Source: an uncultured Actinomycetota bacterium (GTDB taxonomy: Bacteria; Actinomycetota; Actinomycetes; Mycobacteriales; QHCD01). From it: a stretch of 64,000 nucleotides of DNA. The DNA lies in contig CAWINQ010000005.1 in the NCBI GenBank assembly GCA_963837545.1, positions 49,525 to 113,524 of the forward strand, given 5' to 3'. The position numbers and the translations under genes are program-made. Positions within the stretch are counted from its first letter, which is position 1. Each line of letters opens with the position of its first letter. A model generated the notes under the pieces. That model did no database searches and had not been told where the DNA came from. It saw only the letters and a program-made list of their open reading frames with translations. Below are positions 1-64,000 of the stretch, piece after piece.

Positions 1-167
1 TTGAGCCCCATGAGTTCGGCGAGCCGCTCCGACTCGGACCCACGGAGGACCGCGACCGGGTCGGGCCGCGAGCCGGCCGGCGTCCAGTCTCCGTGCGACG
101 AGCGCGGTACGTCGGCCCGGATCGCCCGGCCGGCCGTTCGCCGATCGGCTGCACTCAGTGGGCTCAT
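1..167 (-). CDS. Possible 5' end of a gene running off the left edge (N-terminus MSPLSAADRRTAGRAIRADVPRSSHGDWTPAGSRPDPVAVLRGSESERLAELMGL...). Function unknown.
   Basis: Minus-strand ATG (reverse complement of 165-167) opens a frame that reads through to position 1 with protein-like composition. It is too short to classify. Confidence 0.25.
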   Translation of the reverse strand, partial: MSPLSAADRRTAGRAIRADVPRSSHGDWTPAGSRPDPVAVLRGSESERLAELMGL

Positions 168-307
168 CCTTGACCACCACGCCTCGGTCTACCGCTGATC
201 ATCCCCGGCTCACGGCACGAAGCCAATGATCGCAACCCGGGGGCCGTCGTTCACGAGGTTTCGGCCGACCGGTCGGACGTCCGGCGGGCGGCCGCGGTCC
301 GCACCCC

Positions 308-372
308 GGCATCATCGTGCGCCCTACTCGCACATCCGGGCCGATCATGCGAGTACACGACACGATGTCGAC
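308..372. repeat. Palindromic intergenic repeat, A-type unit, copy 1.
   Basis: ggCATCATCGTGCGCCCTACTCGCA-(loop catccgggccgatca)-TGCGAGTACACGACACGATGtcgac. Inverted arms about 20 bp. Related copies at 1688, 19481, 29016, 37422 and 52165. Confidence 0.8.
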
Positions 373-453
373 CCACCCGGGCACCTGGCGGCCGACTCCG
401 GCATCATCAGGACGCCGCACCTGAGTGTTCGACCACGCGACGAGGAGGGATCG

Positions 454-1551
454 GTGAGCTCGATCGAGGGACACCGGCTGGCGTCGGTCCATGCCTTCGA
501 GATCGTCAGCCGTTACCCGCGGACGGTCGGGCGCAACGCGCGTCTCGGAGCGCACGGCGACGGCCCGACGAGCACAGCGGTGTCCGTGACGACCGCAGCC
601 GGCGCGGTGGGATGGGGCCTCGCGACCGGCCCGGTCGAGCCGACCCGGTCACTCGTCGGCAGACCGGTCACCGAGCTGATCGACCCGTCGATCGGCGTCG
701 TCGAGCCGGCTGCCCTGCCGTTGGACTATGCGCTGCACGACCTCCTCGGCGTCGTCCTCGGCCGGCCCGTGCACGAACTGCTGGGCGGAGCCGGCGAGCA
801 GACCCTCGACTGCTACGACGGGGCGATCTACCTCGACGACCTCGACGTGTCTCCCGACCGGGCCATCGACACGGTCCTGACGAACTGCGCGACGGACCAC
901 GCCGCCGGATTCCGTGCCTTCAAGCTGAAGATCGGTCGCGGCCACCGGTGGATGGCTGCGGCCGAAGGACTGGCCCGCGACATCGAGGTGACCCGGGCGG
1001 TGCGCAAGCACTACCCGGACGCCGACATCCTCGTCGATGCCAACGACGGGTTCACCGTCGCCGACGCGCTGCACTATCTCGACGCGGTCCAGGACTGCGG
1101 ATTGTTCTGGCTCGAGGAGCCCTTCGCCGATGATCGCGACGACCTGACCCGGCTCCGCCGGTATCTGCGCGACACGGCGTCGCCGACATTGGTCGCCGAC
1201 GGCGAGTTCCGGCCGGACGTCCCGTCGCTGCTCTCCCTGGCTGCCGACGGGCTTGTCGACGTGCTGCTGATGGATGTCGTCACGTACGGGCTGACCGCGT
1301 GGCGGAAGGTGATGCCCGAGGTCCGCCGGGCCGGAGTCGCGGCGTCGCCGCACGCGTGGGGCGACCCGCTCAAGACGCTCTACGCGGCGCAGATCGGGGC
1401 CGGGCTGGGCAACGTCCGCACGGTCGAGGGCGTGCCCGGGACGATCGTGGGCGTCGACACCACCGGCTACCGGCTCGACGCGGGACGGCTGAGCGTGCCC
1501 ACGACCGCCGGCTTCGGGATCCCGGTACCGGACGGCGTCCTGGCGCGCTGA
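454..1551 (+). CDS. Enolase-superfamily enzyme (mandelate racemase / muconate lactonizing enzyme-like).
   Basis: ORF 226..1551 in frame. GTG at 454 is preceded by GAGGAGGGA. Mg-binding barrel motifs are present (KLKIGRG, DANDGFT, EEP, DVLLMD). Confidence 0.7.
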   Translation: MSSIEGHRLASVHAFEIVSRYPRTVGRNARLGAHGDGPTSTAVSVTTAAGAVGWGLATGPVEPTRSLVGRPVTELIDPSIGVVEPAALPLDYALHDLLGVVLGRPVHELLGGAGEQTLDCYDGAIYLDDLDVSPDRAIDTVLTNCATDHAAGFRAFKLKIGRGHRWMAAAEGLARDIEVTRAVRKHYPDADILVDANDGFTVADALHYLDAVQDCGLFWLEEPFADDRDDLTRLRRYLRDTASPTLVADGEFRPDVPSLLSLAADGLVDVLLMDVVTYGLTAWRKVMPEVRRAGVAASPHAWGDPLKTLYAAQIGAGLGNVRTVEGVPGTIVGVDTTGYRLDAGRLSVPTTAGFGIPVPDGVLAR

Positions 1552-1607
1552 CCGGCGCCCGGATCACCCGGCTCGCCGACCGCGCTCCTTTCCCTAGCGG
1601 GCCCGTC

Positions 1608-1752
1608 GCCATCATTGGACGCCGTACTCGCAAATAGGACCAAGAAATGCGAGTAGCGCGTCCAATGTCGCCGCGCCGAACCCTCCCGGCATCGTCGTGC
1701 GCCGTACCCGCATCTCCCGACCGAATGTGCGAGTAGCGCGCACGATGTCGCG
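1608..1752. repeat. Composite palindromic repeat: B-type unit (1611-1672) plus A-type unit (1688-1752).
   Basis: B unit: GGACGCCGTACTCGCAaataggaccaagaaaTGCGAGTAGCGCGTCC. A unit: CATCGTCGTGCGCCGTACCCGCA...TGTGCGAGTAGCGCGCACGATG. Confidence 0.8.
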
Positions 1753-1842
1753 GCCGCCCTCCCCCGGGCCGCCGCCCGGCAGGCGACAAATACGGAACAA
1801 GACCACAAAACACCGTAGCGGTGCGTCGCCATCTGTAAGTAG

Positions 1843-1873
1843 TTGACGTTGATTAGTCGATTCTGACTATAGT
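1843..1873 (+). promoter_or_regulatory. Candidate sigma70-like promoter (TTGACG-19 nt-TATAGT) in an AT-rich island upstream of ORF 1915.
   Basis: A local AT-rich patch (gtaagtagttgacgttgattagtcgattctgactatagtg) sits in an otherwise >70% GC sequence. The spacer is 19 nt, which is longer than ideal. Confidence 0.3.
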
Positions 1874-1914
1874 GCGGACATCGAGAACTGCTCTCCTCCG
1901 AGGAAGGAACAGCG

Positions 1915-2268
1915 ATGGAGACGACATCCGACGTCGATGCACCGGTCCGGATCCCGGCCGGCGAGATCCACATCGAGGTCGACCTCGATCACGGCGTACT
2001 CACGCTGCTCGTCGCGGACGACGCGGTCGTCGACGGCTGGGCCCTGCACCGCCTCGGCCGCGGGCGGGTCAAGGACGCGACCGGCTCGACGGCCGCCGCA
2101 GGCCGCCGCATCGTGCTCACCGGCCAGGTCCGCAGCGCTGAGGTCCGGGTCAAGCGGGGCATCGCCGTGCTGTCGGCCATGTGCTCCCGCGACTATGTCG
2201 CCGACCTGCGGCGTGCGCACCGGGAGGGCGGCGTACCCACCGTCGACGACCCGACCCGCGCCACCTGA
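1915..2268 (+). CDS. Hypothetical protein (117 aa).
   Basis: ATG with GGAAGGAAC RBS. Protein-like composition. No family recognised. Confidence 0.5.
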   Translation: METTSDVDAPVRIPAGEIHIEVDLDHGVLTLLVADDAVVDGWALHRLGRGRVKDATGSTAAAGRRIVLTGQVRSAEVRVKRGIAVLSAMCSRDYVADLRRAHREGGVPTVDDPTRAT

Positions 2269-2313
2269 CCACCGCCCCACCGTCCACCTCACACGGAAAC
2301 GAAAGGCAGCGTC

Positions 2314-3537
2314 ATGACCGACACACGCACCGCCCTGATCATCGGCGGTGGCATCGCCGGACCGGTCGCCGCGATGGCGTTACAGAAGGCGGGAATCGAG
2401 GCCAGGGTCTTCGAGGCCTACGGCGACACCGCCGGCGGCATCGGCGGCGGCCTGAGCGTCGCACCCAACGGCCTGAACGCACTCGGAGTCGTCGGGGTCG
2501 ACGACGCCATCCGACGGATCGGCGAGCCGATCACGACGATGGTCATCGAAAGCTGGACCGGCAAGCGGCTCGGCGAGTTCCGCGGAGCGCCAGGCCTGCC
2601 GGCGCAACAGTTCGTCTACCGCGCGGACCTCTACCGGGCGCTCTACGACGAGGCGGCCGGCCGCGGGATCCGCACCGAGCACGGCAAGCGGCTGGTCGAC
2701 GTCACCGACACCCGCGAGGGAGTGACCGCGCACTTCGCGGACGGCACGGAGGCCGGCGCCGACATCCTGATCGGGGCGGACGGCATCCGCTCGACGATCC
2801 GGTCGCTGATCGACCCGTCGGCCCCGCAACCCCGGTACGCCGGGCTGCTCAACTTCGCCGGGCGGATCGACGACACGGGTCTGGCCTCGACCGACGGCCG
2901 GATGCACATGGTCTTCGGCAAGCGGGCGTTCTTCGGCTACCAGATACTCGACGACGGGAGTGGCGGATGGTTCGTCAACCTCCCGCGCGAGGTGGCGATG
3001 ACCCGCGCCGAGGCCCAGGAAATCGGCCTCGAGCAATGGCGGCAGCTGCTCTGCGACGCCTTCAGCGACGACCGCTGCCCGGCGATCGATCTGATCCGGC
3101 GTACCCCTGCCGACGAGCTCCTGGTCATCGGCCCGATGGAGGACATCCCCACCGTGCCGACCTGGAGCAACGGCCGGTTGGTGCTCATCGGCGATGCCGC
3201 GCACGCGACCTCGCCGAGCTCCGGGCAGGGCGCGTCGCTGGCGGCCGAGAGCGCGGTTCAGCTGGCTCGCTGCCTGCGTGATCTCCCGCACACACAGGCC
3301 TTCACGGCGTACGAGGACATGCGCCGGGCCCGCGTCGAGAAGGTGATCGCCATGGCTGCCCGGACCAACAGCAACAAGGCGGCCGGACCGCTCGCCCGCA
3401 TCTTCCGTGACCTGGTGATGCCGATTGCGCTGAAGGTGGTCGCCAAACCGGAGCGACTGGCCTGGCAGTACGACTACCGCATCGACTGGGACGCTCCGGT
3501 CACGGGGGCGTCGCCGCGGGTGGCGGCCGCCGCCTGA
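2314..3537 (+). CDS. FAD-dependent monooxygenase (salicylate / aromatic hydroxylase-like, FAD_binding_3).
   Basis: N-terminal IIGGGIAGPVAAMAL Rossmann motif. Late motif LIGDAAHATSPSSGQGASLAAESA. RBS GAAAGGCAG. Confidence 0.8.
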   Translation: MTDTRTALIIGGGIAGPVAAMALQKAGIEARVFEAYGDTAGGIGGGLSVAPNGLNALGVVGVDDAIRRIGEPITTMVIESWTGKRLGEFRGAPGLPAQQFVYRADLYRALYDEAAGRGIRTEHGKRLVDVTDTREGVTAHFADGTEAGADILIGADGIRSTIRSLIDPSAPQPRYAGLLNFAGRIDDTGLASTDGRMHMVFGKRAFFGYQILDDGSGGWFVNLPREVAMTRAEAQEIGLEQWRQLLCDAFSDDRCPAIDLIRRTPADELLVIGPMEDIPTVPTWSNGRLVLIGDAAHATSPSSGQGASLAAESAVQLARCLRDLPHTQAFTAYEDMRRARVEKVIAMAARTNSNKAAGPLARIFRDLVMPIALKVVAKPERLAWQYDYRIDWDAPVTGASPRVAAAA

Positions 3538-4741
3538 GACGGCGGGTGTAGAGCCGGATTCCCGGTCGGGCGGTCAGGCCATGGGCGATGACGCTCAGCA
3601 GGATCGTGAGGGTAACGGCGTCGATCACCGTGTCGGACGTCGAGCCGGTGAAGGCGTCGAAGGCGATCAGGCCGAAGACGACCGAGGCGAGGCCACGCGG
3701 GCCGAACCAGCCGATGAACAGCACACTCGGACGGCCGAGGCGCGTCCCGAGCAGTCCGACCGCGACCGGCACCATGCGCATCACCGTCAGGGCGAGTATG
3801 GCGAACACGACCGTCTGCCAGGTCGCGCTCTCCAGGGCTTTGACGAGGATGGTTCCGAAGAAGAACCACACGAGAAGGGAGAGCAAATCGCCGGTCCGGG
3901 TGTCGAATTGCACGCTGGCCTTGCGGGCCGGACGGTGCACCACCGCGCCGAAGGCGAGTCCGCCGACGAAGGCCGAGATGAATCCGTTGCCGCCGAGCTC
4001 GACGGCGGCGGCATAGGTGACCAGAGCCAGACCGAGTACGGCGATCGCCCGGTAGGCCGGCGCGGCCCAGCCGCGCCGGCCGCCGAGCGCGAGCAGGAAT
4101 CCCCCGAGGAGGCCGATTCCGACACCGATGCCGGCTCCGATCACCATGTCCAGGACGGCGGCGCCGGGTCCGGCCTCGGTTCCGAACACGCTCTCACCGG
4201 CTGCGGCGGCGATGAAGAAGGTGACGAACGGCGTCGCGATTCCGTCGTTGAGCCCGCTCTCGACGGTGAGGATGCGGCGGATGCGGGGCGGCACCGCCCG
4301 GTCGTTGGTCACCGCTTCGCCGAGCGCCGCATCCGTCGGCGCCACCGCCGCGGCGATGACCGCGGCCGCCCAGGGGTTGAGGCCCGGGAAGAGGAGGATC
4401 GCCAGACCCGCGCCGAGCGCGACGGACAGCGGCAGGCCGACGAACAGGAGCCTGAGGGGCACACCGGCGTCCCGCTTCAGCTCGCGCAGGTTCACCAGGG
4501 CTGCGCCGGAGAAGAGCAGCAGGGCGAGGGTGATCTCGGCCAGGCTGCGCAGATCCACGTTGCGGATGGTGACGTGGAGAAGTGCGACAGGCTCGTTCTC
4601 GAAGATCACCCCGAGCGCGACGAACGCGATCGGCGCGCTGATGTCGAGCCGTTCCAGCCGCGCAGACAGCAGTCCCCACACGACCAGGCAGGCCGACAGG
4701 ATCAGGAGGAGCTCGGTGTCCAGGCCCTGTTCCATCCGCAC
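3500..4741 (-). CDS. Cation:proton antiporter (CPA1 / NhaP-type Na+(K+)/H+ exchanger).
   Basis: Polytopic membrane protein of 413 aa with the ESGLNDG exchanger motif. Confidence 0.7.
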   Translation of the reverse strand: MRMEQGLDTELLLILSACLVVWGLLSARLERLDISAPIAFVALGVIFENEPVALLHVTIRNVDLRSLAEITLALLLFSGAALVNLRELKRDAGVPLRLLFVGLPLSVALGAGLAILLFPGLNPWAAAVIAAAVAPTDAALGEAVTNDRAVPPRIRRILTVESGLNDGIATPFVTFFIAAAAGESVFGTEAGPGAAVLDMVIGAGIGVGIGLLGGFLLALGGRRGWAAPAYRAIAVLGLALVTYAAAVELGGNGFISAFVGGLAFGAVVHRPARKASVQFDTRTGDLLSLLVWFFFGTILVKALESATWQTVVFAILALTVMRMVPVAVGLLGTRLGRPSVLFIGWFGPRGLASVVFGLIAFDAFTGSTSDTVIDAVTLTILLSVIAHGLTARPGIRLYTRRLRRRPPPAATPP

Positions 4742-4830
4742 ACCCCAGCGGCCACCGTCGCAGTCCCGCCGGCCCGCTGCGTCACCCGATCAGGGTGATC
4801 CCGCGGGTGGATCCCCCGTGTCCGCCCGGC

Positions 4831-5328
4831 TCAGCCGATCTCGTCCAGCCTGCCGGTGGCGACGTCGAAGACGAAGCCGCGGACGGAGTCCTTCTTCGGC
4901 AGGAACGGGCTGGCCATGATCCGCGCGATGGACTGGCGGACGTCGCCGGGGCCGTCCGCGAACGCCTCGGCCGCCCAGTCCGGCTTGATCCCGACGTCGT
5001 CCTGGATCGACTGCTTGAACTCGTCGTCGCGGAAGGTGAGCATCCCGCATTCCGTGTGATGGATGAGGATGATCTCCTCCGTCCCGAGCAGACGCTGGCT
5101 GATCGTGAGGGAGCGGATCGTGTCACCGGTCACGACACCGCCGGCGTTGCGGATGACGTGCGCCTCGCCCTCGCGCAGACCGAGGATCCGGTAGACGTCC
5201 AGGCGGGCGTCCATGCAGGCGACGACCGCGACCTTCTTCGCCGGCGGCGACGGAAGCGAGCCGGAGAACGTCTTGGCGAATTCGCCGTTGTTCGAGAGCA
5301 GTTCGTCGGTGGCCGTCATGGCGTGCAA
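4831..5328 (-). CDS. Beta-class carbonic anhydrase.
   Basis: CMDAR...HTECG zinc-ligand motifs (VVACMDARLD, IILIHHTECGM). Confidence 0.8.
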   Translation of the reverse strand: MHAMTATDELLSNNGEFAKTFSGSLPSPPAKKVAVVACMDARLDVYRILGLREGEAHVIRNAGGVVTGDTIRSLTISQRLLGTEEIILIHHTECGMLTFRDDEFKQSIQDDVGIKPDWAAEAFADGPGDVRQSIARIMASPFLPKKDSVRGFVFDVATGRLDEIG

Positions 5329-5388
5329 CCCCAGTCGGTTAGGTGGGAAACAGTATGCCCGTCAACTCGAGAAGTGGGTGACCGGCCG

Positions 5389-6129
5389 CTAGCGCGGCAC
5401 GCCGTCCACGATGGTGTCGACCTTCTCGTCGTAGAACGCGACAAGGCCCGCGATGGGCAGCAGCTGACGGGTCGGGAAGGCGTAGGACCACGCCAGGTCC
5501 GGATGGACGGTGTCACCGACCCGGACCGACCAGTAGTCGCTCGTCGTTCCCTTGTACGGGCACTCGGTGACCGTGTCGGTCGCGACGAGGACCCCGAAGT
5601 CGATGTCGGTCCGGTCGACGTAGTGGCGGGTCGGCAACCCCGTCTCGAACACCATGACCGGCGAGTTCGACTCGGCCAGCACGGTGCCTTCCAGTTCGAT
5701 CCGGACGGATCTGGTCGACCGCAGGGCGTCGACCCGGGTGTAGGGGTTACGCGGGTGCACGAAGACCTGTTCGTCCTCCTCGTACCAGCTGTCCAGCGCT
5801 CGCCATTCGAACCGCACCGTGCCCGTCAGCCCGTCGATGTCGGAGTCGACGAGGAGTCTCGCGGCGTCCGGGCGCAGTGTGTCGCCTACCCGGAGATCGT
5901 GCAGTTGCACCGGACCGCGTCGGGTCTGCTGTGTTCGCTGCCGGGCGACGAGCAGGTCGGTGCGCACGTCGTCGACAGGAACGTAGTACTGCGGATAAGC
6001 CTGCGATTCCCAGACGTAGCGGGCACGGGTCGTATCCAGAACTTTCCGGCCGGACAGGAACGCCCGGATCCGGCGCGGGACCGGCTCGACGTGGTTGACC
6101 GGGACGATGACCTGCGGATAGCCGCCCAT
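5389..6129 (-). CDS. DUF427 domain protein (two tandem DUF427 repeats).
   Basis: YYVP / CPYKG-type motifs occur twice (QYYVPVDDV ... ECPYKGTTSDYW). Confidence 0.6.
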   Translation of the reverse strand: MGGYPQVIVPVNHVEPVPRRIRAFLSGRKVLDTTRARYVWESQAYPQYYVPVDDVRTDLLVARQRTQQTRRGPVQLHDLRVGDTLRPDAARLLVDSDIDGLTGTVRFEWRALDSWYEEDEQVFVHPRNPYTRVDALRSTRSVRIELEGTVLAESNSPVMVFETGLPTRHYVDRTDIDFGVLVATDTVTECPYKGTTSDYWSVRVGDTVHPDLAWSYAFPTRQLLPIAGLVAFYDEKVDTIVDGVPR

Positions 6130-6204
6130 GGGAATCAGCCTATCCGGGCGCGTCGACCGATAGCCTGCACAGGAGCAGCCGGTTGGCGGGAGGGGGTTGC
6201 CGAC

Positions 6205-6816
6205 GTGTCATTCGTGTCTCGTGGTTTCACCGGGCGTCGACGCGCGGGAGAAGGCCCGCCCGGTAGGTTACCGCCAGGGCAGTACGACGTGGGCGACGGT
6301 TTCCCCGTGCTGTCCGCCGGCCCGACCCCGCACACGTCGACGGACCGCTGGGATTTGCGCGTGCAGGGCCAGATCGACGACGTACGCCGATGGAGTTGGG
6401 ACGAGTTCCGTGCGCTGCCGCGGGAGTCGATGACGGTCGACATCCACTGCGTGACGAGCTGGTCGAAGTTCGGCACCCGCTGGGAAGGGGTGTCGGTCGA
6501 CGCCCTGCTCGGCGACGTGGAGACGGCCGCCGAATTCGTCACCGCCTTCAGCGATGGCGGCTACACGACCAACCTGCCGCTCGCCGACCTGACCGACGGC
6601 CAGGCATGGGTGGTCGACACCTACGACGGTGCGCCGCTGCCGCCCGAGCACGGCGGGCCGGCCCGGCTCCTCGTGCCACACCTCTATTTCTGGAAGTCCG
6701 CCAAGTGGATACGCGGCCTCGCCCTCACGCTGACCGACGAGCCGGGCTTCTGGGAGACCTTCGGCTACCACAACTACGGTGACCCGTGGCAGGAACAGCG
6801 GTACGCCGGCGACTGA
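6205..6816 (+). CDS. Sulfite-oxidase-family molybdopterin-binding oxidoreductase, Moco domain only (YuiH-like).
   Basis: GTG at 6205 preceded by AGGGGG. It is in frame with the 3' third of artefactual ORF 4795..6816. Motifs: DVHCVTSWSK, EHGGPARLLVPHLYFWKSAKW. Confidence 0.7.
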   Translation: MSFVSRGFTGRRRAGEGPPGRLPPGQYDVGDGFPVLSAGPTPHTSTDRWDLRVQGQIDDVRRWSWDEFRALPRESMTVDIHCVTSWSKFGTRWEGVSVDALLGDVETAAEFVTAFSDGGYTTNLPLADLTDGQAWVVDTYDGAPLPPEHGGPARLLVPHLYFWKSAKWIRGLALTLTDEPGFWETFGYHNYGDPWQEQRYAGD

Positions 6817-7532
6817 GCTGGCAGCGCGCCGAGGTGCTCGGCGTACGACGCGAGACCCCGCGCGCCTGCCGGCTCAGCCTGCGACCCCCGGACTGGCACG
6901 GGCACCGGCCCGGCCAGCACGTCGACGTACGCCTGACCGCCCCCGACGGATACACGGCACAGCGCAGCTACTCCATCGCCTCCCCGCCGGAGGCGTCCGG
7001 GATCGACCTGGTCGTCGAACGACTGGACGACGGCGAGGTGTCGCCGTACCTCACCGACGAGCTGCGCGACGGCGACCTCCTCGAGCTCCGGGGACCGATC
7101 GGCGGCTTCTTCGTCTGGCCGGCCGACCCCGACGGCCCGGTGCAGCTGATCGCCGGCGGCTCCGGTGTGGTGCCCTTCCTCGCGATGCTCGGCCACCATC
7201 GCGCGTCGGCGAGCACGGTGCCGGTGCGCCTGCTCTACTCGGCGCGCACCGACGACGACATCATCGGTCGCGCGGAGCTCGAGGACCCGGGAGGCGCCGC
7301 CGAAGTGAGCGTGACGCTGACCCGCGACGCTCCCGACGGCTGGACCGGGCCGACCGGGCGGGTCGACGCGGGGCTCCTGGCCGAACGCACCGTCACGGCG
7401 GCGCAGCGACCGCAGGTGTTGGTGTGCGGCCCGACCGGCTTCGTCGAGAGCGTGGCCCGCGGGCTCGTCGAGCTCGGCCACGATCCCGGCCGGATCAAGA
7501 CCGAACGCTTCGGAGCGACGGGAGGACCGTGA
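6786..7532 (+). CDS. FNR-like FAD/NAD(P)-binding oxidoreductase (ferredoxin-reductase-type flavoprotein, no Fe-S domain).
   Basis: RSYSIAS FAD motif and GGSGVVPF NAD motif. Overlaps the upstream gene by about 31 nt. The start could instead be GTG at about 6827. Confidence 0.7.
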   Translation: MAGTAVRRRLSWQRAEVLGVRRETPRACRLSLRPPDWHGHRPGQHVDVRLTAPDGYTAQRSYSIASPPEASGIDLVVERLDDGEVSPYLTDELRDGDLLELRGPIGGFFVWPADPDGPVQLIAGGSGVVPFLAMLGHHRASASTVPVRLLYSARTDDDIIGRAELEDPGGAAEVSVTLTRDAPDGWTGPTGRVDAGLLAERTVTAAQRPQVLVCGPTGFVESVARGLVELGHDPGRIKTERFGATGGP

Positions 7533-7825
7533 TGACCGACCCCGACGGACCGGACGACCGGAGACTGGACGCCAACGCGGCGGCCGGGCCGCTCGCCGAG
7601 CTGTTCACGGTGGATCTGACGGTCGCGGTCGCGACCTGCGCCAGCTGTGGCAGCAGCGGCCCGCTGGCCGCCCACGACCTCTACGCCGACGCTCCGGCAC
7701 TCGTCGTACGCTGCCCGCACTGCTCTGGCGTCGTACTCCGTTACGCCAGTACCGACGGCACGATCCGGCTCGACCTGACCGGGACCCGGCTGCTCACCGT
7801 CACCGTTCCGACCGACACCCCCTAG
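7532..7825 (+). CDS. Small Cys-rich protein with rubredoxin-like CxxCG...CPxCSG knuckles (DUF6510-like).
   Basis: ATG overlaps the upstream TGA (gtgATGAcc). Motifs CASCGSSG and CPHCSG. Confidence 0.6.
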   Translation: MTDPDGPDDRRLDANAAAGPLAELFTVDLTVAVATCASCGSSGPLAAHDLYADAPALVVRCPHCSGVVLRYASTDGTIRLDLTGTRLLTVTVPTDTP

Positions 7826-7834
7826 AGGACCGTC

Positions 7835-8128
7835 ATGCCCGAGATCTGCACGCACCTGCCTCCCGTGGACAACGTCGCGCCGAGCGGCAACGGCTGCGTC
7901 GAATGCCTGGCGACCGGCGGCCGGTGGGTCCATCTGCGTCGGTGCGTCGACTGCGGTCACATCGGCTGCTGCGACAGCTCCCCGAACCGGCACGCCACCG
8001 CGCACGTCCGCGCCGAGGACCACCCGCTGATCCAGTCCTTCGAGCCGCAGGAGGAGTGGTACTACTGCTATGCCGACGACCTGATGTTCACCCGGGAAGG
8101 GGCGGCACCCGGTCCGTCCCACACCTGA
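7835..8128 (+). CDS. UBP-type zinc-finger (zf-UBP) domain protein.
   Basis: 97 aa. C/H-rich motifs: CTHL, CVEC, RRCVDCGHIGCCDSSPNRHATAH. Starts 9 nt after the previous gene. Confidence 0.65.
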   Translation: MPEICTHLPPVDNVAPSGNGCVECLATGGRWVHLRRCVDCGHIGCCDSSPNRHATAHVRAEDHPLIQSFEPQEEWYYCYADDLMFTREGAAPGPSHT

Positions 8129-8150
8129 GATCAGCCGGCCCACACCGAGA

Positions 8151-9110
8151 TCACCAGCTCAGCAGGGCGGCCAGCTCGGCGTTGCGCTGTGCGAACGCCG
8201 TCCAGGCGGCCGGCGTCGTGGCCAGCCTCCGGCGCGCGGCGCGTTCGGAGCACGCCGCCTGCCGCCAGACGCAGAGTCGCCCGGCCCGGACCTCACAGTG
8301 CAGCAGCACCCCGTCGGCCCAGCCGTAGAGGTCGGCGTCCTCCGTTTCGGCCGTCGTCGCTCGCTGGACGCCCGAGATCCAGCCGACCGCCTCGATCTCG
8401 GCCTGCAGCCGGGCCGCGAGCTCGAAGGAGAGCGCCCCGGCGGCGGCGTCCCGCCGTCGTCCGAGCTCGGCCAGCAGGCCGGCCACGGCCTCGCCGTCCC
8501 GGTCGAATACCGCCGCGGCCCGCCGGACGAGGGTCTGCCGGCACCCGGCGTCGACGCCCCGGATCCGGGCCAGGTCGCGACCGGACCCGCGCACGTCCGC
8601 GCCGGCGTACCCCAGCGGGTGCACCCGCTCGACCGCGGACACGGCCAGCCGCGCCTTCTGCCCCCCGAGGTAGGGCCCGAAGACCCACGTCCCGGTCTCC
8701 GGTCGCGACTCGTGGACCACGGTCAGTCCCGGGGACCGCGGCCCGCCGTCGAGCCGGATGAAGACCGGCACCTCGGCACCACCGGCGGTGCGGTTCCACG
8801 GTGACAGCCGCCGTTCGAGCAGGTTGCGCTCGAGCCAGGCCGCCTCGTGTTCAGACGCGCATTCGATCGCCTCCAGCCGGGCGATCCGGGACACCATCCG
8901 GGACAGGTGTCCCCGGTCGCGCAGGTCGCCCCAGTAGGAGGCCACCCGCCGCCTGAGGTTCGTGGCGCGCCCGACGTAGAGGACATCGCCGCGCCCGTCG
9001 CGGAAGCGGTAGACGCCCGGCGCCAGGGGAAGCCGCGGGATGCTCGCCTGCGGCGCCGGGAACGGTCGACGGTCCTCCCGGAGGGGCATCGGTCCATGAT
9101 GGGCCCTCAC
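8151..9110 (-). CDS. GIY-YIG nuclease-domain protein (UvrC N-terminal / Cho-like).
   Basis: GVYRFRDGRGDVLYVGRATNLRRRVASY plus the conserved E/N of the GIY-YIG core (ASEHEAAWLERNLLERRLSPWNR). Confidence 0.7.
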   Translation of the reverse strand: MRAHHGPMPLREDRRPFPAPQASIPRLPLAPGVYRFRDGRGDVLYVGRATNLRRRVASYWGDLRDRGHLSRMVSRIARLEAIECASEHEAAWLERNLLERRLSPWNRTAGGAEVPVFIRLDGGPRSPGLTVVHESRPETGTWVFGPYLGGQKARLAVSAVERVHPLGYAGADVRGSGRDLARIRGVDAGCRQTLVRRAAAVFDRDGEAVAGLLAELGRRRDAAAGALSFELAARLQAEIEAVGWISGVQRATTAETEDADLYGWADGVLLHCEVRAGRLCVWRQAACSERAARRRLATTPAAWTAFAQRNAELAALLSW

Positions 9111-9517
9111 CGGAGCGCGGCGACAGCCTCGACCTCGACGAGTTGGTCCCGGTACCCCAGGGCCGCGACCCCGAGCAACGTGCTCGGGACGTCGTGACCG
9201 CCGAAGTGCCGGGCGACGACGTCCCAGGCGGCGACCAGATCGTCCTGGCTCGAGCTGGCGACGTAGACCGTGGTCTTCACCACGTCCGTCAGCCCGGCGC
9301 CGGCAGCGGCCAAGGCGGTATGCAGGTTGGCCATCACCTGCTCGGCCTGCCCGGCGACGTCGCCGACAGCGACGGTGTCCCCGGCGGTGTCGAGCGGACA
9401 GGCGCCCGCCGTGAACACCAGCCGGGTGACACCGTGCGCGACGGCGGCATACGCATACGGGGCACGGTCGGCAAGTTCGGCGGTCCGGATCAGTTGCACA
9501 GGGCTCGAGGCGCTCAC
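9107..9517 (-). CDS. RidA/YjgF family protein.
   Basis: YjgF-like core (AYAAVAHGVTRLVFTAGACPLD ... TTVYVASS). The start is uncertain: GTG at 9517, or the ORF may extend to 9613. Overlaps the GIY-YIG start by 4 nt. Confidence 0.6.
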   Translation of the reverse strand: MSASSPVQLIRTAELADRAPYAYAAVAHGVTRLVFTAGACPLDTAGDTVAVGDVAGQAEQVMANLHTALAAAGAGLTDVVKTTVYVASSSQDDLVAAWDVVARHFGGHDVPSTLLGVAALGYRDQLVEVEAVAALR

Positions 9518-9672
9518 GCCGACGAGCCTAGGGCTCGACCCGCGCGGCCACGGCTCCGGCGCCCCTTCTCTGGCCTCCCTTCCACTATGCGCAGCCGCGC
9601 GGTCTGAGATCAAGACTGTTTCTGCGTCCGGACAAGCCGCACAATTGGCTCGGGATTCGAGAGGACGGGTGC

Positions 9673-11775
9673 GTGACGGATCAGCCGGGGGAAGGGCAGC
9701 TGCATGCCGAAATCAGGCTCGAGCAGGAGCACGTCGACCGGGTGTACGCCCGCGTAGCGCAGGTGCGGGAGGAGGCACGGGCACTCGAGGCGGAGGGCCA
9801 TCGTCGTGCCCAGCTGGGAAAGTTCATCTACTCGGCGCTCTTCGAGCGCGACGCGATGGTCTACCAGGCCAGTCGCCGGGTTCGCGAACTCGATGTGGCG
9901 CACGAGGGCCTGGTCTTCGGCCGCCTCGACATGGACAGCGCGGAGGTCCGCTACATCGGGCGACTGGGCCTGCGCGACGAGGACTACGACACGATGGTGA
10001 TCGACTGGCGGGCGCCTGCGGCCGCGCCGTTCTACCGGGCCACGGCGAAGGACCGGCACGGCGTCGTACGGCGCCGGGTCATCAACTGCCGCCGGGAGAG
10101 GGTCGTGGGGATCGACGACGACCTGCTCGCCGCCGAGCTCGCGCCCCGCGGGATGCGGGTCATCGGGGACGGCGCGCTGCTCGCTTCCCTGTCCCGTGCG
10201 CGCAGTGGCGGGATGCGCGACATCATCGCGACGATCCAGGCCGAGCAGGACGAGATCATCCGTGCGCCGGCCGACGGCGCGACCCTGATCACCGGCGGTC
10301 CGGGCACCGGCAAGACCGCCGTCGCGCTGCACCGTGCGGCCTATCTGCTCTACCAGGATCGGCGGCGCTTCGAGCGCGGCGGGGTGTTGATCGTGGGGCC
10401 GTCGCCGGCGTTCATCCGGTTCATCGAGCGCGTCCTGCCGTCACTCGGCGAATCCGCGGCGACGCTGCGATCGGTCGGGGAACTCGTCGACGGGACCACC
10501 GGATCGGGTCACGACGAGGCGGGCGTCGGGACCGTGAAGGGCTCGTCGCTGATGGCGCAGGTGCTGCGCAGATCGGTCGCGCTCACCCCGCCCGGCGTGC
10601 CGGATCGACTCCGATTCCCCTATCGGGGCACCGTCCTCCAGCTCGATGCAGCCGCCCTCGCCACGGTGCGCCGCAGGACACTCGCCCGGGAGCGACGGCC
10701 CAACGTCGCGCGGACGCGCGCGGCCGCATTGCTCACCGGAGCGCTGTGGGACCGGCTTACCGCAAACGACCTGGGCCCGGCCGACCTGACCGAGGAGGAG
10801 TTCTCCGACGATCTCGCCGACCGCGGAGTGGTGCGGGAATTCGTCGACAGCTGGTGGCCCATCGTCGACGCGGCCACCGCGCTCACCTGGCTCGCCGACC
10901 CGGACCGGCTTGCCGGGTCGGCCGGCCGAATGCTGCCGGCCGACGACGTCCGCGCCGTCGCCGCCTCCCTCGAACGGGTGGCAAGAGGCGGCGTCCCGTC
11001 CGTCGCCGACGTCGCGTTGATGGACGAGCTCGATGATCTGCTGGGCCGACCCGTCCCTGCGCCGGACCCGTCGGCGGCGCCGGGGGTGGAGGACCCGGAG
11101 GAGGAATACGAGACCGAGTACGCGCACATCGTCGTCGACGAGGCGCAGGACCTGTCCCCGATGCAGTGGCGGGCACTCGGCCGGCGCGGCCGGCGCGCCA
11201 GCTGGACGATAGTCGGAGACCCCCTGCAGTCCTCCCGTCCGGACGACGACCTCGACGCCAGGACGGCGATGGACGACGCGACCGGACACGCCCCGCGGCG
11301 TGATTTCCACCTCGACGTCAACTACCGCAACCCCGAGGAGATCTTCGCGCTGGCCGCGCGCATCGCCCGGGCCGGTGCGCCCGGTGCGAGGCTGCCGAGG
11401 GCCGTGCGCTCTACGGGCCATCAGCCGCAGCACGTGCTGGCCAGTGCGGCCTCGCTGGGCGACGAGGTCCGGGCAGCGGTGGCCCGCACCCTCGAGCAGG
11501 TGGAGGGCGATGTCGGCGTCATCACCCCGATGTCGCTCCGGGCCGACACGCTGGCATGGATCGGGGCCGCGTTCGGGAGCCGCGTCCAGGTCATCGACGG
11601 GCTGGAGGCCAAGGGGCTGGAGTTCGACGGGGTGGTGCTGGTCGAGCCACCACGACTCGGCGGGCCGGCCGAGCACGGGGACCACCTGCGTTACGTCGCA
11701 CTCACCCGCGCGACCCAGCGACTGGTCACCGTCACGACGGATCCGCGCTGGCTCGATCTGGTGGCGGGCGGCTGA
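9673..11775 (+). CDS. helD: HelD-family (UvrD-like, helicase IV-like) RNA-polymerase-associated helicase.
   Basis: 700 aa. Walker A ITGGPGTGKT. Architecture typical of actinobacterial HelD. Confidence 0.8.
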   Translation: MTDQPGEGQLHAEIRLEQEHVDRVYARVAQVREEARALEAEGHRRAQLGKFIYSALFERDAMVYQASRRVRELDVAHEGLVFGRLDMDSAEVRYIGRLGLRDEDYDTMVIDWRAPAAAPFYRATAKDRHGVVRRRVINCRRERVVGIDDDLLAAELAPRGMRVIGDGALLASLSRARSGGMRDIIATIQAEQDEIIRAPADGATLITGGPGTGKTAVALHRAAYLLYQDRRRFERGGVLIVGPSPAFIRFIERVLPSLGESAATLRSVGELVDGTTGSGHDEAGVGTVKGSSLMAQVLRRSVALTPPGVPDRLRFPYRGTVLQLDAAALATVRRRTLARERRPNVARTRAAALLTGALWDRLTANDLGPADLTEEEFSDDLADRGVVREFVDSWWPIVDAATALTWLADPDRLAGSAGRMLPADDVRAVAASLERVARGGVPSVADVALMDELDDLLGRPVPAPDPSAAPGVEDPEEEYETEYAHIVVDEAQDLSPMQWRALGRRGRRASWTIVGDPLQSSRPDDDLDARTAMDDATGHAPRRDFHLDVNYRNPEEIFALAARIARAGAPGARLPRAVRSTGHQPQHVLASAASLGDEVRAAVARTLEQVEGDVGVITPMSLRADTLAWIGAAFGSRVQVIDGLEAKGLEFDGVVLVEPPRLGGPAEHGDHLRYVALTRATQRLVTVTTDPRWLDLVAGG

Positions 11776-11776
11776 A

Positions 11777-11789
11777 CCCCTTGCAGGGG
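11777..11789. terminator. Short stem-loop (CCCCT-TGC-AGGGG) between convergent genes.
   Basis: Perfect 5-bp stem immediately after the helD stop. No T-tract, as expected for high-GC actinomycetes. Confidence 0.35.
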
Positions 11790-11791
11790 GC

Positions 11792-12358
11792 CTAGTCCGA
11801 CGGCAGATGCCGCCGCCGGTGCAGCACTGGCTGAACCCACCACAGCCAGGCGATTCCGATCGCCAGAGCGCCGGCGAGCACGTTGCCCCAGCCGTCGACC
11901 ACGAAGGTCGCGGCGAGATCGACGCCACCGATGAGGGTGAGCAGCAGGAAGGCCAGTCCGATGGAGACCGACCGGTGTCCGGTCTCCACGAGATGGGACT
12001 TCAACCTGCGCCGGAAGACGATGCGGTGGTAGCTGACCGGCGCGATGAGAAACCCAGCGGCGAGGGCAGCGCTGGTCAACGTGACGAGATAGACCGCGTG
12101 CTGAGCGGCGTTGAGGTCGGCGAACCGAGGGGTGAAGACGAAGCCGAGCAGGAAGGCGAAGAGGATCTGCACGCCGGTCTGGGCGACCCGGACCTCTTGG
12201 AGCAACTCGATGAAGTTGCGGTCGACGCGCTGGACGTCGCTCTCGCCGCGATGTTCGCGGTTCCATTCGGCATGCTCGATCGAGCCGGCGGCGATCGCCT
12301 CCGCGTCCACCACGTCGTCGGCACCGACGACCTCGCGCAACGGACTGGTACTCACCCG
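11792..12358 (-). CDS. Small membrane protein (DUF6328-like, 3-4 TM).
   Basis: GTG start (VSTSPLREVV...). Hydrophobic segments ILFAFLLGFVF, VYLVTLTSAALAAGFLIA, IGLAFLLLTLIGGV. Confidence 0.55.
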   Translation of the reverse strand, partial: RVSTSPLREVVGADDVVDAEAIAAGSIEHAEWNREHRGESDVQRVDRNFIELLQEVRVAQTGVQILFAFLLGFVFTPRFADLNAAQHAVYLVTLTSAALAAGFLIAPVSYHRIVFRRRLKSHLVETGHRSVSIGLAFLLLTLIGGVDLAATFVVDGWGNVLAGALAIGIAWLWWVQPVLHRRRHLPSD

Positions 12359-12378
12359 TGCGCACCTCGTTTCCTCAC

Positions 12379-12423
12379 TGGGGATTTCGACACCGGGGAT
12401 TTCGACACTGGGAATTTCCGCAC
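12379..12423. repeat. 15-bp tandem direct repeat x3 (GGGGATTTCGACACC / GGGGATTTCGACACT / GGGAATTTCCGCACC).
   Basis: Directly visible. Located just upstream of the minus-strand membrane-protein start. Confidence 0.85.
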
Positions 12424-12527
12424 CCGGAATGCTCCACCTCCCCGTACCCACAGGCGCACGGTCGAATCGCGCCGCCGGCGGGTACGGCGGCTCCAGGCCC
12501 CAGGACAACATTCTCGGATCGGCTCGT

Positions 12528-12944
12528 CTATGCCAGTTTGGACGGAAAGGCGTGGGCTCGACCCGGATAAGGAGACTTTCCCGCCCCGCCCTGCATGACG
12601 GTGTCGTCGCCGAGACCGAGCAGCCGGCGGAGGGATCGGCTGGGATTCGTGAGCACGACCTCGCCATCGGCGGTGCCCACGGCGCGGCGCAGGACGGAGA
12701 GCAGCGCGTCCAGACCGGCGGCGTTGCACGCACTCACCCCGCCCAGGTCGACGGTGATCTGGCAGTGCCCCGCACACCGGAGCCAGTCCAACGCTTCGTG
12801 CAACCGATCGGCCGCGACGGGGGTCAGCTCGCCGGACACCGCGAGCCACGCCCGGGCGCCGGACGTCGTGACCGACCAGGACAGCAGCGGGCCGGGCTCG
12901 GGACGGCTCGGCAGGCGGAACGTGTGCGACCCGTGCGAAGCCAT
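12528..12944 (-). CDS. STAS-domain anti-sigma-factor antagonist.
   Basis: SpoIIAA-like motif ITVDLGGVSACNAAGLDALL. The start is placed at MASHGS. Confidence 0.65.
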   Translation of the reverse strand: MASHGSHTFRLPSRPEPGPLLSWSVTTSGARAWLAVSGELTPVAADRLHEALDWLRCAGHCQITVDLGGVSACNAAGLDALLSVLRRAVGTADGEVVLTNPSRSLRRLLGLGDDTVMQGGAGKSPYPGRAHAFPSKLA

Positions 12945-13299
12945 GCCGTGGTCCCCCAGGAGCGAGACGGTGGGCGACGACGCGACCGAGAATCTCCCCC
13001 GAGGCGGGTGGCCGCGTAGCGCTACCGAAGGTGGCCTGTGCGGCTGACTGCCCAACCTGGGGGAACTGTACGTCCGTGCCCGAACGGGCGCTAGAGCACG
13101 TTGACGTGAATACCGTTCGAACCCAGGACCTACCGGCCGTCACCTATCTGGCCCCTTTGCCTTACGGGCCAGTGGCACTAACGTTTCAATCCGGTTGGAC
13201 AGTCAGCCACTCGGGCCACGGGCCGAGGCTGACTCGGGCCCGCGTCGTGTCTCACCTCAGTCGGGCGTGTCCGGTCAGTCATCGGAAGGAGCTACCCCG

Positions 13300-13692
13300 G
13301 TGGGATCTCCCGATATCGCGGCCCGCAAGCCGACCGAGACGACACTTCTTGATCTCACGGTGTCGGCCGACGTCGATCGATGCGTCGTGCGGTTGGCCGG
13401 TGACCTCGACCTGTGCAGCGCCGGGTTGCTGGAGGAGAACCTCACCGCACTGCTCGACAGCGGCTGCCGTGACATCACCGTCGACCTCTCCCGGCTCGCC
13501 TTCTGCGACTGTGCCGGGCTGAGCGCCCTGATCGGCGCCCGCCTCGCCCTGGGGCGGGAAGGCGGCGACCTCACCCTCGCCGGGGCGACCGGCCAGGTCC
13601 GGCGGATCATCGAGCTTGCCGGGTTCCTGGAGACCTGCGACATCGACGGCGTCCCACCGAGCGCCGGGAGGGCCGCCACCGACGACACGTGA
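13300..13692 (+). CDS. STAS-domain anti-sigma-factor antagonist.
   Basis: GTG with GGAAGGAG RBS. Motif ITVDLSRLAFCDCAGLSALI. Confidence 0.65.
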   Translation: MGSPDIAARKPTETTLLDLTVSADVDRCVVRLAGDLDLCSAGLLEENLTALLDSGCRDITVDLSRLAFCDCAGLSALIGARLALGREGGDLTLAGATGQVRRIIELAGFLETCDIDGVPPSAGRAATDDT

Positions 13693-13761
13693 CCCTGACC
13701 GGCCTCCTCCGGCGATACCATGGGACCCTCAGCCACCGGCACCTTCCGGGAGGGTCCGCGC

Positions 13762-14562
13762 ATGCCCGTCACCGTCGCCGCCGCGCAGTTCTCCGCGGGC
13801 ACCGACAAGGATGCCAACCTGAAGCGGATGCGCGACCTGGCCCTGGCCGCCGTCGAGCACGGTGCGGCCCTGATGGTCGCCCCCGAGGACTCGATGTTCA
13901 CCTCACCGGACCCGGCGGCGGACCTCTCCCGCGACGCCGAGCCCCTCGACGGTGCGTTCGCGACCGAGGTCGCCGCCCTGGCCGCCGAGACCGGTCTGTG
14001 CATCGTCGCCGGGATGACCGAACGGCTGGCGGAGGAAGACCGGGTGTCCAACACGGTCATCGCGGTCAACGGGACCGGGCAGCGGATCGGCGTCTACCGC
14101 AAGCTGCACCTCTACGACGCGTTCGGATACCAGGAGTCCCTGCGGGTCCGCCATGCCGACCACGCCGACCCCCTCCTCGTCACCGTAGGAGAGCTCCGGT
14201 TCGGCGTCATGACCTGTTACGACCTGCGCTTTCCCGAGCAGGCCCGCTATCTCGTCGATGCCGGCGCCCAGGCGCTCCTGGTGCCCGCCGCATGGGCCAC
14301 CGGCCCGGCGAAGGAGGACCACTGGACGACGTTGCTGCGGGCTCGGGCGATCGAAAACACGGTCTACGTCCTCGGCGCCGGCCAGACGGCGCCGCGGTGC
14401 ACCGGGCACAGCATGATCGTCGACCCGATGGGCGTGCCGCTCGCCAACGCCGGTGAGGAGCCCGGTGTGGTCACGGCCCGGTTGAGCGCCGAGCGCCTCG
14501 ACACGGTGCGCGCCAAGCTGCCGAGCCTGACCCACCGCCGGTTCCGGGTGCTGCCCGGATAG
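13762..14562 (+). CDS. Carbon-nitrogen hydrolase family (nitrilase/amidase superfamily).
   Basis: Catalytic Glu, Lys and Cys motifs: VAPE, RKLHLYD, MTCYDLRFPE. Confidence 0.75.
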   Translation: MPVTVAAAQFSAGTDKDANLKRMRDLALAAVEHGAALMVAPEDSMFTSPDPAADLSRDAEPLDGAFATEVAALAAETGLCIVAGMTERLAEEDRVSNTVIAVNGTGQRIGVYRKLHLYDAFGYQESLRVRHADHADPLLVTVGELRFGVMTCYDLRFPEQARYLVDAGAQALLVPAAWATGPAKEDHWTTLLRARAIENTVYVLGAGQTAPRCTGHSMIVDPMGVPLANAGEEPGVVTARLSAERLDTVRAKLPSLTHRRFRVLPG

Positions 14563-14574
14563 GTCCCCGCCCGC

Positions 14575-14584
14575 CCGGGCGCAC
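14575..14584. terminator. Perfect 10-bp palindrome CGCCCGGGCG between convergent genes.
   Basis: Lies between the nitrilase-family stop and the zur stop. Confidence 0.25.
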
Positions 14585-14589
14585 CGTGC

Positions 14590-15045
14590 TCAGCGGCGGG
14601 TGCGGCCCCGGCGACGGCAGGTCGGGCAGATGCCGACGATCTCCAGGGTGTGGCTGACGTCGGTGAAGCCCTCCTGCGCGGCCAGCCGGTCCGCCCACCC
14701 CTCGATGTCCGGGCCGTCGATCTCGACCGTCCGGCCGCAGCTGCGGCACAGCAGGTGGTGGTGGTGCACGTCGGTGCTGCACCGCCGGTAGAGCGTCTCG
14801 CCGTCCTCGGCGCGCAGGACGTCGACCTCGCCGGAGTCGGCGAGCAGCCGGAGTTGGTTGTAGACGGTCGTGAGACCCACCCGCTCGCCCCGGGTGCGCA
14901 GCAGGGCATGCAGGTCCTGGGCGCTACGGAATCCGTCGACGTCGGCGAGCAACGCCGCGAGCGCCCGCTTCTGCCGGGTGGACCGCTCGCCCGCACCTCC
15001 CGGCGCGGCAGCGGGTGTCGCTGACGCGGTCGCCCGGCGTGGCAT
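14590..15045 (-). CDS. zur: Fur-family metalloregulator, likely zinc uptake regulator Zur.
   Basis: Motifs TRQKRALAALL, HHHHLLCRSCGRT, CPTC. Divergent from the znu operon. Confidence 0.75.
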   Translation of the reverse strand: MPRRATASATPAAAPGGAGERSTRQKRALAALLADVDGFRSAQDLHALLRTRGERVGLTTVYNQLRLLADSGEVDVLRAEDGETLYRRCSTDVHHHHLLCRSCGRTVEIDGPDIEGWADRLAAQEGFTDVSHTLEIVGICPTCRRRGRTRR

Positions 15046-15195
15046 CTCAGACACGTTAGCACCTGCCGACTCGGGGCCGGGCCGGCTGCGACGGCGCATC
15101 GGCGCGACCGGTGTACGACCCCTGCTTGAACTGGTAACCGTTGCAGTATAGCCTCTTGTCCGTAACGGTATCCATACCAATTAAGGACGCGGGAC

Positions 15196-16126
15196 GTGGT
15201 GCGGCGAGCACGATTTCTCCGAGCGTCGGGTGTCGCGCTGGTGGCGGCCGCGATCACGGTGTCCGGCTGCAGCACCGGGTCCCCGGTTGCCCGGGGCGCA
15301 GGTCCCGGACCGATCCAGGTGGTGGCCGCGGAGAACTTCTGGGGCAGCATCGCCGGCCAACTGGGAGGCAGAGCAGGTGGCGGTCACCAGCATCATCGAC
15401 AACCCCGACACCGATCCGCACGACTACGAACCGACCGCCGTCGATGCGCGCACGGTCGCTACCGCGGCGCTCGTCATCGTCAACGGAATCGGCTACGACC
15501 CGTGGGCCACGAGGCTCGTCCAGGCCAACCCGTCCCGCGACCAGAGGGTGCTCACGGTAGGCACGCTCGTCGACGTACCGGACGGCGGAAATCCGCACCG
15601 TTGGTATTCACCGCCGGACGTCGCCGCGGTCGTCGATGCGATCACCGCCGACTACAAGCGGATCGACCCGGCCCACGCGGCCTACTTCGACGCGCGCCGG
15701 CAGGCCTTCGACGGCAGCGCACTCGCCCGGTACCACCACCTGGTCTCGGCCATCAGGGCAAGGTACGGCGGCACCCGGATCGGCGCCTCGGAGAGCATCG
15801 TCGCGCCGCTGGCCAAGGCCCTCGGTCTGCGGCTGCTCACCCCACCGGCCTTCCTCCGGGCGATCAGCGAGGGAACCGATCCGACGGCCGGCGACAAGTC
15901 GACGATCGACCGGCAGATCACCGACCACGAGATCAAGGTCTACGTCTACAACTCGCAGAACGCCACCCCCGACGTCCGCAGCCAGATCGCCGCCGCGCGG
16001 GCCGCCGGGATCCCGGTGACGAGCGTGACCGAGACCCTCACGCCGGCCGGGGCGAGCTTCCAGGCCTGGCAGGTCCGCGAGTTCGAGCAGCTCGAGGCCG
16101 CACTGGCGAAGGGTAGCCGGCGATGA
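15196..16126 (+). pseudogene. znuA: ZnuA-like metal ABC substrate-binding lipoprotein, with an apparent +1 frameshift near 15370-15373.
   Basis: Lipobox VSGC and NFWGSIAGQLGG lie in frame 1. The rest (QVAVTSIIDNPDTDPHDYEP...) lies in frame 2. A 4-nt stretch 'agag' where 3 nt are expected links the two frames. Confidence 0.65.
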
Positions 16127-16956
16127 GCCCAGAGCCGGTGGTGTCCTGCCGGGACGCGGCCGTACGGGTCGGCAGCCGGATGCTCTGGCAACACGTGACA
16201 CTGACCATCGGCGCGGGCGAATTCGTCGCGGTACTCGGCCCCAACGGCGTCGGGAAGTCCACGTTCGTCAGGGCGATGCTCGGCCTGCAGCCGCTCACCG
16301 AGGGCGTCATCGACGTACTCGACCGGCCGGCGGGACAGGCCGCCGCGGGGATCGGCTACCTGCCGCAGCGCCGCAGCTTCGACGTGGGGGTGCGCATCCG
16401 GGGGCGCGACCTCGTCCGCATGGGCCTCGACGGCCACCGGTTCGGCCTGCCCGTGCGCCTCCCGGGCGGACGTGCGGCCAGGGCGGCCCGGGCCCGGGTC
16501 GACGAGGTGCTGGACCTGGTCGGCGCCGGCCATCTCGCCGACCGTCCCATCGGCCAGGTCTCGGGCGGTGAGCAGCAGCGGCTGCTGATCGCGCAGGCTC
16601 TGGTCAACCGGCCGCGGTTGCTGCTGCTCGACGAGCCGCTGGACTCGCTGGACCTGCCCAACCAGGCGTCGGTCGCCGCGCTGCTGCAGAGCGTCTGCCG
16701 GGCGCAGCAGGTGAGCGTGGTCATCGTCGCGCACGACGTCAACCCGATCCTGTCCTACCTCGACCGGGTCATCTATCTCGCCGCAGGCGGTGCCGTGTCC
16801 GGGCCGCCGGAGGAGGTGATCACCTCCGAGGTGCTCACCGGTCTCTACTCGGTACCGATCGAGGTGCTGCACACCGGTGACGGCCGGCTCGTGGTGGTCG
16901 GTAGCCCGGAGGCTCCTGCCGTGCACGGTCGGCACAGCGAGGAGTTGCTGCCATGA
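16123..16956 (+). CDS. znuC: Metal ABC transporter ATP-binding protein.
   Basis: Walker A GPNGVGKST, signature LSGGEQQRL, Walker B LLLLDEP. Confidence 0.8.
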   Translation: MSPEPVVSCRDAAVRVGSRMLWQHVTLTIGAGEFVAVLGPNGVGKSTFVRAMLGLQPLTEGVIDVLDRPAGQAAAGIGYLPQRRSFDVGVRIRGRDLVRMGLDGHRFGLPVRLPGGRAARAARARVDEVLDLVGAGHLADRPIGQVSGGEQQRLLIAQALVNRPRLLLLDEPLDSLDLPNQASVAALLQSVCRAQQVSVVIVAHDVNPILSYLDRVIYLAAGGAVSGPPEEVITSEVLTGLYSVPIEVLHTGDGRLVVVGSPEAPAVHGRHSEELLP

Positions 16957-17858
16957 CCTCGCCGGCCGCGGGTGCGGCTCCCTTCTCCTGGAACCTCATC
17001 GCCGACGTCCAGCAGATGTGGACGTACCCGTTCATGGTCAACGCGTTCCGGGCCGGGACGATCGTGGCCCTGGTGGCCGGTCTGATCGGGTGGTTCATGG
17101 TGTTGCGCCGACAGTCCTTCGCGGGGCACACGCTGTCCCTCGTTGCGTTTCCCGGGGCGTCGGCCGCCGTACTCCTCGGATTGAGCGCGACCGTCGGGTT
17201 CTTCGCGTTCGCGGTCGCGGCGGCGCTGGTGATCGCCGCCGCCCCGGGCGGTGCCGCCAGAAGCACCGGTCGATACAGCGAGGAGTCGGCGGTCATCGGC
17301 ACCGTGCAGGCCTGCGCGCTCGCCTGCGGATTTCTCTTCGTGGCGCTCTACAAGGGCTTTCTCACCGGCCTGAACTCCCTGCTGTTCGGCAGTTTCCTGG
17401 GTATCACCACCGACCAGATACTCACCCTGGCAGCCGCCGGCGGACTGGCGCTGGCCGTCCTCGCGGCCATCGGCCGCCCCTTGCTCTTCGCCTCCGTCGA
17501 CCCGGACGTCGCCGCGGCCCGCGGGCTTCCGGTGCGCGGCCTGGGCGCGGCGTTCCTGGTCCTGTTGGGGGTCGCGGCGGCCGAAGCCAGCCAGATCACC
17601 GGCTCGCTCCTGGTCTTCGCCCTGCTCGTGATGCCGGCGGCGGCGGCGCAGCGACTCACGCCGCGCCCGGTGCTCAGCCTGGCGCTGACCGCCGTGATCG
17701 GGATGGCGGCGACCTGGGCCGGCCTGACACTGGCCTACTTCACGCCCTACCCGGTGGGCTTCTACACCACGACGGTCGCGTTCGGGATCTATCTCGTCGC
17801 CACCGCCCTGGGTGGCAAGAAGGTGCGGCGACAGCACGCCCGGGCAGCGGTCGCATGA
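16953..17858 (+). CDS. znuB: ABC-3 family metal transporter permease.
   Basis: Polytopic ABC-3 permease. ATGA overlap with the flanking genes. Confidence 0.75.
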   Translation: MTSPAAGAAPFSWNLIADVQQMWTYPFMVNAFRAGTIVALVAGLIGWFMVLRRQSFAGHTLSLVAFPGASAAVLLGLSATVGFFAFAVAAALVIAAAPGGAARSTGRYSEESAVIGTVQACALACGFLFVALYKGFLTGLNSLLFGSFLGITTDQILTLAAAGGLALAVLAAIGRPLLFASVDPDVAAARGLPVRGLGAAFLVLLGVAAAEASQITGSLLVFALLVMPAAAAQRLTPRPVLSLALTAVIGMAATWAGLTLAYFTPYPVGFYTTTVAFGIYLVATALGGKKVRRQHARAAVA

Positions 17859-18721
17859 GCGGTTCCGGGGGGCTCACCGACCTCTTCACCCACCCGTTCA
17901 TCCGCGACGCCCTGCTGGCGGGGACTCCGATCGCCGCCGCGGCCGGGCTGGTCGGCTACTTCCTCGTCCTCCGCGGCCAGGTCTTCACCGGCGACGCGCT
18001 CGGGCACGTCGCCTACACCGGCGCGCTGGCGGCGCTCGCGTTCGGGATCGATCCGCGGCTGGGCCTCTTCGCCGCGACCATCGCCGCCGGCCTGCTGCTC
18101 GGCCGCCTGGGGCGGCGGGCCGGTGCCGACGACGTCATCATCGGCTGCCTCTTCGCGTGGGTGCTCGGCCTCGGGGTCTTCTTCCTCACCGTATACACGA
18201 CCCACCGCAGCGCCGGAAACGGCGCGGCCAGCGTCAACTTCCTGTTCGGTTCGATCTTCGGTCTCTCCGCAGGGGGGGCACGCCTCGCCGCCGTGATCGC
18301 CACGGCGGTCTGCCTGGTGGTGCTCCTCGTCGCCCGTCCGTTGCTGTTCGCCTCGATCGATGCCGCGGTCGCCGCCAGCCGAGGCGTCCCGGTCCGGACG
18401 CTCGGCCTCGCACTGTTGATGCTGGTCGCGGTGGTGGCCGCCGAGGCGACCCAGGCGGTGGGCGCGTTGCTGGTGCTGGGGCTCCTCGCCGCGCCGGCCG
18501 GAGCCGCCAGCCGGATCAGTGCCCGTCCCTACCGCGCACTCGGCCTGTCGGCGTCGTTCGGCGTCGCCGCGATGTGGATCGGACTGGTCGTCTCCTACCT
18601 CGCCTCGAGCATCCCGCCGAGCTTCTCGATCATGGCCGTCGCCGGGCTGTTCTACCTCGCCGCGGCACTGATCACGGCCCGGCGTTCCGGGAGGCGGGAG
18701 ATCCAGCCGAGCCGGGCATGA
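17855..18721 (+). CDS. Second ABC-3 family metal transporter permease (ZnuB paralogue).
   Basis: Paralogous to the previous permease. ATGA overlap. Confidence 0.7.
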   Translation: MSGSGGLTDLFTHPFIRDALLAGTPIAAAAGLVGYFLVLRGQVFTGDALGHVAYTGALAALAFGIDPRLGLFAATIAAGLLLGRLGRRAGADDVIIGCLFAWVLGLGVFFLTVYTTHRSAGNGAASVNFLFGSIFGLSAGGARLAAVIATAVCLVVLLVARPLLFASIDAAVAASRGVPVRTLGLALLMLVAVVAAEATQAVGALLVLGLLAAPAGAASRISARPYRALGLSASFGVAAMWIGLVVSYLASSIPPSFSIMAVAGLFYLAAALITARRSGRREIQPSRA

Positions 18722-18737
18722 CCCCGGTGGCCCGACG

Positions 18738-19122
18738 CTACATGGCCGCGATCTGGATGAGGTTGCCGCAGGTGTCGTCGAACACGGCCGTCGTGACGGG
18801 ACCCATCTGCGTGGGAGGCTGGGTGAAGGTCACACCGAGACCGTGAAGTCGCTCGTACTCGGCCTGAACGTCCTTGACGGAGAACGAGGTGAACGGGATT
18901 CCGTCGTCGACGAGCGCCTCCTTGAACGGGCCGACGGCCGGGTGGGCAGCCGGGCTCGAGCAACAGCTCGACACCGTCGGGATCCTCGGGCGAGACGACG
19001 GTCAGCCACCGCGCTTCGCCCATAGGCACGTCGTTCTTCTGCACGAAGCCGAGCACGTCGGTGTAGAACGCGAGAGCCTTGTCCTGGTCGTCGACCAGGA
19101 CGCTGGTGATGGTGATCCTCAT
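18738..19122 (-). pseudogene. VOC (glyoxalase / bleomycin-resistance) family protein, with an apparent 1-nt frameshift near 18950.
   Basis: N-terminal half (MRITITSVLVDDQDKALAFYTDVLGF...LLLEP) and C-terminal half (AAHPAVGPFKEAL...GVTFTQPP) are in different frames. One extra G in a CCCGG run separates them. Confidence 0.6.
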
Positions 19123-19412
19123 CTGTCCGGCTCCTTCGTCGGCCATCGCTCCGCGATCTCACGCAGGGGCGAGGTGTCGAGGTGATGAAACTTGTATCGA
19201 CCCGAGCGCTCGGTCCGGACGAGCCCGGCCGACTCGAGCACGTCAAGGTGCTGGGAGATGGCCTGCCTCGTGGCGCTTACGCCGTGGCGGGAGATGAGAC
19301 GCCCACAGATCTCGAACAGGGTCTGACCGTCGCGATCGGTCAGCTCGTCCAGGATCGCCCGCCGGGTCGGGTCGGACAGCGCTTTGAACAGGTCACCCAC
19401 TGCCGACACCAT
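19119..19412 (-). CDS. ArsR/SmtB-family HTH transcriptional regulator.
   Basis: LSDPTRRAILDEL wing-helix motif. Overlaps the VOC gene start by 4 nt. Confidence 0.75.
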   Translation of the reverse strand: MVSAVGDLFKALSDPTRRAILDELTDRDGQTLFEICGRLISRHGVSATRQAISQHLDVLESAGLVRTERSGRYKFHHLDTSPLREIAERWPTKEPDR

Positions 19413-19432
19413 AGGCAAGTAGCCACTTGCCT
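19413..19432. promoter_or_regulatory. Inverted repeat AGGCAAGT-AGCC-ACTTGCCT abutting the arsR-family start codon. Candidate autoregulatory operator.
   Basis: Perfect 8-4-8 palindrome immediately upstream of the ATG. A TTGACA hexamer lies just beyond it on the coding strand. Confidence 0.5.
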
Positions 19433-19480
19433 GTCAAGAAGACCTCCACCAACCCGGGCTTTCGCGGCGGCCGGTGGCGG

Positions 19481-19546
19481 GCATCATCGTGCGTCGTACT
19501 CGCCTATCCGGGCCGATCCTGCGAGTAGGGCGCACGATGATGATGC
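19481..19546. repeat. Palindromic intergenic repeat, A-type unit, copy 3.
   Basis: GCATCATCGTGCGTCGTACTCGC-ctatccgggccgatcc-TGCGAGTAGGGCGCACGATGATGATGC. Confidence 0.8.
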
Positions 19547-19652
19547 GGGGATGGCACCGCGGATTCGCAGCTACCGCACGGGTGATGATGCCGTCGCGCT
19601 CGCGGGCGGCGACCAGTCACCTCGTCTAGACTGCCGTGAAGGGCGCGCCGTC

Positions 19653-21002
19653 ATGAGCGAAGGAGTTGCGGTGAGCGGAGGCCACCCGACTCGGGATGAG
19701 CAGCCCCGCTCGGCCGCGACGGTCGAAGGCTCCGGGAGTCTGCTGCAGCTCGTGCGTCACGCGCCAGGCAGCACCATAGCGGAGCTGGCCGCACGGATGG
19801 GCTGGTCGCGATCGACCGTGATCCAGCGGCTCGAATTCCTCCAGCAGGACAAGCTCATAGCCTTCCAGACCGCGTCAACCGGATCTCGGGGACGACCGCC
19901 GGCGACGATCACGTTCAATCCGCAGGCCGGCATCGTGCTGGCCGGTCAGGTCGGCCTGTCCGGATGCCGGCTCGCCGCGACCGACCTGACCGGCGAGGTC
20001 CTGGCCGCGCGATTCGTCAGCACCGACATCTCCGCCGGTCCGGCGGCGCTGCTCGGCGAGCTGCAAAACACGTTCGACGCCATGGTGACTGAACTCGGAA
20101 CGGAGTCCTCGGCCGTAGCGGGCATCGGCGTGGGAATGCCGAGCACGGTCGAACTGCAGAATTACTCGCGGTCGCTGGGGCTGTCGGGTGCCGGATGGGA
20201 CGGCGACTGGTTTCGCCGCAAGCTCTGGGAGCACTACGACGCGCCAGTCTTCCTCGACCTGGACGTCAACCTGCTAGCGCTGGCCGAACGTCGAAAGTCG
20301 TGGCCCGACGCCGAGGTCTTCGTCTGCGTCAAGCTGGGAACCCTCATCGACGCGGCGATCGTCGTCAACGACACACCTGTCCGCGGCGCGAGCAATCTGG
20401 CCGGCGAGCTCGGCCACATCAAGATCGCCGGATCGACGGCGCCCTGCAGCTGTGGCAGCTTCGGGTGCCTCGACGCGGTGGCCAGTGGGAGCGCTCTCGT
20501 CAGGCAGCTCACCGAGGAGGGCGTCGCGGTGACCGACGTCTCGGATGTGGTCGCCCTTGCGCGGCACGGGCATCCCAGCGCTGTCCGGTGCGTGCGCGAT
20601 GCAGGCAAGATGATCGGCGACGCGCTCGCATCGGTCGTCAACTTGCTGAACCCTGCGGTGATCGTGACCTGGGGATACCTGACCGAGGCCCAGGCGCCGT
20701 TGTTCGCAGGCATCCGTGAAGGGCTCTATCAGAAGGCGTTGCCGGGCGCGAGCAAGCAACTGAACCTCGCGAGTGCCGCTCTCGGCGACCTCGCCGGTGT
20801 CCGAGGCGCATCGATGCTGGTCGTCGACGAGTTGCTCGAGCCCGCGGCTGTGGACCGAACGATCCTCACCCTGTCGTGGTCGGAGGCCTGGATCGGGATG
20901 CGCCCCACCCCGGCCGAGGCGGACGAACGCCGATCCGCAGGTGACGGCAACGACCCGAGCGATCTCAGCGCTTGGCGAGCCGCCGGTGTCAGCCTGTACT
21001 GA
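19653..21002 (+). CDS. ROK-family transcriptional regulator (NagC/XylR-like).
   Basis: N-terminal HTH plus ROK sugar-kinase-like fold with the CSCGSFGCLDAVASGSAL zinc motif. Confidence 0.75.
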   Translation: MSEGVAVSGGHPTRDEQPRSAATVEGSGSLLQLVRHAPGSTIAELAARMGWSRSTVIQRLEFLQQDKLIAFQTASTGSRGRPPATITFNPQAGIVLAGQVGLSGCRLAATDLTGEVLAARFVSTDISAGPAALLGELQNTFDAMVTELGTESSAVAGIGVGMPSTVELQNYSRSLGLSGAGWDGDWFRRKLWEHYDAPVFLDLDVNLLALAERRKSWPDAEVFVCVKLGTLIDAAIVVNDTPVRGASNLAGELGHIKIAGSTAPCSCGSFGCLDAVASGSALVRQLTEEGVAVTDVSDVVALARHGHPSAVRCVRDAGKMIGDALASVVNLLNPAVIVTWGYLTEAQAPLFAGIREGLYQKALPGASKQLNLASAALGDLAGVRGASMLVVDELLEPAAVDRTILTLSWSEAWIGMRPTPAEADERRSAGDGNDPSDLSAWRAAGVSLY

Positions 21003-22152
21003 CGGCGCTGGGCACCGCGTAGTCGGGCACGACGGTCTCTACCCCGCCGGCGAGAGCTGAACGGTGTGCGCAGATTCCCGGCGCGGTCCACGCCGCCGCG
21101 CGGCGGGCATCGATGCGTGGCGTGCGCCGTTCGACGATGCTGCGGACGAACTCGTGGACGAGGAAGGGGTGCGATCCCCCGTGATGCGCGCCGACCCTGA
21201 CCTTGTCCGTCATCCCGGGCAGCAGCACATCGGACTCCCGGGTGAACTGGCCGAGCTGCGCAGGCAGCAACTCAGAACGGTCCCTTGGGGTCAGATTCGT
21301 GGTCCTGACGACATTCCCACGATCACGTGCCGCCGGCGGAGACATCTCGAACAGTGCCAGATCACCGTCGTTGTCGGGCGGCCACTCGACACCTCGGTGC
21401 TCGCCGTAGAGGGAGAACCCCTCGATGTAACTGCGTGCCGTCTGGAAGAAGGACATGGTGATATCGGCGAGCACCTCGCTACCGTCGAGTGTGAACAGGC
21501 CGACCTCGGTGGGGAACGGGTTGTCGAAGCCACCGGTGGACCGGGCGGCGGTCAGCCGTCCGGCACCCCGGCACTGGACACTTTTCACCCTGGCCTCGAG
21601 CAGGGACAGCAGCGGCGACAGCGCATGGGTCACGTAGTGCATCGGCGGATAGCCCTGCCAGTACTGCGGAAAGCCGTCGAGATTCTGGATGTGGAAGCCG
21701 CGGTAGAGGGTCAGGTCGCCGAACTCGCCGCGGCGGTACATCTCGTCGATCGTCAGGTATTCGCGTCCGTAGACCGTGGTCTCCATCATCATGTAGTTCG
21801 CGCCGCTCGCCTCCTGTGCGGCGATGATGCGGTCGAGGTCGTCGAGCGTCGTCGCCATCGGGACGGCGCAGGCGCAGTGTTTGCCTGCCTCAAGCGTCGC
21901 GACGACCATGTCCGCGTGCAGATGGACGGGCGCGAGGATGTGCACGGCGTCTATACCGGGCTCGGTCAAGGCGTGAGCGAGGTCGGCGTGGCCCTCTCCG
22001 ATCCCGAACCGGGCGCCGATCTCCCGCCGCCGGACGTCATCCGGATCGACGAGGACTACGGACGAGATGTCGGGATGGCTCAGGTAGATGGGCACGAAAT
22101 CCGCGCCGAAGCCCAGGCCGACGACCGCGATCGTCAGACCCGACTCACTCAT
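20989..22152 (-). CDS. Gfo/Idh/MocA-family NAD(P)-dependent oxidoreductase.
   Basis: N-terminal IAVVGLGFGADFVP Rossmann motif. 387 aa. Confidence 0.75.
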   Translation of the reverse strand: MSESGLTIAVVGLGFGADFVPIYLSHPDISSVVLVDPDDVRRREIGARFGIGEGHADLAHALTEPGIDAVHILAPVHLHADMVVATLEAGKHCACAVPMATTLDDLDRIIAAQEASGANYMMMETTVYGREYLTIDEMYRRGEFGDLTLYRGFHIQNLDGFPQYWQGYPPMHYVTHALSPLLSLLEARVKSVQCRGAGRLTAARSTGGFDNPFPTEVGLFTLDGSEVLADITMSFFQTARSYIEGFSLYGEHRGVEWPPDNDGDLALFEMSPPAARDRGNVVRTTNLTPRDRSELLPAQLGQFTRESDVLLPGMTDKVRVGAHHGGSHPFLVHEFVRSIVERRTPRIDARRAAAWTAPGICAHRSALAGGVETVVPDYAVPSAVSTG

Positions 22153-22463
22153 GCGAGCGACACCTGCTCTTCGTCACCGGTCAGGAACTCCACCGTTCCC
22201 GTGACGAAGTTGGCCAGGTCGTCGCGCGCCGCGACACCCTCCGGGGAGGCCATGATCGACGCCATCGCCTCCGCCGAGTCGGCATAAAGCTCGGCGACCA
22301 GCAGGTAAGGGCCGGGGAGATCGCCGTCCTGGTCGATCCAGGAGAGGTTCCAGCCGGTCAGTCCGTTCATCTTCCGAGCGATCGGAATATGGGTCTCGAG
22401 GTAATAGCGCCGGAAGTGGTCCGGGTCCTTGGGCATGCCGTAGAGGATGGTCATCCGGTACAT
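22149..22463 (-). CDS. EthD-family small protein.
   Basis: 104 aa. Conserved pattern MASPEG...NF. Confidence 0.5.
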   Translation of the reverse strand: MYRMTILYGMPKDPDHFRRYYLETHIPIARKMNGLTGWNLSWIDQDGDLPGPYLLVAELYADSAEAMASIMASPEGVAARDDLANFVTGTVEFLTGDEEQVSLA

Positions 22464-22466
22464 CCG

Positions 22467-23315
22467 TCAAGCCTCCTGCTGCATACGCGGCGGCAGAATG
22501 ATCCGCGTGTAGGACGACATGTGGTCGACCATGGCGACCTCGGTGGGAAGGCGCTCCATACTGGAGGCCCCGAGAAATCCGTCCACCCCGGGCACGTCCG
22601 CGATCACCTCGGCGGCCTGCTCGGGACTGTGGATGGGACCGCCATGGCACACGATGAGCACGTCGGGGTTGACCGCCCGCGCGGCCCTGGCCAGCTCCGC
22701 CACCTTGGTCTTCGCCCCCTCGATCGTCATCGCGGTCTGGGCACCGATCATGCCCGACGTCGTCAGCCCCATGTGGGGGACGACGACATCCGCTCCCGCC
22801 TTCGCCATCGCGGCGGCCTCCTCCGGGCTGGCGACGTAGGTGCACGTGAACAGGTCGAGGTCGTGCGCCTCCCCGATCATCTCGGCCTCGCGGTAGAAGC
22901 CGAGCCCGGTCTCCTCGAGATTGGCGCGGATGATCCCATCGAAAAGGCAGATGGTCGGGTAGTTCTGGACCCCGGAGAAGCCGGCCTCGCGGACCTTGCG
23001 GAGAAACCGTGGCATCGACCGGAACGGGTCCGTCCCGCACACCCCAGCGACGACGGGCGTGTGCTCCACGACGGGAATGATCTCCTCCCCCATCTCCATC
23101 ACGATGGCGTTCGCGTCGCCGTACGGCATGAGACCGGCCATCGAGCTGCGGCCGGCCATGCGGTAGCGGCCGGAGTTGTAGACGACGATGAAGTCGAGGC
23201 CGGCCACCTCCGAGCACTTGGCGGAGAGTCCGGTTCCGGCACCCCCACCGATGATCGGATGGCCTGCCGCCACCTTGTCACGGAGGCGCTGGACGATCTC
23301 GGTTCGGCTGTTCAT
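22467..23315 (-). CDS. Phosphoenolpyruvate-hydrolase-like TIM-barrel protein (Tm-1 C-terminal-domain homologue).
   Basis: 282-aa TIM-barrel-like protein. Paired with the UPF0261 gene immediately upstream. Confidence 0.6.
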   Translation of the reverse strand: MNSRTEIVQRLRDKVAAGHPIIGGGAGTGLSAKCSEVAGLDFIVVYNSGRYRMAGRSSMAGLMPYGDANAIVMEMGEEIIPVVEHTPVVAGVCGTDPFRSMPRFLRKVREAGFSGVQNYPTICLFDGIIRANLEETGLGFYREAEMIGEAHDLDLFTCTYVASPEEAAAMAKAGADVVVPHMGLTTSGMIGAQTAMTIEGAKTKVAELARAARAVNPDVLIVCHGGPIHSPEQAAEVIADVPGVDGFLGASSMERLPTEVAMVDHMSSYTRIILPPRMQQEA

Positions 23316-24583
23316 GCTCTGCTACCTTCCGCGATGCTGAGCCCTCGGGCCAGCGCGTGGGTGACTTCCACGGCGAAGTCGGGGTCGTTGATGGCCATGT
23401 CGTGCACGTGCAGTGGAATCCTGGGGTCGAGACCCGCTCGGAGAGCCTCGATGAGCGCCGCGTCTGCGGCCGGATCGTGGAACGGGGCCCCGGGGACGGA
23501 GATCTGGGAGAATCCCCGGGCCGGCACGTGCACCTCGACGAAGGCCACTGACCTGTTGAGCTTTCCGGCGATGATCGACCCGAGTTCGGCGCACTCGGGC
23601 TCGGCCGTCCGCATCAGGGTGACGTTCGGGTTGTGCGCGTGGAATGTGCGTCCGGCAAATCGTTCCGGGACGGTGCCCGGCGCCCCGAAGTTCACCATGT
23701 CGAGCGCACCCACACTCACCACCTGCGGCACTCCGCAGATGGCGGCCGCCTCGAGCCGGTCTGGCCCGGCCGAGCAGACGCCGCCGAGGAGTTCGTCGGC
23801 AAGCTCGGTCGTGGTGATGTCCGCGACGGCCGCGAAGAATCCGGACCGGATCGTCGCCTCCAGGGTGTGCCCACCGATGCCGTTGGCGTGGAACACCTGC
23901 ACCTCACTGCCACCTGCCGCGAGCCGGTCGCGCACGGCGGTCACGCACGTCGTCGTGACGCCGAACATCGAGCAAGCGACGGATCCTCCGGCGGGCGGCT
24001 CGACGCGCGTTGTCGGAGCCCGCACCATGCCGGCACAGGCATCCGCGGCGCGGGTCAGGACGGCGGTGCTGATCGAGTTGAGGCCCGCGATGTCCACGAC
24101 CGGATACATCATCATCAGGTCGCTCGTGCCGACGTAAGGCCGGGTATCACCCGCGACGATCGTGGATACCAGAACCTTCGGGCACCCGATAGGGAGTGCA
24201 GCGGCGACCTGGCTCATCACGAAGCCGGCGTTCGAGCCGCCCAGGATCATGACCGCCGACATTCGGCCCTGGTCATAGAGAGCGCGAACGACGGATGCCG
24301 CGCCGCGGGCCATCGCCGCCATTGCGTCGTTGCGGTCCTGCGCCGCGGCGAGCGACGCGATGTCCGCGCCACCCGCCCGGGCCACGGTGGCGCGGTCGAT
24401 GTCGGCCGCGATGGACGGCGACCCCAGGACGCCGGTGTCGACGAGGATCGCGGGGACACCCGACGATGCGAGGCGGTCCCGGACGAAGCCGTATTCAGGC
24501 CCCTTCGTGTCCAACGCCCCTACAAGGACGACGCTGCCCGGACTCGTGCCTCCCATGTCGCGCATCCGGTTACTTGACCGCAC
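23312..24583 (-). CDS. UPF0261 family protein (Tm-1 N-terminal-domain homologue).
   Basis: 423 aa. VLVGALDTKG-type N-terminus. ATGA-style overlap with the downstream partner. Confidence 0.65.
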   Translation of the reverse strand: MRSSNRMRDMGGTSPGSVVLVGALDTKGPEYGFVRDRLASSGVPAILVDTGVLGSPSIAADIDRATVARAGGADIASLAAAQDRNDAMAAMARGAASVVRALYDQGRMSAVMILGGSNAGFVMSQVAAALPIGCPKVLVSTIVAGDTRPYVGTSDLMMMYPVVDIAGLNSISTAVLTRAADACAGMVRAPTTRVEPPAGGSVACSMFGVTTTCVTAVRDRLAAGGSEVQVFHANGIGGHTLEATIRSGFFAAVADITTTELADELLGGVCSAGPDRLEAAAICGVPQVVSVGALDMVNFGAPGTVPERFAGRTFHAHNPNVTLMRTAEPECAELGSIIAGKLNRSVAFVEVHVPARGFSQISVPGAPFHDPAADAALIEALRAGLDPRIPLHVHDMAINDPDFAVEVTHALARGLSIAEGSRA

Positions 24584-25397
24584 CGAGCGAGAGCCCGTTG
24601 ATAAGCCGCTTCTGGGAGATCACAAACACCACCAGGAGTGGGAGCGACGTGAGCACCGCCAGCGCCATCAGTCCGTTCCAGTTCGCCGCGTACGTCGTGT
24701 TCTGCTGTGCGAGCAGCCCGCTGACCGGCAGCACCGTCCCCGCGGGCAGGAAGTTGATCGCGTAGACGAACTCACCCCAGGCCGAGATGAACACCACGCT
24801 CATGACGGTGAAGATCCCATTGCTCAGCATCGGCACGGTGATCGATCGGAACGCCTGAAACGTGCTGGCGCCGTCGATCTCCGCCGCCTCGTAGAGCGCC
24901 GGCGAGATCGACAGGGCGAACGGACGGAGCAGCATGATCCCGAACGGAAGCAGGAGGGCGATGTCGGCCAGGATCAGGCCCGGCAGGGTGCCGAGAAGGT
25001 GCCACTTCGCCAGGACGCTGTAGAGCGGAATGACCGTCATCGGCTGCGGCACCATCTGCAGGACGAGCAGTGCGGCCAGGACCACCGCGATCACCCTGCC
25101 CCACACGGGCGTGATCCGGCGCGCGAGTGCAAATGCGGCCGGTACGCCGATGGCGAGCACAATTGCCGTGACGAACACACCGATCTCGAGAGAGGTGACG
25201 ATCGCACCGATGCCCGAGCCGATGACGGCCCGGTAGGTGGCGATGGTGGGGGTGAACACCACGCCGTTGGGGTTCCGCAGCACCTCCGCACTGCTCTTCA
25301 GCGACGTGAGGACGATCCAGACCAGCGGCAGCAGATACACCAGGGCGAGCAGGCCGCGTGCAGCCATGAACAGCGCGCGAGTCGGTGCGTTGATCAC
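24570..25397 (-). CDS. Carbohydrate ABC transporter permease (MalG-like).
   Basis: EAAEIDGAS...F EAA loop. GTG start overlaps the stop of the upstream permease (GTGA). Confidence 0.75.
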   Translation of the reverse strand: MINAPTRALFMAARGLLALVYLLPLVWIVLTSLKSSAEVLRNPNGVVFTPTIATYRAVIGSGIGAIVTSLEIGVFVTAIVLAIGVPAAFALARRITPVWGRVIAVVLAALLVLQMVPQPMTVIPLYSVLAKWHLLGTLPGLILADIALLLPFGIMLLRPFALSISPALYEAAEIDGASTFQAFRSITVPMLSNGIFTVMSVVFISAWGEFVYAINFLPAGTVLPVSGLLAQQNTTYAANWNGLMALAVLTSLPLLVVFVISQKRLINGLSLGAVK

Positions 25398-26338
25398 TCC
25401 GCCACCTCCACCCGGATGCTCCGCACGTAGGGAACGGCGACCAGTGCCACGATGAACATCGAAATCACGGCAACGGTGGCGCCGCTGCTCATCTCGAAGT
25501 TCGAGAAGGCGGCGTAGTAGGACTGGACCGGGAGCGTGTTGGTCGCGGTGCCCGGCCCACCCTGGGTGAGGACGTAGAAGAAGTCGAAGCTCTTGAACGC
25601 GTAGAGGACCGTGAGGATGCCAAGGATCCACATGGTCGGCCGCAGGAGCGGCAGCACGATCTGCAGCTGGGTGCGCCAGTAGCCGGCACCGTCGATGGCC
25701 GCTGCCTCGACAATCTCCGGTGAGACCGCGAGCAGGCCGCCACGGAGGATGAGCGCCGAGAAGGGCAGTGCTGCCCACGCGATCACCCCGGCGACGCTCC
25801 ACAGAGCCAGGCCCGGAGAGCTGAGCCAGGAGATCGGGCCGATGCCCACCAGACCAAGTATGCCGTTGACGGCGCCGGAGTCGTCGAGGAGGAACTTCCA
25901 CACGCTGCCGCTGACGAGTGGTGGGAGCGCCCAGACGAACACCATGATGCTGAGCACGGCACTCGTCATGCGGCCTTTGAACGAGAGGATCGAGGCCGCG
26001 ATGAACCCCAACACCAAGTTGGATGCCAGAAGGACGACGGCGACCTCCACCGTCCGCAGCATCGACTTCCACACCGCCGACGACCCCAGGATGCCGGTGT
26101 AGTTGGCAAGACCGACGAAGTGCCAAGTGCCGATGATGTTGGTCGGGCCCACGTCACTCAGGGACATCCTGATGAGCACGACGAGCGGATACGCGGCGAA
26201 GGCGACCAGGAGAACGACCGCCGGGAGGACGAACGGCACCGGTGCCCTACGGGAGAAGTGCCCGCGGCCGCCCGACTGGCGCTCGTGCCGGAGCTGCCCG
26301 ACCGGTGTTTCCTGGGTTCGGGACGCCGTCATTGGCAC
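25394..26338 (-). CDS. Carbohydrate ABC transporter permease (MalF-like).
   Basis: EAAAIDGAGYWRTQ EAA loop. Six TM segments. Confidence 0.75.
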   Translation of the reverse strand: MPMTASRTQETPVGQLRHERQSGGRGHFSRRAPVPFVLPAVVLLVAFAAYPLVVLIRMSLSDVGPTNIIGTWHFVGLANYTGILGSSAVWKSMLRTVEVAVVLLASNLVLGFIAASILSFKGRMTSAVLSIMVFVWALPPLVSGSVWKFLLDDSGAVNGILGLVGIGPISWLSSPGLALWSVAGVIAWAALPFSALILRGGLLAVSPEIVEAAAIDGAGYWRTQLQIVLPLLRPTMWILGILTVLYAFKSFDFFYVLTQGGPGTATNTLPVQSYYAAFSNFEMSSGATVAVISMFIVALVAVPYVRSIRVEVAE

Positions 26339-27639
26339 GTCGAGCCGCCGGCCGGATGGCCCTTCGCGGCGGCCGCCGCGATGTCGTGCATCGCAGATTG
26401 CGCCCCCTGCTCAGCCGTCTGCTGGCCGGAGATCACGGCACTCACCGCCTTGCCGAGCGCCGTCTGCATCTGGGCGGTGTTGGTGTTGTTCGGCCAGGTC
26501 CCCGCGTTGTGAGCCGCCGTGACGAACGGCTGCACGTACCGGTCGTTCTTGATCTGGGGGACGTCGGCGACGTCGGCGCGGTCCGGAATGGACCCGGCGT
26601 CCTGGAAGACGCTCAGGCCGCCCTGCTTGGACAGCACCATCTGCTGCAGGAACTTCCACGCCAGATCCGGGTGCTTGGACTTGGAGCCGATCGCGAAGCC
26701 CTCACCCCCGGGGAAGACGACACTCTTGCCTCCCGTCGGCGCCGGATACAGCGACGTGCCGTACTTGAAGGTCGCCGACTTGACGTTGCCCAACTGCCAG
26801 TTGCCGTTCAGGCCGAAGGCGAACTTTCCGGTCATGAACTGCTGCCACGCCGCCGTCTGGTCCCAGGTGGCCGCGGCGCCCGGGATGTAGCCCGCCTTCG
26901 ACCAGCTGGCCTCCCGCTGGAAGGCCGCGGCCACCTTGGGCCCGCCGAAGTTGCAGTAGTTGACGTCCACGCCGAGCAGTTGCGGAGCGAACAGCCAGGC
27001 ACCCTCGACGGTGGGGGCGCCGGAGAGGGCCAGACCCTTGTACTTGCCGCCGGCCTTGACCTTCGCGAGGTCGGCCTGGAGTTCGTCGAGGGTGCGGGGC
27101 GCAGCGGTGATGCCGTACTGGTTGAGGATGTCCTTGTTGTAGAACATGCCGAGCAGGTTGGTATAGGACATCAGGTTGTAGACCTTGCCGTTGGTCTTCC
27201 ACACGGCGGAACTCGGGAACTGACCCTTGTCCGCAAACTTGTCCCAGTACGGCGTGAGGTCCTTCATCACTCCCCCGGCGACGAGCGTCGGGTTGTCGAC
27301 CACGATGTTGTTGATGAAGAGATCAGGCGTGCTCCCGGTCGCCACCGACGCCAGCAGCTTCTGGTCCTGCTGACTGCCGACGACCTGCACCAACTGGACG
27401 GAGACATTGGGGTTCGCCTTCTCGAACCTCGCCACCTGACCCTTCAGCCATGTCAGCTGGGTGCCGGAGTAGTACTCCCAAAAGGTGAGGTTGGTCTTGC
27501 CTGCGGCGGATCCCGACCCCGAGCCGTTCGACGAGATGGTGCAGCCGGACGCAGCTATCAACCCGGCCGCGACCACGGCGGCGAGGCGGATGCTTCGCGA
27601 TCGAATCCTCATGGCGTCCCTCGCTCGTTGGGGTCGCAC
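26329..27639 (-). CDS. Extracellular solute-binding protein, family 1 (sugar ABC transporter lipoprotein).
   Basis: Signal peptide plus lipobox LIAASGC. Aromatic-rich sugar-binding-protein composition. Confidence 0.75.
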   Translation of the reverse strand: MRPQRARDAMRIRSRSIRLAAVVAAGLIAASGCTISSNGSGSGSAAGKTNLTFWEYYSGTQLTWLKGQVARFEKANPNVSVQLVQVVGSQQDQKLLASVATGSTPDLFINNIVVDNPTLVAGGVMKDLTPYWDKFADKGQFPSSAVWKTNGKVYNLMSYTNLLGMFYNKDILNQYGITAAPRTLDELQADLAKVKAGGKYKGLALSGAPTVEGAWLFAPQLLGVDVNYCNFGGPKVAAAFQREASWSKAGYIPGAAATWDQTAAWQQFMTGKFAFGLNGNWQLGNVKSATFKYGTSLYPAPTGGKSVVFPGGEGFAIGSKSKHPDLAWKFLQQMVLSKQGGLSVFQDAGSIPDRADVADVPQIKNDRYVQPFVTAAHNAGTWPNNTNTAQMQTALGKAVSAVISGQQTAEQGAQSAMHDIAAAAAKGHPAGGSTCQ

Positions 27640-27804
27640 GCGCGACGCGGCAGACCGGACGGCGGGAGCGTATGGCTATTTATGGCGACGGTCAACATTA
27701 ATCGCGCCCAGGTCGAAAAAATTATCGCTGGGCCAGATGTCCTCTTGCACCGCGTCATCGACCACTGCAGTCTGCCGGGTACCCCGAACCGAGGAGCCCG
27801 CCCG
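27640..27804. promoter_or_regulatory. AT-rich divergent promoter region between the sugar-binding-protein gene and the BNR glycosidase. Contains inverted repeat GCCCAG-N18-CTGGGC and direct repeats ATTAATCG / AATTATCG.
   Basis: ggtcaacattaatcgcgcccaggtcgaaaaaattatcgctgggcc. Candidate operator for the ROK regulator. Confidence 0.3.
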
Positions 27805-28977
27805 ATGCCACTCCCGTCCCGACGCCCCGTCATCGCCGTGGTCCTGGCCGTGCTGGCCGTCTCCCTCGGGCTCGTGCTGGCGCCGGGCACCGCTCACGCG
27901 GCGACCGGTCAGCTGCTGAGCCCGAACGTCGCGATGTACCCGCGGGCGATCCGGCTGAGCCACTCCGGCGAGGCCGACGGCCGCATCATCGCCGACGCCA
28001 CGTCGTTCCCCGCGCAGGGCCCGGTCGGCGCGATCTTCGAGAGCACCGACAACGGCGGCTCCTTCCGCCAGGTGGGTGCGGTCGCCGATCCGCTCGCCGC
28101 CGGCGGGCTGTGTTGCACGACGCTGTTCGAGCTGCCGCGCCGGATCGGCGCGATGCCGGCCGGCACCCTGCTCTGGGCAGGCACCATCGGCCAGGCGGTA
28201 CCGACCGACCGACGGATGTCGCTGCGGATCTGGCGCAGCAACGATCTGGGCCGACACTGGTCCGCCCTCTCGACCTGCGCCCAGGCGTCCAACGACGGCG
28301 GGCTGTGGGAGCCGGAACTGTCCGTCGACGCCTACGGCCGGCTGGTCTGTCACTTCTCCGACGAGACCCACCAACCGACCTACAGCCAGCTGCTCGCCCG
28401 TACCGTCTCCACCGACGGCGTGCACTGGAGCGACGAGCGGTTCACGGTGGCCGGCACGGATCCGCACCAGCGCCCGGGGATGGCCAACGTCCGACGGCTG
28501 CCCGGCGGAAGCTACCTCATGACCTACGAGGTCTGCGGCACCGGCGACCAGTACGACTGCGCCGTGCACTACCGCACCTCACGGGACGGGTGGAAGTGGG
28601 GCGACCCCCGCGACATCGGACCGATGATCCACACCCGCAGCGGGCAGTACTTCACCCACACCCCGACCATCAGCATCGCTCCCGGCGGCCGCGTAATCCT
28701 GGTCGGACAGATCTTGAACAACGCCGACGGCAGCATCGCGCCCGGGAACGGCGGAACCGTCTTCGAGACCGGCCCTGGCGGGCGCGTGGGCTGGTCGGCC
28801 CGGGCCGCTCCGGTGTCCGTGCCGGACGCCCGTAACGACGTCTGCCCCAACTACAGCTCGACCCTGGTGCCGCTCGGCGGAAGCGTGCTGGAGATCGCCA
28901 CCGACTACGGCGCGGACAACGTGTGCCGGGCGTATTTCGCCACCGGGAGCGCCCGACCAGCGGCGACCGGCTCGTAG
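27805..28977 (+). CDS. Secreted BNR/Asp-box repeat glycoside hydrolase (sialidase / GH93-like fold).
   Basis: GAGGAG RBS and ATG. Signal peptide ...APGTAHAA. Asp-boxes STDNGGSF, SNDLGRHW, STDGVHW, SRDGWKW. Confidence 0.7.
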   Translation: MPLPSRRPVIAVVLAVLAVSLGLVLAPGTAHAATGQLLSPNVAMYPRAIRLSHSGEADGRIIADATSFPAQGPVGAIFESTDNGGSFRQVGAVADPLAAGGLCCTTLFELPRRIGAMPAGTLLWAGTIGQAVPTDRRMSLRIWRSNDLGRHWSALSTCAQASNDGGLWEPELSVDAYGRLVCHFSDETHQPTYSQLLARTVSTDGVHWSDERFTVAGTDPHQRPGMANVRRLPGGSYLMTYEVCGTGDQYDCAVHYRTSRDGWKWGDPRDIGPMIHTRSGQYFTHTPTISIAPGGRVILVGQILNNADGSIAPGNGGTVFETGPGGRVGWSARAAPVSVPDARNDVCPNYSSTLVPLGGSVLEIATDYGADNVCRAYFATGSARPAATGS

Positions 28978-29015
28978 TCTGGCCGCGGCTGCTCCGGCGC
29001 CGTTCGGCGAAGGGT

Positions 29016-29078
29016 CGACATCGTGCGCCCCACTCGCACGATCGACCCGGATATGCGAGTACGACGCACGATGATGCC
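29016..29078. repeat. Palindromic intergenic repeat, A-type unit, copy 4.
   Basis: gaCATCGTGCGCCCCACTCGCA-cgatcgacccggata-TGCGAGTACGACGCACGATGatgcc. Confidence 0.8.
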
Positions 29079-29107
29079 GCGGTCTCGGAGGTGATCTACT
29101 TCCCGGC

Positions 29108-29791
29108 GTGGAACCCGAACCGATAGAGGCGGTCAAAGACGGCGGGTGGCGGCAGATCGCCGCCGTCGATGCGGCGCTGGACCGCGGTGAGATCGACGAG
29201 GCGGGCTGGCATGCCGCGATGCGGGCGCTGGTGGTCCCGGCGTACCTTGCCGCCGACACACCGTGGGGTCAGTCCGGCAAGAGCGGCACGGCCGAGGACT
29301 GGGAGCGTGGCCGGCGGCTCGTGATGGATGCCGTCGACGCCGACGGAAGCTTCCTCGACGTCGGCTGCGCGAGCGGCTACCTGATGGAGTCCGTACGGCG
29401 GTGGGGCCACGAGCAGGGCCTGACCGTCGAGCCCTACGGCCTGGACATCGCCCCCGAGCTCGCCGAGCTCGCCCGGTCGCGGCTTCCCGAGTGGTCGGAC
29501 CGCATCTGGGTCGGCAATGCCCTGCACTGGCGCGCACCGGGTGACCGGCGGTTCGACGTCGTGCGCACCGGGCTGGAATATGTTCCCCGGCGGCGGCACC
29601 TCGACCTCGTCGCCCACCTGCTCGACGCGGTGGTCGGCCGCCGGCTCGTGATCGGCGTCTTCACCGAGGAGAGCGCCGAACGGTCCGCCGAGCGGGTGCT
29701 CACCGAGGCCGGGTTTCCGATCACCGGGCGGAGCGAGATCCCGCACCCCGACCCCCGGGTGATGCGCCGCCTACTGTGGATCGACCGGTGA
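29108..29791 (+). CDS. Class I SAM-dependent methyltransferase.
   Basis: Motif I, LDVGCASGYL. Confidence 0.7.
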   Translation: MEPEPIEAVKDGGWRQIAAVDAALDRGEIDEAGWHAAMRALVVPAYLAADTPWGQSGKSGTAEDWERGRRLVMDAVDADGSFLDVGCASGYLMESVRRWGHEQGLTVEPYGLDIAPELAELARSRLPEWSDRIWVGNALHWRAPGDRRFDVVRTGLEYVPRRRHLDLVAHLLDAVVGRRLVIGVFTEESAERSAERVLTEAGFPITGRSEIPHPDPRVMRRLLWIDR

Positions 29792-29872
29792 GCGCACGAG
29801 CTACCGTGGAGTCACAGCGGTAGCCGCCGGATGGGAGTGAAATCGTGCCCCCTCCGCCGGCGACCGGGTGAG

Positions 29873-30526
29873 ATGGCCGAGCAGACGGCGGTACGCCGGC
29901 CCTGGCCGCTGGTGGTCGCCGACTGGGTGCGCACCGCCCCCGCCACCTACGTCTGGCTGATGCTCCTCTCGGTGACGACGACGGTCCTGCTCCAGCTGCG
30001 GCCCCGGACGCAGCACCATCTGCTCGTCGCGTGGAGCACGAACCTGCACAACCTCACCCGGGATCCCTTGCAGGTGCTGCTCGCGAGTGCCCTGTGGACC
30101 GACACCGCGTCACTCGGCGTCTATGTCCTGCTGTTCACGGTCTTCCTCGCTCCGGCCGAGCACTGGCTCGGTACGGGCCGCTGGCTGGTGATCGCCCTCA
30201 TCGGTCATATCGGCGCGACGCTGATCAGCGTGGGCGACTTCGCAGCGGACCTCAGTGCCCACGCCGCCAACCCGGCGATCGCCGACGACATCGACGTCGG
30301 TGTCAGCTACGCCTTCGCCGCGCTGTGCGGAGTCCTCACCTACCGGATCGCCCGTCCCTGGCGATGGATCTACCTCGGCGCCGGTCTCGTCCTGGTGACC
30401 GTGCCGGTGATCGTGCACGGAACGGTGACCGACATCGGCCATCTCAGTGCGGTGCTGCTCGGTCTCCTGTGCTACCCGCTGGCGCGCGGGCGACTCGGCT
30501 CAGACGGGACGGGTCACTCGCCGTAG
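29873..30526 (+). CDS. Polytopic membrane protein, possibly rhomboid-family-like.
   Basis: Six hydrophobic segments. A GxSxA-like segment (VGVSYAFAAL) and a distal His (IGHLSAVLLGLL) are reminiscent of the rhomboid Ser/His pair. Weak. Confidence 0.4.
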   Translation: MAEQTAVRRPWPLVVADWVRTAPATYVWLMLLSVTTTVLLQLRPRTQHHLLVAWSTNLHNLTRDPLQVLLASALWTDTASLGVYVLLFTVFLAPAEHWLGTGRWLVIALIGHIGATLISVGDFAADLSAHAANPAIADDIDVGVSYAFAALCGVLTYRIARPWRWIYLGAGLVLVTVPVIVHGTVTDIGHLSAVLLGLLCYPLARGRLGSDGTGHSP

Positions 30527-31341
30527 ACCTCGGCGACCGCCGACTCGTAGTAGTCCAGCGCGCGCTCGACCGGTCCGAGCCCGGCGGAGGGCAGCCAGTG
30601 CACGACCCGGCGGAATCCCGCCGACTCGTAACGTTCGATGGCCTTGGCGTCTGCGGGAATACCCATCACCATCAGGTCGATGGGCCGGTCGGCCCGGGCG
30701 CGCAGTTCGGTGCCGCGCGCGATGACCTCCGGGGCGTGGTTGGGGAACCAGGCGTCGCCGAAGGCCAGCACCCGGTCGCCCACCGTGGGTCCGCTGCCCC
30801 CCACCAGGATCGGGGGATGCGGGCGCTGCGCCGGCTTGGGCCACGACCAGATCCGGTCGAACTCGACGTACCTGCCGCTGAAGCTCGCCTCGTCGTCGCG
30901 CCAGATCTCCTTCATGGCGCGGATGCGCTCGTCCAGAAGCGCCATCCGGGTACGCGGGTCGGTGCCGTGGTTGGCCATCTCCTCGCGGTTCCAGCCGGCG
31001 CCGACACCGAACTCCAGGCGGCCGCCGGAGAGCTGGTCGACGCTCGCGACCTCCTTCGCGGTGATGATCGGGTCGCGCTCGACCACGAGGCAGACGCCGC
31101 TCCCGACCCGCAGTTTCGTCGTGGCGACCGCAGCCGCGGTCAGGGTCACGAAGAGGTCGTAGGTGTGCGCGTACCTGCGGGGCAGCTCGGCGCCGGACTC
31201 GTGCGGCGTCTCCCGGCTGGCGGGGATGTGGGTGTGCTCGGCGAAGAACAGCGACTCGTGCCCGCGCTGCTCGACCAATCGGGCCAACGAGCCCGGGTCG
31301 ACGGCGTCATGCGTTGCGAAGAAACCCACACCGGTGTCCAT
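30514..31341 (-). CDS. LLM-class F420-dependent oxidoreductase (luciferase-like monooxygenase family).
   Basis: 275 aa. Luciferase-like TIM-barrel pattern (LVVERDPIITAKEVASVDQLSGGRLEFGVGAGW). Confidence 0.7.
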   Translation of the reverse strand: MDTGVGFFATHDAVDPGSLARLVEQRGHESLFFAEHTHIPASRETPHESGAELPRRYAHTYDLFVTLTAAAVATTKLRVGSGVCLVVERDPIITAKEVASVDQLSGGRLEFGVGAGWNREEMANHGTDPRTRMALLDERIRAMKEIWRDDEASFSGRYVEFDRIWSWPKPAQRPHPPILVGGSGPTVGDRVLAFGDAWFPNHAPEVIARGTELRARADRPIDLMVMGIPADAKAIERYESAGFRRVVHWLPSAGLGPVERALDYYESAVAEVYGE

Positions 31342-31418
31342 TCGGCGACCCTACGCCGGGGACGCTCGAGGGTTCTGACGTGTTCTCTCTGGGCGGAGCA
31401 GCAGGCTGGCTCGGACGA

Positions 31419-32584
31419 TCAGGCCACGTCGGACTCGTCGGCACGGCGTTGCGGTGAGGACTTGAGTTCATGCTGGGCCTGACCGACATCGGGATCGGCC
31501 GGCGGCTCGGCCATCCCCTTCTTTATCGAGTCGAGGATGGACATGCCCTGGCCGACCAGCCCGGAGGCGATCTCGCCGAGCCCGTCGGCGCCGTTGAGGA
31601 TGTTGACGTTGGCGCCGCTGAGCCCGTGCGCCGCCTCCTTGACGATCTGCGGCAGTTGGTCGATCAGCATCCGGTCGAGCGCGACCCGGTTGTTGGACGC
31701 CGCGGCCTCGGCCTGGATTCGCATCTTCTCCGCGTCGGCCTTGGCGAGCACCCGGACCCGCTCGGCCTCCGCGAGTGCGGGCTTGACCACCTCGGCGACC
31801 AGTTCCTGCTGGCGGAGTTCGGCCTCCCGCTGCGCCAATTCGGTCTGCGCCGCGATGACTTCCCGCTGCGTCTGGGCCTGGGTGAGCGGCCCCGCCTGTG
31901 CCGCCTCGGCCTGTGCGCGGTCGACCTCGGCCTTGTACTGTGCCTGCACGATCGCGGTCTTCCGGGCGTATTCGGCCTGTGCCCGCTGCGACTGCTGCTC
32001 TGCCTCCGCGGCGGCCTGATTCGCCTGTGCCTGGGCGATCTGCGCCTGCCGCTGGATCGCGGCGTTGTGCGGCGCGGCCATCGCCGCGATGTAGCCGAGC
32101 TTCATGTCGTCGATCGACTGGATCTGCAGCGCGTCGACGCTGAGCCCGATCTTGGCCATCTCCGCCTTCGAGCCGTCCAGGACCTCGGTGGCCAGCTTCT
32201 GCCGCTCGGTGACGATCTCCTCCACGGTCATCGACCCGACGATCGACCGCAGGTGACCGGAGAAGATCCGTCCGGTGAGCACCGACATCTGGTTCTGGTC
32301 GGAGAGGAAACGCTGCCCGGCGTTGACGATGCTCTCGTCGTCGTTGCCGACCTTGAAGGCGATGACCGCACGCACGTTGAGCGCGATCCCCTGCTTGGTG
32401 ACGCAGGCCTCGGCGACCTCGGCCTCGCACATCGCGAGCGTCAGGAAGCGGACCTTGCGGAAGAAGGGCAGCACGAAGGTGCCGTGGCCGGTGACGACGC
32501 GGAACGGCGTACCGCCCTCGGGATGTTGCCCACCGGAGATCAGCATCGCCTGGTCAGGCGCCGGAACGTGGTAGCCGAACATTG
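31419..32584 (-). CDS. SPFH / band-7 flotillin-like protein.
   Basis: AGGAGA RBS. SPFH domain, then a long Ala/Gln-rich coiled coil (AQAQANQAAAEAEQQ...). Confidence 0.75.
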
Positions 32585-32590
32585 GGTCTC

Positions 32591-32836
32591 CTAATCGGGA
32601 ACGTCGATCGACAGTCCGGGGACGTCGAACCATGGGGTGACGTCGACGGCGCGCGCACCGCGGGTTTCCACGACCAGGACGTTCGCCCCCTTCGGCAGCG
32701 GTTCGTCGGACCAGGCCAGGTAGGTTTCGGAGCCTCCGCGGATCTTGATCAACACCTCGCCGGGACCCGTGTCGCCACGCGTGGGGGCGGTGAGGACACC
32801 GATCCGGCCGATCGCAGACACGTCGCGGGCCATCAC
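32591..32836 (-). CDS. NfeD-family OB-fold protein (flotillin partner).
   Basis: 81 aa, immediately upstream of the SPFH gene. Beta-rich C-terminus (GEVLIKIRGGSETYLAWSDEPLPKGANVLVVE). Confidence 0.6.
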   Translation of the reverse strand: MMARDVSAIGRIGVLTAPTRGDTGPGEVLIKIRGGSETYLAWSDEPLPKGANVLVVETRGARAVDVTPWFDVPGLSIDVPD

Positions 32837-32988
32837 CTACCGACTTCCCCGGCCACGCTGCCGCGTCCCACGACGACTGCCATGCCTCCAACTTACGACG
32901 TTTCGCCCGCGTGGCGGATGGGCAGCCGTCGGCGAGGCTCCACCCGGAGGATTCCCCGACCCGGTGGTCCGTTCTCTAGGCTGAGGAC

Positions 32989-33822
32989 ATGACCGACCGT
33001 CCGCTGACCCTGATGGCTGTCCACGCTCACCCTGACGACGAGGCGACCGGGACCGGCGGGATCCTGGCGCGCTACGCCGCGGAGGGGATCCGCACGGTGC
33101 TCGTCGTCTGCACCGACGGCGCCTGCGGTGACGGGCCCGCCGGGATAAAGCCGGGAGAGTCAGGACACGACCGGGACGAGGTCGCCGCCCTGCGGCTGCG
33201 CGAGCTCGAGGCGAGCGCCGGGGTCCTCCAGATCGGCGACGTCGAGCTGCTCGGGTACGCCGACTCCGGGATGATGGGGTGGGACACCAACGACGCACCC
33301 GGCTCCTTCTGGACGACGCCGGTCGACGAGGCGGCGGCCCGGCTCGCCGAGCTGATGCGGCGCTACCAGCCCGATGTCGTGGTGACCTACGACGAGAACG
33401 GGTTCTACGGCCACCCCGATCACATCCAGGCCCACCGCGTGACCATGGCCGCGGTGGCCGCGACGGACGTCGCCGCCAAGGTCTACTGGACGACGGCGCC
33501 CCGGTCGAAGATGAAGGAGTTCGGCGACGTCATGCGCGAATTCGGCCTGGACTGGGACGAGCCGGACCCGGCGGCCGAGCAACCGCAGATGGAGATCGGG
33601 CTCCCCGACGAGGAGATCACGACCTGGGTGGACACCACCGCGTTCGGGGCGCAGAAGTTCGACGCGCTGGCCGCCCACGCCAGTCAGGGCGACAACATCT
33701 TCTTCCTGCGGATGGGCAAGGAGAGGTTCACCGAGATGATGGGCATCGAGACGTTCGTCCGCGTCCGGGACAAGACCGGCGCGCGCACCCCGGAGGACGA
33801 CCTGCTGGCCGGGCTGCGCTGA
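32989..33822 (+). CDS. PIG-L/LmbE-family deacetylase (mycothiol conjugate amidase Mca / MshB-like).
   Basis: LMAVHAHPDDE zinc-binding motif. YDENGFYGHPDHIQAH. Confidence 0.7.
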   Translation: MTDRPLTLMAVHAHPDDEATGTGGILARYAAEGIRTVLVVCTDGACGDGPAGIKPGESGHDRDEVAALRLRELEASAGVLQIGDVELLGYADSGMMGWDTNDAPGSFWTTPVDEAAARLAELMRRYQPDVVVTYDENGFYGHPDHIQAHRVTMAAVAATDVAAKVYWTTAPRSKMKEFGDVMREFGLDWDEPDPAAEQPQMEIGLPDEEITTWVDTTAFGAQKFDALAAHASQGDNIFFLRMGKERFTEMMGIETFVRVRDKTGARTPEDDLLAGLR

Positions 33823-33840
33823 CGCGGCGCCGGGCGGCGA

Positions 33841-34791
33841 TCAGAGGATCGCGATCGGGTTGACCGGCGATCCGGTCGCGTCCGGAAGCTGGAGCGGCGC
33901 GACCACGCAGAGGAACGACCAGTCCGCACGCTCCTCACATGCCTGCGCGAGCGAGTCGAGCTGCAGGTAGTCCAGCAGCTGGATTCCGAGCGCATTGATC
34001 GCCAGCACATGGATCGGGAAGTCGACCCCGGGCGTGCAGCTCGGCGCGGCGTCGCTGTTGGTGTCGCTGCCCATCAGCGCGATCTGCCGCTCGGCCAGCA
34101 GCGGCATCGCGCTGGGGTGCAGGCCGGCCCGGGTTCCGGCGACGTCCCACGAACCGAGCTCCTCCCGGCGGCGGCGGTGGCCGAGCCGGACGAAGAGGAG
34201 ATCTCCGGCGCTCACGGCGACGTGCTGCGCCCGCTCGGCCGCGACGAGGTCGTCGGCGTACACGTGGTCGCCGGGCTCGAGCCACGGCTCGCCGTGCAGC
34301 CGTGGAATGTCCAGCAGCACTCCCCGGCCGACGATCCCGTTCCGGTCCTCGCCGACGGCGAGCGCACCCGCGCCGGCGGCGGTGACCTCCGCGGCGGGTA
34401 CATCGTTGTAGAGGTGCTGCTGGTAGATGACGTGACACAGGGCGTCGAGGTGACTGTGCGCGTTGCCGTGCACGTTCATCTCGATGTGGTCGGTGGCGAA
34501 GTGCAGTCCCTGCGGATCGCCGGCCACGTCCCCGGTGCCGGTCATGGTGTGGACCGCGTGGTCGGGATCGTCCGCAGCGGGGCGGGTGCCGACGCGTGCG
34601 CTCATGCCGACGGTGCGGCCCGAGGTGACGCAGCCGACCGCCGCGAGCACCCGTTCCGGCGTGAGGTGGTTCAGCGCCCCACGGCGGTCATCGGCGCCCC
34701 ACGGGTTGCGGCTGCGCAGGTCGTCGTACAGCGCCTGGAAGTCAGCCGCGCTGACGGGACGACCGGCCCGGGTCAGAACCGCACCCGCCAC
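33841..34791 (-). CDS. Putative cyclase-family protein (kynurenine-formamidase-like fold).
   Basis: HxGTHxDAxxH-like metal motif (HGNAHSHLDALCH). Confidence 0.55.
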   Translation of the reverse strand: MAGAVLTRAGRPVSAADFQALYDDLRSRNPWGADDRRGALNHLTPERVLAAVGCVTSGRTVGMSARVGTRPAADDPDHAVHTMTGTGDVAGDPQGLHFATDHIEMNVHGNAHSHLDALCHVIYQQHLYNDVPAAEVTAAGAGALAVGEDRNGIVGRGVLLDIPRLHGEPWLEPGDHVYADDLVAAERAQHVAVSAGDLLFVRLGHRRRREELGSWDVAGTRAGLHPSAMPLLAERQIALMGSDTNSDAAPSCTPGVDFPIHVLAINALGIQLLDYLQLDSLAQACEERADWSFLCVVAPLQLPDATGSPVNPIAIL

Positions 34792-35946
34792 ACCTGACCG
34801 GGCGGCAGCGCGGGCGCTCCCGGCTGCGGCACCGCACCGTCGGCGTCGGAGAGACTGAACACCGAGACGAAGAGGTCGCCCTGCCGGTCGACCGCGAGCC
34901 CCGCCGGGAGCGGCGCCGCCATCGTGCTGCGGGTGCAGTCCGGAGCAATCTTGACGATGTCGCCCTGACCGTTCGCCCCACCCAGGAGCTCGCTGACGTA
35001 GAGGCTGCCGTCGGGACCGAACCGCACGCCGGTGACGGTCGTGAAGCCGGCCTGGTCACCGGGGCAGATCGTGCCGCCCTTGCCGTAGTAGCCGAGGATC
35101 CGGCCGGTGCTCGCCGACACCTTCCACACCCGCGCCTCGCCGGGCTCGAAGTGGGCGAGCTCGCCGACGTAGAGCGCTCGGTGCGGACCCCAGGCCAGCG
35201 ACGTGGGGACCGACTCCTGGTCGCAGTTCTCCGTGCGGTTCCCGCCGCAGCCGTGCAGCGGGAACACGGTGAACGGCCGCACCCTGCCGCGGTCGACGAG
35301 GACCAGGTCGTTGCCCGCCGCGTCCGCGCTGACGGAGCGGTGCGAGCCGAGGCTGAGTACGGCGTACGGGTCGGAGTCGATCTGCAGACCGTCCGGGTTG
35401 CGGGTCCGCTCGACCTTGCTGATGTCGGCGACGGAACTGAGCCGACCGTGCCGGAGGCTGAGCAACTTGCCGTTCTGCCAGGCCGGCAGGCCGCGCGGCA
35501 GGGTGATCGGCGCGTAGGTCTCCTGGATCAGGACTCTTTCGTGCTGCGCGGACACGCCGTCCGGGCCGGTGGCCGACCCGCCGTCGGGCGCCGCACCCGA
35601 CAGCAGACCGGTCACGATCCGGTGCGGTCGTGCGTCATGCGTGCGCACCGGATGCCGGATGAGGCTGATCGACCCGGTCGCCCCGACGCAGGTCTGACCC
35701 TCCGGGCCGCCGAAGCAGTTGCCCGAGCCGGGGTGCAGGGAGCCCCGCCCGGCCTCGGCGACCAGCAGACCCCAGGGGCTCCAGCCCAGCTGCCGCGGGT
35801 TGTTCAGCCCGCTCACCACGACCACGGGCCGGGCGCCGCCGCAGTCGAGTGCGCAGCCGTTGAAGACGTCGCCGCGGACGCGGGAGCGGCGATCGCGCCG
35901 ACTCCGAGAGCCACCGCACCGAGCCCCACCATGACACGTCGATTCA
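34773..35946 (-). pseudogene. ScyD/ScyE-family secreted beta-propeller protein, with an apparent frameshift near 35826 that separates the signal peptide from the mature domain.
   Basis: RBS plus ATG at 35946 encodes MNRRVMVGLGAVALGVGAIAAPASAA... and stops after 44 codons. The propeller domain (VVVSGLNNPRQLGW...) continues in another frame. Deleting one C in a CCC run would join them. Confidence 0.55.
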
Positions 35947-36111
35947 TGACATCCCCCCTGGGCCGCAGGCCTTTCGAACGACGAACCGCCTATGCCTCAG
36001 GCACAGTGGCGTGGACGTACCCGGCTGTCAATCGGTTCTTGAGAACACGCCGACCGATTCTTGGGGACACGCGGGCGGCGTTTCCGACGGTGGCAGGTCG
36101 GCCACGACGGG

Positions 36112-37344
36112 TTACTCCTTCGCGTGCTCGTCCTGCTCCTTCGCGTGCTCGTCGCTCCGGCGGCGCGTACGCCGGGAGGCGGCGCGCACGTGCGGCAGCC
36201 GCCATGGTCGGTTCGCCTGATGCTCGTGCCGCAGCGGGCCGGTGCGCAACGACAGGTAGGCGAGCGCGGAGGCCGGGATCGGCAGCCAGAAGTTCACCAG
36301 CCGATAGCTCACCACGCCGAGGATCGCGATGCCGCGCGGCGTACCGAACCCGACCAGGGTCGGGACGAGCACCCCCTCGACGATGCCGAGACCGCCGGGA
36401 GTGATGGGGAGTACGGCGACGACGTTGGCCAGGCCGAACGCCACCAGCAGCCCGCCCGGCCCGGCCCGGTGGCCGAAGGCCAGCACGAAGACCCACAGCG
36501 ACGCCGCATCGAGGAGCCAGTTGACCGCGGCCCAGCCGATCGCGGCGGCGAGCCGGTCGCGGTCGCTGCCCAGGATCCGTAGTTGCTCGGCGACCCGGCG
36601 CAGCGCCCGCTCCGCCATGTCCGGGGTGACGAACGGAAGATGCTGGGCGACGGCACGCACGGCGCGCACTGATCCCTCCCGCCCGAGGGTGAGCGCGAAG
36701 ACGGCGCCGGCCGCCGCCAGGAGGAGCAGGACGCCGAGCAGGGCGCCCAGCGCGTAGAGGGGGTTGGCGCCCCGAATGGCCACTGTCACGAGCAGCCCGA
36801 TGAGGAGCATGACGTTGAGCACGACCGCCGAACCGATCCCCTGGACGGTGATGCCGATCAGCGCGTCGGGCCCCCGGACCCCGGCGCTGATGAGCAACCG
36901 GAGCCGCAGCGCGGCCGCCGTCGCGGCACCGCCCGGGACGACGTGGCTGACCCCCAGCGAGGTCACGTCGATCCGCAGCAGCGTCCACCACGAGGGCCGG
37001 CCGGCCCGGGGAAGCACGACCCTGGTCAGTGCCGCGTAGGCACACAGGGACAGCACCTCGAGGACGACGGCGACGACGACGTAGAGGGGATGGACCCGAA
37101 CGAGCAGATGCAGCGCCTTGCGGACACCGGCGAGCTGCGGCAGGACCAGGTACTCCACGACGAGAGCGAAGATCACCAACCCCGCGCCACGGGTCAGCCA
37201 GACCGGCGGTTTGATCCTGCTCACCGATCCATCGTGCCGGGTCGGGCCTGCGTTCCTGCGGTCCGGGCACATATCGGGGCCGCGCGTCACATCCCGGGAA
37301 CCCACCGTGATCCGGCGTGCGGCGCTCTCGGCCGGCCGCATCAC
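36112..37344 (-). CDS. Flippase-like / lysylphosphatidylglycerol-synthase-TM-region family membrane protein (UPF0104).
   Basis: Eight or more TM segments. The start is uncertain (possibly about 37272). The C-terminus carries a 21-bp in-frame duplication (DEHAKEQ DEHAKE). Confidence 0.55.
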   Translation of the reverse strand: MMRPAESAARRITVGSRDVTRGPDMCPDRRNAGPTRHDGSVSRIKPPVWLTRGAGLVIFALVVEYLVLPQLAGVRKALHLLVRVHPLYVVVAVVLEVLSLCAYAALTRVVLPRAGRPSWWTLLRIDVTSLGVSHVVPGGAATAAALRLRLLISAGVRGPDALIGITVQGIGSAVVLNVMLLIGLLVTVAIRGANPLYALGALLGVLLLLAAAGAVFALTLGREGSVRAVRAVAQHLPFVTPDMAERALRRVAEQLRILGSDRDRLAAAIGWAAVNWLLDAASLWVFVLAFGHRAGPGGLLVAFGLANVVAVLPITPGGLGIVEGVLVPTLVGFGTPRGIAILGVVSYRLVNFWLPIPASALAYLSLRTGPLRHEHQANRPWRLPHVRAASRRTRRRSDEHAKEQDEHAKE

Positions 37345-37374
37345 GAACGCGGGACCCCCCCGACCGGCCCGGCA

Positions 37375-37412
37375 GCCCGGCCCGGACGCCCGGACGCCCG
37401 GACGCCCGGACC
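37375..37412. repeat. (GCCCGGAC)n microsatellite, about 4.5 units.
   Basis: cccggacgcccggacgcccggacgcccggacc, immediately 5' of repeat copy 5. Confidence 0.8.
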
Positions 37413-37421
37413 GGAACCGCG

Positions 37422-37486
37422 GGCATCATCGTGCGCCGTACTCGCATAACCGGGCCGATCGTGCGAGTAGAGCGCACGATGTCGAC
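37422..37486. repeat. Palindromic intergenic repeat, A-type unit, copy 5.
   Basis: GGCATCATCGTGCGCCGTACTCGCA-taaccgggccgatcg-TGCGAGTAGAGCGCACGATGTCGAC. Confidence 0.8.
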
Positions 37487-37528
37487 TGTTACCGGCAGCC
37501 GGCCCCGTTCACGGTCTTCTGAGCGGGG

Positions 37529-37978
37529 TCAGTCCCGGGAGAGCAGGCGGTAGGTGAGGCCGGTCGCCAGGGCGTAGACCGCGTGGTGGCCACCGTCGAT
37601 GGCGGCCTCAGTGGCCCCGTAGCGCCAGATCGGCCGGCCCACCTTCAGGCTGGGCAGGACCACCTGCTCGGAGCCCCAGACGGCGGCGAAGTGCACCAGC
37701 GTCGCGACCGGGCCGGACGCTCCCAGGCCGGCAATGGCGCCGCGTACCGCACCCCACCCGGTGCCGTAGCCCCAGTGCACCGCATTGTTGAACCGCATGC
37801 CGTCGCCTTCCACGGGCTCCACGCCGAGCACTTTGGCGGCCGCGTCGGCCGGTGCGGTGCTCGGCTGCCGGCCACGTACCCGGGCCTCCAGCGTCGACGA
37901 GACCGTCATGGCCGCCGTACCGACGAGGCCGGCAACCAGTCCTCGTCCCATGGCTCCGGCGATATCCCCGATCCGCAT
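37529..37978 (-). CDS. Small membrane protein (DUF1440-like).
   Basis: Start placed at MRIGDIAG. Gly/Ala-rich TM segments. Confidence 0.45.
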   Translation of the reverse strand: MRIGDIAGAMGRGLVAGLVGTAAMTVSSTLEARVRGRQPSTAPADAAAKVLGVEPVEGDGMRFNNAVHWGYGTGWGAVRGAIAGLGASGPVATLVHFAAVWGSEQVVLPSLKVGRPIWRYGATEAAIDGGHHAVYALATGLTYRLLSRD

Positions 37979-38168
37979 ACGGCATCCCCTCGTCGGACCG
38001 TCTCCCGCGGTGGCGGCCAGATCCGAGCGTACGACGCCGGCCCGCCGCCGGGGTGCTGCGCACACATCCTCGGCCAGCGGGCTGTCAGCGGCTGCCAGCC
38101 GAATGTGCGGGCCCTGACAGGCGGACTTGTCACGGTGTGGTCATGACCAAGGACCCAGGAGGGACGAC

Positions 38169-39128
38169 ATGACGTACGCCATCAGGGCGGAAGGACTCGT
38201 GAAGCGCTTCGGCGAGACGGTGGCGCTGGCCGGGGTCGACCTCGCCGTCCCGCAGGGCGCCGTGATGGGCGTCCTCGGGCCGAACGGGGCGGGCAAGACC
38301 ACGGCGGTCCGCATCCTCGCCACCCTGCTCCAGCCCGATGCGGGCCACGCCGCGGTGAGCGGGCTCGACGTCGTCCGCGACGCCGAGAAGGTACGGCGGG
38401 AGATCGGCCTGACCGGGCAGTACGCCTCGGTCGACGAGGATCTCACCGGTCGGGAGAACCTCGTCCTGATCGGTCGGCTGCTCGACCTGACCCGGTCCGA
38501 CGCCCGGGCCCGGGGGCGGCAGCTGCTCGCCGACTTCGGGCTCACCGACGCCGCGGACCGCCCGGTGAAGACCTACTCCGGCGGCATGCGCCGGCGCCTG
38601 GATCTCGCCGCCAGCCTGGTCGGCCGGCCCTCGGTGATCTACCTCGACGAGCCGACGACAGGCCTCGACCCGGGCAAGCGGGACGACGTCTGGCGCATCG
38701 TCCGCGACCTCGCCGACGACGGCGTGACGGTGCTGCTCACCACCCAGTACCTCGACGAGGCGGACGCGCTCGCCGACGAGATCTCGGTGATCGACCACGG
38801 CAGCGTCATCGCCCAGGGCACGCCGCACGAGCTGAAGCAGATCGTCGGAGGGCAGACCCTCCAGGTCCGGCCGGTCGACGCGACCCGGCTGGACGAGGTG
38901 GCGGCGATCCTGCTCGCGGTCACCGACCACGAGGTGGAGACACCGAGCCGGGGGGTGCTCAGTGTCGCGGTCGACGGGGATGCCGCACTGACCACCGTCG
39001 TCCGGCACCTGCACGAGTCCGGAATCGCGGTCACCGAACTGGCGCTGGGACTGCCCAGCCTCGATGAGGTCTTCTTCGCCCTCACCGGACGCCGTACCAC
39101 CGAAGACGACAAGGAGAACGCAGCATGA
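38169..39128 (+). CDS. ABC transporter ATP-binding protein (DrrA / daunorubicin-resistance-like, ABC-2 subfamily).
   Basis: AGGAGG RBS. Walker A GPNGAGKTT, signature YSGGMRRRL, Walker B IYLDEPTTGLD. Confidence 0.8.
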   Translation: MTYAIRAEGLVKRFGETVALAGVDLAVPQGAVMGVLGPNGAGKTTAVRILATLLQPDAGHAAVSGLDVVRDAEKVRREIGLTGQYASVDEDLTGRENLVLIGRLLDLTRSDARARGRQLLADFGLTDAADRPVKTYSGGMRRRLDLAASLVGRPSVIYLDEPTTGLDPGKRDDVWRIVRDLADDGVTVLLTTQYLDEADALADEISVIDHGSVIAQGTPHELKQIVGGQTLQVRPVDATRLDEVAAILLAVTDHEVETPSRGVLSVAVDGDAALTTVVRHLHESGIAVTELALGLPSLDEVFFALTGRRTTEDDKENAA

Positions 39129-39952
39129 GTGTCCTGACCGCGCCGACGGTCACCGAGCGGCCGCCGACCACGCCGACCCAGACCCCCGCGCGCCCGATGG
39201 CTCTGGTGCGCCACAGCCTCAGCCTCGCCCAGCGCAGCATCATCAAGATCAAGCGAACGCCCGAGCAGCTGATGGACGTGACCCTGCAGCCCATCATCTT
39301 CGTGCTGCTCTTCGTCTACATCTTCGGCGGCGCCGTCGCCGGATCGACCCACGACTACCTGCAGTACGTCCTGCCGGCGATCATGGTGCAGACCGTCGTC
39401 TTCTCCTCGGTGAGCATCGGCGTGAACCTCAACACCGACGTCGACAAGGGCGTCTTCGACCGGTTCCGCAGCCTGCCCATCCCGCGATCGGCCCCCCTGG
39501 TCGGGGCAGTGCTCGGCGACATGGTCCGGTACGCCGTGTCGGTCGTCGTCCTGATGGGTTTCGGCTCACTGCTCGGCTTCCGCGTGGCGACTGACCCGCT
39601 GTCGGCGCTGGCCGCCTGCCTGCTGGTCATCTTCTTCGCGCTCTGCCTGTGCTGGATCTCGGTCTACCTGGGAATGGTCTTCCGCCAGCCCGGCGCGGTG
39701 CAGGGCGTGGGATTCCTGGTGATGTTCCCGCTCACCTTCGGCAGCAACATGTTCGTGCAGGCCTCCAGCATGCCGGGCTGGCTGCAGGAGTGGGTGAAGA
39801 TCAACCCGATCACGCACCTCGTCGACGCTGCACGGCACCTGATGCTCGGCGGAGCGGTGGCGGTCCCGGTGCTCGAGGCGCTGGCGTGGGGGATCGGCAT
39901 CCTCGCCGTCTTCGCGCCGCTCGCGGTGCGGGCGTACCGCCGGAAAGCCTGA
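39125..39952 (+). CDS. ABC-2 type transporter permease (DrrB-like).
   Basis: Six TM segments. ATGA overlap with the ATPase gene. Confidence 0.75.
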   Translation: MSVLTAPTVTERPPTTPTQTPARPMALVRHSLSLAQRSIIKIKRTPEQLMDVTLQPIIFVLLFVYIFGGAVAGSTHDYLQYVLPAIMVQTVVFSSVSIGVNLNTDVDKGVFDRFRSLPIPRSAPLVGAVLGDMVRYAVSVVVLMGFGSLLGFRVATDPLSALAACLLVIFFALCLCWISVYLGMVFRQPGAVQGVGFLVMFPLTFGSNMFVQASSMPGWLQEWVKINPITHLVDAARHLMLGGAVAVPVLEALAWGIGILAVFAPLAVRAYRRKA

Positions 39953-39966
39953 CCCGGCAGGCCGAC

Positions 39967-42900
39967 TCAGCAGTCGACGCGCTCGCCCACTCCGCCCGGC
40001 CGGAGGAGGGCGAGCGCGTCGCCGCGTTGCAGCCGGGTGCCCCGCTGGTACGCCTCGTCGTAGCCGTCGGCACCGAGGAGGGCGCGTAGCCGCTGCGACA
40101 CCCGCGCCACATCCGGGTTGCCGACATCCTCCATGCCGCGCAGGGCCGTGGCCGCCCCTAGCTGCTCGGCCGCACGGACGGCGTCGCCGTCGGCGAGCAG
40201 CGTCCACTCGGCCGTGGCGATCGCCGCGACCGCCATGACGGGCATGTCATGGGTGAGCGTCGCCATCTCGATCGCCACCTGCAATCGGTCTCCGGCCGAC
40301 ACGAGCTCGCCGTCGGCCAGGTCGAGGCAGGCGAGCCCGGCAAGCATGACTGCCTTGGCCTGCGGCGGCCCGCCACCGAAGCGCTCGAACCGGGTCAACG
40401 CCTCTTCGGTCAGCCGTCGGCCGGTCGCGGTGTCGCCACGCAGTCGCTCGATCTCGGCGAGACCGTGCAGGGCGAGGGCGCCGAAGATCGCGCTGCCGGA
40501 CTCCGTGGCTGCATCCACGACCTGCCGGAGATCGGTCTGCGCCCGGTCGGTCTCGCCGCGCCGGGCCCGCACCATCGCCATCCGGATCTGCACGAAGTGC
40601 ATGTCGTCGGGAGCGTGGAGGGCTTTCATCAACTGCAGTGACCGCTCGAACTCCGCCAGCGCCGTGTCGAGCTCACCGACGGTCATGTGCAGCGCGCCGA
40701 GGGCGGACAGCGTGTTGGCCAGACCCCATCGCTCCCCGAGCTCGTCGAAAGCCCGCAGCGCCTCGGCCAGGTCGCCGCGCATGCTCGCGGCATCGCCCTC
40801 GTTCTCGGCGATGAGTCCCCGCAGCATGCGGAGCGTGGCCCGGGTCCACCTGTCCGGGCTGGACAGCCCACGCTCGATCGCGGCGTAGGCGCGGGGGATG
40901 TCCTCGGCGAGCATCGCCATTCCCGGCTCGACCAGACTGAGCACCGGGTGCCGTCCCCGCGGGTCGAGACCGCCGAACGTCTCCAGCATCCCGAGCGCGG
41001 TCTCCCGGCCCCGGCGATACTCCCCGATGGACATCGCGCTCATCGCCTGCACCGTCGTGGCGATCGCCCGCGGCTCGGCCGGCGCCTCTCCGGGCACCGC
41101 GAGGGCCAGCTCCAGCCAGCTGGCCGCCTCGGCACTACTTCCGCGCAGCGTCCAGAACCAGCTGAGCGCCGCGCCGGTCCGGACCGCGGTCGCCGCGTCC
41201 TGCGCGTCGACGGCGTAGCGCAACGCCGCCAGCAGGTTCTCCCGCTCGACATTGAGCCGGGATAGCCACGGCAGCTGCTCCGCGGTACGCAGGTAGGGGT
41301 CGGCGGTCTCGGCCAGGCCGCAGAAGTAGGCGGCGTGGCTGGCCTGCACGGCGGCGATCGCCCCCTCGTCGGCGAGACGCTCGGCGCCGTACTCCCGGAT
41401 CGTCTCGAGCATGCGGTAGCGCGGCGGGTCTCCATCGGCGAGGAGCAGCAACGACTTGTCGACCAGCGCCGCCAGCAGGTCGGGGACCTGCCCGGCCGGA
41501 ACGGCGCCGGCGCCGACCGCCTCGGCGCTCTCGACGGTGGCGCCGGCCGGGAAGACCGCGAGCCGGCCGGCCAACGCCCGCTCCTGATCGCTCAGCAGCT
41601 CCCAGCTCCACTCGACGACCGCCCGCAGCGTGCGGTGCCGGGGCACCGCCGTGCGGCTCCCGCCGGTGAGCAGCCGGAAGCGGTCGTCGAGGCGGTCCGC
41701 GACCTGCTGGACCGACATCGACCGCAGCCGCGCCGCGGCAAGCTCGATCGCGAGCGGGAGCCCGTCGAGCCGACGGCAGATCTGGATTACCGCCTCGACG
41801 TTGCCCAAGTCCACCGCGAACCCAGGAGCGACGGCCGCGGCCCGGTCCGAGAACAGCCGCACCGCGGGACTCGCCGCGGCGTCGGTCACCGACCCGTCGG
41901 CAGGCGGCCGGCCGAGCGGCGGGACGGGGAGCAGGGTCTCCCCGAGGATGCCGAGCGGCTCCCGGCTCGTGGCAAGGATGCGCAGGTCGGGGCAGCGGGC
42001 GAGCAGCTGGTCGGCCAGCCCGGCTGCGGCGTCGATCAGGTGCTCGCAGTTGTCGAGGATGAGCAGTGCCTGTTTGTCGACCAGGGTGTCGAGCAGCGTG
42101 CCCATCGTGTCCAGCGGCGCGCTCTGCCGGCGGATGTCGAGCAGTGTCGCCTCGCGGGGACCGAACGCGCCGAGGACCGCCTGCGGCAGGTCGTCCGGGT
42201 CGGTGACCGACGCGAGCTCGGCCAGCCAGACGCCGTGGCGCACCGACTCCGTCACCCGCGCCCCGGTCTCCGCAGCGAGCCGGGTTTTGCCGCCGCCGCC
42301 AGGTCCGACCAGGGTGATCAGCCGGCTCTCCTCGAGCTGCTTCCCGATTCGCGCGAGCTCCTCGTCGCGTCCGACGAAGCTCGTCAGCTGCGAGCGCAGA
42401 TTGCTCCTCGGCGACGCGGGCGCGGCAGGTTCTGCGGGTCGTGCGGCCGGTTCGCCCCGCAGCACGGCCAGGTGCGCAGCCTGCAGCTGCGGCCCGGGGT
42501 CGACTCCGAGTTCGTCGGCGAGCAGGCGGCGGGTCTGCTCGTACGTCGTGAGCGCGTCGGCCTGCCGTCCGACGGCGTACAGCGCGGTGACGAGCGCGGC
42601 CCGCAGCCGCTCCCGCAGCGGGTATTCGGCGGCCAGCGTCTCGAGCTCACCGACGACGGCGGCGTGCCGACCGAGCGCGAGGTCGGCGTCGATCCGGTCC
42701 TCCCGCGCCGCCAGCCGGAGCTCCTCCAGCCGCGCGGCCGCGGGGGCGGCGAACGGCGCGTCACCCGCGTCGGTCAGCGGCAGACCACGCCACAGCCGCA
42801 GCGCGGCATGCAGGGTCTCGCTCGCGGCGGGCAGCTCGCCTGCGTCGAGCTGCTGCCGGCCTCGACGGGCCAGGCGTTCGAACCGGATCGCGTCGACGTC

Positions 42901-43179
42901 GTCGGCCGCGACGTCGAGCCGGTACCCGCGGCCCGTCGAGGCGATCGCGGACTTGTCGGGGAGGATCCGGCGCAGCCGGGAGACCAGCGACTGCAGGGCG
43001 TTCGCCTCGTCCGCCGGCGGGATCTCACCCCACAGCGCGTCGACCAGGGACCGGGTGCCGACGACGCCGCCCGCGTCCAGCGCCAGCCGGATCAGCAGCG
43101 CGCGCAGCCGGACGCCGCCGACCTGGACCGGCCGGCTGTCCTCGGTCAGCTCGAGCGGACCCAGAATGGCCACCTGCAC
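39967..43179 (-). CDS. AfsR/SARP-family transcriptional regulator with BTAD, NB-ARC ATPase and TPR domains.
   Basis: N-terminal OmpR-like DNA-binding domain plus BTAD. P-loop LVGPGGGGKTRLA. Long TPR C-terminus. 1070 aa. Confidence 0.8.
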   Translation of the reverse strand: MQVAILGPLELTEDSRPVQVGGVRLRALLIRLALDAGGVVGTRSLVDALWGEIPPADEANALQSLVSRLRRILPDKSAIASTGRGYRLDVAADDVDAIRFERLARRGRQQLDAGELPAASETLHAALRLWRGLPLTDAGDAPFAAPAAARLEELRLAAREDRIDADLALGRHAAVVGELETLAAEYPLRERLRAALVTALYAVGRQADALTTYEQTRRLLADELGVDPGPQLQAAHLAVLRGEPAARPAEPAAPASPRSNLRSQLTSFVGRDEELARIGKQLEESRLITLVGPGGGGKTRLAAETGARVTESVRHGVWLAELASVTDPDDLPQAVLGAFGPREATLLDIRRQSAPLDTMGTLLDTLVDKQALLILDNCEHLIDAAAGLADQLLARCPDLRILATSREPLGILGETLLPVPPLGRPPADGSVTDAAASPAVRLFSDRAAAVAPGFAVDLGNVEAVIQICRRLDGLPLAIELAAARLRSMSVQQVADRLDDRFRLLTGGSRTAVPRHRTLRAVVEWSWELLSDQERALAGRLAVFPAGATVESAEAVGAGAVPAGQVPDLLAALVDKSLLLLADGDPPRYRMLETIREYGAERLADEGAIAAVQASHAAYFCGLAETADPYLRTAEQLPWLSRLNVERENLLAALRYAVDAQDAATAVRTGAALSWFWTLRGSSAEAASWLELALAVPGEAPAEPRAIATTVQAMSAMSIGEYRRGRETALGMLETFGGLDPRGRHPVLSLVEPGMAMLAEDIPRAYAAIERGLSSPDRWTRATLRMLRGLIAENEGDAASMRGDLAEALRAFDELGERWGLANTLSALGALHMTVGELDTALAEFERSLQLMKALHAPDDMHFVQIRMAMVRARRGETDRAQTDLRQVVDAATESGSAIFGALALHGLAEIERLRGDTATGRRLTEEALTRFERFGGGPPQAKAVMLAGLACLDLADGELVSAGDRLQVAIEMATLTHDMPVMAVAAIATAEWTLLADGDAVRAAEQLGAATALRGMEDVGNPDVARVSQRLRALLGADGYDEAYQRGTRLQRGDALALLRPGGVGERVDC

Positions 43180-43203
43180 CGGACCACTCTCTCAGGTCCG
43201 TCC

Positions 43204-44151
43204 TTACCTGGTCGGGATCCGTCCGTCGAAATAGGTCCCGACGGCCCGCAGGGCGCGTCGCTGTTCCAGATCCACCACGGTCCGGTTGCGGCCGGCGTCC
43301 TCGACGTCGCGAACCGCGAGGTACATCGCCTCCACGGCGGCCTGGGTGGACGGGAACGGTCCGTGGTCGCGGACGACGCCGCGCAGCCGGGCATCCACGA
43401 CGTCGAGCAGCGGAGTGGTGAAGACGATCTGCCGGACCCCGATCGGGAGGGCGAGGAACGGCGCGAGCGCGGCCCAGTTCACCCGCCAGAGCCGGACGAG
43501 TGCGGGGTAGCGCTGGCCGAACCTCGCGGCGAAGTCGTCGAGCGCCGCGGCGGCGGACATCTCGTCCGGCGCGGTGTAGACGGGGAGGAGCGCCGCGCTG
43601 ACCGCCGCCCAACTCCGGCGGGGCCCGTACTGCCGCGACGCCCGGATCAGGCCGAGCACCCGGGTCTGGCGGATCGCCCGCGGCCAGGTCACCCCGATCG
43701 CGTCCGGCAGCCCGGGCACCCCCTCACCGCTGACACCGTCACCGGCGACACCGTCACCGCCGACCCAGTCGCAGCTGACCAGGCACACGTCGGACATCCC
43801 GCGAGCAGTCACCCGTTCGAACAGGTCGAGCCAGAACGTCGAGGACTCCCCCGGGTCAGGGGCGGGCCACAGGCCGAGCACCTGCTCGACGCCGGCACAG
43901 TCCACCCCGCCGACGACGTAGATCGGGCGGGTGCGAGCGCTCGGATGGCCGATCCGGACCGACACCTCGTTGACGAACACCACTGGCCAGACGGCGTCGA
44001 GCGGCCGGCCCTGCCAGGCCGTCAGGGCCTCGACGACGGTGTCGGGCAGCTGCCCGATCAGGTGGGCCGACCCGTTGGTGCCACGGCGGGCCGTCCCGGT
44101 CCGCCCGGCGACCCGGGCTTCATCCGGTGCCTGATGCACGGTGTCGGTCAT
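43204..44151 (-). mobile_element. IS256 (mutator) family transposase remnant: N-terminally truncated and probably catalytically dead.
   Basis: The WQGRPLDAVWPVVFVNEVSV...YVVGGVDCAGVEQVLGLW...FWLDLFERVTARG...LPDAIGVTWPRAIRQTRVLGLIRAS block is homologous to IS256/IS1081 transposases. The first DDE Asp is Asn (VFVNEV). It lacks the N-terminal 130 aa or so. An internal 15-bp tandem repeat encodes GDGVAGDGVSGEGV. Confidence 0.7.
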
Positions 44152-44611
44152 TCGTCATCCCCCGAGTTGTTCTGGACAGCGCAGCGCCCGGCGCCGGTCA
44201 CGCCGTCATCGACGGAACATGCCAGCACCGCGCCCACGAGCACGGAGGACAGCCCGCGCTGCTGGGCCCAGGATCCGGGCGGAAGAGGCGATCTGCTTGC
44301 TGCCATGGACTTCCCGACGCGGGTGACGGCTGTTCGGACCGAGACCAGGCCTCCCCTCGCGCGGAAAGCGGTGGAGTCGACGAACGCACGGCACGCCGAA
44401 GCCACCGTGCGTCCCTACCGAACCGGCCGAAGCCCCCCAGCGGCCCGCCCCTGCGGGTTGTCGCTCTACTCGACCCAAGCCAGTCACCGCGCAGCGTATC
44501 TCAGCTTTCACACGAAGTGACCCGCACCGCAAAAATCCCGGGAGCCGTGCTCCTCCCCATCCGGCCCGTCGCGCCCCGGCCGCCCCGGCGGCACCGCCGA
44601 CCAATCTCCGT

Positions 44612-44674
44612 GGATCACGCGATATCTATCTGCGTCGATCCCGCGATCTCTATTTGCGTGGATCCCGCGATACC
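44612..44674. repeat. 24-bp direct repeats x2.6 (GATCaCGCGATaTCTATcTGCGTc / GATCcCGCGATcTCTATtTGCGTg / GATCCCGCGATACC).
   Basis: Directly visible in a 900-bp non-coding, lower-GC gap. Confidence 0.8.
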
Positions 44675-44723
44675 CCTTGCCCGTGGGGGCACCCGAGGCT
44701 CACCATGCTCCTAGTGCAACGAC

Positions 44724-44761
44724 GCATCTCAGTGCGCATCTCAGTGTGGGCATCTCGGCAG
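44724..44761. repeat. 12-14-bp direct repeats x3 (GCATCTCAGTGC / GCATCTCAGTGTGG / GCATCTCGGCAG).
   Basis: Directly visible. Followed by the imperfect palindrome CCGATCCGGGTATCGG. Confidence 0.75.
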
Positions 44762-44846
44762 GGCGGTGCCGATCCGGGTATCGGGGCTGTCGGCGCCATG
44801 GCATGACTCGATCACCGGGACGGGGAGAGGTGCGGTGATTCCGACG

Positions 44847-45047
44847 ATGGATACGTCGCTGGCTGACCGGCTGGAGATTCACAACGCCGGTTTCAGCGAA
44901 GACGCTGCCAGGGCCGGGCTGTGCGGAAGCCTGCACCTGCCGACCGGCCGGATCTGTCTGCACGGCGCCCGGCATGCCGGGCCGTGTGAATTCAGCACCC
45001 CGGCGAAGCTCACCGCACGGCTGCGGGCCGCGAAGTCTCGTCGCTGA
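44847..45047 (+). CDS. Possible small Cys-containing ORF (66 aa, MDTSLADRLEIHNAGFSEDAARAGLCGSLHLPTGRICLHGARHAGPCEF...).
   Basis: GGGGAGAGG RBS-like purine run 8-14 nt upstream. No family recognised. Confidence 0.2.
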   Translation: MDTSLADRLEIHNAGFSEDAARAGLCGSLHLPTGRICLHGARHAGPCEFSTPAKLTARLRAAKSRR

Positions 45048-45062
45048 TCTCCGGTCGGTCGA

Positions 45063-46580
45063 TCAGCGGGCGAGTGGCGACGCCGCCAGCGGCGAACAGC
45101 CCGGCGCGTCCTCCGTGCTCTCCGCCGCGTCGAGCAGGAAGCGCGGGAACCCTCCGGCGGCCGCCGCCACCCCCTTGTCGTACAGCTTCGCCACGACCGC
45201 GGGCTCCTTCTCGGCCAGATTGACCGACCACGGGTCGCCCACGCTCCCGTCGTTCCCCCCGCGGAGGGCGTGCAGGAACGCACCCCTGCCGTTCACCTTG
45301 CTGGTGAACCACCAGTCGTCGGTGATCACCGTGAACGCCGAACCCCACCCGACGACCACGTGATCCCGGGCCGGCCGGGCGTCGCCGAAGGTCGACGGCC
45401 AGCACGAGAGACCGTCGATCGGGTCCGGGGCCGGCACCTGGGCCGCGTCGAGGATGGTTGCGGCCAGGTCGTGGTGCTGCACCCAGTCGTCGACGGTGTG
45501 CCCGGCGCCGAGCCCGGCCGGATGGCGGATCAGCAGCGGTACCTCGAGCACTTCCGGTTCGGACGGGTAGCCCCGCTTGCCGACGTAGTGCCTGCGTTCG
45601 GCGAGGCTGTGCCCGTGGTCGGAGGCGACGACGACCACGGTGTCCTCCAGCCAGCCCTGCGCGGCCAGCGCGGACATCAGGTGACCGAACCAGCGGTCGG
45701 CCATGGTGACGAGCCCCGCGTAGTTGGCCCTGGTCCGGCGGAGCAGATCGGCCGGCAGGTCGGGAACCTCGGCGTACGGCGAGATGACCTGCTCCCGCCC
45801 GTCGGAGCGGTCGTAGCGACGCCGGTAGTGCTCCGGGACGAACCACGGCTCGTGCGGGTCGAAGGACTCGACGGTGAGGAACATCCGTTCGCCGGTCCGG
45901 CGTACGTCGAGGTTCTGCTCGAGCCACCGGGCGGCGGTCGTCATCACCCGGGCGTTGAACCACTGGTCCTCGGCCACCCGGTCGCGCATGTTGGCCAGGA
46001 TCCGGCTGGAGAACCAGTCCGCGCCGTCCTTGGCCCGCCGGCCGGACCCGGCCGGGTCACGGCGGCGAAGCTCCCGCAGCTCCTCCGGGATCCAGTGGGC
46101 GATCTCCTCCTCGGTGGGCGCCGGACCGGATCGGGCCGGGTCGGTCTCCTGGCCCCGGATGAAGTCCCACTCGTCGAAACCGCGCCAGAAGTTCTTGCTC
46201 GGCTTGAACTGGTGGTAGAGGTCGGAGACCAGGCCGGTGCGGAAGTCGGCGTCGCCGAGGATCTCGGCGAGGGTGTGCTGCTCCTCGGGGATGGGCCCCC
46301 AGCCCGGCGCGGGGATGAAGTCGCCCTTGAGCTTGAAGTCACCGTTGTGGAACGGATAGGTGCGCTGCCCGGTGTAGAGGGCGCGCCGGGCAGGCAGGGT
46401 CGGTAGCGACTCCGGGTAGGCCCGGGTGTAGCGCACCGACTCGGCGGCGAAGGCGTCGAGATTCGGCGTCGCGATCGGCGGGAAGTCCTCTCCCCACGGC
46501 GGAGTGAGCCCGTAACAGCCGAGGGCGTCCTTGCGCAGCGTGTCGAAGACGACGAGGACGACGTTGTATCGATCGCTCAC
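45063..46580 (-). CDS. Sulfatase-family (alkaline-phosphatase superfamily) hydrolase with Thr in place of the formylglycine Cys.
   Basis: The VVFDTLRKDALGCYG metal-site motif is present. The CxPxR position reads T-L-P-A-R (ESLPTLPARRALYTG). Confidence 0.65.
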   Translation of the reverse strand: MSDRYNVVLVVFDTLRKDALGCYGLTPPWGEDFPPIATPNLDAFAAESVRYTRAYPESLPTLPARRALYTGQRTYPFHNGDFKLKGDFIPAPGWGPIPEEQHTLAEILGDADFRTGLVSDLYHQFKPSKNFWRGFDEWDFIRGQETDPARSGPAPTEEEIAHWIPEELRELRRRDPAGSGRRAKDGADWFSSRILANMRDRVAEDQWFNARVMTTAARWLEQNLDVRRTGERMFLTVESFDPHEPWFVPEHYRRRYDRSDGREQVISPYAEVPDLPADLLRRTRANYAGLVTMADRWFGHLMSALAAQGWLEDTVVVVASDHGHSLAERRHYVGKRGYPSEPEVLEVPLLIRHPAGLGAGHTVDDWVQHHDLAATILDAAQVPAPDPIDGLSCWPSTFGDARPARDHVVVGWGSAFTVITDDWWFTSKVNGRGAFLHALRGGNDGSVGDPWSVNLAEKEPAVVAKLYDKGVAAAAGGFPRFLLDAAESTEDAPGCSPLAASPLAR

Positions 46581-46611
46581 GGTGCGACCTTAGCGGCGCC
46601 CACCCGATCGG

Positions 46612-49218
46612 TCAGTCCCGGCCGACCACCAGCGGGGCCCCGGGCGCGACGACGAGGTCGGGCTCGAAGAACAACCGTGTCTCGTCGCCGTCCATGCCGC
46701 GGCGGTGGTCGACCTTCTCCGTGCCGACCGTGACCGACGACGACGTCCAGTCGCCGGCGACCCGCAGTTCCCGCACTCCGACGGTGCCGTGCAGGCAGGT
46801 CAGCGTCAGGCCGTGCGCGTCCGCGGACGCCGTCCCCCACCCGGTGTCGGTGAGGACCGGCACCCGCCAGTCGGCCTCGGCGCCGATCGGGTGCAGCCGC
46901 AGGCTGCGCGCCACGGCGTTCCACCGCAGGCCGGTCAGCGACTCGAGCACGGACCACCCGGCCATCGCCCGGACGTAGTGGTCGCCGCACTCGATCTCGT
47001 TGTAGGGGTTGCGCCGGGTGCCGTCGTGGCGGGCCCACAGCCCGCGCAGGATCCGCATGCCCTCGTCTTGCAGGCCTTCGTCCAGGCAGTGCGCCGCGAC
47101 CTGATATTCGACACCGCTCCACACCTCGTCGGCGTAACGCGTCGGGATGTCCGGGCGCCCGCCGGTCGGCCAGGAACAGATCAGCAGCCCGCGGTCGTCG
47201 CCGTCGGCGTAGACCCGGTAGGGGTGGTCGAAGCCGCGGAACCCCTCGCGCAGGTTGTGCCGAACGATGGACCGCAACGCCGTCCGCACGTGGTCGACCG
47301 GCAGGATGTAGCCGAGCTCGAGCTGATGGGCCCACCACTGCCCCACGAGCTGGTCGGACAGACATCCCTCGCCCCACTGGTACGCCGTGGGTTCGGCGGG
47401 GTCGAGCAGTTGCCGGTAGTACTCACCGGTCCAGGTCAGCTCGTCGTACGCCGTGCTGCCGGCCCGGAAGAGCGAGTGGTAGCCGGCCGCGGCCTCGTCG
47501 TCGCCGAGCAGCCGGGCCATCTCCTCGGCCGCCCGCAGTGCGGCGAGCCAGTAGCTGCCCATGAAGGTGTTGACGCCGCACAGGTCGATGTCGTGCGTAC
47601 TCGGCTGGATGCCGCGCAGCACGCCGGTCCGATCGGGATCCCATGTGCCGCCGATGTGGTCGAGCAGCCGCATGATCCGCGGCCACATCCGCTCCAGCCA
47701 CGGCAGACCCGCTCCGGCCCGCACCTCGCGGTAGGTCTTGAGGACGGTGCCGAGCATCCCGTCCAGCGCGGGTCCGGTGGGGCCGCCGATCGGCACGTCC
47801 CACATCTGCCGGAGGTAGACCGGCGCCACCGCCCGGTGCGGGATGTAGCCCTCCGGCGCCTGCATGATCTCCAGCTCGGTCTCCCGCATGCTGCGTTCCA
47901 GCTCGGGGAAGAGCCGCGAGACCGCCTGGGCGTAGTTCCAGACGTGCGTGCAGTTGAGGGGGCAGGAGCCGCCGTAGTCGCCGTTCCACATCGCCGTCGA
48001 CGCGCCGAGGGTGCCCTCGAAGCCGAAGAAACGCCCGTCCGCGGTGTGGAAGCAGGTAGGGCTGCGGAGCAGGGACAACTGTGCCGCCATCCGCTCGACG
48101 ACATCGTCCGGCAGCGAACTTGCCGACAGGACGCCCATCCAATCGCGGGAGCGGTCACGCAGCCGATGCCAATCCGTGCGCACCGTCTCCGCGACGTCCT
48201 CGGCGTCGGCGAAGTGGGTCGCGTAGTCGTTGCCGAGCCACAACCTGCTCCGGGAATCGGCCTGCGCCGGCCCGAACTGATCGAAGTTGACGTAGCGGTT
48301 GGGGAAGTACCAGGAGAGCACGACACGTATGGCGACCGTCTCCCCCGGGCCGAGACGGAAGGGGATCCGCAGGCCGCCGTTCCAGGTGGCGCCGGGCGCG
48401 CTCGGCCCGACCGCGGGGCGCGGGCCGCTGCGGACCGAACCGCCCCGCAGGAAGGTGGCGAAGTCGGCCGCCGTCGACCACTGCGGATACACATCCGCGT
48501 CGGTGGTGTCGGCGGACAGCACCATCTGGCCGAACCCCGGGTCGTCGTCGGCCAACGACGGGTTATCCATGAGCAGCGACGTCCACCCGCCGCGACGGCG
48601 CGCGCGGTTGACGTTCCCGCCGTACGACGCGCACCGGTTGTCGACGATCGGCGTGATCCCGTCCCAGCCGACGGCGTTCTGCAGCGTCGCGCCGAGCGAC
48701 CCGTGCAGCTCGTGGGCATCGTCGTTGCGCAGCGTGAAGGTGAACAGCGCCGCGGGCAACGCACTGGCCGCGACATCGAGCGGGACGAGCGGCGTGAACG
48801 CCTCCATGGTCACGCTCACCGGCAGGTCGTCGTCGTGGAAGTCGACCTCGCCGAAGGGATACAGGCCGCGGAACGTGGTCCGGTCGACCGGCCGCAGGAT
48901 CTGCGTCAGCTTCGTGAGCTCGGCCGGCACGACGTGGTCGGACACCAGCGGCGCGGGACCGGGCACCGGATCGACCGGTGCGGACTGCAGGAGGCGCAGC
49001 TCGTCGAGCGGCGGCTCCGGGCGGGACACCCGCAGCGCGAAGAAGCTGCCCGGCAGATAGCCGAGGTGGTTGCCGATGTTGTGCAGCTGCCACTGCCGGA
49101 GGCTGCCGTCTCCGCAGATCGCGAGCTGCCCCGTGCCGATGCCGCCGAGCGGCATCGCGAGCGCCGCCCGGCGGTCCCCGTCGTACGCCATCGACCGGCC
49201 GGCATGTTCAGCAGTCAT
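46612..49218 (-). CDS. GH116-family glycoside hydrolase (GBA2-type beta-glucosidase / glucosylceramidase-like), N-terminal beta-sandwich plus (alpha/alpha)6 domain.
   Basis: About 868 aa. Start placed at MTAEHAG. Pattern LPLGGIGTG...GDYGGSCPLNCTHVWNY. Confidence 0.65.
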   Translation of the reverse strand: MTAEHAGRSMAYDGDRRAALAMPLGGIGTGQLAICGDGSLRQWQLHNIGNHLGYLPGSFFALRVSRPEPPLDELRLLQSAPVDPVPGPAPLVSDHVVPAELTKLTQILRPVDRTTFRGLYPFGEVDFHDDDLPVSVTMEAFTPLVPLDVAASALPAALFTFTLRNDDAHELHGSLGATLQNAVGWDGITPIVDNRCASYGGNVNRARRRGGWTSLLMDNPSLADDDPGFGQMVLSADTTDADVYPQWSTAADFATFLRGGSVRSGPRPAVGPSAPGATWNGGLRIPFRLGPGETVAIRVVLSWYFPNRYVNFDQFGPAQADSRSRLWLGNDYATHFADAEDVAETVRTDWHRLRDRSRDWMGVLSASSLPDDVVERMAAQLSLLRSPTCFHTADGRFFGFEGTLGASTAMWNGDYGGSCPLNCTHVWNYAQAVSRLFPELERSMRETELEIMQAPEGYIPHRAVAPVYLRQMWDVPIGGPTGPALDGMLGTVLKTYREVRAGAGLPWLERMWPRIMRLLDHIGGTWDPDRTGVLRGIQPSTHDIDLCGVNTFMGSYWLAALRAAEEMARLLGDDEAAAGYHSLFRAGSTAYDELTWTGEYYRQLLDPAEPTAYQWGEGCLSDQLVGQWWAHQLELGYILPVDHVRTALRSIVRHNLREGFRGFDHPYRVYADGDDRGLLICSWPTGGRPDIPTRYADEVWSGVEYQVAAHCLDEGLQDEGMRILRGLWARHDGTRRNPYNEIECGDHYVRAMAGWSVLESLTGLRWNAVARSLRLHPIGAEADWRVPVLTDTGWGTASADAHGLTLTCLHGTVGVRELRVAGDWTSSSVTVGTEKVDHRRGMDGDETRLFFEPDLVVAPGAPLVVGRD

Positions 49219-49775
49219 GTCGTCTCTCCCTCCGCGGCGTTGCGCTGAAAGGCCCGGTCGTCTCCGCGCGCGTTCCACGCATCCAGGACCGACGTCACCA
49301 CGGCCGGTGACACACCCGCGGTGGTGTCGACGTCGAGGTCGTACGGGCCGAAGGTGTGGATCAGATCGGTCTCCACGTGCGTCCGGCCCTCGCCGATGGC
49401 CCGGTCGCGCCGCGCCTTCTCCCGACGGTCGATCTCGTCCAGGTCACAGTGCACGCCGACGAGGAAGACGTCCAGGCCGGCGAGCAACTCGGCGAGGTGA
49501 TCCCGCCAGGCCGGGAACTCGATGATGTGTTCGACGATCAGGTCGTTGCGCGCCTGTGCGAGAGCCGGCAGGCACCGGTGGAATCCCTCGAAGAATCGCG
49601 GGCGGACCCGCTCCCACCAGTCGAACGGTCCGCCGTCGTTCCGCCGTTCCGGCAGCATGCCGCTGTCGACCAGGTGGTCGGACGAGACGTGCAGGAACGG
49701 TTCGGGCAACGCGCGCTGCAAGGCGGTGGCCAGGGTCGACTTCCCCGAACTGGAGGCGCCGTTGAGGAAGATCAT
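49215..49775 (-). CDS. Chloramphenicol-phosphotransferase-like (CPT) P-loop kinase family protein.
   Basis: Walker A FLNGASSSGKST. Start placed at MIFLNG. Confidence 0.6.
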   Translation of the reverse strand: MIFLNGASSSGKSTLATALQRALPEPFLHVSSDHLVDSGMLPERRNDGGPFDWWERVRPRFFEGFHRCLPALAQARNDLIVEHIIEFPAWRDHLAELLAGLDVFLVGVHCDLDEIDRREKARRDRAIGEGRTHVETDLIHTFGPYDLDVDTTAGVSPAVVTSVLDAWNARGDDRAFQRNAAEGETT

Positions 49776-49823
49776 CCGGCCGGGGCCGCGCTCCGGCGGT
49801 CGTGGCTCGCGTGGCGGCATGGC

Positions 49824-50758
49824 CTACCGGCGGTCGAGCGGCAGCGCAGCGCCGCGTACCGGCAGGAGGACGGCGTAGACCGAGGTCGTCGCACAGATGA
49901 ACAGCCGGTTGCGCTTGGGCCCCCCGAAGACGACGTTGGCGACCGTCTCGGGGATCCGGATCTTGCCGATCAGCGACCCGTCCGGGTCGTAGCAGTGCAC
50001 ACCGTCCTCGGCGCTGGTCCAGATCCGACCTTCGTCGTCCAGCCGGAACCCGTCGAAGAGACCGTTGGTGCAGGTGGCGAAGACCTTGCCGCCGGACAAC
50101 GTGCCGTCGGCATGCACGTCGAACAGGCGCATGTGGTGCGGGCCGTCGGCCTGGTGGGTGGCTCCGGTGTCGGAGATGTAGAGCTGACTCTCGTCGAGGG
50201 AGAAGGCCAGGCCGTTGGGGCGCACGAAGTCGTCCGCGACGATGCGGCACGCGCCGGTGTCGGCGTCGACGCGGTACACATGACAGGCTCCGATCTCGCT
50301 CTCCGCCTGCCACCCCTCGTAGTCGCTGTCGATGCCGTACGCCGGGTCAGTGAACCAGATCGAGCCGTCGGAATGGACGACGGCATCGTTCGGACTGTTG
50401 AACCGCTTGCCGTCGTACCGGTCGGCGATCACGGTCACCGAGCCGTCGAATTCGGTCCGGGTCACCCGCCGGTTGCCGTGTTCGCAGCTGATCAACCGGC
50501 CGACGGCGTCGATGGTGTGCCCGTTGGTGTAGCCGGCCGGTGTCCGGAAGACACCCACCTCGCCGTTCGTCTCGTCCCAGCGCATGATCCGGTCGTTGGG
50601 GATGTCGCTCCATACGAGGTAACGGCCGGCGGGGAAGTAGGCGGGACCTTCGGCCCAGCGGCATCCGTCGTACAGCTTCTCGATCCGCGCGCTGGTCTTG
50701 ATGCAGGTGCTGAACCGGTCGTCGAGAATCTCGAAGGTCGGCTCACCGGTCATGGACA
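49824..50758 (-). CDS. SMP-30 / gluconolactonase / LRE-family beta-propeller protein.
   Basis: GGAGGCAGG RBS and ATG. Repeated NDxxxDxxGxxW/F blades (FNSPNDAVVHSDGSIWFTD, RPNGLAFSLDESQLYISD). Confidence 0.7.
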
Positions 50759-50861
50759 TTCCTGCCTCCAGCCTCTGGTGATGGACGGGCCCGGCAAGCC
50801 TGGCACAGGGTCCGGCGTCGCGCGAAGCCACCGGTCGGCGGGGCGGACCCGCCCCTAGCCT

Positions 50862-52029
50862 GTGGCCATGGGTCCGGGAGCGAACGGCGGCGAGTGGGAC
50901 GTCGTGGTCGTCGGCGCGGGTCCGGCGGGCGCCTGCGCGGCGCGGTCGGCGGCCGAGGCCGGCGCCCGGACGCTGCTGATCGAACGAGCTCACCTGCCGC
51001 GCTACAAGACCTGCGGCGGCGGCCTGGTCGGGGCCAGCCTCGCGGCTCTGCCTCCCGGCGTCCGGCCGCCTACCCGCGAGCGGATCGCCGCGGTCACCTT
51101 CAGCCTCGGCGGAGGCTTGCGGCGTACCCATCAGGATCCGGCTCAGATGGTCGAGATGATCAACCGCGACGAGTTCGACGCGGCACTCACCAGCAGCGCG
51201 GTCTCGCAGGGAGTCACGCTGCTCCCGGGCACCGTGCTGCGCCAGATCGAGACCGCGGACGACCACGTCATGCTGACCACATCGGCCGGCGCGGTCACCG
51301 CGCGAGCCGTGGTGGTGCAGACGGGACCTCGGGGCGGACGGGTCGCCACGTCGGGGTGACCTGCGGACAGGTCGATCTGGGGCTCGAGGTCGAGGTCGCG
51401 GCCGACCCCGCGACCGCCGCGGCCTGGGCCGGGCGGATCCAGCTCGACTGGGGCCGCTGCCGGGCTCCTACGGGTGGGTCTTCCCCAAGGGCGATGCGCT
51501 GACGGTCGGGGTGATCTCGACCCGCGGCGATGGCGACGCGGTCCGCGACTACCTGCACCGGTTCGTGGGCCAGCTCGGGCTCGCGGACCACCGGGTGATC
51601 CGTTCATCGGGGCACCTGACCCGGTGCCGCGACGACCGCTCGCCGCTCGCACGGGGCCGGGTGCTGGTCGCCGGCGATGCGGCCGGACTGCTCGAGCCGT
51701 GGACCCGGGAGGGCATCTCTTTCGCGCTCCGGTCCGGGCGGATCGCGGGGGCCGCAGCCGCGCGCATCGCCCGAGCCGGGGACGAGCGGGTGGCCGAGCT
51801 GGGTACGACGTACGCCGCCGAGATCGACGGGAGCCTGGGCGCCGAGATGCGGGCCGGGCGCGCGATCATGGCGGCGTTCTCCCGGCGGCCCCGCGCGTTC
51901 CATGCCGCGATCGCGGCCGGCGGGCCGACGTGGCGGACGTTCATGCGGTTGACCCGCGGGGAGACCACCCTCCCGCGGGTGATGCGGCACCGCCCGGTCG
52001 CCGCGCTGGTCTCCGCCCTCGCCCGCTGA
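50862..52029 (+). pseudogene. Geranylgeranyl-reductase-family FAD-dependent oxidoreductase, disrupted by two frameshifts (about 51357 and about 51447).
   Basis: N-terminus (VVVVGAGPAGACAARSAAEAGARTLLIER...CGGGL) in frame 0. Middle (GLEVEVAADPATAAAWAGRIQLDWG) in frame 2. C-terminus (PGSYGWVFPKGDALTVGV...VLVAGDAAGLLEPWTREGI) in frame 1. Confidence 0.6.
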
Positions 52030-52073
52030 TCCCGGACCACCTCGTCGCGTGGCGTCATCGCTTCCCGCACCGC

Positions 52074-52330
52074 CGTCGGCGGCAACATCGGACGCCGTAC
52101 TCGCAAAACCGGCCGGGAAATGCGGGTAGCGGGTCCAACGTCGCCCCCGCCGGCCGGCACCCGCATCATCGTGCGCCCTACTCGCACAATCGGCCGGGAA
52201 ATGCGAGTAGCACGCACGATGTCGCCGGACTGCGGCCGCCCGACCCGTCGGCGGCAACATCGGACGCCGTATTCGCAAAACCGGCCGGGAAATGCGAGTA
52301 GCGGGTCCAACGTCGCCCCCGCCGGCCGGC
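52074..52330. repeat. Composite palindromic repeat array: B unit - A unit - B unit.
   Basis: B1 52083-52147, A 52165-52224, B2 52254-52320. The B units and their flanks (gtcggcggcaacatcggacgccgtaYtcgcaaaaccggccgggaaatgcgRgtagcgggtccaacgtcgcccccgccggccggc) are about 85-bp direct repeats. Confidence 0.85.
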
Positions 52331-52438
52331 TCCCCATTCCGCCCCTCCATTCCGCGTCAACGTGACGTTGATACGGCTAGAGCGCTTGAACGTGACGTTC
52401 ACGCGGAATGGGAGGGGCGGCGGCGGCTCGGCGGACGG

Positions 52439-54889
52439 TCAGAGGTCGACGGTGGCCGATAGCCGCAGGTCGGCGGCGGACCGGCCGATCCGTACGTCGT
52501 AGATTCCGGGCTCGACTTCCCAACCCGACCCGGGCACCCAATGCGCGAAGGCACGCCGGTCGATCCGCACGTCGACGCGGGCCTCCGCACCGGCCTCGGC
52601 GTCGACCACGGCGTAGCCGGCCAGCCACATCGGCGGTCGGCTGACCTGGGACTGCGGCCGGGACAGGTAGACCTGCACGACGTCGCGACCGGGCCGTACG
52701 CCGGTGTTGCGCACCCGCACCGAGGCGACCGGGTCGGTGCCGGAGGCGATATCGACACCGACGTAGTCCCATGTCGTGTAGCCCAGCCCGTGGCCGAACG
52801 GGTACGCCGGCGTGCGGCCGGACTCGAGCCATGCCCGGTACCCGATGCGGATCCCCTCGGTGTAGTCCAGCCGCCCGCCCTGCGGTACGGCGGAAAGCAC
52901 CGGCGAGTCGGTCTCCTCGGCCGGCCACGTCGTGGGCAGCCGGCCGCCGGGCTCGGCGCGGCCGACGACCACGTCGGCCAGGGCATCCCCGAACTCCTGC
53001 CCCGGGAACCACGACAGGATCACCGCCGCCACCTGCGCGCGCCACGGCATCAGCACCGGCGCCCCGGAGTTGACCACGACGATCGTCCGCGGGTTGGCCG
53101 CCGCGACCCGCCGTACCAGCTCGTCCTGCCGCCCCGGCAACGCCAGGGTGGTGCGGTCGAAGCCCTCGCTCTCGATCTCGTCGGTGGTGCCGACCACGAC
53201 GATCGCCGCATCGGCGTCGCCGGCCAGCGCGACGGCCCGCTCCAGGGCCTCCTCGTCGGTGGGCATCGGAGGCTCGGCCCCGAGAACGATGCTCATCACG
53301 GGGATCTCACCGGCCCGCTCGTGCCGCGCCCGCAGCCGCACCTCCTGAGCCGCGGCGAGGTCGACGACTGCAGAACGCTCGGGCGGGTCGAGGAACGCCG
53401 CGAACGCCTCACTCGCATCGACGGTGATGTCCTCGTCGAGGAGCTCCCGCCCGTCCACCTCGAGCCGGAAGCGGCCGACCCCGCGCACGCCGAAGCGGTA
53501 CGGGCCGGCGACGTCGGCGCGGAACACCGTCTCGATCTCGACCGCCGCGGCCCGGGCGAGGTCCTCGTCACCGATCCAGCGCAACGTCCCGGACAGCCGC
53601 CGCTCGTCGACGAGGACCTCGCCGGCCGCGTCGACCAGGTGCACCCGCAGCCCGGGCTCCCCCGACACCGGATCGCGGGTGGCCGCGATCGGCACCGCCT
53701 GCAGGGCGCGGGACGTACGCGCCCCGGCGGCGTAGGACACCTCGACATCGGAACCCAGCCCCGCGCGGAGACCGTCCAGCGGGGACACGAGCCGCTCGGG
53801 GCTCACCCACGCGCTGCCGCCGCCCTGGGTGCGGGCCGTCTCGGCGTTCGGCCCGAGCACCGCGACCCGGCGTACGGTGGCGCGATCGAGCGGGAGGGCG
53901 GCCTCCTCGTTGCGGACCAGCACCATCGCCCGGGCCGCGGTCTCGCGCAGCAGATCCGCCCGCTCCGCCCCCGGGGCCGCCGCCAGGGGCACCGCGGGCG
54001 GGATCCCGTCGAGTGCGCCGACGCGGGCGGCGAGCAGCAGGAGCCGGCGCAGCTTCTCGTCGATGTCGGTCTCGCTGACCGCACCGGCCCCGACCGCAGC
54101 GACCAGTCGCTCGCCCCAGGGTCCGGTCGGCCCCGGCATCACCAGATCGAGCGCCGCCCGGGCCGACTCCTCGGTGCTGGTGGTCGCCAGCCAGTCGGAC
54201 ACGACCACGCCGTCGAAGCCCCACACCGACTTGAGCGGATCGGCGAGCAGCCGGTTCTCGGTCATGGTCGCGCCGTTCACCCCGTTGTACGCCGCCATCA
54301 CCAGCCACGGCCGGGCGTCGCGGATGATCTCCTCGAACGGAGCCAGGTAGAGCTCCCGCAGCGTCCGCTCGTCGACCTGCACGTCGACGGTCATCCGCTC
54401 GGTCTCGGAGTCGTTCGCGACGTAGTGCTTCACCGTCGCCGCCACGCCGCCGGACTGCACACCGCGCACGTACGCCGTCCCGATGCGCGCCGTCAGCAGC
54501 GGATCCTCCGAGTAGCACTCGAAGTGACGGCCCCCGAGCGGGGTCCGGTGCAGGTTGACCGTCGGGGCGAGCAGGACGTCGACACCCTTGCGCCGCGCCT
54601 CCCCCGCGAGCAGGGCCCCGATCCGCTCCACCAGCGGCTCGTCCCAGGTGGCGGCGAGCGCGGTCGGGGACGGGACGTTGACCGAGGTCTCCCGCTCGTC
54701 CCAGGTCACGCCGCGGACTCCGGCCGGCCCGTCGGAGAGCACCATGGCGCGCAGGCCGACGAGCGGCTCGGGATAGGTGCCCCAAAACCCCGAGCCAGTC
54801 AGCAACCGGACCTTCTGCCCGAGATCCAGCCTGCCGAGGGCGCTCTCGATCCGTTCGGCGACGGCCGGGCTCTCTGGGGTCGGATGCAT
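52439..54889 (-). CDS. GH3-family beta-glucosidase (BglX-like).
   Basis: GFWGTYP...VLSDG and the catalytic-region pattern (VVSDWLAT). About 816 aa. Start placed at MHPTPES. Confidence 0.8.
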   Translation of the reverse strand: MHPTPESPAVAERIESALGRLDLGQKVRLLTGSGFWGTYPEPLVGLRAMVLSDGPAGVRGVTWDERETSVNVPSPTALAATWDEPLVERIGALLAGEARRKGVDVLLAPTVNLHRTPLGGRHFECYSEDPLLTARIGTAYVRGVQSGGVAATVKHYVANDSETERMTVDVQVDERTLRELYLAPFEEIIRDARPWLVMAAYNGVNGATMTENRLLADPLKSVWGFDGVVVSDWLATTSTEESARAALDLVMPGPTGPWGERLVAAVGAGAVSETDIDEKLRRLLLLAARVGALDGIPPAVPLAAAPGAERADLLRETAARAMVLVRNEEAALPLDRATVRRVAVLGPNAETARTQGGGSAWVSPERLVSPLDGLRAGLGSDVEVSYAAGARTSRALQAVPIAATRDPVSGEPGLRVHLVDAAGEVLVDERRLSGTLRWIGDEDLARAAAVEIETVFRADVAGPYRFGVRGVGRFRLEVDGRELLDEDITVDASEAFAAFLDPPERSAVVDLAAAQEVRLRARHERAGEIPVMSIVLGAEPPMPTDEEALERAVALAGDADAAIVVVGTTDEIESEGFDRTTLALPGRQDELVRRVAAANPRTIVVVNSGAPVLMPWRAQVAAVILSWFPGQEFGDALADVVVGRAEPGGRLPTTWPAEETDSPVLSAVPQGGRLDYTEGIRIGYRAWLESGRTPAYPFGHGLGYTTWDYVGVDIASGTDPVASVRVRNTGVRPGRDVVQVYLSRPQSQVSRPPMWLAGYAVVDAEAGAEARVDVRIDRRAFAHWVPGSGWEVEPGIYDVRIGRSAADLRLSATVDL

Positions 54890-55022
54890 CGGGGTCTCCC
54901 CACGTGTCGGGTCGGCAGGATCGTGGCACACCCCGCGGCACCGATCCACCGGTGCCGTCTCGGCCGGCCCAGGTCACCTGGTTAGGGTCAAGAAGGACCC
55001 GCCTCGACCCTCGGGAGATCAC

Positions 55023-56447
55023 ATGGCTGCCCAGTTCGGTGTCACCGGCCTCGCCGTCATGGGCCAGAACCTCGCGCGCAACGTCGCCCGGCACGGATTC
55101 CCGGTGGCGGTGCACAACCGCACCGCCAGCCGCACCCAGGCCCTGATCGAGCAGCACGGCAGCGAGGGCGAGTTCGTCCCTGCCGAGTCGCTGAAGGACT
55201 TCGTGGCCGCACTGGAGCGGCCCCGGCGCATCATGATCATGGTCAAGGCCGGACCTGGCACCGACGCCGTGCTCGACGAACTGGTGCCGCTCCTCGACCC
55301 CGGTGACGTCGTCGTCGACGGAGGCAACGCGCACTTCGCCGATACTCGTCGCCGGACCGAGGCGATCAACGCCACCGGCGTGCACTTCGTCGGCTCCGGG
55401 GTGTCCGGCGGCGAGGAGGGGGCGCTGCTCGGACCGAGCATCATGCCGGGGGGCAGCACCCAGGCCTATGACGCGCTCGCTCCGGTGCTCGAGAAGATCG
55501 CCGCCCAGGTCGACGGCACCCCCTGCTGCACGCTCGTGGGCCCGGACGGCGCCGGCCATTTCGTCAAGATGGTGCACAACGGCATCGAGTACGCCGACAT
55601 GCAGCTGATCGCCGAGGCCTACGACCTGCTGCGCAACGTCGGCGGACTGGGGGCCGCCGATCTGGCGGCCGTCTTCGACGACTGGAACACCGGCGACCTC
55701 GAGTCCTTCCTGATCGAGACCACCGCGACCGTCCTCGGGCAGGTGGACGCCCGCACCGGCCGGCCGTTCGTCGACGTCGTCCTCGACGAGGCGGAGCAGA
55801 AGGGCACCGGCCGCTGGACCGTGCAGATCGCGCTGGACCTGGGCGTGCCGGTGACCGGGATCGGCGAGGCCGTCTTCGCCCGGGTGGTGTCCTCGCTCAG
55901 TGACGAACGACGGATCGCCCGGGACCGGCTGACCGGCCCGCGGCCGTCCCCGCGCGCCGACGATCGGCTGGTCGACGACGTCCGCCAAGCGCTCTATGCC
56001 AGCAAGGTCGTCTCCTACGCCCAGGGGTTCGCCCAGATCGCCGCGGGCAGCGACGAGTACGACTGGGGCGTCGACCTGGGCGCCATGGCGACGATCTGGC
56101 GCGGCGGCTGCATCATCCGCGCGCGCTTCCTCGACCGGATCAAGCAGGCCTACGACGACCAGCCCGACCTGCGCAACCTGCTCTTCGCCGACTACTTCGC
56201 CGATGCCGTCGGGCAGGCGCAGGACGCGTGGCGGCGGGTCGTCGCCACCTCGGCCGAAGCCGGTGTCCCCGCCCCGGCCTTCTCCTCGAGCCTCGCCTAC
56301 TACGACCAGCTGCGCCGGGACCGTTCCTCGGCCGCCCTGATCCAGGGCCTGCGCGACTTCTTCGGTGCGCACACCTACCGGCGGACCGACGACGAAGGCG
56401 CGTTCCACACCCTCTGGTCCGACGACCGGAGCGAGGTCCGGGCCTGA
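55023..56447 (+). CDS. gnd: 6-phosphogluconate dehydrogenase (decarboxylating).
   Basis: GLAVMGQNLARN NADP motif. GxxGxGHFVKMVHNGIEYADMQLIAE. GGGAGA RBS. Confidence 0.85.
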   Translation: MAAQFGVTGLAVMGQNLARNVARHGFPVAVHNRTASRTQALIEQHGSEGEFVPAESLKDFVAALERPRRIMIMVKAGPGTDAVLDELVPLLDPGDVVVDGGNAHFADTRRRTEAINATGVHFVGSGVSGGEEGALLGPSIMPGGSTQAYDALAPVLEKIAAQVDGTPCCTLVGPDGAGHFVKMVHNGIEYADMQLIAEAYDLLRNVGGLGAADLAAVFDDWNTGDLESFLIETTATVLGQVDARTGRPFVDVVLDEAEQKGTGRWTVQIALDLGVPVTGIGEAVFARVVSSLSDERRIARDRLTGPRPSPRADDRLVDDVRQALYASKVVSYAQGFAQIAAGSDEYDWGVDLGAMATIWRGGCIIRARFLDRIKQAYDDQPDLRNLLFADYFADAVGQAQDAWRRVVATSAEAGVPAPAFSSSLAYYDQLRRDRSSAALIQGLRDFFGAHTYRRTDDEGAFHTLWSDDRSEVRA

Positions 56448-56459
56448 TCGGGCCGATCA
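56445..56459. terminator. Near-perfect 15-bp palindrome TGATCGGGCCGATCA overlapping the gnd stop codon.
   Basis: Directly visible. Shares the CGGGCCGATCA core with the loops of repeat copies 1, 3 and 5. Confidence 0.25.
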
Positions 56460-56615
56460 CGAACCGAAGACCTTCGCGCAGATGGTGGCCTGATCGTCGA
56501 CAACACGACTAGCCTGGACGGTGGTTGGGCCGTCAGCCTCCTGCATCAATCGCACAGGTGCTGCCGACCGGATCATGCTGCTCCGGTCGCGCCGCACCCG
56601 GTCCGAGGAGCGGCC

Positions 56616-56981
56616 GTGCGTGATCTCGAGAGTTCGACCCCGGACCCGGTCGCGACGTTCCCGGGGCGGCAGACGCTCAGGCTCACGACCAGCCACGACA
56701 GCAGCCACGGCTGGATCGAGATGTCCGGCGAGCTGGACATGTGCACGGCCCCGATGCTCGACGAGGCGATCGGCCGGCTCCGGCATGACGGTTTCGGGGC
56801 GACCGTGGTCCTCGACCTGCGCCAGGTGACCTTCATCGACTGTGCCGGGCTGGGGGTCCTGATCCGCCAGCACGGCGAACTGCGCGACGAAGCCGGCCGG
56901 CTCGTGCTCATGCACCCGTCGCGGGTGGTACGCCGCCTCCTGGCACTGGCCGGCATGGCCACCGAATTCCACATCCGGTGA
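56616..56981 (+). CDS. STAS-domain anti-sigma-factor antagonist.
   Basis: Motif VVLDLRQVTFIDCAGLGVLI. Confidence 0.6.
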   Translation: MRDLESSTPDPVATFPGRQTLRLTTSHDSSHGWIEMSGELDMCTAPMLDEAIGRLRHDGFGATVVLDLRQVTFIDCAGLGVLIRQHGELRDEAGRLVLMHPSRVVRRLLALAGMATEFHIR

Positions 56982-57121
56982 GGGGGCGCCGGGCCGCCGC
57001 CGGCGCCGTGTTGACAGTCCTCGTCGTTGACAGTCCTCGTCGTTGACAGTCCTCGCCGCAGTCGAGCAGACTCTCGGCACGCCATCCGATCGCCGAGCGT
57101 GTCGCCTGAATCGAGGCTGTC

Positions 57122-57586
57122 ATGGTCACCTCGACGTCGCGATCGGTCTGGGCGACCTTCGTGTTCGACCCGCTCGAAAGAGCCGGAACGACCTTCGTCC
57201 AGCAGTTCGTCAACTTCCTCCTCGCGGTCGGAGCGGGCGGCCTGCTGGTCACGCAGAACTGGGCCGGGGCCGCCGACACCGCGGGGTTCGCCGCAATCAT
57301 CAGTCTCATCCTGAGTGTGGCGACGTTCAAGGTGCCGCCGCTGGCGCCGGTGTGGGACCTCGTGATCCGGGTCGTGCGCACCTTTCTCTCGTCGATGGTC
57401 GCCACGCTCGTCGCCGGCACGGCGACGCACAGCGTGGTCCACGCGAGCTGGGAGGCGGCGGCCGCAGTCGCCATCCCGGTGGCGTTCACCGCCCTGCTCA
57501 AGGGCATCGCGGCGCTCGGATTGCACGACACCACAGGCGCTTCATTGATTCCGTCGTCGTGGCGCGACGACGCCGTACCCGGCTAA
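57122..57586 (+). CDS. Holin-like membrane protein (phage r1t-holin-like family) with an internal tandem duplication.
   Basis: Two repeats of the pattern W...ERA..TFVQ...(TM)...W......A.....(TM): residues 10-75 and 85-150. Confidence 0.4.
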   Translation: MVTSTSRSVWATFVFDPLERAGTTFVQQFVNFLLAVGAGGLLVTQNWAGAADTAGFAAIISLILSVATFKVPPLAPVWDLVIRVVRTFLSSMVATLVAGTATHSVVHASWEAAAAVAIPVAFTALLKGIAALGLHDTTGASLIPSSWRDDAVPG

Positions 57587-57613
57587 CAGAGAGGCCCCGC
57601 GGGTGTCGCCGAC

Positions 57614-59068
57614 TCAGACGTCGACGAACTCCAGGTCGAGGAGTTCGGCCACCGCCCGCAGGTCGGCGATGCGGTGCCCGGTGCCGAGTGCCCAGTGGTG
57701 CCCGACGCCGGACGCGCTCCACTCATCCGTCCACAACGCCGGGTCACGACCGAAGTCGACCCGCGAGGTGGTGTTCCCGATCTGGAGCACCGGGCCGGGT
57801 ACGACCTCACCCTGCGAGGCGATGAACCGCAGCCGCCCGTCGCGGGTCTGCCCGATCCCGAACGCCGTCACCGGACCGGGCCGGACGTCGAACTCGACCG
57901 ACACGCCCCAGCCGCGCTTGCCGTGGTAGACCCCGAGGCCGCGCAGCAGCGGTCGACGGGCACTGATCGCCAGGTGGGCCGGTCCGTCGTGCCCCATCTC
58001 GACGACGTCGTCGCGGAAGTTCAACGCCTGCAACTCGGTGAAGGACCCGCCGCCGCCGAGCCGGTCCATCACCAGCATGGCCAGCGACGTACGCAGTTCG
58101 TACTCCCCCGCCGCCGGAATCCCGCGCGCGGTCAGCAGCGAGGCGCCCAGGATCATGCCGGCGCCGAGCCGTTCGTGGATCTCGCCGTCGAGACCGCGGT
58201 GGTAGTAGGCCAGGCTGTCCAGCGAGAAGTCCTCGACCAGCCGGTCGAGTCCCACCGACACCCGCGCGGCCCACCGCAGGTCGTCCTCGGCGACCGACTC
58301 GTCGAGGTCGAAGAGGCTACGGGCGACCTGCACCCGGTCCTCGGTCTGGGGGTCGGTGACCTGTTCCGTGCGCACCCGCAGGTCGTCGAATTCCAGGACC
58401 TCGACGTGCCCGCCGAGCTGCGCCGAGACCATCGTGAGGTCGGTCGAGACGTCGAGCATCCCCGGGTAGAGATGCCCGAGCAGCCCGTGCCGGGTCTTGC
58501 GGAGCTCTCCGCGTACGCCGGCCGCGGTCACCCACCGGTCGATCCGGGCCCAGGCGCGCTCGTCCGCGAGGTAGCCGGACACCGAGCGGAAGGGGATCCC
58601 GGCCCGCTCGAAGGTGTTGGCGATCTCCGGGAGCGGGCAGGCACCGCAGTAGGCCAGCCACTGCCCGGTGTCGAACGTCGCGTGGTCCATCGCCTCGGTC
58701 GGCTGCAGGTTGATCAGCAGCACGGGTGCGCCGGACCGCTGCGCGACGGGCAGAAGCATCGAGGCGGTCAGGTAGGTCGTCAGGAACCCGACGATCAGGT
58801 CACAGTCGGCGACCCGCAACTCCTCCGCGGCGCGGGAGCCGTCGTGCGGGTCGGAGATGAAGCCGACGTCGACCACGTCGCAGCCCGAGGCCTGCAGGCG
58901 GCGGGCCACCGTCGCCGCCGACGCCTTCAGGGTCGGGAGCAGGTCGGGGAACTGGGGCCAGTAGGCGCCCAGCCCGCCGGAGACCAGGCCGACCCTGGTC
59001 GGGCGCCGGGCGTCCGGCCAGAGGTCCACCGCGATCGGGGTCGACTCGATCTCCTGTGCTGTGTCCAT
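57614..59068 (-). CDS. L-arabinose-isomerase-family (AraA-like) sugar isomerase.
   Basis: About 484 aa. Weak N-terminal resemblance to AraA (GLVSGGLGAYWPQFPDLL) and AraA-like size. Family assignment is tentative. Confidence 0.5.
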   Translation of the reverse strand: MDTAQEIESTPIAVDLWPDARRPTRVGLVSGGLGAYWPQFPDLLPTLKASAATVARRLQASGCDVVDVGFISDPHDGSRAAEELRVADCDLIVGFLTTYLTASMLLPVAQRSGAPVLLINLQPTEAMDHATFDTGQWLAYCGACPLPEIANTFERAGIPFRSVSGYLADERAWARIDRWVTAAGVRGELRKTRHGLLGHLYPGMLDVSTDLTMVSAQLGGHVEVLEFDDLRVRTEQVTDPQTEDRVQVARSLFDLDESVAEDDLRWAARVSVGLDRLVEDFSLDSLAYYHRGLDGEIHERLGAGMILGASLLTARGIPAAGEYELRTSLAMLVMDRLGGGGSFTELQALNFRDDVVEMGHDGPAHLAISARRPLLRGLGVYHGKRGWGVSVEFDVRPGPVTAFGIGQTRDGRLRFIASQGEVVPGPVLQIGNTTSRVDFGRDPALWTDEWSASGVGHHWALGTGHRIADLRAVAELLDLEFVDV

Positions 59069-59185
59069 GGCGGTACACATACCCGGTCGCCGCCGCCGCG
59101 TCCACGCGGGGGGCCGGAAACGGCGACTCGACCGGCGCCCGGAAACGGCGATGCGACGGCCCCGGCCGGACGCCATACTGCCCCG

Positions 59186-60184
59186 GTGCTGACCGAGCCC
59201 ACCGACGTCGACCGCACGGCCCTGGCCGCCCTGCTACGCCGCCACTGGTCGCTGCCGGTCACCGTCCTGGATCACCTGCCGGTCGGGTTCGGCAGCCACC
59301 ACTGGGTCGCGGCCGATGAGCAATCGCGGCGGTGGTTCGTCACCGTCGACGACCTCCGTAGCGCCCGCTGGACGGCGGCGGCCTACGACCAGCTGCGGCG
59401 GGCATTCGAGACCGCGGCGGCGCTACGGCGCGAGGCGGGCCTGGAATTCGTCCTCGCACCGACGCCGGACGGCACCGGAGCGGTCGTCCGTCGGCTGGAC
59501 CGGGACCATTCCGTGGCCGTCTTCCCGTTCCTCGACGCCACCAGCGCCGACTTCGGCGAGTTCGCCTCGGCCGACGACCGACGCGCGGTCCTCGGGCTGG
59601 TCGGGCGCCTGCACTCGGCGACCCGCCGGGTCCGGCCGGACCTGCCCCGCCGCGAAGACTTCGACCTGCCCGGCCGCCCGCATCTGCTCGCCGCGATGGC
59701 GCGGACCGGCGAGCCGTGGCGCGCCGGACCGTTCGCCGAGCCGACGCGTGAGCTGCTGCGATCGAATACGGCCGGACTGCAGGATCTGCTGCGCCGCTAC
59801 GACGCAATGGCCGCCGAGGTCGCGACGACGTCCGCGTCGTGGGTGATCACCCACGGCGAACCGCACGCCGCGAACGTCCTCACCGACCGGGAGGGCGCCC
59901 GCCTGCTGATCGACTGGGACACCACCGCCATCGGCCCGCGGGAACGTGATCTGTGGATGCTCACCGACGACGACGCACGGGACTGGGACGCCTACGCCGC
60001 GACCGCGGGCGACGTACCCCTGTCCACGACGGCCCTCGCCCTCTATCGGACCCGGTGGGCCCTCGAGGAGATCTGTGAATACGTCAGCTGGTTCCGGCAC
60101 GACCATGTGCGCAGCAAGGACACCGAGACCGGCTGGTCGGGACTGTCCGACTATCTCCCCGTCCCGGACGGGCTCCGGGGCTAG
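59186..60184 (+). CDS. Aminoglycoside-phosphotransferase-fold (APH/ChoK-like) kinase.
   Basis: Brenner motif HGEPHAANVL and the IDWD metal-binding motif. Confidence 0.65.
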   Translation: MLTEPTDVDRTALAALLRRHWSLPVTVLDHLPVGFGSHHWVAADEQSRRWFVTVDDLRSARWTAAAYDQLRRAFETAAALRREAGLEFVLAPTPDGTGAVVRRLDRDHSVAVFPFLDATSADFGEFASADDRRAVLGLVGRLHSATRRVRPDLPRREDFDLPGRPHLLAAMARTGEPWRAGPFAEPTRELLRSNTAGLQDLLRRYDAMAAEVATTSASWVITHGEPHAANVLTDREGARLLIDWDTTAIGPRERDLWMLTDDDARDWDAYAATAGDVPLSTTALALYRTRWALEEICEYVSWFRHDHVRSKDTETGWSGLSDYLPVPDGLRG

Positions 60185-60825
60185 CCGTCATCGGCAGCCG
60201 GGGTCGACGCGGCGGATCCGTCGGCCTCCCCGTTGGGCGCGGTGGACATGTCGATCCCGGTCCCCGTCCCGGTGACGGCGGCGCGGCGCTTCGCGACGAT
60301 CCCGCTCACCAGCCCGGCGAAGGTCGCGATGTAGAAGAGGTCGAACCCCATCTGCAGGGTGACCACGATCCGCGCGTTCTCACCGGTCGCATGGACGTCG
60401 CCGAACCCGACCGTCGTCAATGTCGCCACGGTCATGTAGAGGCCGTCGACCCGGTTGGTCAGCTCGGCGAACTGACCGGGGGTCTTCGCCATCACGTCGT
60501 AGATCAGGGCGAAGGTGATGACGACGAGGTAGAGCGAGGTCGCGAGCGCCTCGAACCGCACCTGGCGTTGGCCGTGGGTCTGGATGAAGACGCGGATCTG
60601 GCGGACGAGCACCACCAGGAACCACGACCCGACGACGGCGAAGACCGTGAGCCCGACCGGTCCGGGTATGTCGCCCGGCAGCGGCGTCGTGCCGTAGAGG
60701 ACGAGCGCCAGGATGAGGAGGAGGAGGCTGCGGCCGAGTGCCCGCGAGGTGCTGTTCCGCGCGGCCGACGACGTCTTCGGCAACCGGTGGCCGATCCGCT
60801 TCTTCGCCCCAGCATCCGCGGCCAT
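60181..60825 (-). CDS. Two-TM potassium channel (KcsA-like).
   Basis: Selectivity filter TTVGFGD between two TM helices. Confidence 0.75.
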   Translation of the reverse strand: MAADAGAKKRIGHRLPKTSSAARNSTSRALGRSLLLLILALVLYGTTPLPGDIPGPVGLTVFAVVGSWFLVVLVRQIRVFIQTHGQRQVRFEALATSLYLVVITFALIYDVMAKTPGQFAELTNRVDGLYMTVATLTTVGFGDVHATGENARIVVTLQMGFDLFYIATFAGLVSGIVAKRRAAVTGTGTGIDMSTAPNGEADGSAASTPAADDG

Positions 60826-61038
60826 GACCCCAGTCTGGGGAGGCCGACCATGCGGTGACTCACCCGGATGGGGTGAACCCGGCACAGGCGCCGGAATCGT
60901 CACGACGAGCACGCGCGGGCCGTCCGGTCCGACGGCGTCACGGTTACCCGCCCCGGGTGAGGCGCCGGACCCCGTTCCGGGCGCACGCTGAGAGTGTCGG
61001 GCGATTGGGCTCGATGATCATTCGGGGAGGAATCGGGA

Positions 61039-61488
61039 ATGTCACACGGAACGGTTGGGGAGCATGCCTCAGGCACTCCCACTGAGCGCACGGCCGGCGG
61101 CTACGTCGACACGAGCGAACAGGGCGTGATGTCGGGTTGGGTGGTCTTCGCCGGGACGTTCCTCGGCCTGGCCAGCCTGTTCAGTCTCTCGGCAGGCATC
61201 GCCGCACTGGTGAACCGCGCTTTCTTCAACAGCGGTGGCCTCTACTACCACAACTTCACGGCGGCGGCCTGGAGCTGGATCGGGATCGGCGCACTCCAGC
61301 TGCTGGCCGCGATGCTGATCTTCGGCGGCGTCGCCTTCGGCCGCTGGCTCGGCATCGCGCTGGCCTCCATCAGCGCTCTGGCCTGGATGCTCTCCATCGG
61401 CGTCTACCCGCTGTGGGGATTCATCGTGCTGGTGGCGGACGCACTGGTGATCTACGGGCTGGCCGCGCACGGCGGCCGCGACGGCTGA
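61039..61488 (+). CDS. Small 4-TM membrane protein of unknown function.
   Basis: GGGGAGGAA RBS. Four hydrophobic segments. Confidence 0.55.
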   Translation: MSHGTVGEHASGTPTERTAGGYVDTSEQGVMSGWVVFAGTFLGLASLFSLSAGIAALVNRAFFNSGGLYYHNFTAAAWSWIGIGALQLLAAMLIFGGVAFGRWLGIALASISALAWMLSIGVYPLWGFIVLVADALVIYGLAAHGGRDG

Positions 61489-61506
61489 GTCGGACCCGAG
61501 CCGACC

Positions 61507-61764
61507 GTGGGCTATGAATACGAGATCCGTGTCCGCGGTCGCCTCGGTCCGGCTCTGGCCGACGCGTTCACTCCGTTGACCGCCACCGCCACGCCGGTAG
61601 AGACGGTCCTGGTCGGCCCGGTGGCCGACCAGGCCGCTCTGCACGGACTACTGGCGCGTGTGCAGGCCCTCGGCCTCGAACTCGTCGAGATCCGCCGCCG
61701 GACCGAGGTGGCCGACGACCGGGCCGACCGCACCCCGACCCACGCTCACCGGGTCGAGAACTAG
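61507..61764 (+). CDS. Possible small hypothetical protein (MGYEYEIRVRGRLG...).
   Basis: Protein-like N-terminus, but it overlaps the 3' end of the convergent LuxR-family gene by about 116 nt. Confidence 0.3.
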   Translation: MGYEYEIRVRGRLGPALADAFTPLTATATPVETVLVGPVADQAALHGLLARVQALGLELVEIRRRTEVADDRADRTPTHAHRVEN

Positions 61765-64000
61765 CCGGTCGTCCCGGACGGGCGGTACGGCGCCGGATGC
61801 GCCGACCTCGGGAAGCAGACCCAACTCGCGGGCGCGCCGTACGGCGTCGCGCCGATTGCCGACCGCAAGCTTGCGGTACAGCGTCTTCAGGTGTGCCTTG
61901 ACCGTGTTCGGCGAGACGCACAGCTCCTGCGCGATCTCGCTGTTGCTGCGCATCGTCGGGAGGAACCGCAGCATCGTGAGTTCGCGGTCGGTCAGCGGAT
62001 CGGGCCACCGCGATGGCCGTCTGGCGATCCCGCCGCCCGGTGCGGTCCGCGTGCTGATGAGGCCGGCGACGAAGGCGTCGTGTCCCCCGCCGAGTTGGAC
62101 GTGCCGGGACAACAGCGGGCGCAGCCGCGCCCCCAGGATCTGGAACGGCAGCTGGATCCGCTCCTCGTCGGCCAGGGCGAGAGCACGGGAGAGAGCGTCG
62201 AGCGCGCGGCTGTCCTCCCGGAGCCGGTCCGCGATGAGCGCTTCGGTCAGCCAGGTGTGGATGAGGACCACGGCGTCGGCGTAGGGGGCGTCCCGCACCG
62301 GGAGCAGCGCCTCCTCGGCCTCCCGCGGCGACCCGAGAGCAAGGTGGGCCCGCGCGGTCAGGACGCGCTCGCGGTGGATCGGCGGCATCGACTCGGGGTG
62401 CTTCTCGAGACCGGTGAGCGCGGCCGCCGGGTCGCCCGCGGCGAGGTCGATCTCGGCATCGACGATCCGCCCCCAGCGGCGCAGCATCCCCGGTGCGGCC
62501 GCCCCGGCGTACTGCTGGCGGACCCGCTGGAGCTCCGCCCGGGCACGGTCGAAGTCCCCGGTCAGGGCCAGCATCCTGCTCCGGACCAGGCCCGTGCCAT
62601 GAGCCAGCGCCGGTTCGATGACCGGTTCGATCGCGACGAGTTCGCCCTCGAGGAGCCGGCGCGCGTCGTCGATCTCGAGCCGCTCGAGATGGACGATGAC
62701 GGCCGCGAGGTACGCCGCACCGATCTGCATCTCCGAGCGCCACCCCCGCGCGTCGGCGAAGTGCAGCGCGTGCCGCGCCAGCGCCGAGGCGGAGTCCAGC
62801 CGGCCGGCGATCGCGTGGACGAGGGCCAGGTAGCTCGAGGAATTGAGCTCGACGAGTTCCAGGCCGGCCAGGTGCGCCGCGGTGAGCGCGGCGTGCAGCG
62901 TCGCCTCGGCCCGCGCGCTGTGGCCGATCCACGTCTGCGCCACGCCCATGTTGGTCAGCGCTATCGCGCGGTATTGCTCGACCAGCCGCGGTTCGAGGTC
63001 GCGGTCGGCATCGACGAGGCGGAGCACGTCGTCGGCCGCGGCCGTCATCCCGCCGATGTCGCCCCGCAGCCGGGCCACGCCCAGTGCGAGCAGCCGGCGG
63101 GCGGCGACCAACGGCTCACGCTCGGCCGCCGGCAGGTCGTCGATCAGCCGCCCGGCCAGACCGATCTGGACGGCCAGCAGGTCGGTTTCGGGTTCACCGT
63201 CGTCGATCCGGGTGACCTTCTCGGACGCGGTGTGGGCGGGGAGTTGTTCGAGCATGCGCGCGAGGGTCTGCCGGTTGGTGGACAGCAGCAGGGGAACGCC
63301 GACCCGTCCGATGATCGTGCCGGCGAGGCGCCAGTCCTCGGCAGCCATGGCATGCCGGACCGCTTCGACCGGCTCGCCGTGCTCGGCGAACCACTCGGCG
63401 GCCGCGGAGTGCAGGGTGGGCACCTCGCCGGGTGACTCGACGGACAGCCGGTGGCGCAGCACCTCGACGAACATCGGGTGGTAGCGGTACCAGGCCTGCC
63501 GATCGCCGAGCCCGGCGACGAAGGCGTTGTCGTGCACGAGCCGCTCGAGCACCTGGGCCCCATCGTGGCCCCCGGTCATCGCATCGGCCAGGTCGCCGCA
63601 CAACCGGTCGGACAGGCAGGTGCGCAGTAGAAAGCGCTGGACCGGGCGGTCGAGCCGGCAGAGGACCTCCGCGATGAGGTACTCGGCGACCGTCCGGTCG
63701 TCACCGGCGTACCGGGCGACGCCCCGATCGACGTCGTCGCACCCGACCAGCGACATGGCGGCGAGCCGCAACCCCGCCGCCCAGCCCTCGGTCCGGCTCA
63801 GCAGGGTCTCGACCTGATCCTGGTCCAGTGGGAGGCCGTGCCCGGCGAACAGCTGCGACGCCTCCTCGGCACCGAACGCCAGGTCCGCGGCCCGGACCTC
63901 GGTGAGCTCACCGGCGAGCCGCAGGCGATGCAGCGGCAGCGGCGGGTCGGCCCGGGTGGCGAGGACAAGCCGCAGCGCGGCCGGAAGGTGCCGCACCAGC
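61648..64000 (-). CDS. LuxR-family (LAL / MalT-like) transcriptional regulator. C-terminal part; the N-terminus lies beyond the right edge.
   Basis: C-terminal LuxR HTH (LTDRELTMLRFLPTMRSNSEIAQELCVSPNTVKAHLKTLYRKL), preceded by TPR-like repeats. Confidence 0.8.
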   Translation of the reverse strand, partial: LVRHLPAALRLVLATRADPPLPLHRLRLAGELTEVRAADLAFGAEEASQLFAGHGLPLDQDQVETLLSRTEGWAAGLRLAAMSLVGCDDVDRGVARYAGDDRTVAEYLIAEVLCRLDRPVQRFLLRTCLSDRLCGDLADAMTGGHDGAQVLERLVHDNAFVAGLGDRQAWYRYHPMFVEVLRHRLSVESPGEVPTLHSAAAEWFAEHGEPVEAVRHAMAAEDWRLAGTIIGRVGVPLLLSTNRQTLARMLEQLPAHTASEKVTRIDDGEPETDLLAVQIGLAGRLIDDLPAAEREPLVAARRLLALGVARLRGDIGGMTAAADDVLRLVDADRDLEPRLVEQYRAIALTNMGVAQTWIGHSARAEATLHAALTAAHLAGLELVELNSSSYLALVHAIAGRLDSASALARHALHFADARGWRSEMQIGAAYLAAVIVHLERLEIDDARRLLEGELVAIEPVIEPALAHGTGLVRSRMLALTGDFDRARAELQRVRQQYAGAAAPGMLRRWGRIVDAEIDLAAGDPAAALTGLEKHPESMPPIHRERVLTARAHLALGSPREAEEALLPVRDAPYADAVVLIHTWLTEALIADRLREDSRALDALSRALALADEERIQLPFQILGARLRPLLSRHVQLGGGHDAFVAGLISTRTAPGGGIARRPSRWPDPLTDRELTMLRFLPTMRSNSEIAQELCVSPNTVKAHLKTLYRKLAVGNRRDAVRRARELGLLPEVGASGAVPPVRDDRLVLDPVSVGRGAVGPVVGHLGPAADLDEFEAEGLHTRQ

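Follow-up and report, generated by a model that had tools for sequence, protein, structure and literature searches.

A family of dispersed extragenic palindromes, probably of the REP/BIME kind and apparently restricted to one lineage of uncultured actinobacteria

What are the palindromic elements that recur between the genes of a 64-kb stretch of DNA from an uncultured actinobacterium (the whole stretch is referred to as the window), and what keeps them so uniform? Most work on REP-type repeats concerns Proteobacteria, in which their spread is explained by a Y1 transposase (RAYT). REP and REPIN units are imperfect palindromes of about 20-40 bp with a 5-13-bp stem and an unpaired GTAG (or CGTC) at one end. 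A sequence-only reading of the window had described nine units, six of A type and three of B type, at six loci, and had interpreted them as a REP/MITE-like mobile or structural repeat rather than the operator of one regulon. A profile built from the nine units bore out this census: searched against the 64 kb, it returned exactly those nine (E 1e-20 to 1e-16), and the best match outside the units had an E-value of 0.21. The core TACTCGCA-N15-TGCGAGTA has four exact occurrences in the window compared with 0.00 expected from shuffles, and the 8-mers TACTCGCA and TGCGAGTA are absent from the window outside the units. The dimensions had to be revised: the loop, given as 14-16 nt, is 15 nt long in all nine units of the window, and pairing reaches about 25 nt per arm instead of about 20 bp. 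The nine units are the following.

308..373, plus strand: A-type unit with arms CATCATCGTGCGCCCTACTCGCA / TGCGAGTACACGACACGATGTCG and loop CATCCGGGCCGATCA, followed after about 83 nt by an enolase-superfamily gene with its probable GTG start at 456.
1608..1673, plus strand: B-type unit, first of a B>A pair, with outer stem TTGGACGCC / GCGCGTCCAA; 56 nt lie between the stop of the enolase-superfamily gene and the start of the unit.
1688..1753, plus strand: A-type unit, second of the B>A pair, arranged head to tail, with 80 bp from the one unit start to the other.
19480..19545, plus strand: A-type unit between a divergent ArsR-type HTH gene (19119-19418, minus strand) and a ROK-family regulator gene (plus strand).
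29013..29078, minus strand: A-type unit, the sole inverted one among the nine, preceded at a distance of 36 nt by a plus-strand gene (stop at 28977) and followed 30 nt on by a methyltransferase gene.
37422..37487, plus strand: A-type unit with the best score of the nine against the family profile, with minus-strand genes on both sides, LPG-synthase-TM (36112-37344) and an unannotated ORF (37529-38065).
52081..52146, plus strand: B-type unit that opens a B>A>B array; the genes on either side converge, 51511-52029 (plus strand) and a GH3 glycosidase gene (52439-54949, minus strand).
52162..52227, plus strand: A-type unit, middle of the B>A>B array, with a B-like loop CAATCGGCCGGGAAA.
52253..52318, plus strand: B-type unit that closes the B>A>B array, a near-duplicate of 52081-52146 with its flanks included.

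The gene contexts proposed earlier hold for the unit at 19480 (divergent), for those at 29013 and 37422 (tandem) and for the array at 52081 (convergent). At 308 the proposed divergent context is plausible: the gene to the right points away from the unit, but bases 1-200 gave no confirmed coding frame. The pair at 1608 lies between tandem genes.

Each unit of 65-70 bp consists of two arms of about 25 nt around a 15-nt loop. The arms form an inner 8-bp stem, a conserved asymmetric 3x3 internal loop, with CCG on the 5' side and G-S-R on the 3' side, and an outer stem of 9-12 bp. Folded as single-stranded DNA, the units reach -19 to -21 kcal/mol (z -4.1 to -5.7). The loop is exactly 15 nt in 88 of 95 units, and its sequence is free. 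The two-fold symmetry is broken at a conserved site, where G TACTCGCA stands on one side and C TACTCGCA on the other. The tetranucleotide GTAG is present in 89 of 95 units (TGCGAGTAG); it is located internally, within the stem and internal loop and not at the hairpin end; its first three bases pair in the inner stem, and the final G alone is unpaired. Two compensatory base-pair swaps distinguish the A and B arms. The two stem positions change in concert, being T-A/G-C in 58 A units and G-C/A-T in 29 B units, with at most eight mixed cases. In an alignment of the 88 units with a 15-nt loop, 91% of the stem cells are paired and the covariation score is 0.129 compared with 0.077 after shuffling, a value that none of 500 shuffles reached; many units are kin by recent duplication, so that some of the family statistics are inflated.

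A search for the motif beyond the window found it at no fewer than 89 further sites in two related MAGs from Danish soil (CAVZJT01 and CAWHER01, roughly 4 Mb each). The two genomes hold at least 54 and at least 35 copies, both lower bounds because they were counted in blocks holding an exact pattern match. Together with the nine units of the window and one on a stray contig, the collection comprises 99 units. The family is also present in a few other assemblies of the same rare uncultured actinobacterial lineage and was not found in plasmids, phages or JGI metagenomes. The whole window gave no Rfam match at the gathering threshold, and the units gave none at E <= 1 when the array of the window and one locus with an HNH gene and an array were searched. 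The searchable literature yielded no description of the family either. These results agree with the earlier impression that it is not a described family; apparently it is undescribed so far and lineage-restricted.

The 54 unit clusters comprise 24 between tandem, 16 between convergent and 8 between divergent genes, and 6 cut by a locus edge. They are intergenic, save for a few overlaps with doubtful crude ORF calls, and the distance from a stop codon to the start of a unit is 4-190 nt. Most sites are located at gene 3' ends; at least one gene ends upstream of 40 of the 48 classifiable clusters. Convergent sites do not significantly outnumber divergent ones (p 0.15), and the orientation of the units is unbiased (14 vs 8, p 0.29). 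Among the neighbours are an enolase-superfamily enzyme, an FAD monooxygenase, ArsR and ROK regulators, a methyltransferase, an LPG-synthase TM protein and a GH3 glycosidase. Because the units are intergenic beside such functionally unrelated genes, and mostly at 3' ends, we could rule out a regulon operator. The copies elsewhere, in all types of context and beside unrelated genes, uphold the original preference for a dispersed repeat.

The units follow strict rules when they are clustered. Neighbouring units are A-B in 33 cases, A-A in 6 and B-B in none (chi-square p 2e-6), and 40 neighbour pairs are head to tail compared with 5 inverted (p 8e-8). Their spacing clusters at about 72.5, 80-83, 89.5-94 and 103 bp, with linker sequences that are unrelated between independent loci. 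The spacing has a period of 10.0 bp (Rayleigh R 0.74, p < 5e-5), also in a conservative subset (p 0.005).

Comparison between species separates the parts of the unit. Among 16 positionally orthologous pairs, the arms are 89% identical, the loops 61% and the flanks 65.5%, where a flipped-flank control gives about 60%; loops and flanks have thus become randomised around arms that were kept. Orthologous sites vary in the number and type of units. The ortholog of the unit at 52253-52318 in the MAG MFD01213 is of A type, and that site has 3.5 kb of extra DNA: opposite 52029-52252 of the window, two direct A units flank a 3.5-kb PPDK_N/PEP-utilizers gene. A 3.2-kb difference between two other loci also ends at units (L023 vs L039), and in a further pair synteny is lost at a unit (L019 vs L048). 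The units mark indel and rearrangement boundaries, where short-read assemblies will break. None of the compared loci showed a solo unit cleanly present in one genome and absent from another, and there is no fixed-length target-site duplication, as the best flank repeat has a mean of 3.07 nt compared with 2.67 nt for shuffled pairings, with no preferred length. The label "mobile" is thus justified by turnover at orthologous sites and by the joint movement of units with a DUF222-HNH gene, and not for solo units. "MITE-like" finds no support, given the lack of a target-site duplication and of a parent insertion sequence (IS) in the window or the loci.

The DUF222-HNH gene, of the 13E12 type, is absent from the 64-kb window, and about 45 of the 54 clusters do not adjoin it. 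REP sequence, by which we mean sequence of the present units, directly adjoins the gene in all 14 copies examined in its clade, nine of them from loci with the REP pattern and five retrieved via the protein alone (L053, L057, L058, L059 and L060). In 13 copies this is a full unit or array; in L059, the first 20 nt or so of a unit are followed by the contig end. The gene is multicopy, with copies 87-96% identical. The A and B units that adjoin it have loop sequences common between gene copies, which indicates that both were copied along with the gene. Furthermore, one locus with a single A unit (L045) and another with A + B + A' and the HNH gene (L046) represent an insertion polymorphism. Four solo A units of the window have loops (TCCGGGCCGATC) similar to the A loop linked to the HNH gene, TCCGGGACCCGATTG. 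Upstream of the linked gene lies the promoter motif TTGTCGGTG-N8-TATCGT, which we take to be a RecA-NDp/PafBC DNA-damage-type motif, and a LexA-box-like TCGAAC-N4-GTTCGA lies upstream of a distant homolog. Such repeats were not found beside DUF222-HNH genes at 44-53% identity, and the link between gene and units is therefore specific to one clade (60% identity or more).

We favour, with moderate confidence, the explanation that the units are lineage-restricted dispersed extragenic palindromes of the REP/BIME kind, with a protein that would bind their arms. The units can fold as two-tier hairpins with the stems, internal loop and 15-nt loop described above. Since the arm sequence itself is conserved, and not pairing alone, a sequence-specific protein recognizing the arms is the most economical reading. 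Arm uniformity could be kept by selection or by repeated copying or conversion, with loops and linkers free to drift. The head-to-tail A/B arrays change over time by gain, loss and type switch of units, and they are where larger insertions and deletions end. The arm-binding protein may be the DUF222-HNH nuclease, and the solo units may descend from HNH-linked master copies.

A more specific reading, which we put forward only tentatively and hold to be rather unlikely, is that the units are the cis-acting DNA of a DUF222-HNH mobile gene: the arms would be recognized or nicked by the nuclease, the A-B array would form the 3' end of the gene, and the gene would home beside resident units and seed solo ones. 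If true, this would be an HNH-based counterpart of the RAYT/REP "REPtron" and provide the first candidate substrate for the long-unexplained 13E12/DUF222 family, and a defined candidate substrate of 65 bp makes the question of this family directly testable in vitro. The link could also reflect only the amplification of one gene copy with its neighbouring array.

The constant loop and the 10-bp phasing are more in keeping with duplex binding than with a hairpin, and it is conceivable, although we doubt it, that the units are arrays of duplex binding sites. Two related dimeric proteins, one A-specific and the other B-specific, would bind inverted half-sites and co-operate along phased arrays in a nucleoid-organising or insulating role, and hairpin potential would be a by-product of two-fold symmetry. 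The inner half-site spacer of 15 bp with free sequence, the quantised centre-to-centre spacing despite unrelated linkers, the A/B alternation and the arm sequence kept between species beyond pairing all suit this reading, and the "compensatory" A/B changes are also expected from a switch in homodimer specificity. However, 25-bp arms are long for half-sites, no candidate protein is known, and the conserved break of symmetry and the head-to-tail polarity argue against it. Units at indel boundaries that travel with a nuclease gene suggest DNA transactions over simple binding. Duplex binding and the REP/BIME-like explanation are not mutually exclusive. A plain intrinsic terminator was rejected because of the missing T run, the clusters between divergent starts and the unbiased orientation. 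RNA hairpins conserved for the flanking genes, as factor-independent "I-shaped" bidirectional terminators or protectors of mRNA 3' ends, are an unlikely alternative in spite of the very stable hairpins, the predominance of sites downstream of genes, with twice as many convergent as divergent ones, and the ability of a near-palindrome to act both ways, which fits the lack of orientation bias. No T/U tract follows the stem (T at most 22% at every flank position), a terminator scan of the array in the window finds none, the convergent excess is not significant, and eight clusters lie between divergent starts, as does the unit at 19480 in the window and possibly that at 308. Such a function depends on pairing and calls neither for a constant 25-nt sequence nor for a loop of exactly 15 nt nor for arrays of 3-5 units. 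Moreover, of the termination sites mapped in M. tuberculosis, only 2-4% are overlapped by TRIT, the analogous conserved palindrome (bioRxiv 10.1101/2022.06.01.494293).

We regard it as improbable that a single-copy RAYT elsewhere in the genome mobilises the units in trans, as it would classical REP/REPIN elements, although an extragenic imperfect palindrome family with subtypes and arrays, the frequent GTAG and the absence of target-site duplications, as in Y1 transposition, would fit. RAYT genes are normally flanked by their own REPs, so that our pattern scan should have captured one; the gene that it captured repeatedly is DUF222-HNH. Neither tblastn with RAYT/IS200 consensus sequences nor a six-frame scan for the HUH...Y motif found a Y1-like ORF in the window and 47 REP-bearing 8-kb blocks (0.38 Mb), both being weak tests. 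The GTAG lies within the stem and internal loop with no unpaired 5' head, the units are twice the usual REP size, and the pairs are head to tail and not inverted REPIN doublets. It is very improbable that the units are MITEs, deletion derivatives of a DDE-type IS of which only the two terminal inverted repeats are left. The 25-bp inverted ends around a short centre and an IS256-family transposase fragment in the window (43204-44151) point in this direction; the missing fixed-length target-site duplication speaks against it, and regular head-to-tail A/B arrays are foreign to MITE behaviour. No other arm-like sequence occurs in the window or the loci, and hence no IS with matching ends was seen.

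The units have several features in common with the REP/BIME elements of Enterobacteria and Pseudomonas. Both are imperfect palindromes scattered outside genes, with copy numbers from dozens to hundreds; both have a sequence specific to their lineage, contain GTAG, show no target-site duplication and are tied to rearrangements and insertions. Subtypes alternate within clusters, like the Y and Z types of BIMEs. The present units differ by their length, two-tier stem and 15-nt loop, and by a GTAG that is internal and partly paired. Whereas BIMEs alternate in orientation and have conserved linker motifs, neighbours here keep the same orientation in 40 of 45 pairs and their linkers share a length class only; in REPINs, inverted doublets predominate. 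The recurrently linked gene is a DUF222-HNH nuclease, and no RAYT was found in the DNA sampled. The family is a clean case of REP-like palindromes, with compensatory subtypes, array rules, helical phasing and constant arms. CGTC-tagged REPs also have no dedicated Y1 transposase identified, and the text of their survey does not mention Actinobacteria, the phylum of the present host (Di Nocera et al. 2013, PMC3733652). The units share none of the 8-9-bp stems, 4-5-nt loops, terminal unpaired CGTC and mostly head-to-head dimers of those elements (PMC3733652).

Within the Mycobacteriales, TRIT is likewise a fixed-sequence palindrome restricted to a genus or lineage; it is a conserved "terminator" motif of Mycobacterium with about 150 copies near gene ends, and a binding factor was deduced from its sequence conservation (PMC3152330). 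TRIT overlaps the stop codon (around position -8), whereas the present units lie tens of nucleotides from genes and also between divergent starts. No arrays, A/B types or HNH link have been reported for TRIT, which is set apart here by description and not by sequence. In M. tuberculosis the 13E12 family is DNA-damage-induced and multicopy, and to our knowledge no palindromic cis-element has been described for its genes. The linked gene resembles the REP13E12 genes of M. tuberculosis in its DUF222 + HNH Pfam architecture, multiple copies, insertion polymorphism and DNA-damage-type promoter motif, and differs by the palindrome link of its clade. The 13E12 genes of M. tuberculosis, whose function is unknown, mark inversion breakpoints (PMC13157036).

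A profile built from the nine units of the window recovered only these nine within it (E 1e-20 to 1e-16; next match, E 0.21), and all of them lie where a sequence-only reading had placed them, with A units at 308, 1688, 19480, 29013, 37422 and 52162 and B units at 1608, 52081 and 52253. Their alignment gave the consensus GGC(A/G)(T/A)CATCG(TG/GA)CGCCGTACTCGCA - 15 nt - TGCGAGTAG(S)(R)CG(CA/TC)CGATGTCG(C/A)C. Four exact copies of the core TACTCGCA-N15-TGCGAGTA are present in the window, with 0.00 expected, and the core 8-mers have no occurrence there outside the units. Eight units share one orientation, and the unit at 29013-29078 is opposite to them. The earlier description of the hairpin needs correction in two respects: the loop, given as 14-16 nt, is 15 nt in all nine units, and the arms, given as about 20 bp, were taken too short, as pairing extends over about 25 nt per arm.

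We based the anatomy of the repeat on 95 anchored units, drawn both from the window and from genomes related to it. An inner stem of 8 bp (99% of cells paired) is followed by an asymmetric internal loop, with G/C-C-C on the 5' side (read outwards) and G-S-R on the 3' side, and by an outer stem of 9-12 pairs. Because the internal loop breaks the two-fold symmetry, each unit is polar. The arms are near-invariant, exceeding 90% at most positions, and the loop is variable in sequence, yet 15 nt long in 88 of the 95 units. Types A and B differ by two adjacent outer-stem pairs that switch jointly, being T-A/G-C in 58 units, G-C/A-T in 29 and mixed in at most 8. Among the 88 units with a 15-nt loop, double-sided changes at these two pairs number 25 and 24, 91% of the cells are paired overall, and the covariation score of 0.129 compares with 0.077 after shuffling (0 of 500 shuffles reaching it), with the reservation that kinship by descent among many units inflates some of the statistics. 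A strand test comparing G-T with A-C mismatches in the stems gave a signal dominated by a few subfamily-specific changes. One stable B subfamily of 13 units (e.g. L011 3683, L038 2469 and L040 515, where L-numbers denote blocks or contigs retrieved from other assemblies) carries GTCCTACGTCG in place of GTCCGATGTCG in the right arm. Two outer-stem pairs are thereby lost, and the left arm has no compensating change, so pairing is dispensable at those positions.

The units are also arranged by rule. Neighbouring units form 33 A-B, 6 A-A and no B-B pairs, against about 17, 17 and 4 expected (p 2e-6), and 40 of 45 neighbouring pairs have the same orientation (p 8e-8). At loci without the HNH gene described below, the centre-to-centre distances cluster at 72.5-73, 80-83, 89.5-94 and 103 bp, and the linkers between units are unrelated in sequence. 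The distances gave a Rayleigh peak at a period of 10.0 bp (R 0.74; p < 5e-5 against a uniform null, and p 0.005 in a conservative subset of n=16).

A scan for the exact pattern in one genome per species (185,579 species) returned 51 blocks, 46 of which came from two uncultured Actinomycetota MAGs of the Microflora Danica project, MFD01213.bin.1.215 and MFD00822.bin.2.25. Four blocks were chance matches without a profile match. Block L012 (DASXOA010000451.1), an 8-kb stray contig labelled Rugosimonospora sp., has a true B unit and matches the MFD01213 block L040 at 87% identity over 606 bp; it probably stems from the same lineage, through an error in binning or labelling. By profile, the retrieved blocks of the two MAGs hold at least 54 and at least 35 units; these are minimum counts, as retrieval was limited to blocks containing an exact match. 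The 'Mycobacteriales bacterium' MAG GCA_036497565.1, one JGI contig and one Logan contig have diverged units, and a second JGI contig has part of a unit, cut off by the contig end; all were reached via the HNH protein.

That the repeat is not a described family, as first proposed, agrees with the searches of Rfam, plasmids, phages, JGI metagenomes by pattern and the searchable literature. Rfam gave no match to the units (whole window at the gathering threshold; window array and a locus of HNH gene plus array at E <= 1), and a B+A pair had no blastn match among the plasmids of PLSDB or the phages of INPHARED. A degenerate pattern for both types had a single match in JGI metagenomes, in coding-like sequence and with no unit, and the core sequences retrieved only unrelated primers from the literature.

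The window at 47404-60113 (12.7 kb) is 82-91% identical to contig_36199 of MFD01213 and thus comes from a related but different genome. This syntenic MAG contig, 74 kb long, holds 3 of the 27 REP-bearing blocks. With 9 units in 64 kb, the window exceeds the approximate MAG average (10-20 per Mb) several-fold, the MAGs having been read as 8-kb blocks, most of them chosen for holding a unit. This region may be a local hot spot.

Between the two MAGs, 11 orthologous block pairs (80-89% DNA identity) could be compared, and the window adds one further site. REP clusters keep their intergenic position across orthologous sites. Over 16 positionally orthologous unit pairs, identity is 89% for the arms (94-100% if the type is the same), 61% for the loops and 65.5% for the 50-nt flanks, close to the value of about 60% in a flipped control. 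For arms to stay constant while their surroundings are randomised, their sequence must be under selection or undergo ongoing homogenisation. The sites nevertheless differ in the number or type of units (1 versus 3 units, A-A versus A-B, window B versus MAG A), and in five comparisons the end of a larger difference coincides exactly with a REP cluster. At the site of the B-A-B array of the window, MFD01213 has two direct A units around a 3.5-kb gene segment with the PPDK_N + PEP-utilizers architecture of PEP synthase and rifampicin phosphotransferase:

L032 7749-8000 and L015 1-3352 (MFD01213 contig_36199, 15749-19352): PPDK_N + PEP-utilizers gene segment, 901-aa product
Window 52029-52252: corresponding site without the segment

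Since this segment lies between direct A units and is missing from the window, it is a repeat-bounded indel. Furthermore, L023 and L039 show a 3.2-kb difference ending at the cluster, and synteny is lost at the unit between L019 and L048 and between L003 and L004. In the fifth comparison, L045 and L046 differ by the HNH element described below. A third block of contig_36199, L050, shares no synteny with the window except the repeats, so it offers no more orthologous sites for comparison.

An all-against-all comparison of the REP-bearing blocks revealed one multicopy segment, which encodes a protein with DUF222 and HNH domains (Pfam E 2e-60 and 1.5e-4), an architecture shared with the 13E12 repeat family of mycobacteria. 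The element was delimited at the following positions:

L014, 644-2268: DUF222-HNH element
L021, 2278-4051: DUF222-HNH element
L024, 5722-7529: DUF222-HNH element
L046, 3014-4725: DUF222-HNH element
L050, 5651-7550: DUF222-HNH element
L034, 3240-5005: DUF222-HNH element
L017, 372-2318: DUF222-HNH element
L060, 3900-7011: DUF222-HNH element

MFD01213 has six copies, 87-96% identical, several of which look frameshifted; the frameshifts may be Nanopore errors. The copies share a sharp 5' boundary, GTGAC(C/G)(G/T)AAAGTT (GTGACSKAAAGTT), and a conserved leader. On the 3' side of the stop codon they carry an A unit, a conserved spacer, a B unit and often further units, in one common orientation, as an A-B(-A-B) array. 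A second paralog (L035, L020 and L058) has the units upstream instead. The loops of the A and B units beside the gene are common to the copies, whereas loops are free elsewhere, so these units were copied along with the gene.

Five copies were found via the protein, without use of the repeat pattern. The gene lies beside A-B-A in L053, two A units in L057 and one upstream unit in L058; in L060 it is split by an IS3-family insertion and followed by five units; and in L059 only the first ~20 nt of an A unit precede the contig end. REP sequence thus adjoins the gene in 14 of 14 copies examined, with L059 as a contig-cut fragment. The insertion in L060 (5030-6310, with rve-domain ORFs) interrupts the gene at about residue 330. 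The two MAG species show an insertion polymorphism: a single A unit in L045 (1317-1433) corresponds to A + B + A' and the HNH gene in L046 (3011-4725). In L046 the insert separates the A unit from a small terminator-like hairpin that belongs to the neighbouring gene, and the JGI contig L059 has the same left junction. DUF222-HNH homologs at 44-53% identity have no such repeats alongside, and the window holds no copy of the gene. Other recurrent neighbours of the units belong to generic families only.

The leader contains TTGTCGGTG-N8-TATCGT, which we take to be the RecA-NDp/PafBC DNA-damage promoter motif of mycobacteria. The distant homolog in L054 (53% identity, without hairpin repeats) has TCGAACACAGGTTCGA upstream at ~4885-4905, presumably a mycobacterial LexA box, and the homolog in L056 (44% identity) has TTGTCGTAC-N8-TAGGGT. 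All three leaders inspected, namely the type-1 leader, L054 and L056, would on this assumption carry DNA-damage-type motifs upstream. The RecA-NDp/PafBC motif is named, without its sequence, in PMC6789036.

Exact-protein look-up of three close HNH homologs (P0002, P0008 and P0010) returned no record, and the DUF222-HNH protein had no match in the PDB by sequence. In a Foldseek search of the PDB with an AlphaFold model (mean pLDDT 76), the HNH part alone resembled HNH nucleases of the McrA/TagI/Gme and nicking-enzyme types, and the helical DUF222 domain had no significant structural match.

We file the units as REP/BIME-like dispersed extragenic palindromes; arrays of duplex binding sites, RNA 3'-end hairpins, classical REPs mobilised by a RAYT (a Y1 transposase) and MITEs compete as readings. 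All 54 clusters are intergenic, 24 between tandem genes, 16 convergent, 8 divergent and 6 at locus edges, by crude GC3-based gene calls in which single assignments can be wrong. In the window, the neighbours encode an enolase-superfamily enzyme, an FAD monooxygenase, ArsR-type and ROK regulators, a BNR-like protein, a methyltransferase, an LPG-synthase membrane protein and a GH3 glycosidase. These genes form no regulon, which excludes an operator and upholds the initial view of a dispersed repeat. Hairpins at RNA 3' ends would fit the folding of the units, calculated for single-stranded DNA at -19 to -21 kcal/mol (z -4.1 to -5.7). A canonical terminator was rejected, as no T tract follows the units and some lie between divergent starts; moreover, orientation relative to the upstream gene shows no bias (14 versus 8). 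TRIT, a comparable conserved palindrome of M. tuberculosis (PMC3152330), overlaps only 2-4% of the termination sites mapped there (bioRxiv 10.1101/2022.06.01.494293).

Known REPs resemble the units as dispersed palindromes, but the units are larger, polar, arrayed head-to-tail and helically phased, and they reside in an actinobacterium beside a DUF222-HNH gene rather than a RAYT. No Y1-transposase-like (RAYT/IS200) ORF was detected in the window or in 0.38 Mb of REP-flanking DNA by tblastn or motif scan, both weak tests. As for MITEs, target-site duplications of fixed length were not found, and the IS256/Mutator ORF of the window (43204-44151) is unrelated in sequence to the hairpin arms. A free hairpin would have no need of the fixed 15-bp loop and the ~10-bp phasing, a geometric constraint that suggests recognition of the units as duplex or a distance-measuring copying mechanism. 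From the conservation pattern we infer that a sequence-specific protein would bind the units. The constant linkage and co-mobility, seen in one clade, make the DUF222-HNH nuclease a conceivable but rather doubtful candidate for this putative protein.

Several further features of the window were recorded. A short tandem repeat, (GGACGCCC)x3 at 37384-37407, lies directly left of the A unit at 37422. A separate 76-bp palindrome (52342-52417), next to the B-A-B array on its right side and downstream of the gene for the GH3 glycosidase, has two AACGTGACGTT boxes spaced by 30 bp (4 matches on both strands against 0.57 expected) and looks like a candidate paired operator of a regulator; a chance-level Rfam match to mir-253 falls on it, off the units. 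The IS256/Mutator-family transposase ORF (315 aa) matches profile positions 129-374 only and is probably incomplete. At 8151-11775, a gene for a GIY-YIG-domain protein (minus strand) adjoins a UvrD-like helicase gene (plus strand), and the two could form a repair or defence pair.

Follow-up and report, generated by a model that had tools for sequence, protein, structure and literature searches.

A conserved Moco-flavoprotein gene module with a four-cysteine partner: a candidate cytoplasmic NAD(P)H-dependent molybdenum oxidoreductase in an uncultured Actinomycetota bacterium

In the mARC and YcbX-CysJ systems, electrons pass from NAD(P)H to an FNR-family flavoprotein and on to a small, Cys-ligated Mo protein that reduces N-oxygenated compounds. 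The mediator between flavin and molybdenum is heme b5 in nitrate reductase and mARC, heme b in MsrQ and a 2Fe-2S cluster in YcbX; we know of no characterised flavoprotein-fed reductase of the SUOX or MOSC fold that works without an intermediate one-electron carrier. The 'group 3' members of the sulfite oxidase (SUOX) family are described as single-subunit cytoplasmic enzymes of environmental bacteria and archaea, and a 2020 review lists them as uncharacterised, which makes these cytoplasmic single-domain proteins the one branch of the family without a known reaction (PMC7759655).

The window studied here is a stretch of 64,000 nucleotides from an uncultured Actinomycetota bacterium (contig CAWINQ010000005.1 of assembly GCA_963837545.1). 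At positions 6205-8128 it carries four + strand genes in the order Moco, FNR, DUF6510 and zf-UBP:

6205..6816, + strand: Moco gene, GTG start, 203 aa, PF00174
6786..6816, + strand: overlap of the Moco and FNR genes, 31 nt, FNR in the −1 frame
6786..7532, + strand: FNR gene, 248 aa, PF00970 and PF00175
7532..7825, + strand: DUF6510 gene, 97 aa, PF20120
7835..8128, + strand: zf-UBP gene, 97 aa, PF02148

The initial annotation had described four overlapping or abutting genes on one strand, encoding a Moco domain, an FNR-type FAD/NAD(P) reductase, a small Cys protein and a zf-UBP protein. All open reading frames and junctions were verified from the sequence, and the four domain calls were borne out by Pfam. 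The GTG start of the Moco gene is preceded by GGGAGGGGG. The FNR start codon is made up from the codons for Pro and Trp in GDPW, a conserved motif at the Moco C-terminus, the FNR stop and the DUF6510 start share TGATG (7530-7534), and the gap of 9 nt between DUF6510 and zf-UBP (7826-7834) holds a GAGGA ribosome-binding site. A programmed −1 frameshift within the overlap of 31 nt was considered and rejected, because no slippery heptamer can be read there and the frameshift points of the 'fusions' found in databases are scattered. Scans for riboswitches, promoters and terminators were negative. The nearest relatives of the locus belong to Pseudonocardiales and to Actinomycetota MAGs. On balance, and with slightly better than even confidence, we regard the four-gene stretch as an operon encoding an NAD(P)H-dependent molybdenum oxidoreductase of the cytoplasm.

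Gene 1 matches PF00174 (Oxidored_molyb) over profile positions 2-169 of 169 (E 2.4e-34, 118.8 bits against a cut-off of 24). The Pfam search gave no second domain, and thus neither a heme nor a dimerisation domain, and no signal peptide or membrane segment was detected in the protein, whose Kyte-Doolittle(15) maximum over the first 50 residues is 0.17. With 203 aa and no hydrophobic N-terminus, it agrees with the earlier description of a heme-less, cytoplasmic Moco protein of about 200 aa without a signal peptide. The start at 6205 is supported because the N-terminus SRGFxGR...RLPPGQ is conserved across phyla (alignment A4); the public gene call on the contig covers 175 aa only (P0124). In the alignment with E. 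coli YedY, Cys82 and its motif DIHCVTSWS fall on the stretch rCVEAWS, whose Cys serves as the Mo ligand of YedY (see PMC11194511). Cys82 is accordingly the predicted Mo ligand on the strength of the alignment, and it is conserved without exception among 12 homologs from 3 phyla (A4). Tyr188, which aligns with Tyr322 of chicken sulfite oxidase, is also invariant (A4). More than 8000 related protein clusters were found for the Moco protein among the matches listed.

The small size, PF00174 as the sole domain, the lack of a signal peptide, heme or dimerisation domain, and the predicted Mo-ligand Cys are features that the protein has in common with group 3 SUOX enzymes, of which it is a candidate member. 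It falls outside the canonical group 2 (SorA/SorT/SoxC/nitrate reductase) with respect to the dimerisation domain, the CAGNRR loop and the scores, since NCBIfam SoxC gives 27.9 against 420 bits and SorT 21.4 against 570 bits, both far below cut-off. It also falls outside MsrP/YedY (group 1) with respect to score, Tat signal peptide and MsrQ partner. MsrP (NF003767) is the best NCBIfam similarity, at 46.6 bits against a cut-off of 207, and no MsrQ-like gene is present in the cluster, where the FNR stands as partner instead. A non-catalytic reading, in which the PF00174 protein would be a PruR-like pterin binder and the cluster a sensing module, draws on the existence of small single-domain signalling proteins of the SUOX fold (PMC11194511). 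However, PruR proteins have Trp in place of the Mo-ligand Cys and a truncated hairpin, and are secreted (PMC11194511), whereas here the Cys is invariant, the hairpin motif is of full length, and the protein is a cytoplasmic one with an NAD(P)H flavoprotein fused or coupled to it. We consider this reading extremely improbable.

Gene 2 scores above cut-off with both PF00970 (46.9 bits) and PF00175 (51.6 bits). The motifs RSYSIAS, GGSGVVP and VCGP, which answer to RxYS, GGxGxxP and CGP of the family, can be read in its sequence, and the protein belongs to the FNR / cytochrome b5 reductase family. No Fe-S or heme domain was found in it by Pfam search, so that the earlier call of an FNR-type FAD/NAD(P) reductase without an Fe-S domain holds. 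Its best solved relative in the PDB is the NADH-cytochrome b5 reductase 2eix (E 1.6e-21), the nitrate reductase FAD fragments 1cnf and 5yly being also among the matches; the best NCBIfam similarities, all below cut-off, are to the reductase components BenC, Hmp, PaaE and MmoC. Every one of the named relatives is an NAD(P)H-oxidising donor module, and the flavoprotein would have the same role here.

These two proteins can be compared with the known systems. As in eukaryotic assimilatory nitrate reductase, a SUOX-fold Moco protein is joined by an NAD(P)H/FAD module from the cytochrome b5 reductase/FNR family, and fused bacterial forms (see below) have the same order, Moco then FAD. In contrast to nitrate reductase, the cluster has neither heme b5 nor a dimerisation domain, its genes are separate and overlapping, and its Cys loop is YedY-like; the match of the Moco domain to nitrate reductase is weak (E 0.002-0.003). 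The likeness to mARC and YcbX-CysJ would be one of outline, with NAD(P)H, an FNR-family flavoprotein and a small Moco protein, but mARC and YcbX have the MOSC fold and a heme b5 or 2Fe-2S mediator, neither of which occurs here. The initial annotation had likened the cluster to MsrPQ (YedYZ). Indeed, the closest solved Moco domain is that of E. coli YedY (E 5e-9), and the Cys loop CVxxWS is common to both. MsrP, however, is exported to the periplasm as a Tat substrate and receives its electrons from MsrQ, a heme-b protein of the membrane, whereas the cluster has a soluble flavoprotein whose nearest solved relative is NADH-cytochrome b5 reductase, and the analogy is therefore looser than that with nitrate reductase or mARC.

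Conservation of the arrangement was analysed in 80 DUF6510 loci from other genomes, in which a Moco gene was sought within 6 kb. It can be seen that, first, a Moco gene lies within this distance in 78 of the 80 loci, the FNR gene adjoins the Moco gene in 68/80, and the order Moco-FNR-DUF6510 is kept in 58/80. Secondly, 59 of 67 loci (34 with ATG and 25 with GTG; the window itself is included in the 67) show the 31-nt Moco/FNR overlap with the start codon in the homologous place, and in 44 of 55 the FNR stop and the DUF6510 start overlap by 1 or 4 nt. Chance falls far short of explaining such an arrangement. Moco, FNR and DUF6510 are a genuine conserved module, and the coupling proposed earlier for the Moco protein, the flavoprotein and the small Cys protein is supported by the 78 loci with a Moco gene and the 58 colinear ones. 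No further universally conserved neighbour was seen at these loci, only lineage-specific genes. Some lineages depart from the common order. Amycolatopsis and Pseudonocardia have Moco-DUF6510 pairs that lack an FNR gene, and in Amycolatopsis the Moco gene has no conserved partner other than DUF6510. In Geodermatophilus, FNR and Moco are paired and DUF6510 lies apart from them.

The Moco+FNR pair forms the universal core. In Alpha- and Gammaproteobacteria the pair occurs without DUF6510, its genes overlapping by 8 nt, and it is also found on a Tn3-family transposon of KPC plasmids in clinical Enterobacterales, Acinetobacter and Pseudomonas. Among plasmid records, the Moco gene was found in 315 and DUF6510 in 11, none of the latter proteobacterial. 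At the one proteobacterial locus inspected in detail (L083), no other Cys4 mini-protein was found. Furthermore, at least 14 protein clusters are Moco-FNR fusions, counted only when in frame and with the motifs intact on either side of the junction; Moco precedes FAD in them, they contain no other redox domain, and one of them was found identical in an NCBI MAG and in an independent Logan contig. About 30 of 46 apparent Moco-FNR fusions were rejected as frameshift artefacts, the Moco C-terminus being swapped for its alternative-frame peptide, and the single Moco-FNR-DUF6510 triple fusion (P0418) was discarded on the same ground. Because the 31-nt overlap is conserved and the two proteins form a single polypeptide in some lineages, Moco and FNR constitute one functional unit.

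Gene 3 matches PF20120 (DUF6510; E 1.1e-29, 102.5 bits against a cut-off of 26.4). In 146 diverse members (A2), the invariant residues are C36, C39, C61 and C64 together with the motif D13-G-N15. The family comprises 1237 clusters at 50% identity, almost all of them stand-alone proteins, and its longer members showed no second domain, so that domain fusions of DUF6510 were not found. In the sampled genomes it is confined to Actinomycetota, Chloroflexota and Gemmatimonadota. The initial annotation had matched the two Cys knuckles of this protein to rubredoxin-type sites. The knuckles CASCG and CPHCSG are present, but the rubredoxin relationship did not stand, since profile, Pfam and fold tests were all negative (hhalign probability 2.9%; the AF2 model has a pLDDT of 88.8). 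A weak similarity to zinc ribbons was seen, and the match to the Pfam CSL zinc finger is not significant (E 0.071). DUF6510 is a four-Cys, predicted metal-binding, lineage-restricted accessory subunit of the module, and it follows the Moco subunit more closely than the flavoprotein.

It had also been proposed that the small Cys protein relays electrons between FNR and Moco. In a relay of this kind, NAD(P)H would reduce the FNR, the FNR would reduce an iron-loaded Cys4 site of DUF6510, and the latter would pass single electrons to Moco in a role like that of cytochrome b5. The four invariant Cys in two knuckles could form such a site, and the characterised flavoprotein-fed Moco reductases, to our knowledge, all use a one-electron mediator. 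The translational coupling of DUF6510 to FNR in 44 of 55 loci is compatible with a donor role, as are the Amycolatopsis and Pseudonocardia pairs, where DUF6510 is the sole conserved candidate donor. The reductase Cbr1 is a cytochrome b5 reductase, and the FNR here is cytochrome-b5-reductase-like (2eix). A precedent is the Cys4 zinc-finger-like iron protein Kti11/Dph3, an electron carrier that behaves like a rubredoxin and is recycled by Cbr1 (PMC6356722). Both cases would place a small Cys4 protein downstream of a reductase, but the two small proteins are not significantly similar in sequence or fold, and the acceptor here is a Moco protein and not a radical-SAM enzyme. Against the relay, the proteobacterial pairs do without DUF6510 and, at L083, without any other Cys4 mini-protein; DUF6510 was absent next to the fused gene in all three fused loci inspected; Geodermatophilus has DUF6510 detached from the FNR-Moco pair; and the comparison with rubredoxin profiles was negative. 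Because proteobacterial pairs and in-frame fusions have neither DUF6510 nor any other redox centre, DUF6510 is not an obligatory relay, and the earlier claim is not supported in that form. As a general scheme for the module, the relay appears fairly unlikely. A more far-reaching version, in which DUF6510 would be a new Cys4 iron carrier replacing cytochrome b5 in a heme-free prokaryotic counterpart of nitrate reductase or mARC, while the flavin would reduce the SUOX Mo directly in fused and proteobacterial forms and the sporadically attached zf-UBP would be a second zinc/thiol auxiliary of NAD(P)H flavoproteins, is unlikely in our estimation. In the preferred reading, DUF6510 would be dispensable for the core electron path and probably binds to the Moco subunit, where it would either serve structure or maturation or offer electrons an optional second way in.

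Most likely, the cluster encodes an NAD(P)H-dependent reductase that works in the cytoplasm and belongs to 'group 3' of the sulfite oxidase family. Hydride from NAD(P)H would be taken up by the FAD of the FNR / cytochrome-b5-reductase-like protein, and the electrons would move from FAD to the Mo-molybdopterin centre on Cys82 of the SUOX-fold subunit without the help of a heme or Fe-S domain. The Mo centre would then, most likely, take one oxygen atom off a substrate of the S-oxide, N-oxide or N-hydroxy type, in what may be a repair or detoxification reductase. We infer the direction of catalysis, the substrate and the direct FAD-to-Mo transfer from domain content and context. Direct transfer would be unusual, because characterised flavoprotein-fed reductases of the SUOX or MOSC fold use a one-electron carrier; if true, the direct reduction of a SUOX-fold Mo centre by flavin is undescribed for the SUOX family.

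The reductive direction is favoured because the relatives of the FNR are donors, the Cys loop is YedY/MsrP-like (CVxxWS) and redox-stress genes occur near some Moco+FNR pairs. These contexts amount to four loci and are anecdotal: msrB in L084; msrA, msrB, GST and Rrf2 genes in L085; OsmC, AhpD-like and peroxiredoxin genes in L088; and grxC with a thioredoxin-like gene in L083. Among the 80 actinobacterial loci, no systematic link to msrA/msrB, YeeE, Grx, SulP or DUF427 was found. With electrons running the opposite way, from Moco through the flavoprotein to NAD(P)+, the enzyme might be a cytoplasmic dehydrogenase for sulfite or another sulfur oxyanion. The sulfite oxidase family fold of the Moco subunit (PF00174), the invariance of Tyr188 and the sulfur-anion transporters SulP and YeeE/YedE flanking the pair in L083 and L085 are consistent with this possibility. 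The passage of electrons from sulfite to NAD(P)+ runs thermodynamically downhill. In addition, a gene with the same annotation, 'sulfite oxidase-like oxidoreductase', and thus a possible counterpart of the Moco gene, was induced in Gordonia grown on sulfonates, which release sulfite. On the other hand, the SoxC and SorT scores are far below cut-off, the Moco protein has no dimerisation domain, and the Cys loop reads CVTSWS instead of the CAGNRR of sulfite oxidases, the loop that supplies their substrate-binding Arg. FNR modules of the same type normally oxidise NAD(P)H, and neither the window nor the 80 actinobacterial loci showed any sulfur-metabolism genes. A dehydrogenase of this type therefore seems decidedly unlikely, and the reductase remains the preferred reading.

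No characterised member of the Moco/FNR/DUF6510 module was found in the open-access literature, where DUF6510 is not mentioned; with the listing of such enzymes as uncharacterised (PMC7759655), this agrees with the earlier statement that the combination has no characterised function. The present results indicate that the branch is not truly 'single subunit', since an NAD(P)H flavoprotein, encoded by an overlapping gene or sometimes fused, is dedicated to its Moco protein, which in three phyla has a four-Cys DUF6510 partner as well. Reconstitution from two to three small soluble proteins and NAD(P)H could reveal what a large orphan enzyme family does, and could show whether a flavin feeds a SUOX-type Mo centre without heme.

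Gene 4 matches PF02148 (zf-UBP; E 1.4e-12, 48.1 bits against a cut-off of 22.7), with the Cys/His zinc-ligand columns invariant (A6). Its gene is probably co-transcribed with the module here, given the 9-nt gap and its own ribosome-binding site. The initial annotation had counted it as part of a four-gene system. Neighbourhood analysis found Moco, FNR and DUF6510 co-conserved but not zf-UBP, which lies near the module in 3 of the 80 DUF6510 loci (L001, L015 and L018) and is absent from the other 77; conversely, none of 80 zf-UBP-centred loci contains Moco, FNR or DUF6510. The four-gene system is therefore not upheld, and zf-UBP would be a passenger or an occasional auxiliary outside the core. 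Eukaryotic zf-UBP domains bind a free Gly-Gly C-terminus. Recognition of such a tail on the FNR by zf-UBP was considered and rejected, as the FNR tails vary without correlation to the presence of zf-UBP. A zf-UBP gene is also found near the module in Gemmatirosa, and in L091 and L094 it lies upstream of a fused Moco-FNR gene with an overlap of 4 nt.

The four plus-strand reading frames of the initial annotation were recovered with precisely the same boundaries, in DNA of actinobacterial type (window GC about 70%). The block and its flanking genes, with Pfam domains, are as follows.

5389-6129, minus strand: tandem DUF427 protein gene, flanking the block
6205-6816, plus strand: Moco gene, 203 aa, GTG start preceded by GGGAGGGGG; PF00174 (Oxidored_molyb, E 2.4e-34) as sole domain
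6786-7532, plus strand: FNR gene, 248 aa; PF00970 and PF00175
7532-7825, plus strand: DUF6510 gene, 97 aa; PF20120, E 1.1e-29
7835-8128, plus strand: zf-UBP gene, 97 aa; PF02148, E 1.4e-12
8151-9110, minus strand: GIY-YIG/UvrC-like protein gene, flanking the block

The Moco and FNR genes overlap by 31 nt, FNR and DUF6510 overlap at TGATG, and DUF6510 is separated from zf-UBP by a 9-nt gap with GAGGA inside. Since both flanking genes lie on the opposite strand, the four genes form a self-contained co-directional block. Scans for promoter consensus sequences, terminators and Rfam elements found nothing, and none of the four proteins carries a signal-peptide- or membrane-type hydrophobic segment. 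The public gene call for the Moco gene on this contig (P0124, 175 aa) starts 28 codons too late, leaving out 6205-6288; the GTG at 6205 is supported as the start by the N-terminus SRGFxGR...RLPPGQ, which is conserved across phyla. The GIY-YIG gene, which converges on the cluster, encodes a 319-aa protein similar to the N-terminal part of UvrC without its remainder, and overlaps by 4 nt a RidA-family gene (9107-9613, minus strand).

A DUF6510 alignment was run against GTDB with one genome per species, and the window proteins were compared by tblastn with the 80 loci obtained. These are mainly from Actinomycetota (Pseudonocardiales, Geodermatophilales, Georgenia, Cellulomonas, Arthrobacter, Nocardioides), with a minority from Chloroflexota. 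Moco, FNR and DUF6510 are colinear on one strand in 58 loci, and one more locus is interrupted by a contig end. DUF6510 directly follows Moco without an FNR gene in ten (Amycolatopsis, Pseudonocardia), an arrangement verified from called genes in A. bartoniae; it lies a few kb away from an FNR-Moco pair in nine, all Geodermatophilus, and stands by itself in two. A Moco gene is found at most 6 kb from DUF6510 in 78/80 loci. The junctions are also maintained: of 67 loci, 59 have the FNR start codon (ATG in 34, GTG in 25) within the Moco gene, so that the two genes share 31 nt, and of 55 loci, 44 show an overlap of 1 or 4 nt between the FNR stop and the DUF6510 start. No further gene family was a general neighbour of this three-gene module across the DUF6510 loci.

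The initial annotation had included zf-UBP in a candidate four-gene redox system. Co-conservation across genomes held for the other three genes but not for zf-UBP, which is present in 3 of the 80 DUF6510 loci and missing from 77; conversely, Moco, FNR and DUF6510 are all absent from the 80 closest metagenomic zf-UBP loci (L095-L174). In the window, as in its close relative L001, zf-UBP adjoins the module; it is near it in L015 and upstream of it in L018. In Gemmatirosa it lies 1.9 kb from the module on the opposite strand, and in a clade with fused Moco-FNR it is directly upstream with a 4-nt overlap. This recurrent juxtaposition looks to exceed chance, by rough expectation rather than a formal test. 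The commonest neighbours in the 80 zf-UBP loci are cNMP- or receiver-fused Pyr_redox_2 (thioredoxin-reductase-like) flavoproteins (about 24), cNMP-histidine kinases (19) and DUF5996 (11). We read zf-UBP as a small, mobile zinc protein that has come to lie next to NAD(P)H flavoproteins time and again, not as a core component of the module. A DUF5996-like ORF also lies downstream of DUF6510 in 5/80 DUF6510 loci (e.g. L008, 6310-7248). On a Deinococcus plasmid (H115, NZ_CP092191.1, 145057-145302) a gene annotated as a cation:proton antiporter, and possibly a fusion, contains a zf-UBP match; in the window, a Na+/H+ exchanger gene (PF00999, 3500-4741, minus strand) lies 3 kb upstream of zf-UBP.

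Fusions were sought with a concatenated Moco+FNR query, recovering proteins with both domain sets (P0391-P0503), which on inspection fell into two classes. At least 14 are true in-frame fusions (junction example ...GDPWREQRY-R-SVDW..ATV...), and one of them, P0408 from a Trebonia MAG, is identical in two independent assemblies. About 30 others are frameshifted gene calls in which the FNR frame supplies the C-terminus of Moco, giving the peptide LLG..R.PQLRR; the sole Moco-FNR-DUF6510 triple fusion (P0418) belongs to the same artefact class. Such calls, probably arising from assembly indel errors, would mislead surveys of domain architecture. No DUF6510 gene was seen beside the fused gene in the three fused loci examined. 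The cytoplasmic, Cys-ligated, SUOX-fold Moco protein and the FNR-type flavoprotein are thus shown to be the core of the module, acting as a single conserved unit that is fused in some cases, and we infer that no further component is required between FAD and Mo. A role for DUF6510 as electron relay from FNR to Moco would have a precedent in Cbr1-Dph3 (PMC6356722), but is weakened by the forms lacking DUF6510. In the fused-gene clade (L091, 335-6368; L094, 1416-6356), the operon comprises, in order, a receiver-domain thioredoxin-reductase-like flavoprotein, a histidine kinase, zf-UBP and the Moco-FNR fusion, with a 4-nt overlap at every junction, which suggests a unit dedicated to sensing or regulation.

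The Moco subunit is highly conserved (47-84% identity across phyla). The predicted Mo-ligand Cys82, HGGPxRLxVPHLYFWKSAKW and the C-terminal GFWE..GYH..G(D/N)PW..(Q/E)RY are invariant in the alignment. Its nearest solved relative is E. coli YedY, although the match is confined to short stretches (E 5e-9), and it scores far under the NCBIfam cut-offs of MsrP, SoxC and SorT. It fits the third SUOX group, described as uncharacterised, single-subunit and cytoplasmic (PMC7759655); it is not PruR-like, because PruR is without the Cys and secreted (PMC11194511). FNR has the complete set of flavin and pyridine-nucleotide motifs and is closest to NADH-cytochrome b5 reductase (1.6e-21), followed by flavohemoglobin, BenC and MMO reductase. 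NAD(P)H would reduce the FAD of FNR, FAD would reduce Mo directly, and the Moco enzyme would reduce an oxygen-donor substrate. This reductive direction is suggested because all FNR relatives act as donors, the Cys loop is YedY-like and redox-stress genes adjoin in four contexts. An oxidative, sulfite-type role is possible: Tyr188 is equivalent to sulfite oxidase Tyr322, SulP and YeeE adjoin the pair in two contexts, and a Gordonia sulfonate transcriptome, through a gene of like annotation, may point the same way. Public databases already annotate each protein family, and the third SUOX group is a known orphan; the open-access papers searched gave no account of the conserved three-gene architecture, of Moco-FNR fusions without heme, or of DUF6510 as a partner. 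The module would be a variation on the theme of flavoprotein-fed molybdenum reductases.

Moco relatives occur in 315 plasmid-collection records, many from Sinorhizobium, Acinetobacter, Klebsiella and Pseudomonas, where the pairs overlap and are annotated by NCBI as 'sulfite oxidase-like oxidoreductase' and 'ferredoxin reductase'. One of these pairs recurs unchanged on many plasmids from clinical Enterobacterales, Acinetobacter and Pseudomonas. On the E. coli pKPC plasmid (L083, NZ_CP026204.1, 25201-39806) the pair adjoins a Tn3-family transposase, with grxC, a thioredoxin-like gene, DUF427, SulP and a universal stress protein (Usp) as other neighbours. For DUF6510 the plasmid collection has just 11 records (Streptomyces, Nonomuraea, Arthrobacter and the gemmatimonadete Gemmatirosa). 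Proteobacteria are not among them, and in most of the 11 the gene follows Moco at a distance of 1-1.5 kb. DUF6510 is shown to be a lineage-restricted Cys4 partner tracking the Moco subunit. Moco also occurs on its own, away from any FNR or DUF6510 gene, for example:

L059, 1475-2080, minus strand: stand-alone second Moco paralog, Actinomycetota MAG
L087, 4821-5540: stand-alone Moco, S. meliloti pSymB
L090, 4001-4600: stand-alone Moco, Streptomyces plasmid

DUF427 (PF04248) is a neighbour of the Moco-FNR pair in two settings: in the window the tandem-domain gene (5389-6129) is divergent and 75 nt upstream of the pair, L001 being arranged likewise, and in the proteobacterial plasmid locus L083 it lies downstream (9142-9423). 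The remaining 79 DUF6510 loci contain no DUF427. DUF427 may be loosely linked in function to the pair.

Follow-up and report, generated by a model that had tools for sequence, protein, structure and literature searches.

We find that a truncated IS256-type transposase gene, of the kind of insertion sequence (IS) copy that is normally written off as a pseudogene, is constrained by purifying selection to the same extent as the SARP-family regulator gene that lies next to it. The gene occupies positions 43204..44151 on the minus strand of the window, the 64,000-nucleotide stretch of DNA from an uncultured Actinomycetota bacterium that was analyzed here, and encodes 315 amino acids, from an ATG start, that correspond to the catalytic core of IS256/Mutator transposases; we refer to it as the tnp-like gene. 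Because it combines conserved single-copy synteny, purifying selection and the loss of mobility features, which are the testable hallmarks of a domesticated transposase, we consider it probably a selected, exapted host gene that does not transpose. More tentatively, its product could serve as a non-catalytic accessory or partner of the SARP regulatory module.

A truncated IS256 transposase core

The first-pass annotation had described this open reading frame as homologous to the IS256 catalytic core, and profile and structure searches bear that out: the protein matches Pfam PF00872 (Transposase_mut) with E=4.4e-40, and its only solved homologue is the IS256-family transposase of ISCth4 (6xg8, E=1e-28). 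The NCBIfam IS256 equivalog model gives 135.5 bits, under its cutoff of 150. Residues 24-285 align to profile positions 129-374 of 379, and in tblastn searches with five full-length relatives the alignments begin at the relatives' residues ~145-160. By this measure ~145 N-terminal residues are absent from the tnp-like protein, slightly more than the ~130 estimated initially, and tblastn in any frame upstream of the gene found no trace of the missing N-terminus. What is left is the last HTH helix, the catalytic domain and the insertion domain, without the DD, the NDB and most of the HTH. In ISCth4, residues 1-165 comprise the dimerisation domain, the subterminal DNA-binding domain and the HTH, and they hold both dimer interfaces (DD, ~1400 Å2; HTH α3-α4, ~700 Å2) as well as the sequence-specific TIR contacts (PMC7780238).

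The gene is single-copy, with no second IS256 copy detected by tblastn across the 64-kb window. It also lacks detectable IS ends, as the first reading of the locus had it: an inverted-repeat scan of positions 42900-44700 turned up no pair around the gene, and Smith-Waterman comparison of the IRL and IRR of a full-length relative (L010) with the flanks of the window and of two orthologous loci (L001 and L003) gave nothing above shuffles, a limited test in that these are the sole available IS ends and come from a relative only ~50% identical at the protein level. Long spurious open reading frames are common in this DNA.

Distribution, synteny and age

Protein searches recovered two truncated orthologues, P0002 (304 amino acids, 85-88% identity) and P0003 (300 amino acids, 72-76%), after which similarity falls sharply to full-length transposases at no more than 50% identity (closest 48-50%). 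The 90% cluster of P0003 has 15 members, which come from many samples; adding the window copy and P0002 gives 17 distinct variants, all intact and 287-315 amino acids long. Sixteen of them span 300-315 amino acids, the remaining one being P0246 (287 amino acids), whose N-terminus is absent from the alignment, and the truncated architecture is identical in all variants whose N-terminus is present. When 1.8 billion cluster representatives were searched exhaustively with HMMER, the clade appeared as one 50% cluster (569 bits), with the next match at 205 bits. A scan of JGI metagenomes with clade-specific peptides gave no further orthologues, the genome_contigs scan gave L003 only, and a scan with a 20-mer from the conserved non-coding block described below gave only two chance matches, in unrelated contexts (L008 and L009).

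Comparison of orthologous loci, which the first-pass annotation had suggested, places the same truncated gene in the same synteny in at least five other independent assemblies (L001, L002, L003, L004 and L011). The shared gene order runs GH116, sulfatase, a gap of ~1 kb, the tnp-like gene, SARP and a convergent ABC2/ABC_tran pair; it is complete in the window, L001, L003 and L011 and partially covered in L002 and L004, and the same flanking genes recur in every locus with enough flank. L011 belongs to an NCBI metagenome-assembled genome labelled Mycobacteriales bacterium, and L003 to an uncultured Actinomycetota one. Since the same truncated structure recurs in six independent assemblies, the window included, an assembly or sequence error at the locus, which had been raised as a possible refutation, is ruled out.

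More distant homologues of SARP, at 55-58% identity (P0123 in L005; P0125 in L006 and L007), keep the convergent ABC2_membrane and ABC_tran pair, so that the SARP and ABC cassette is maintained even in loci without the tnp-like gene. Upstream of SARP these three loci carry unrelated genes, and they show no trace of the tnp-like gene, of the 66-amino-acid open reading frame found upstream of it or of the conserved non-coding block. The existence of such distant cassette orthologues without the tnp-like gene indicates that the SARP-ABC cassette is the older of the two. This distribution points to a single acquisition of the tnp-like gene, upstream of SARP, by the ancestor of one narrow Mycobacteriales clade.

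Selection on the tnp-like gene

Codon alignments cover four lineages with 71-88% amino-acid identity between them, all within one narrow clade, so that divergence is modest. The dN/dS of the tnp-like gene is 0.18-0.32 by NG86 and 0.06-0.08 by YN00, as compared with 0.28-0.30 and 0.08-0.14 for SARP and 0.09-0.20 by NG86 for the GH116, sulfatase and ABC genes; the tnp-like values are thus indistinguishable from those of SARP and not far from those of the neighbour genes. Fisher tests for dN<dS are significant in two phylogenetically independent pairs, the window versus L001 (p=3e-12) and L003 versus L002 (p=3e-11), and in the deep pairs (p=1e-12 to 4e-19). Differences fall mostly at third codon positions (for example 49/37/106 by position), GC1/2/3 is 0.75/0.54/0.91, as in host genes, and indels within the reading frame are all multiples of three, whereas the adjoining non-coding DNA has 1-nt indels. 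Overall pN/pS lies between 0.2 and 0.4, with the insertion-domain region the most constrained part of the gene (0.16) and the beta-sheet half the least (0.63).

The window copy, in which asparagine N61 stands in place of the first catalytic aspartate, is not visibly relaxed, since its branch carries 7 nonsynonymous and 17 synonymous codon changes and the L001 branch 6 and 19. No overlapping functional gene is evident on the opposite strand of the tnp-like frame. The absence of stop codons was rejected as evidence of selection, because in GC-rich DNA it would arise under random substitution with P=0.11-0.41. Taken with the 17 intact variants, purifying selection and a host-like codon structure contradict one of the two readings that the first-pass annotation had offered, that of a decaying IS remnant.

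Predicted fold and active site

An AlphaFold2 model built on a 95-sequence alignment reaches a pLDDT of 83.6 and a pTM of 0.80, with disorder limited to residues 1-28 and to a repeat loop at residues 132-141 (pLDDT <50 in the loop), and superposes on ISCth4 TnpA with a TMq of 0.74 and an rmsd of 2.5 Å. The protein is accordingly modeled as retaining the RNase-H-like fold together with the alpha-helical insertion domain.

The catalytic residues of ISCth4 are D175, D241 and E348, and C262 and H265 of its insertion domain form a C/DxxH motif that is important for catalysis, as CxxH is in transposases with helical insertion domains (PMC7780238). Their equivalents in the window, all on the minus strand, are N61 (AAC, 43969-43971), D128 (43768-43770), D250 (43402-43404) and R164...G167 (43651-43662). 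The replacement of the first DDE aspartate that had been read from the motif VFVNEV is therefore real, and it is specific to this copy: position 61 is D in P0002 and E in the other 15 variants, so that the acidic triad (E/D, D, D) persists in 16 of the 17 and only the window copy has N61. The equivalents of D241 and E348 are D in all 17 variants and the CxxH equivalent is R...G in all of them; among 92 full-length relatives, the DDE/CxxH positions are D, C, H and E in 100%. With its N-terminal domains absent, N61 in the active site and CxxH lost, the window protein is inactive as a transposase, as had been proposed. Orthologues that keep the acidic triad may, to judge from their sequences, retain some metal binding or catalysis.

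Of 122 positions that are at least 85% conserved in the 92 full-length relatives, 71 are kept and 51 changed, and the changes include every 100%-invariant neighbour of the active site: K66R, R68G, C164R, H167G, N247P, E250D, S251Y/V/G, N253D, K274E and W297Q. These active-site replacements are mostly fixed in the clade (C164 to R, H167 to G, N247 to P, E250 to D, N253 to D and K274 to E, among others), and D61 is replaced variably, by E/N/D. Helix α9 of ISCth4 contacts flanking DNA through the basic residues K280, R284, K287 and R288 (PMC7780238); these correspond to A182, A186, L189 (Q189 in most orthologues) and P190, which sit in a helix, RRSWAAVSAAL, that is invariant across the clade. Directly after D128 lies the 15-bp in-frame tandem repeat that had been noticed beside the second catalytic aspartate (43724..43764, minus strand; 2.7 copies, 88% matches). 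It encodes (D/E)GVxG units, four in the window, two in L001 and one in the clade of L002, L003 and L011, and the insertion that follows D128 is variable, disordered and 5-15 amino acids long. A kept fold, a refixed active site, a loop tolerated at D128 and continued constraint on the N61 copy are together consistent with a protein that first lost its transposase chemistry and was then constrained by a new role.

The SARP junction and the upstream region

SARP, a STAND regulator of 1070 amino acids (39967..43179, minus strand), lies downstream of the tnp-like gene and is co-oriented with it. Its wHTH (Trans_reg_C), BTAD, NB-ARC/AAA and TPR domains form the canonical architecture of large SARP/AfsR-like STAND regulators; with 218.9 bits where the cutoff is 1430, it does not qualify as an AfsR equivalog. 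Convergent with SARP is a DrrAB-like ABC exporter pair on the plus strand (38127..39952), made up of ABC_tran (38127-39128) and ABC2_membrane (39125-39952). In a PADLOC search the tnp-like protein had no match and SARP only a marginal TPR match.

The spacer between the tnp-like stop codon (TAA) and the SARP GTG start at 43179 is 24 nt long (43180..43203, minus strand), as annotated originally, and the junction CCTGAGAGAGTGGTCC-GTG-CAGGT is invariant in five loci. The spacer carries a weak RBS-like GAGAGAG ahead of the GTG and no promoter-like or terminator-like site. On the other side, a small open reading frame (sORF; 44148..44306, minus strand) with a lipobox-like signal (…SVLVGAVLAC…) ends in a TGA that overlaps the tnp-like ATG in the window (ATGA) and lies 3-4 nt before that ATG elsewhere. 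The sORF encodes ~87 amino acids in orthologues and 52 in the window, where a 37-amino-acid in-frame deletion accounts for its shorter length, and it is weakly constrained (pN/pS 0.5-0.6, GC3 0.7-0.77); a conserved GGGGGA Shine-Dalgarno sequence precedes the tnp-like ATG. From the spacing and its conservation, namely the invariant 24-nt spacer, the RBS and the lack of a terminator, we infer that the sORF, the tnp-like gene and SARP are most likely on one transcript. The alternative reading of the first-pass annotation, a domesticated gene co-transcribed with the regulator, is upheld by selection and synteny in its first part, and its second part is a reading of the junction. The tie between the tnp-like gene and SARP is one of adjacency.

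Farther upstream, a non-coding block of ~180 nt (44360..44540, no strand assigned) has 85-95% invariant columns across the four lineages, a level of conservation above that of the genes on either side. Its probable role is that of a regulatory or leader region for two divergent units, one being sORF-tnp-SARP and the other a Cys/His-rich open reading frame of 66 amino acids (s66) that lies further upstream and is strongly constrained. A coding role for the block was rejected, as 1-nt indels break every frame. Within the upstream gap there was no Rfam match at E<=1, and folding energies were no better than those of shuffled sequences on either strand (z 0.67 and 0.08); covariation in the block could draw on too little variation outside one hairpin. 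The upstream region also holds a 24-bp VNTR with copy numbers of 1, 3 and ~7 in different orthologues. Its units were considered as SARP boxes and rejected, since their copy number varies and their period is not 11 or 22 bp. Read from its composition, the upstream gap is a conserved regulatory and small-gene region, and not IS debris.

Discussion

We propose that an IS256-family element inserted directly upstream of an ancestral SARP and ABC-exporter cassette in the ancestor shared by the members of a narrow, uncultured Mycobacteriales clade. The inserted element would then have lost its ends and its first ~145 codons, with the dimerisation, subterminal DNA-binding and HTH domains that these encoded, and the leftover catalytic-core gene would have been exapted and kept by purifying selection. 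The resulting protein, an RNase-H-like domain with its insertion domain, would be unable to recognize IS ends, to use the known dimer interfaces or, in the window genome at least, to catalyze transposition. Expressed from one transcript with SARP, it could be a protein that pairs with or modulates the STAND regulator, or a cofactor that binds nucleic acid non-specifically at the regulator's targets. In its most specific form, which we regard as possible but doubtful, this model assigns the IS256 core to the SARP STAND factor as a dedicated subunit or modulator without catalytic activity, made from the same mRNA and acting on the regulator or on its promoters. Counting against such a role, domesticated transposases that have become regulators usually retain their DNA-binding domain, and the tnp-like protein has lost its own.

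Several other explanations make sense of parts of these data. A neutral, slowly decaying pseudogene, whose insertion merely gave SARP its upstream region or promoter and whose open frame is an accident of GC-rich DNA, would account for the truncation, for N61 and for the missing IS ends; IS256 elements are known to create promoters beside host genes (PMC7780238), spurious long frames abound in this DNA, and random substitutions in the number observed would leave the frame free of stops with a probability of 0.11-0.41. This explanation is nevertheless very unlikely, and largely refuted by the significant deficit of dN relative to dS in two independent pairs (p ~1e-11), to which the bias toward third-position substitutions, the GC3 of 0.91, the confinement of 1-nt indels to neighbouring non-coding DNA and the 17 intact variants can be added, as can the fact that the replacements at family-invariant sites are themselves fixed. 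Constraint on the frame could in principle arise without a functional protein if translation alone mattered, with ribosomes leaving the tnp-like frame coupled to the weak SARP start. The invariant 24-nt spacer, the weak RBS-like GAGAGAG and GTG start, and the ATGA overlap with the sORF all suit such a leader, yet a pure leader needs an open frame and not conserved amino acids; with a pN/pS of 0.2-0.4, falling to 0.16 in the insertion domain, and a confidently predicted fold, it is the least probable of the explanations considered here.

Two further alternatives grant the protein a function of its own. It might be a trans-acting inhibitor of transposition or an IS-immunity protein that poisons related full-length IS256 transposases and is selected because it stabilizes the genome, its linkage to SARP being incidental. 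Known inhibitors derived from truncated transposases, such as Tn5 Inh, likewise combine a truncated N-terminus with a folded core, and purifying selection in spite of lost catalytic residues is in keeping with one. Tn5 Inh is N-terminally truncated, originates from an active element and retains its dimerisation region. The tnp-like protein resembles it in its truncation and its lack of end-binding ability; it differs in that neither the window nor the fetched orthologous loci contain an active element, or any other IS256 copy, and in that both dimer interfaces known from ISCth4 (residues 1-165) are, by homology, missing. The closest full-length transposases, moreover, are just 48-50% identical, and the invariant, tight junction with SARP is left unexplained, so we regard an inhibitor as unlikely. 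Alternatively, the protein could still be a nuclease or recombinase, its acidic triad cutting or joining DNA and its targeting supplied by another protein, for instance by the winged helix of SARP. The acidic residue (E or D) at position 61 in all but one of the 17 variants, the invariance of D128 and D250 and the high confidence with which the RNase-H-like fold is predicted to be retained speak for this possibility. It is made quite improbable by the window copy, which has N61 on a branch without relaxed selection, and by changes common to the clade: R...G at CxxH in all variants, replacement of all three residues that surround the third acidic one (N247, S251 and N253), a disordered insertion of varying length (5-15 amino acids) right after D128, and loss of the basic DNA-contact residues of helix α9. 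An exapted host gene, probably non-transposing, remains our preferred interpretation of the locus.

The tnp-like protein resembles IS256-family transposases (ISCth4 TnpA, 6xg8/6xgw/6xgx; IS256; IS1081) in its homology to PF00872 (E=4e-40), and ISCth4 TnpA in its modeled RNase-H-like catalytic domain interrupted by a four-helix insertion domain (TMq 0.74). Unlike them, it has no DD, no NDB and little of the HTH, its first catalytic Asp is N, E or D, CxxH is lost, E has become D and the flanking invariant N, S and N are replaced; unlike an IS, its gene has no detected TIRs, is single-copy at a fixed chromosomal position and scores below the equivalog cutoff. By every functional yardstick (N-terminal domains, DDE/CxxH, TIRs, copy number and equivalog cutoff), then, it is not an IS256 transposase, and the label 'IS256 family transposase' that annotators attach to genes of this clade is misleading.

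By analogy, the closest conceptual parallels are FHY3/FAR1 and MUSTANG, together with catalytically dead transposase-derived partner proteins. FHY3/FAR1 and MUSTANG are plant host genes derived from the Mutator/IS256 superfamily that are immobile, confined to a single locus, under purifying selection and linked to transcription regulation; they keep the N-terminal DNA-binding domain and are themselves transcription factors. The tnp-like gene is likewise immobile, single-locus, selected and linked to transcription regulation, whereas it is bacterial rather than eukaryotic, has lost the DNA-binding part and sits beside a separate DNA-binding regulator. Clear domestications of DDE transposases are, to our knowledge, scarce in bacteria as compared with eukaryotes. 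Among catalytically dead partners, the PiggyMac-like PgmL proteins of Paramecium are reported to be transposase-derived and catalytically inactive (PMC6143343). They too are transposase cores retained without catalytic residues, presumably for structural or partner roles; they differ from the tnp-like protein in being eukaryotic members of the PiggyBac superfamily that work with an active domesticated transposase, of which there is none here.

Our literature searches found no described domestication of a bacterial IS256 transposase and no partnership between a SARP and a transposase. Nor are we aware of any account in which a transposase-derived gene is the conserved partner of a SARP in an operon, upstream of it. 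The locus is a clean example of its kind, with one acquisition bracketed by 'empty' SARP-ABC cassettes, and in it the loss of all mobility functions and a refixed active site go together with persistent purifying selection and tight linkage to SARP. If the tnp-like protein does act as a subunit or modulator of the SARP factor, the locus would represent the domestication of a bacterial Mutator/IS256-type DDE transposase into a regulatory module, in parallel to FHY3/FAR1 and MUSTANG with the opposite half of the protein kept, and it would mean that the RNase-H and insertion-domain core of a transposase, and not just its DNA-binding domain, can be exapted. The tnp-like protein would in that case also constitute a new type of accessory factor for a regulator family that is central to actinobacterial secondary metabolism.

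A conserved non-coding block upstream of the transposase-like gene

Upstream of the truncated IS256-family transposase-like gene (43204-44151, minus strand) lies a non-coding block of about 180 nt (window 44360-44540) in which 85-95% of alignment columns are invariant across four lineages, as compared with 12-22% nucleotide difference in genes of the same four lineages. The same block occurs in the orthologous loci of other assemblies that carry the transposase-like gene (L001, ~9500-9690; L003, ~9505-9690; L002, ~990-1175; L011, 9487-9742), and is not present in SARP loci without that gene. An Rfam search gave no match, the folding energy of the block shows no excess, and it lacks a consistent reading frame. 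Inside the block is a conserved sigma70-like promoter (44507-44536, plus strand; TTCACA-N18-AAAAAT), oriented toward a divergent 66-aa ORF. At the block's upstream edge, a terminator-like hairpin on the minus strand (44540-44557) is followed by GGGATTTTTG. Both sides are altered between lineages in two of its four stem pairs (GC to UG, AU to GC), and the nearest minus-strand gene upstream of the hairpin ends 500 nt away.

The divergent promoter region also contains a 24-bp tandem repeat (44604-44672, consensus ATCTGCGTGGATCCCGCGATATCT) that varies in copy number: the window has 2.9 copies, L001 has about seven, and L002 and L003 have just one, which is degenerate. Between this variable-number repeat and the 66-aa ORF is a perfect 12-bp direct repeat (44723-44746; two copies of CGCATCTCAGTG, reading ACTGAGATGCG on the minus strand) that is partially conserved in orthologues.

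Small ORFs flanking the block

The 66-aa ORF (44847-45047, plus strand; MDTSLADRLEIHNAGFSEDAARAGLCGSLHLPTGRICLHGARHAGPCEF...), which diverges from the putative transposase-like operon, is under strong constraint (pN/pS 0.07-0.28) and is confined to the clade that has the transposase-like gene. It belongs to no Pfam family; its sequence is rich in Cys and His, which could form a metal site. On the other side of the block lies a small ORF (44148-44306, minus strand) that carries a lipoprotein-like signal (…SVLVGAVLAC…) and whose stop overlaps the transposase-like ATG. Its orthologues are about 87 aa long with two additional conserved Cys, and the window copy has an in-frame deletion of 37 aa and a differing C-terminus. 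This ORF is weakly constrained (pN/pS 0.5-0.6), with a GC3 of only 0.70-0.77. A spurious ORF of 1061 aa (41335-44520, plus strand) runs antisense to the SARP and transposase-like genes, and other very long antisense ORFs also occur in the window; such spurious ORFs illustrate that ORF length is no evidence of coding in sequence of ~72% GC.

A conserved SARP-exporter cassette

In the window (38127-43179), as at the loci of two more distant SARP homologues (L005, 8001-12926; L006, 8001-13411), the large SARP gene shares a cassette with a convergent pair of DrrAB-like ABC exporter genes. Because this cassette is kept down to 55% SARP identity in neighborhoods that are otherwise unrelated, its conservation suggests that the ABC exporter is the primary target or partner of the SARP regulator.
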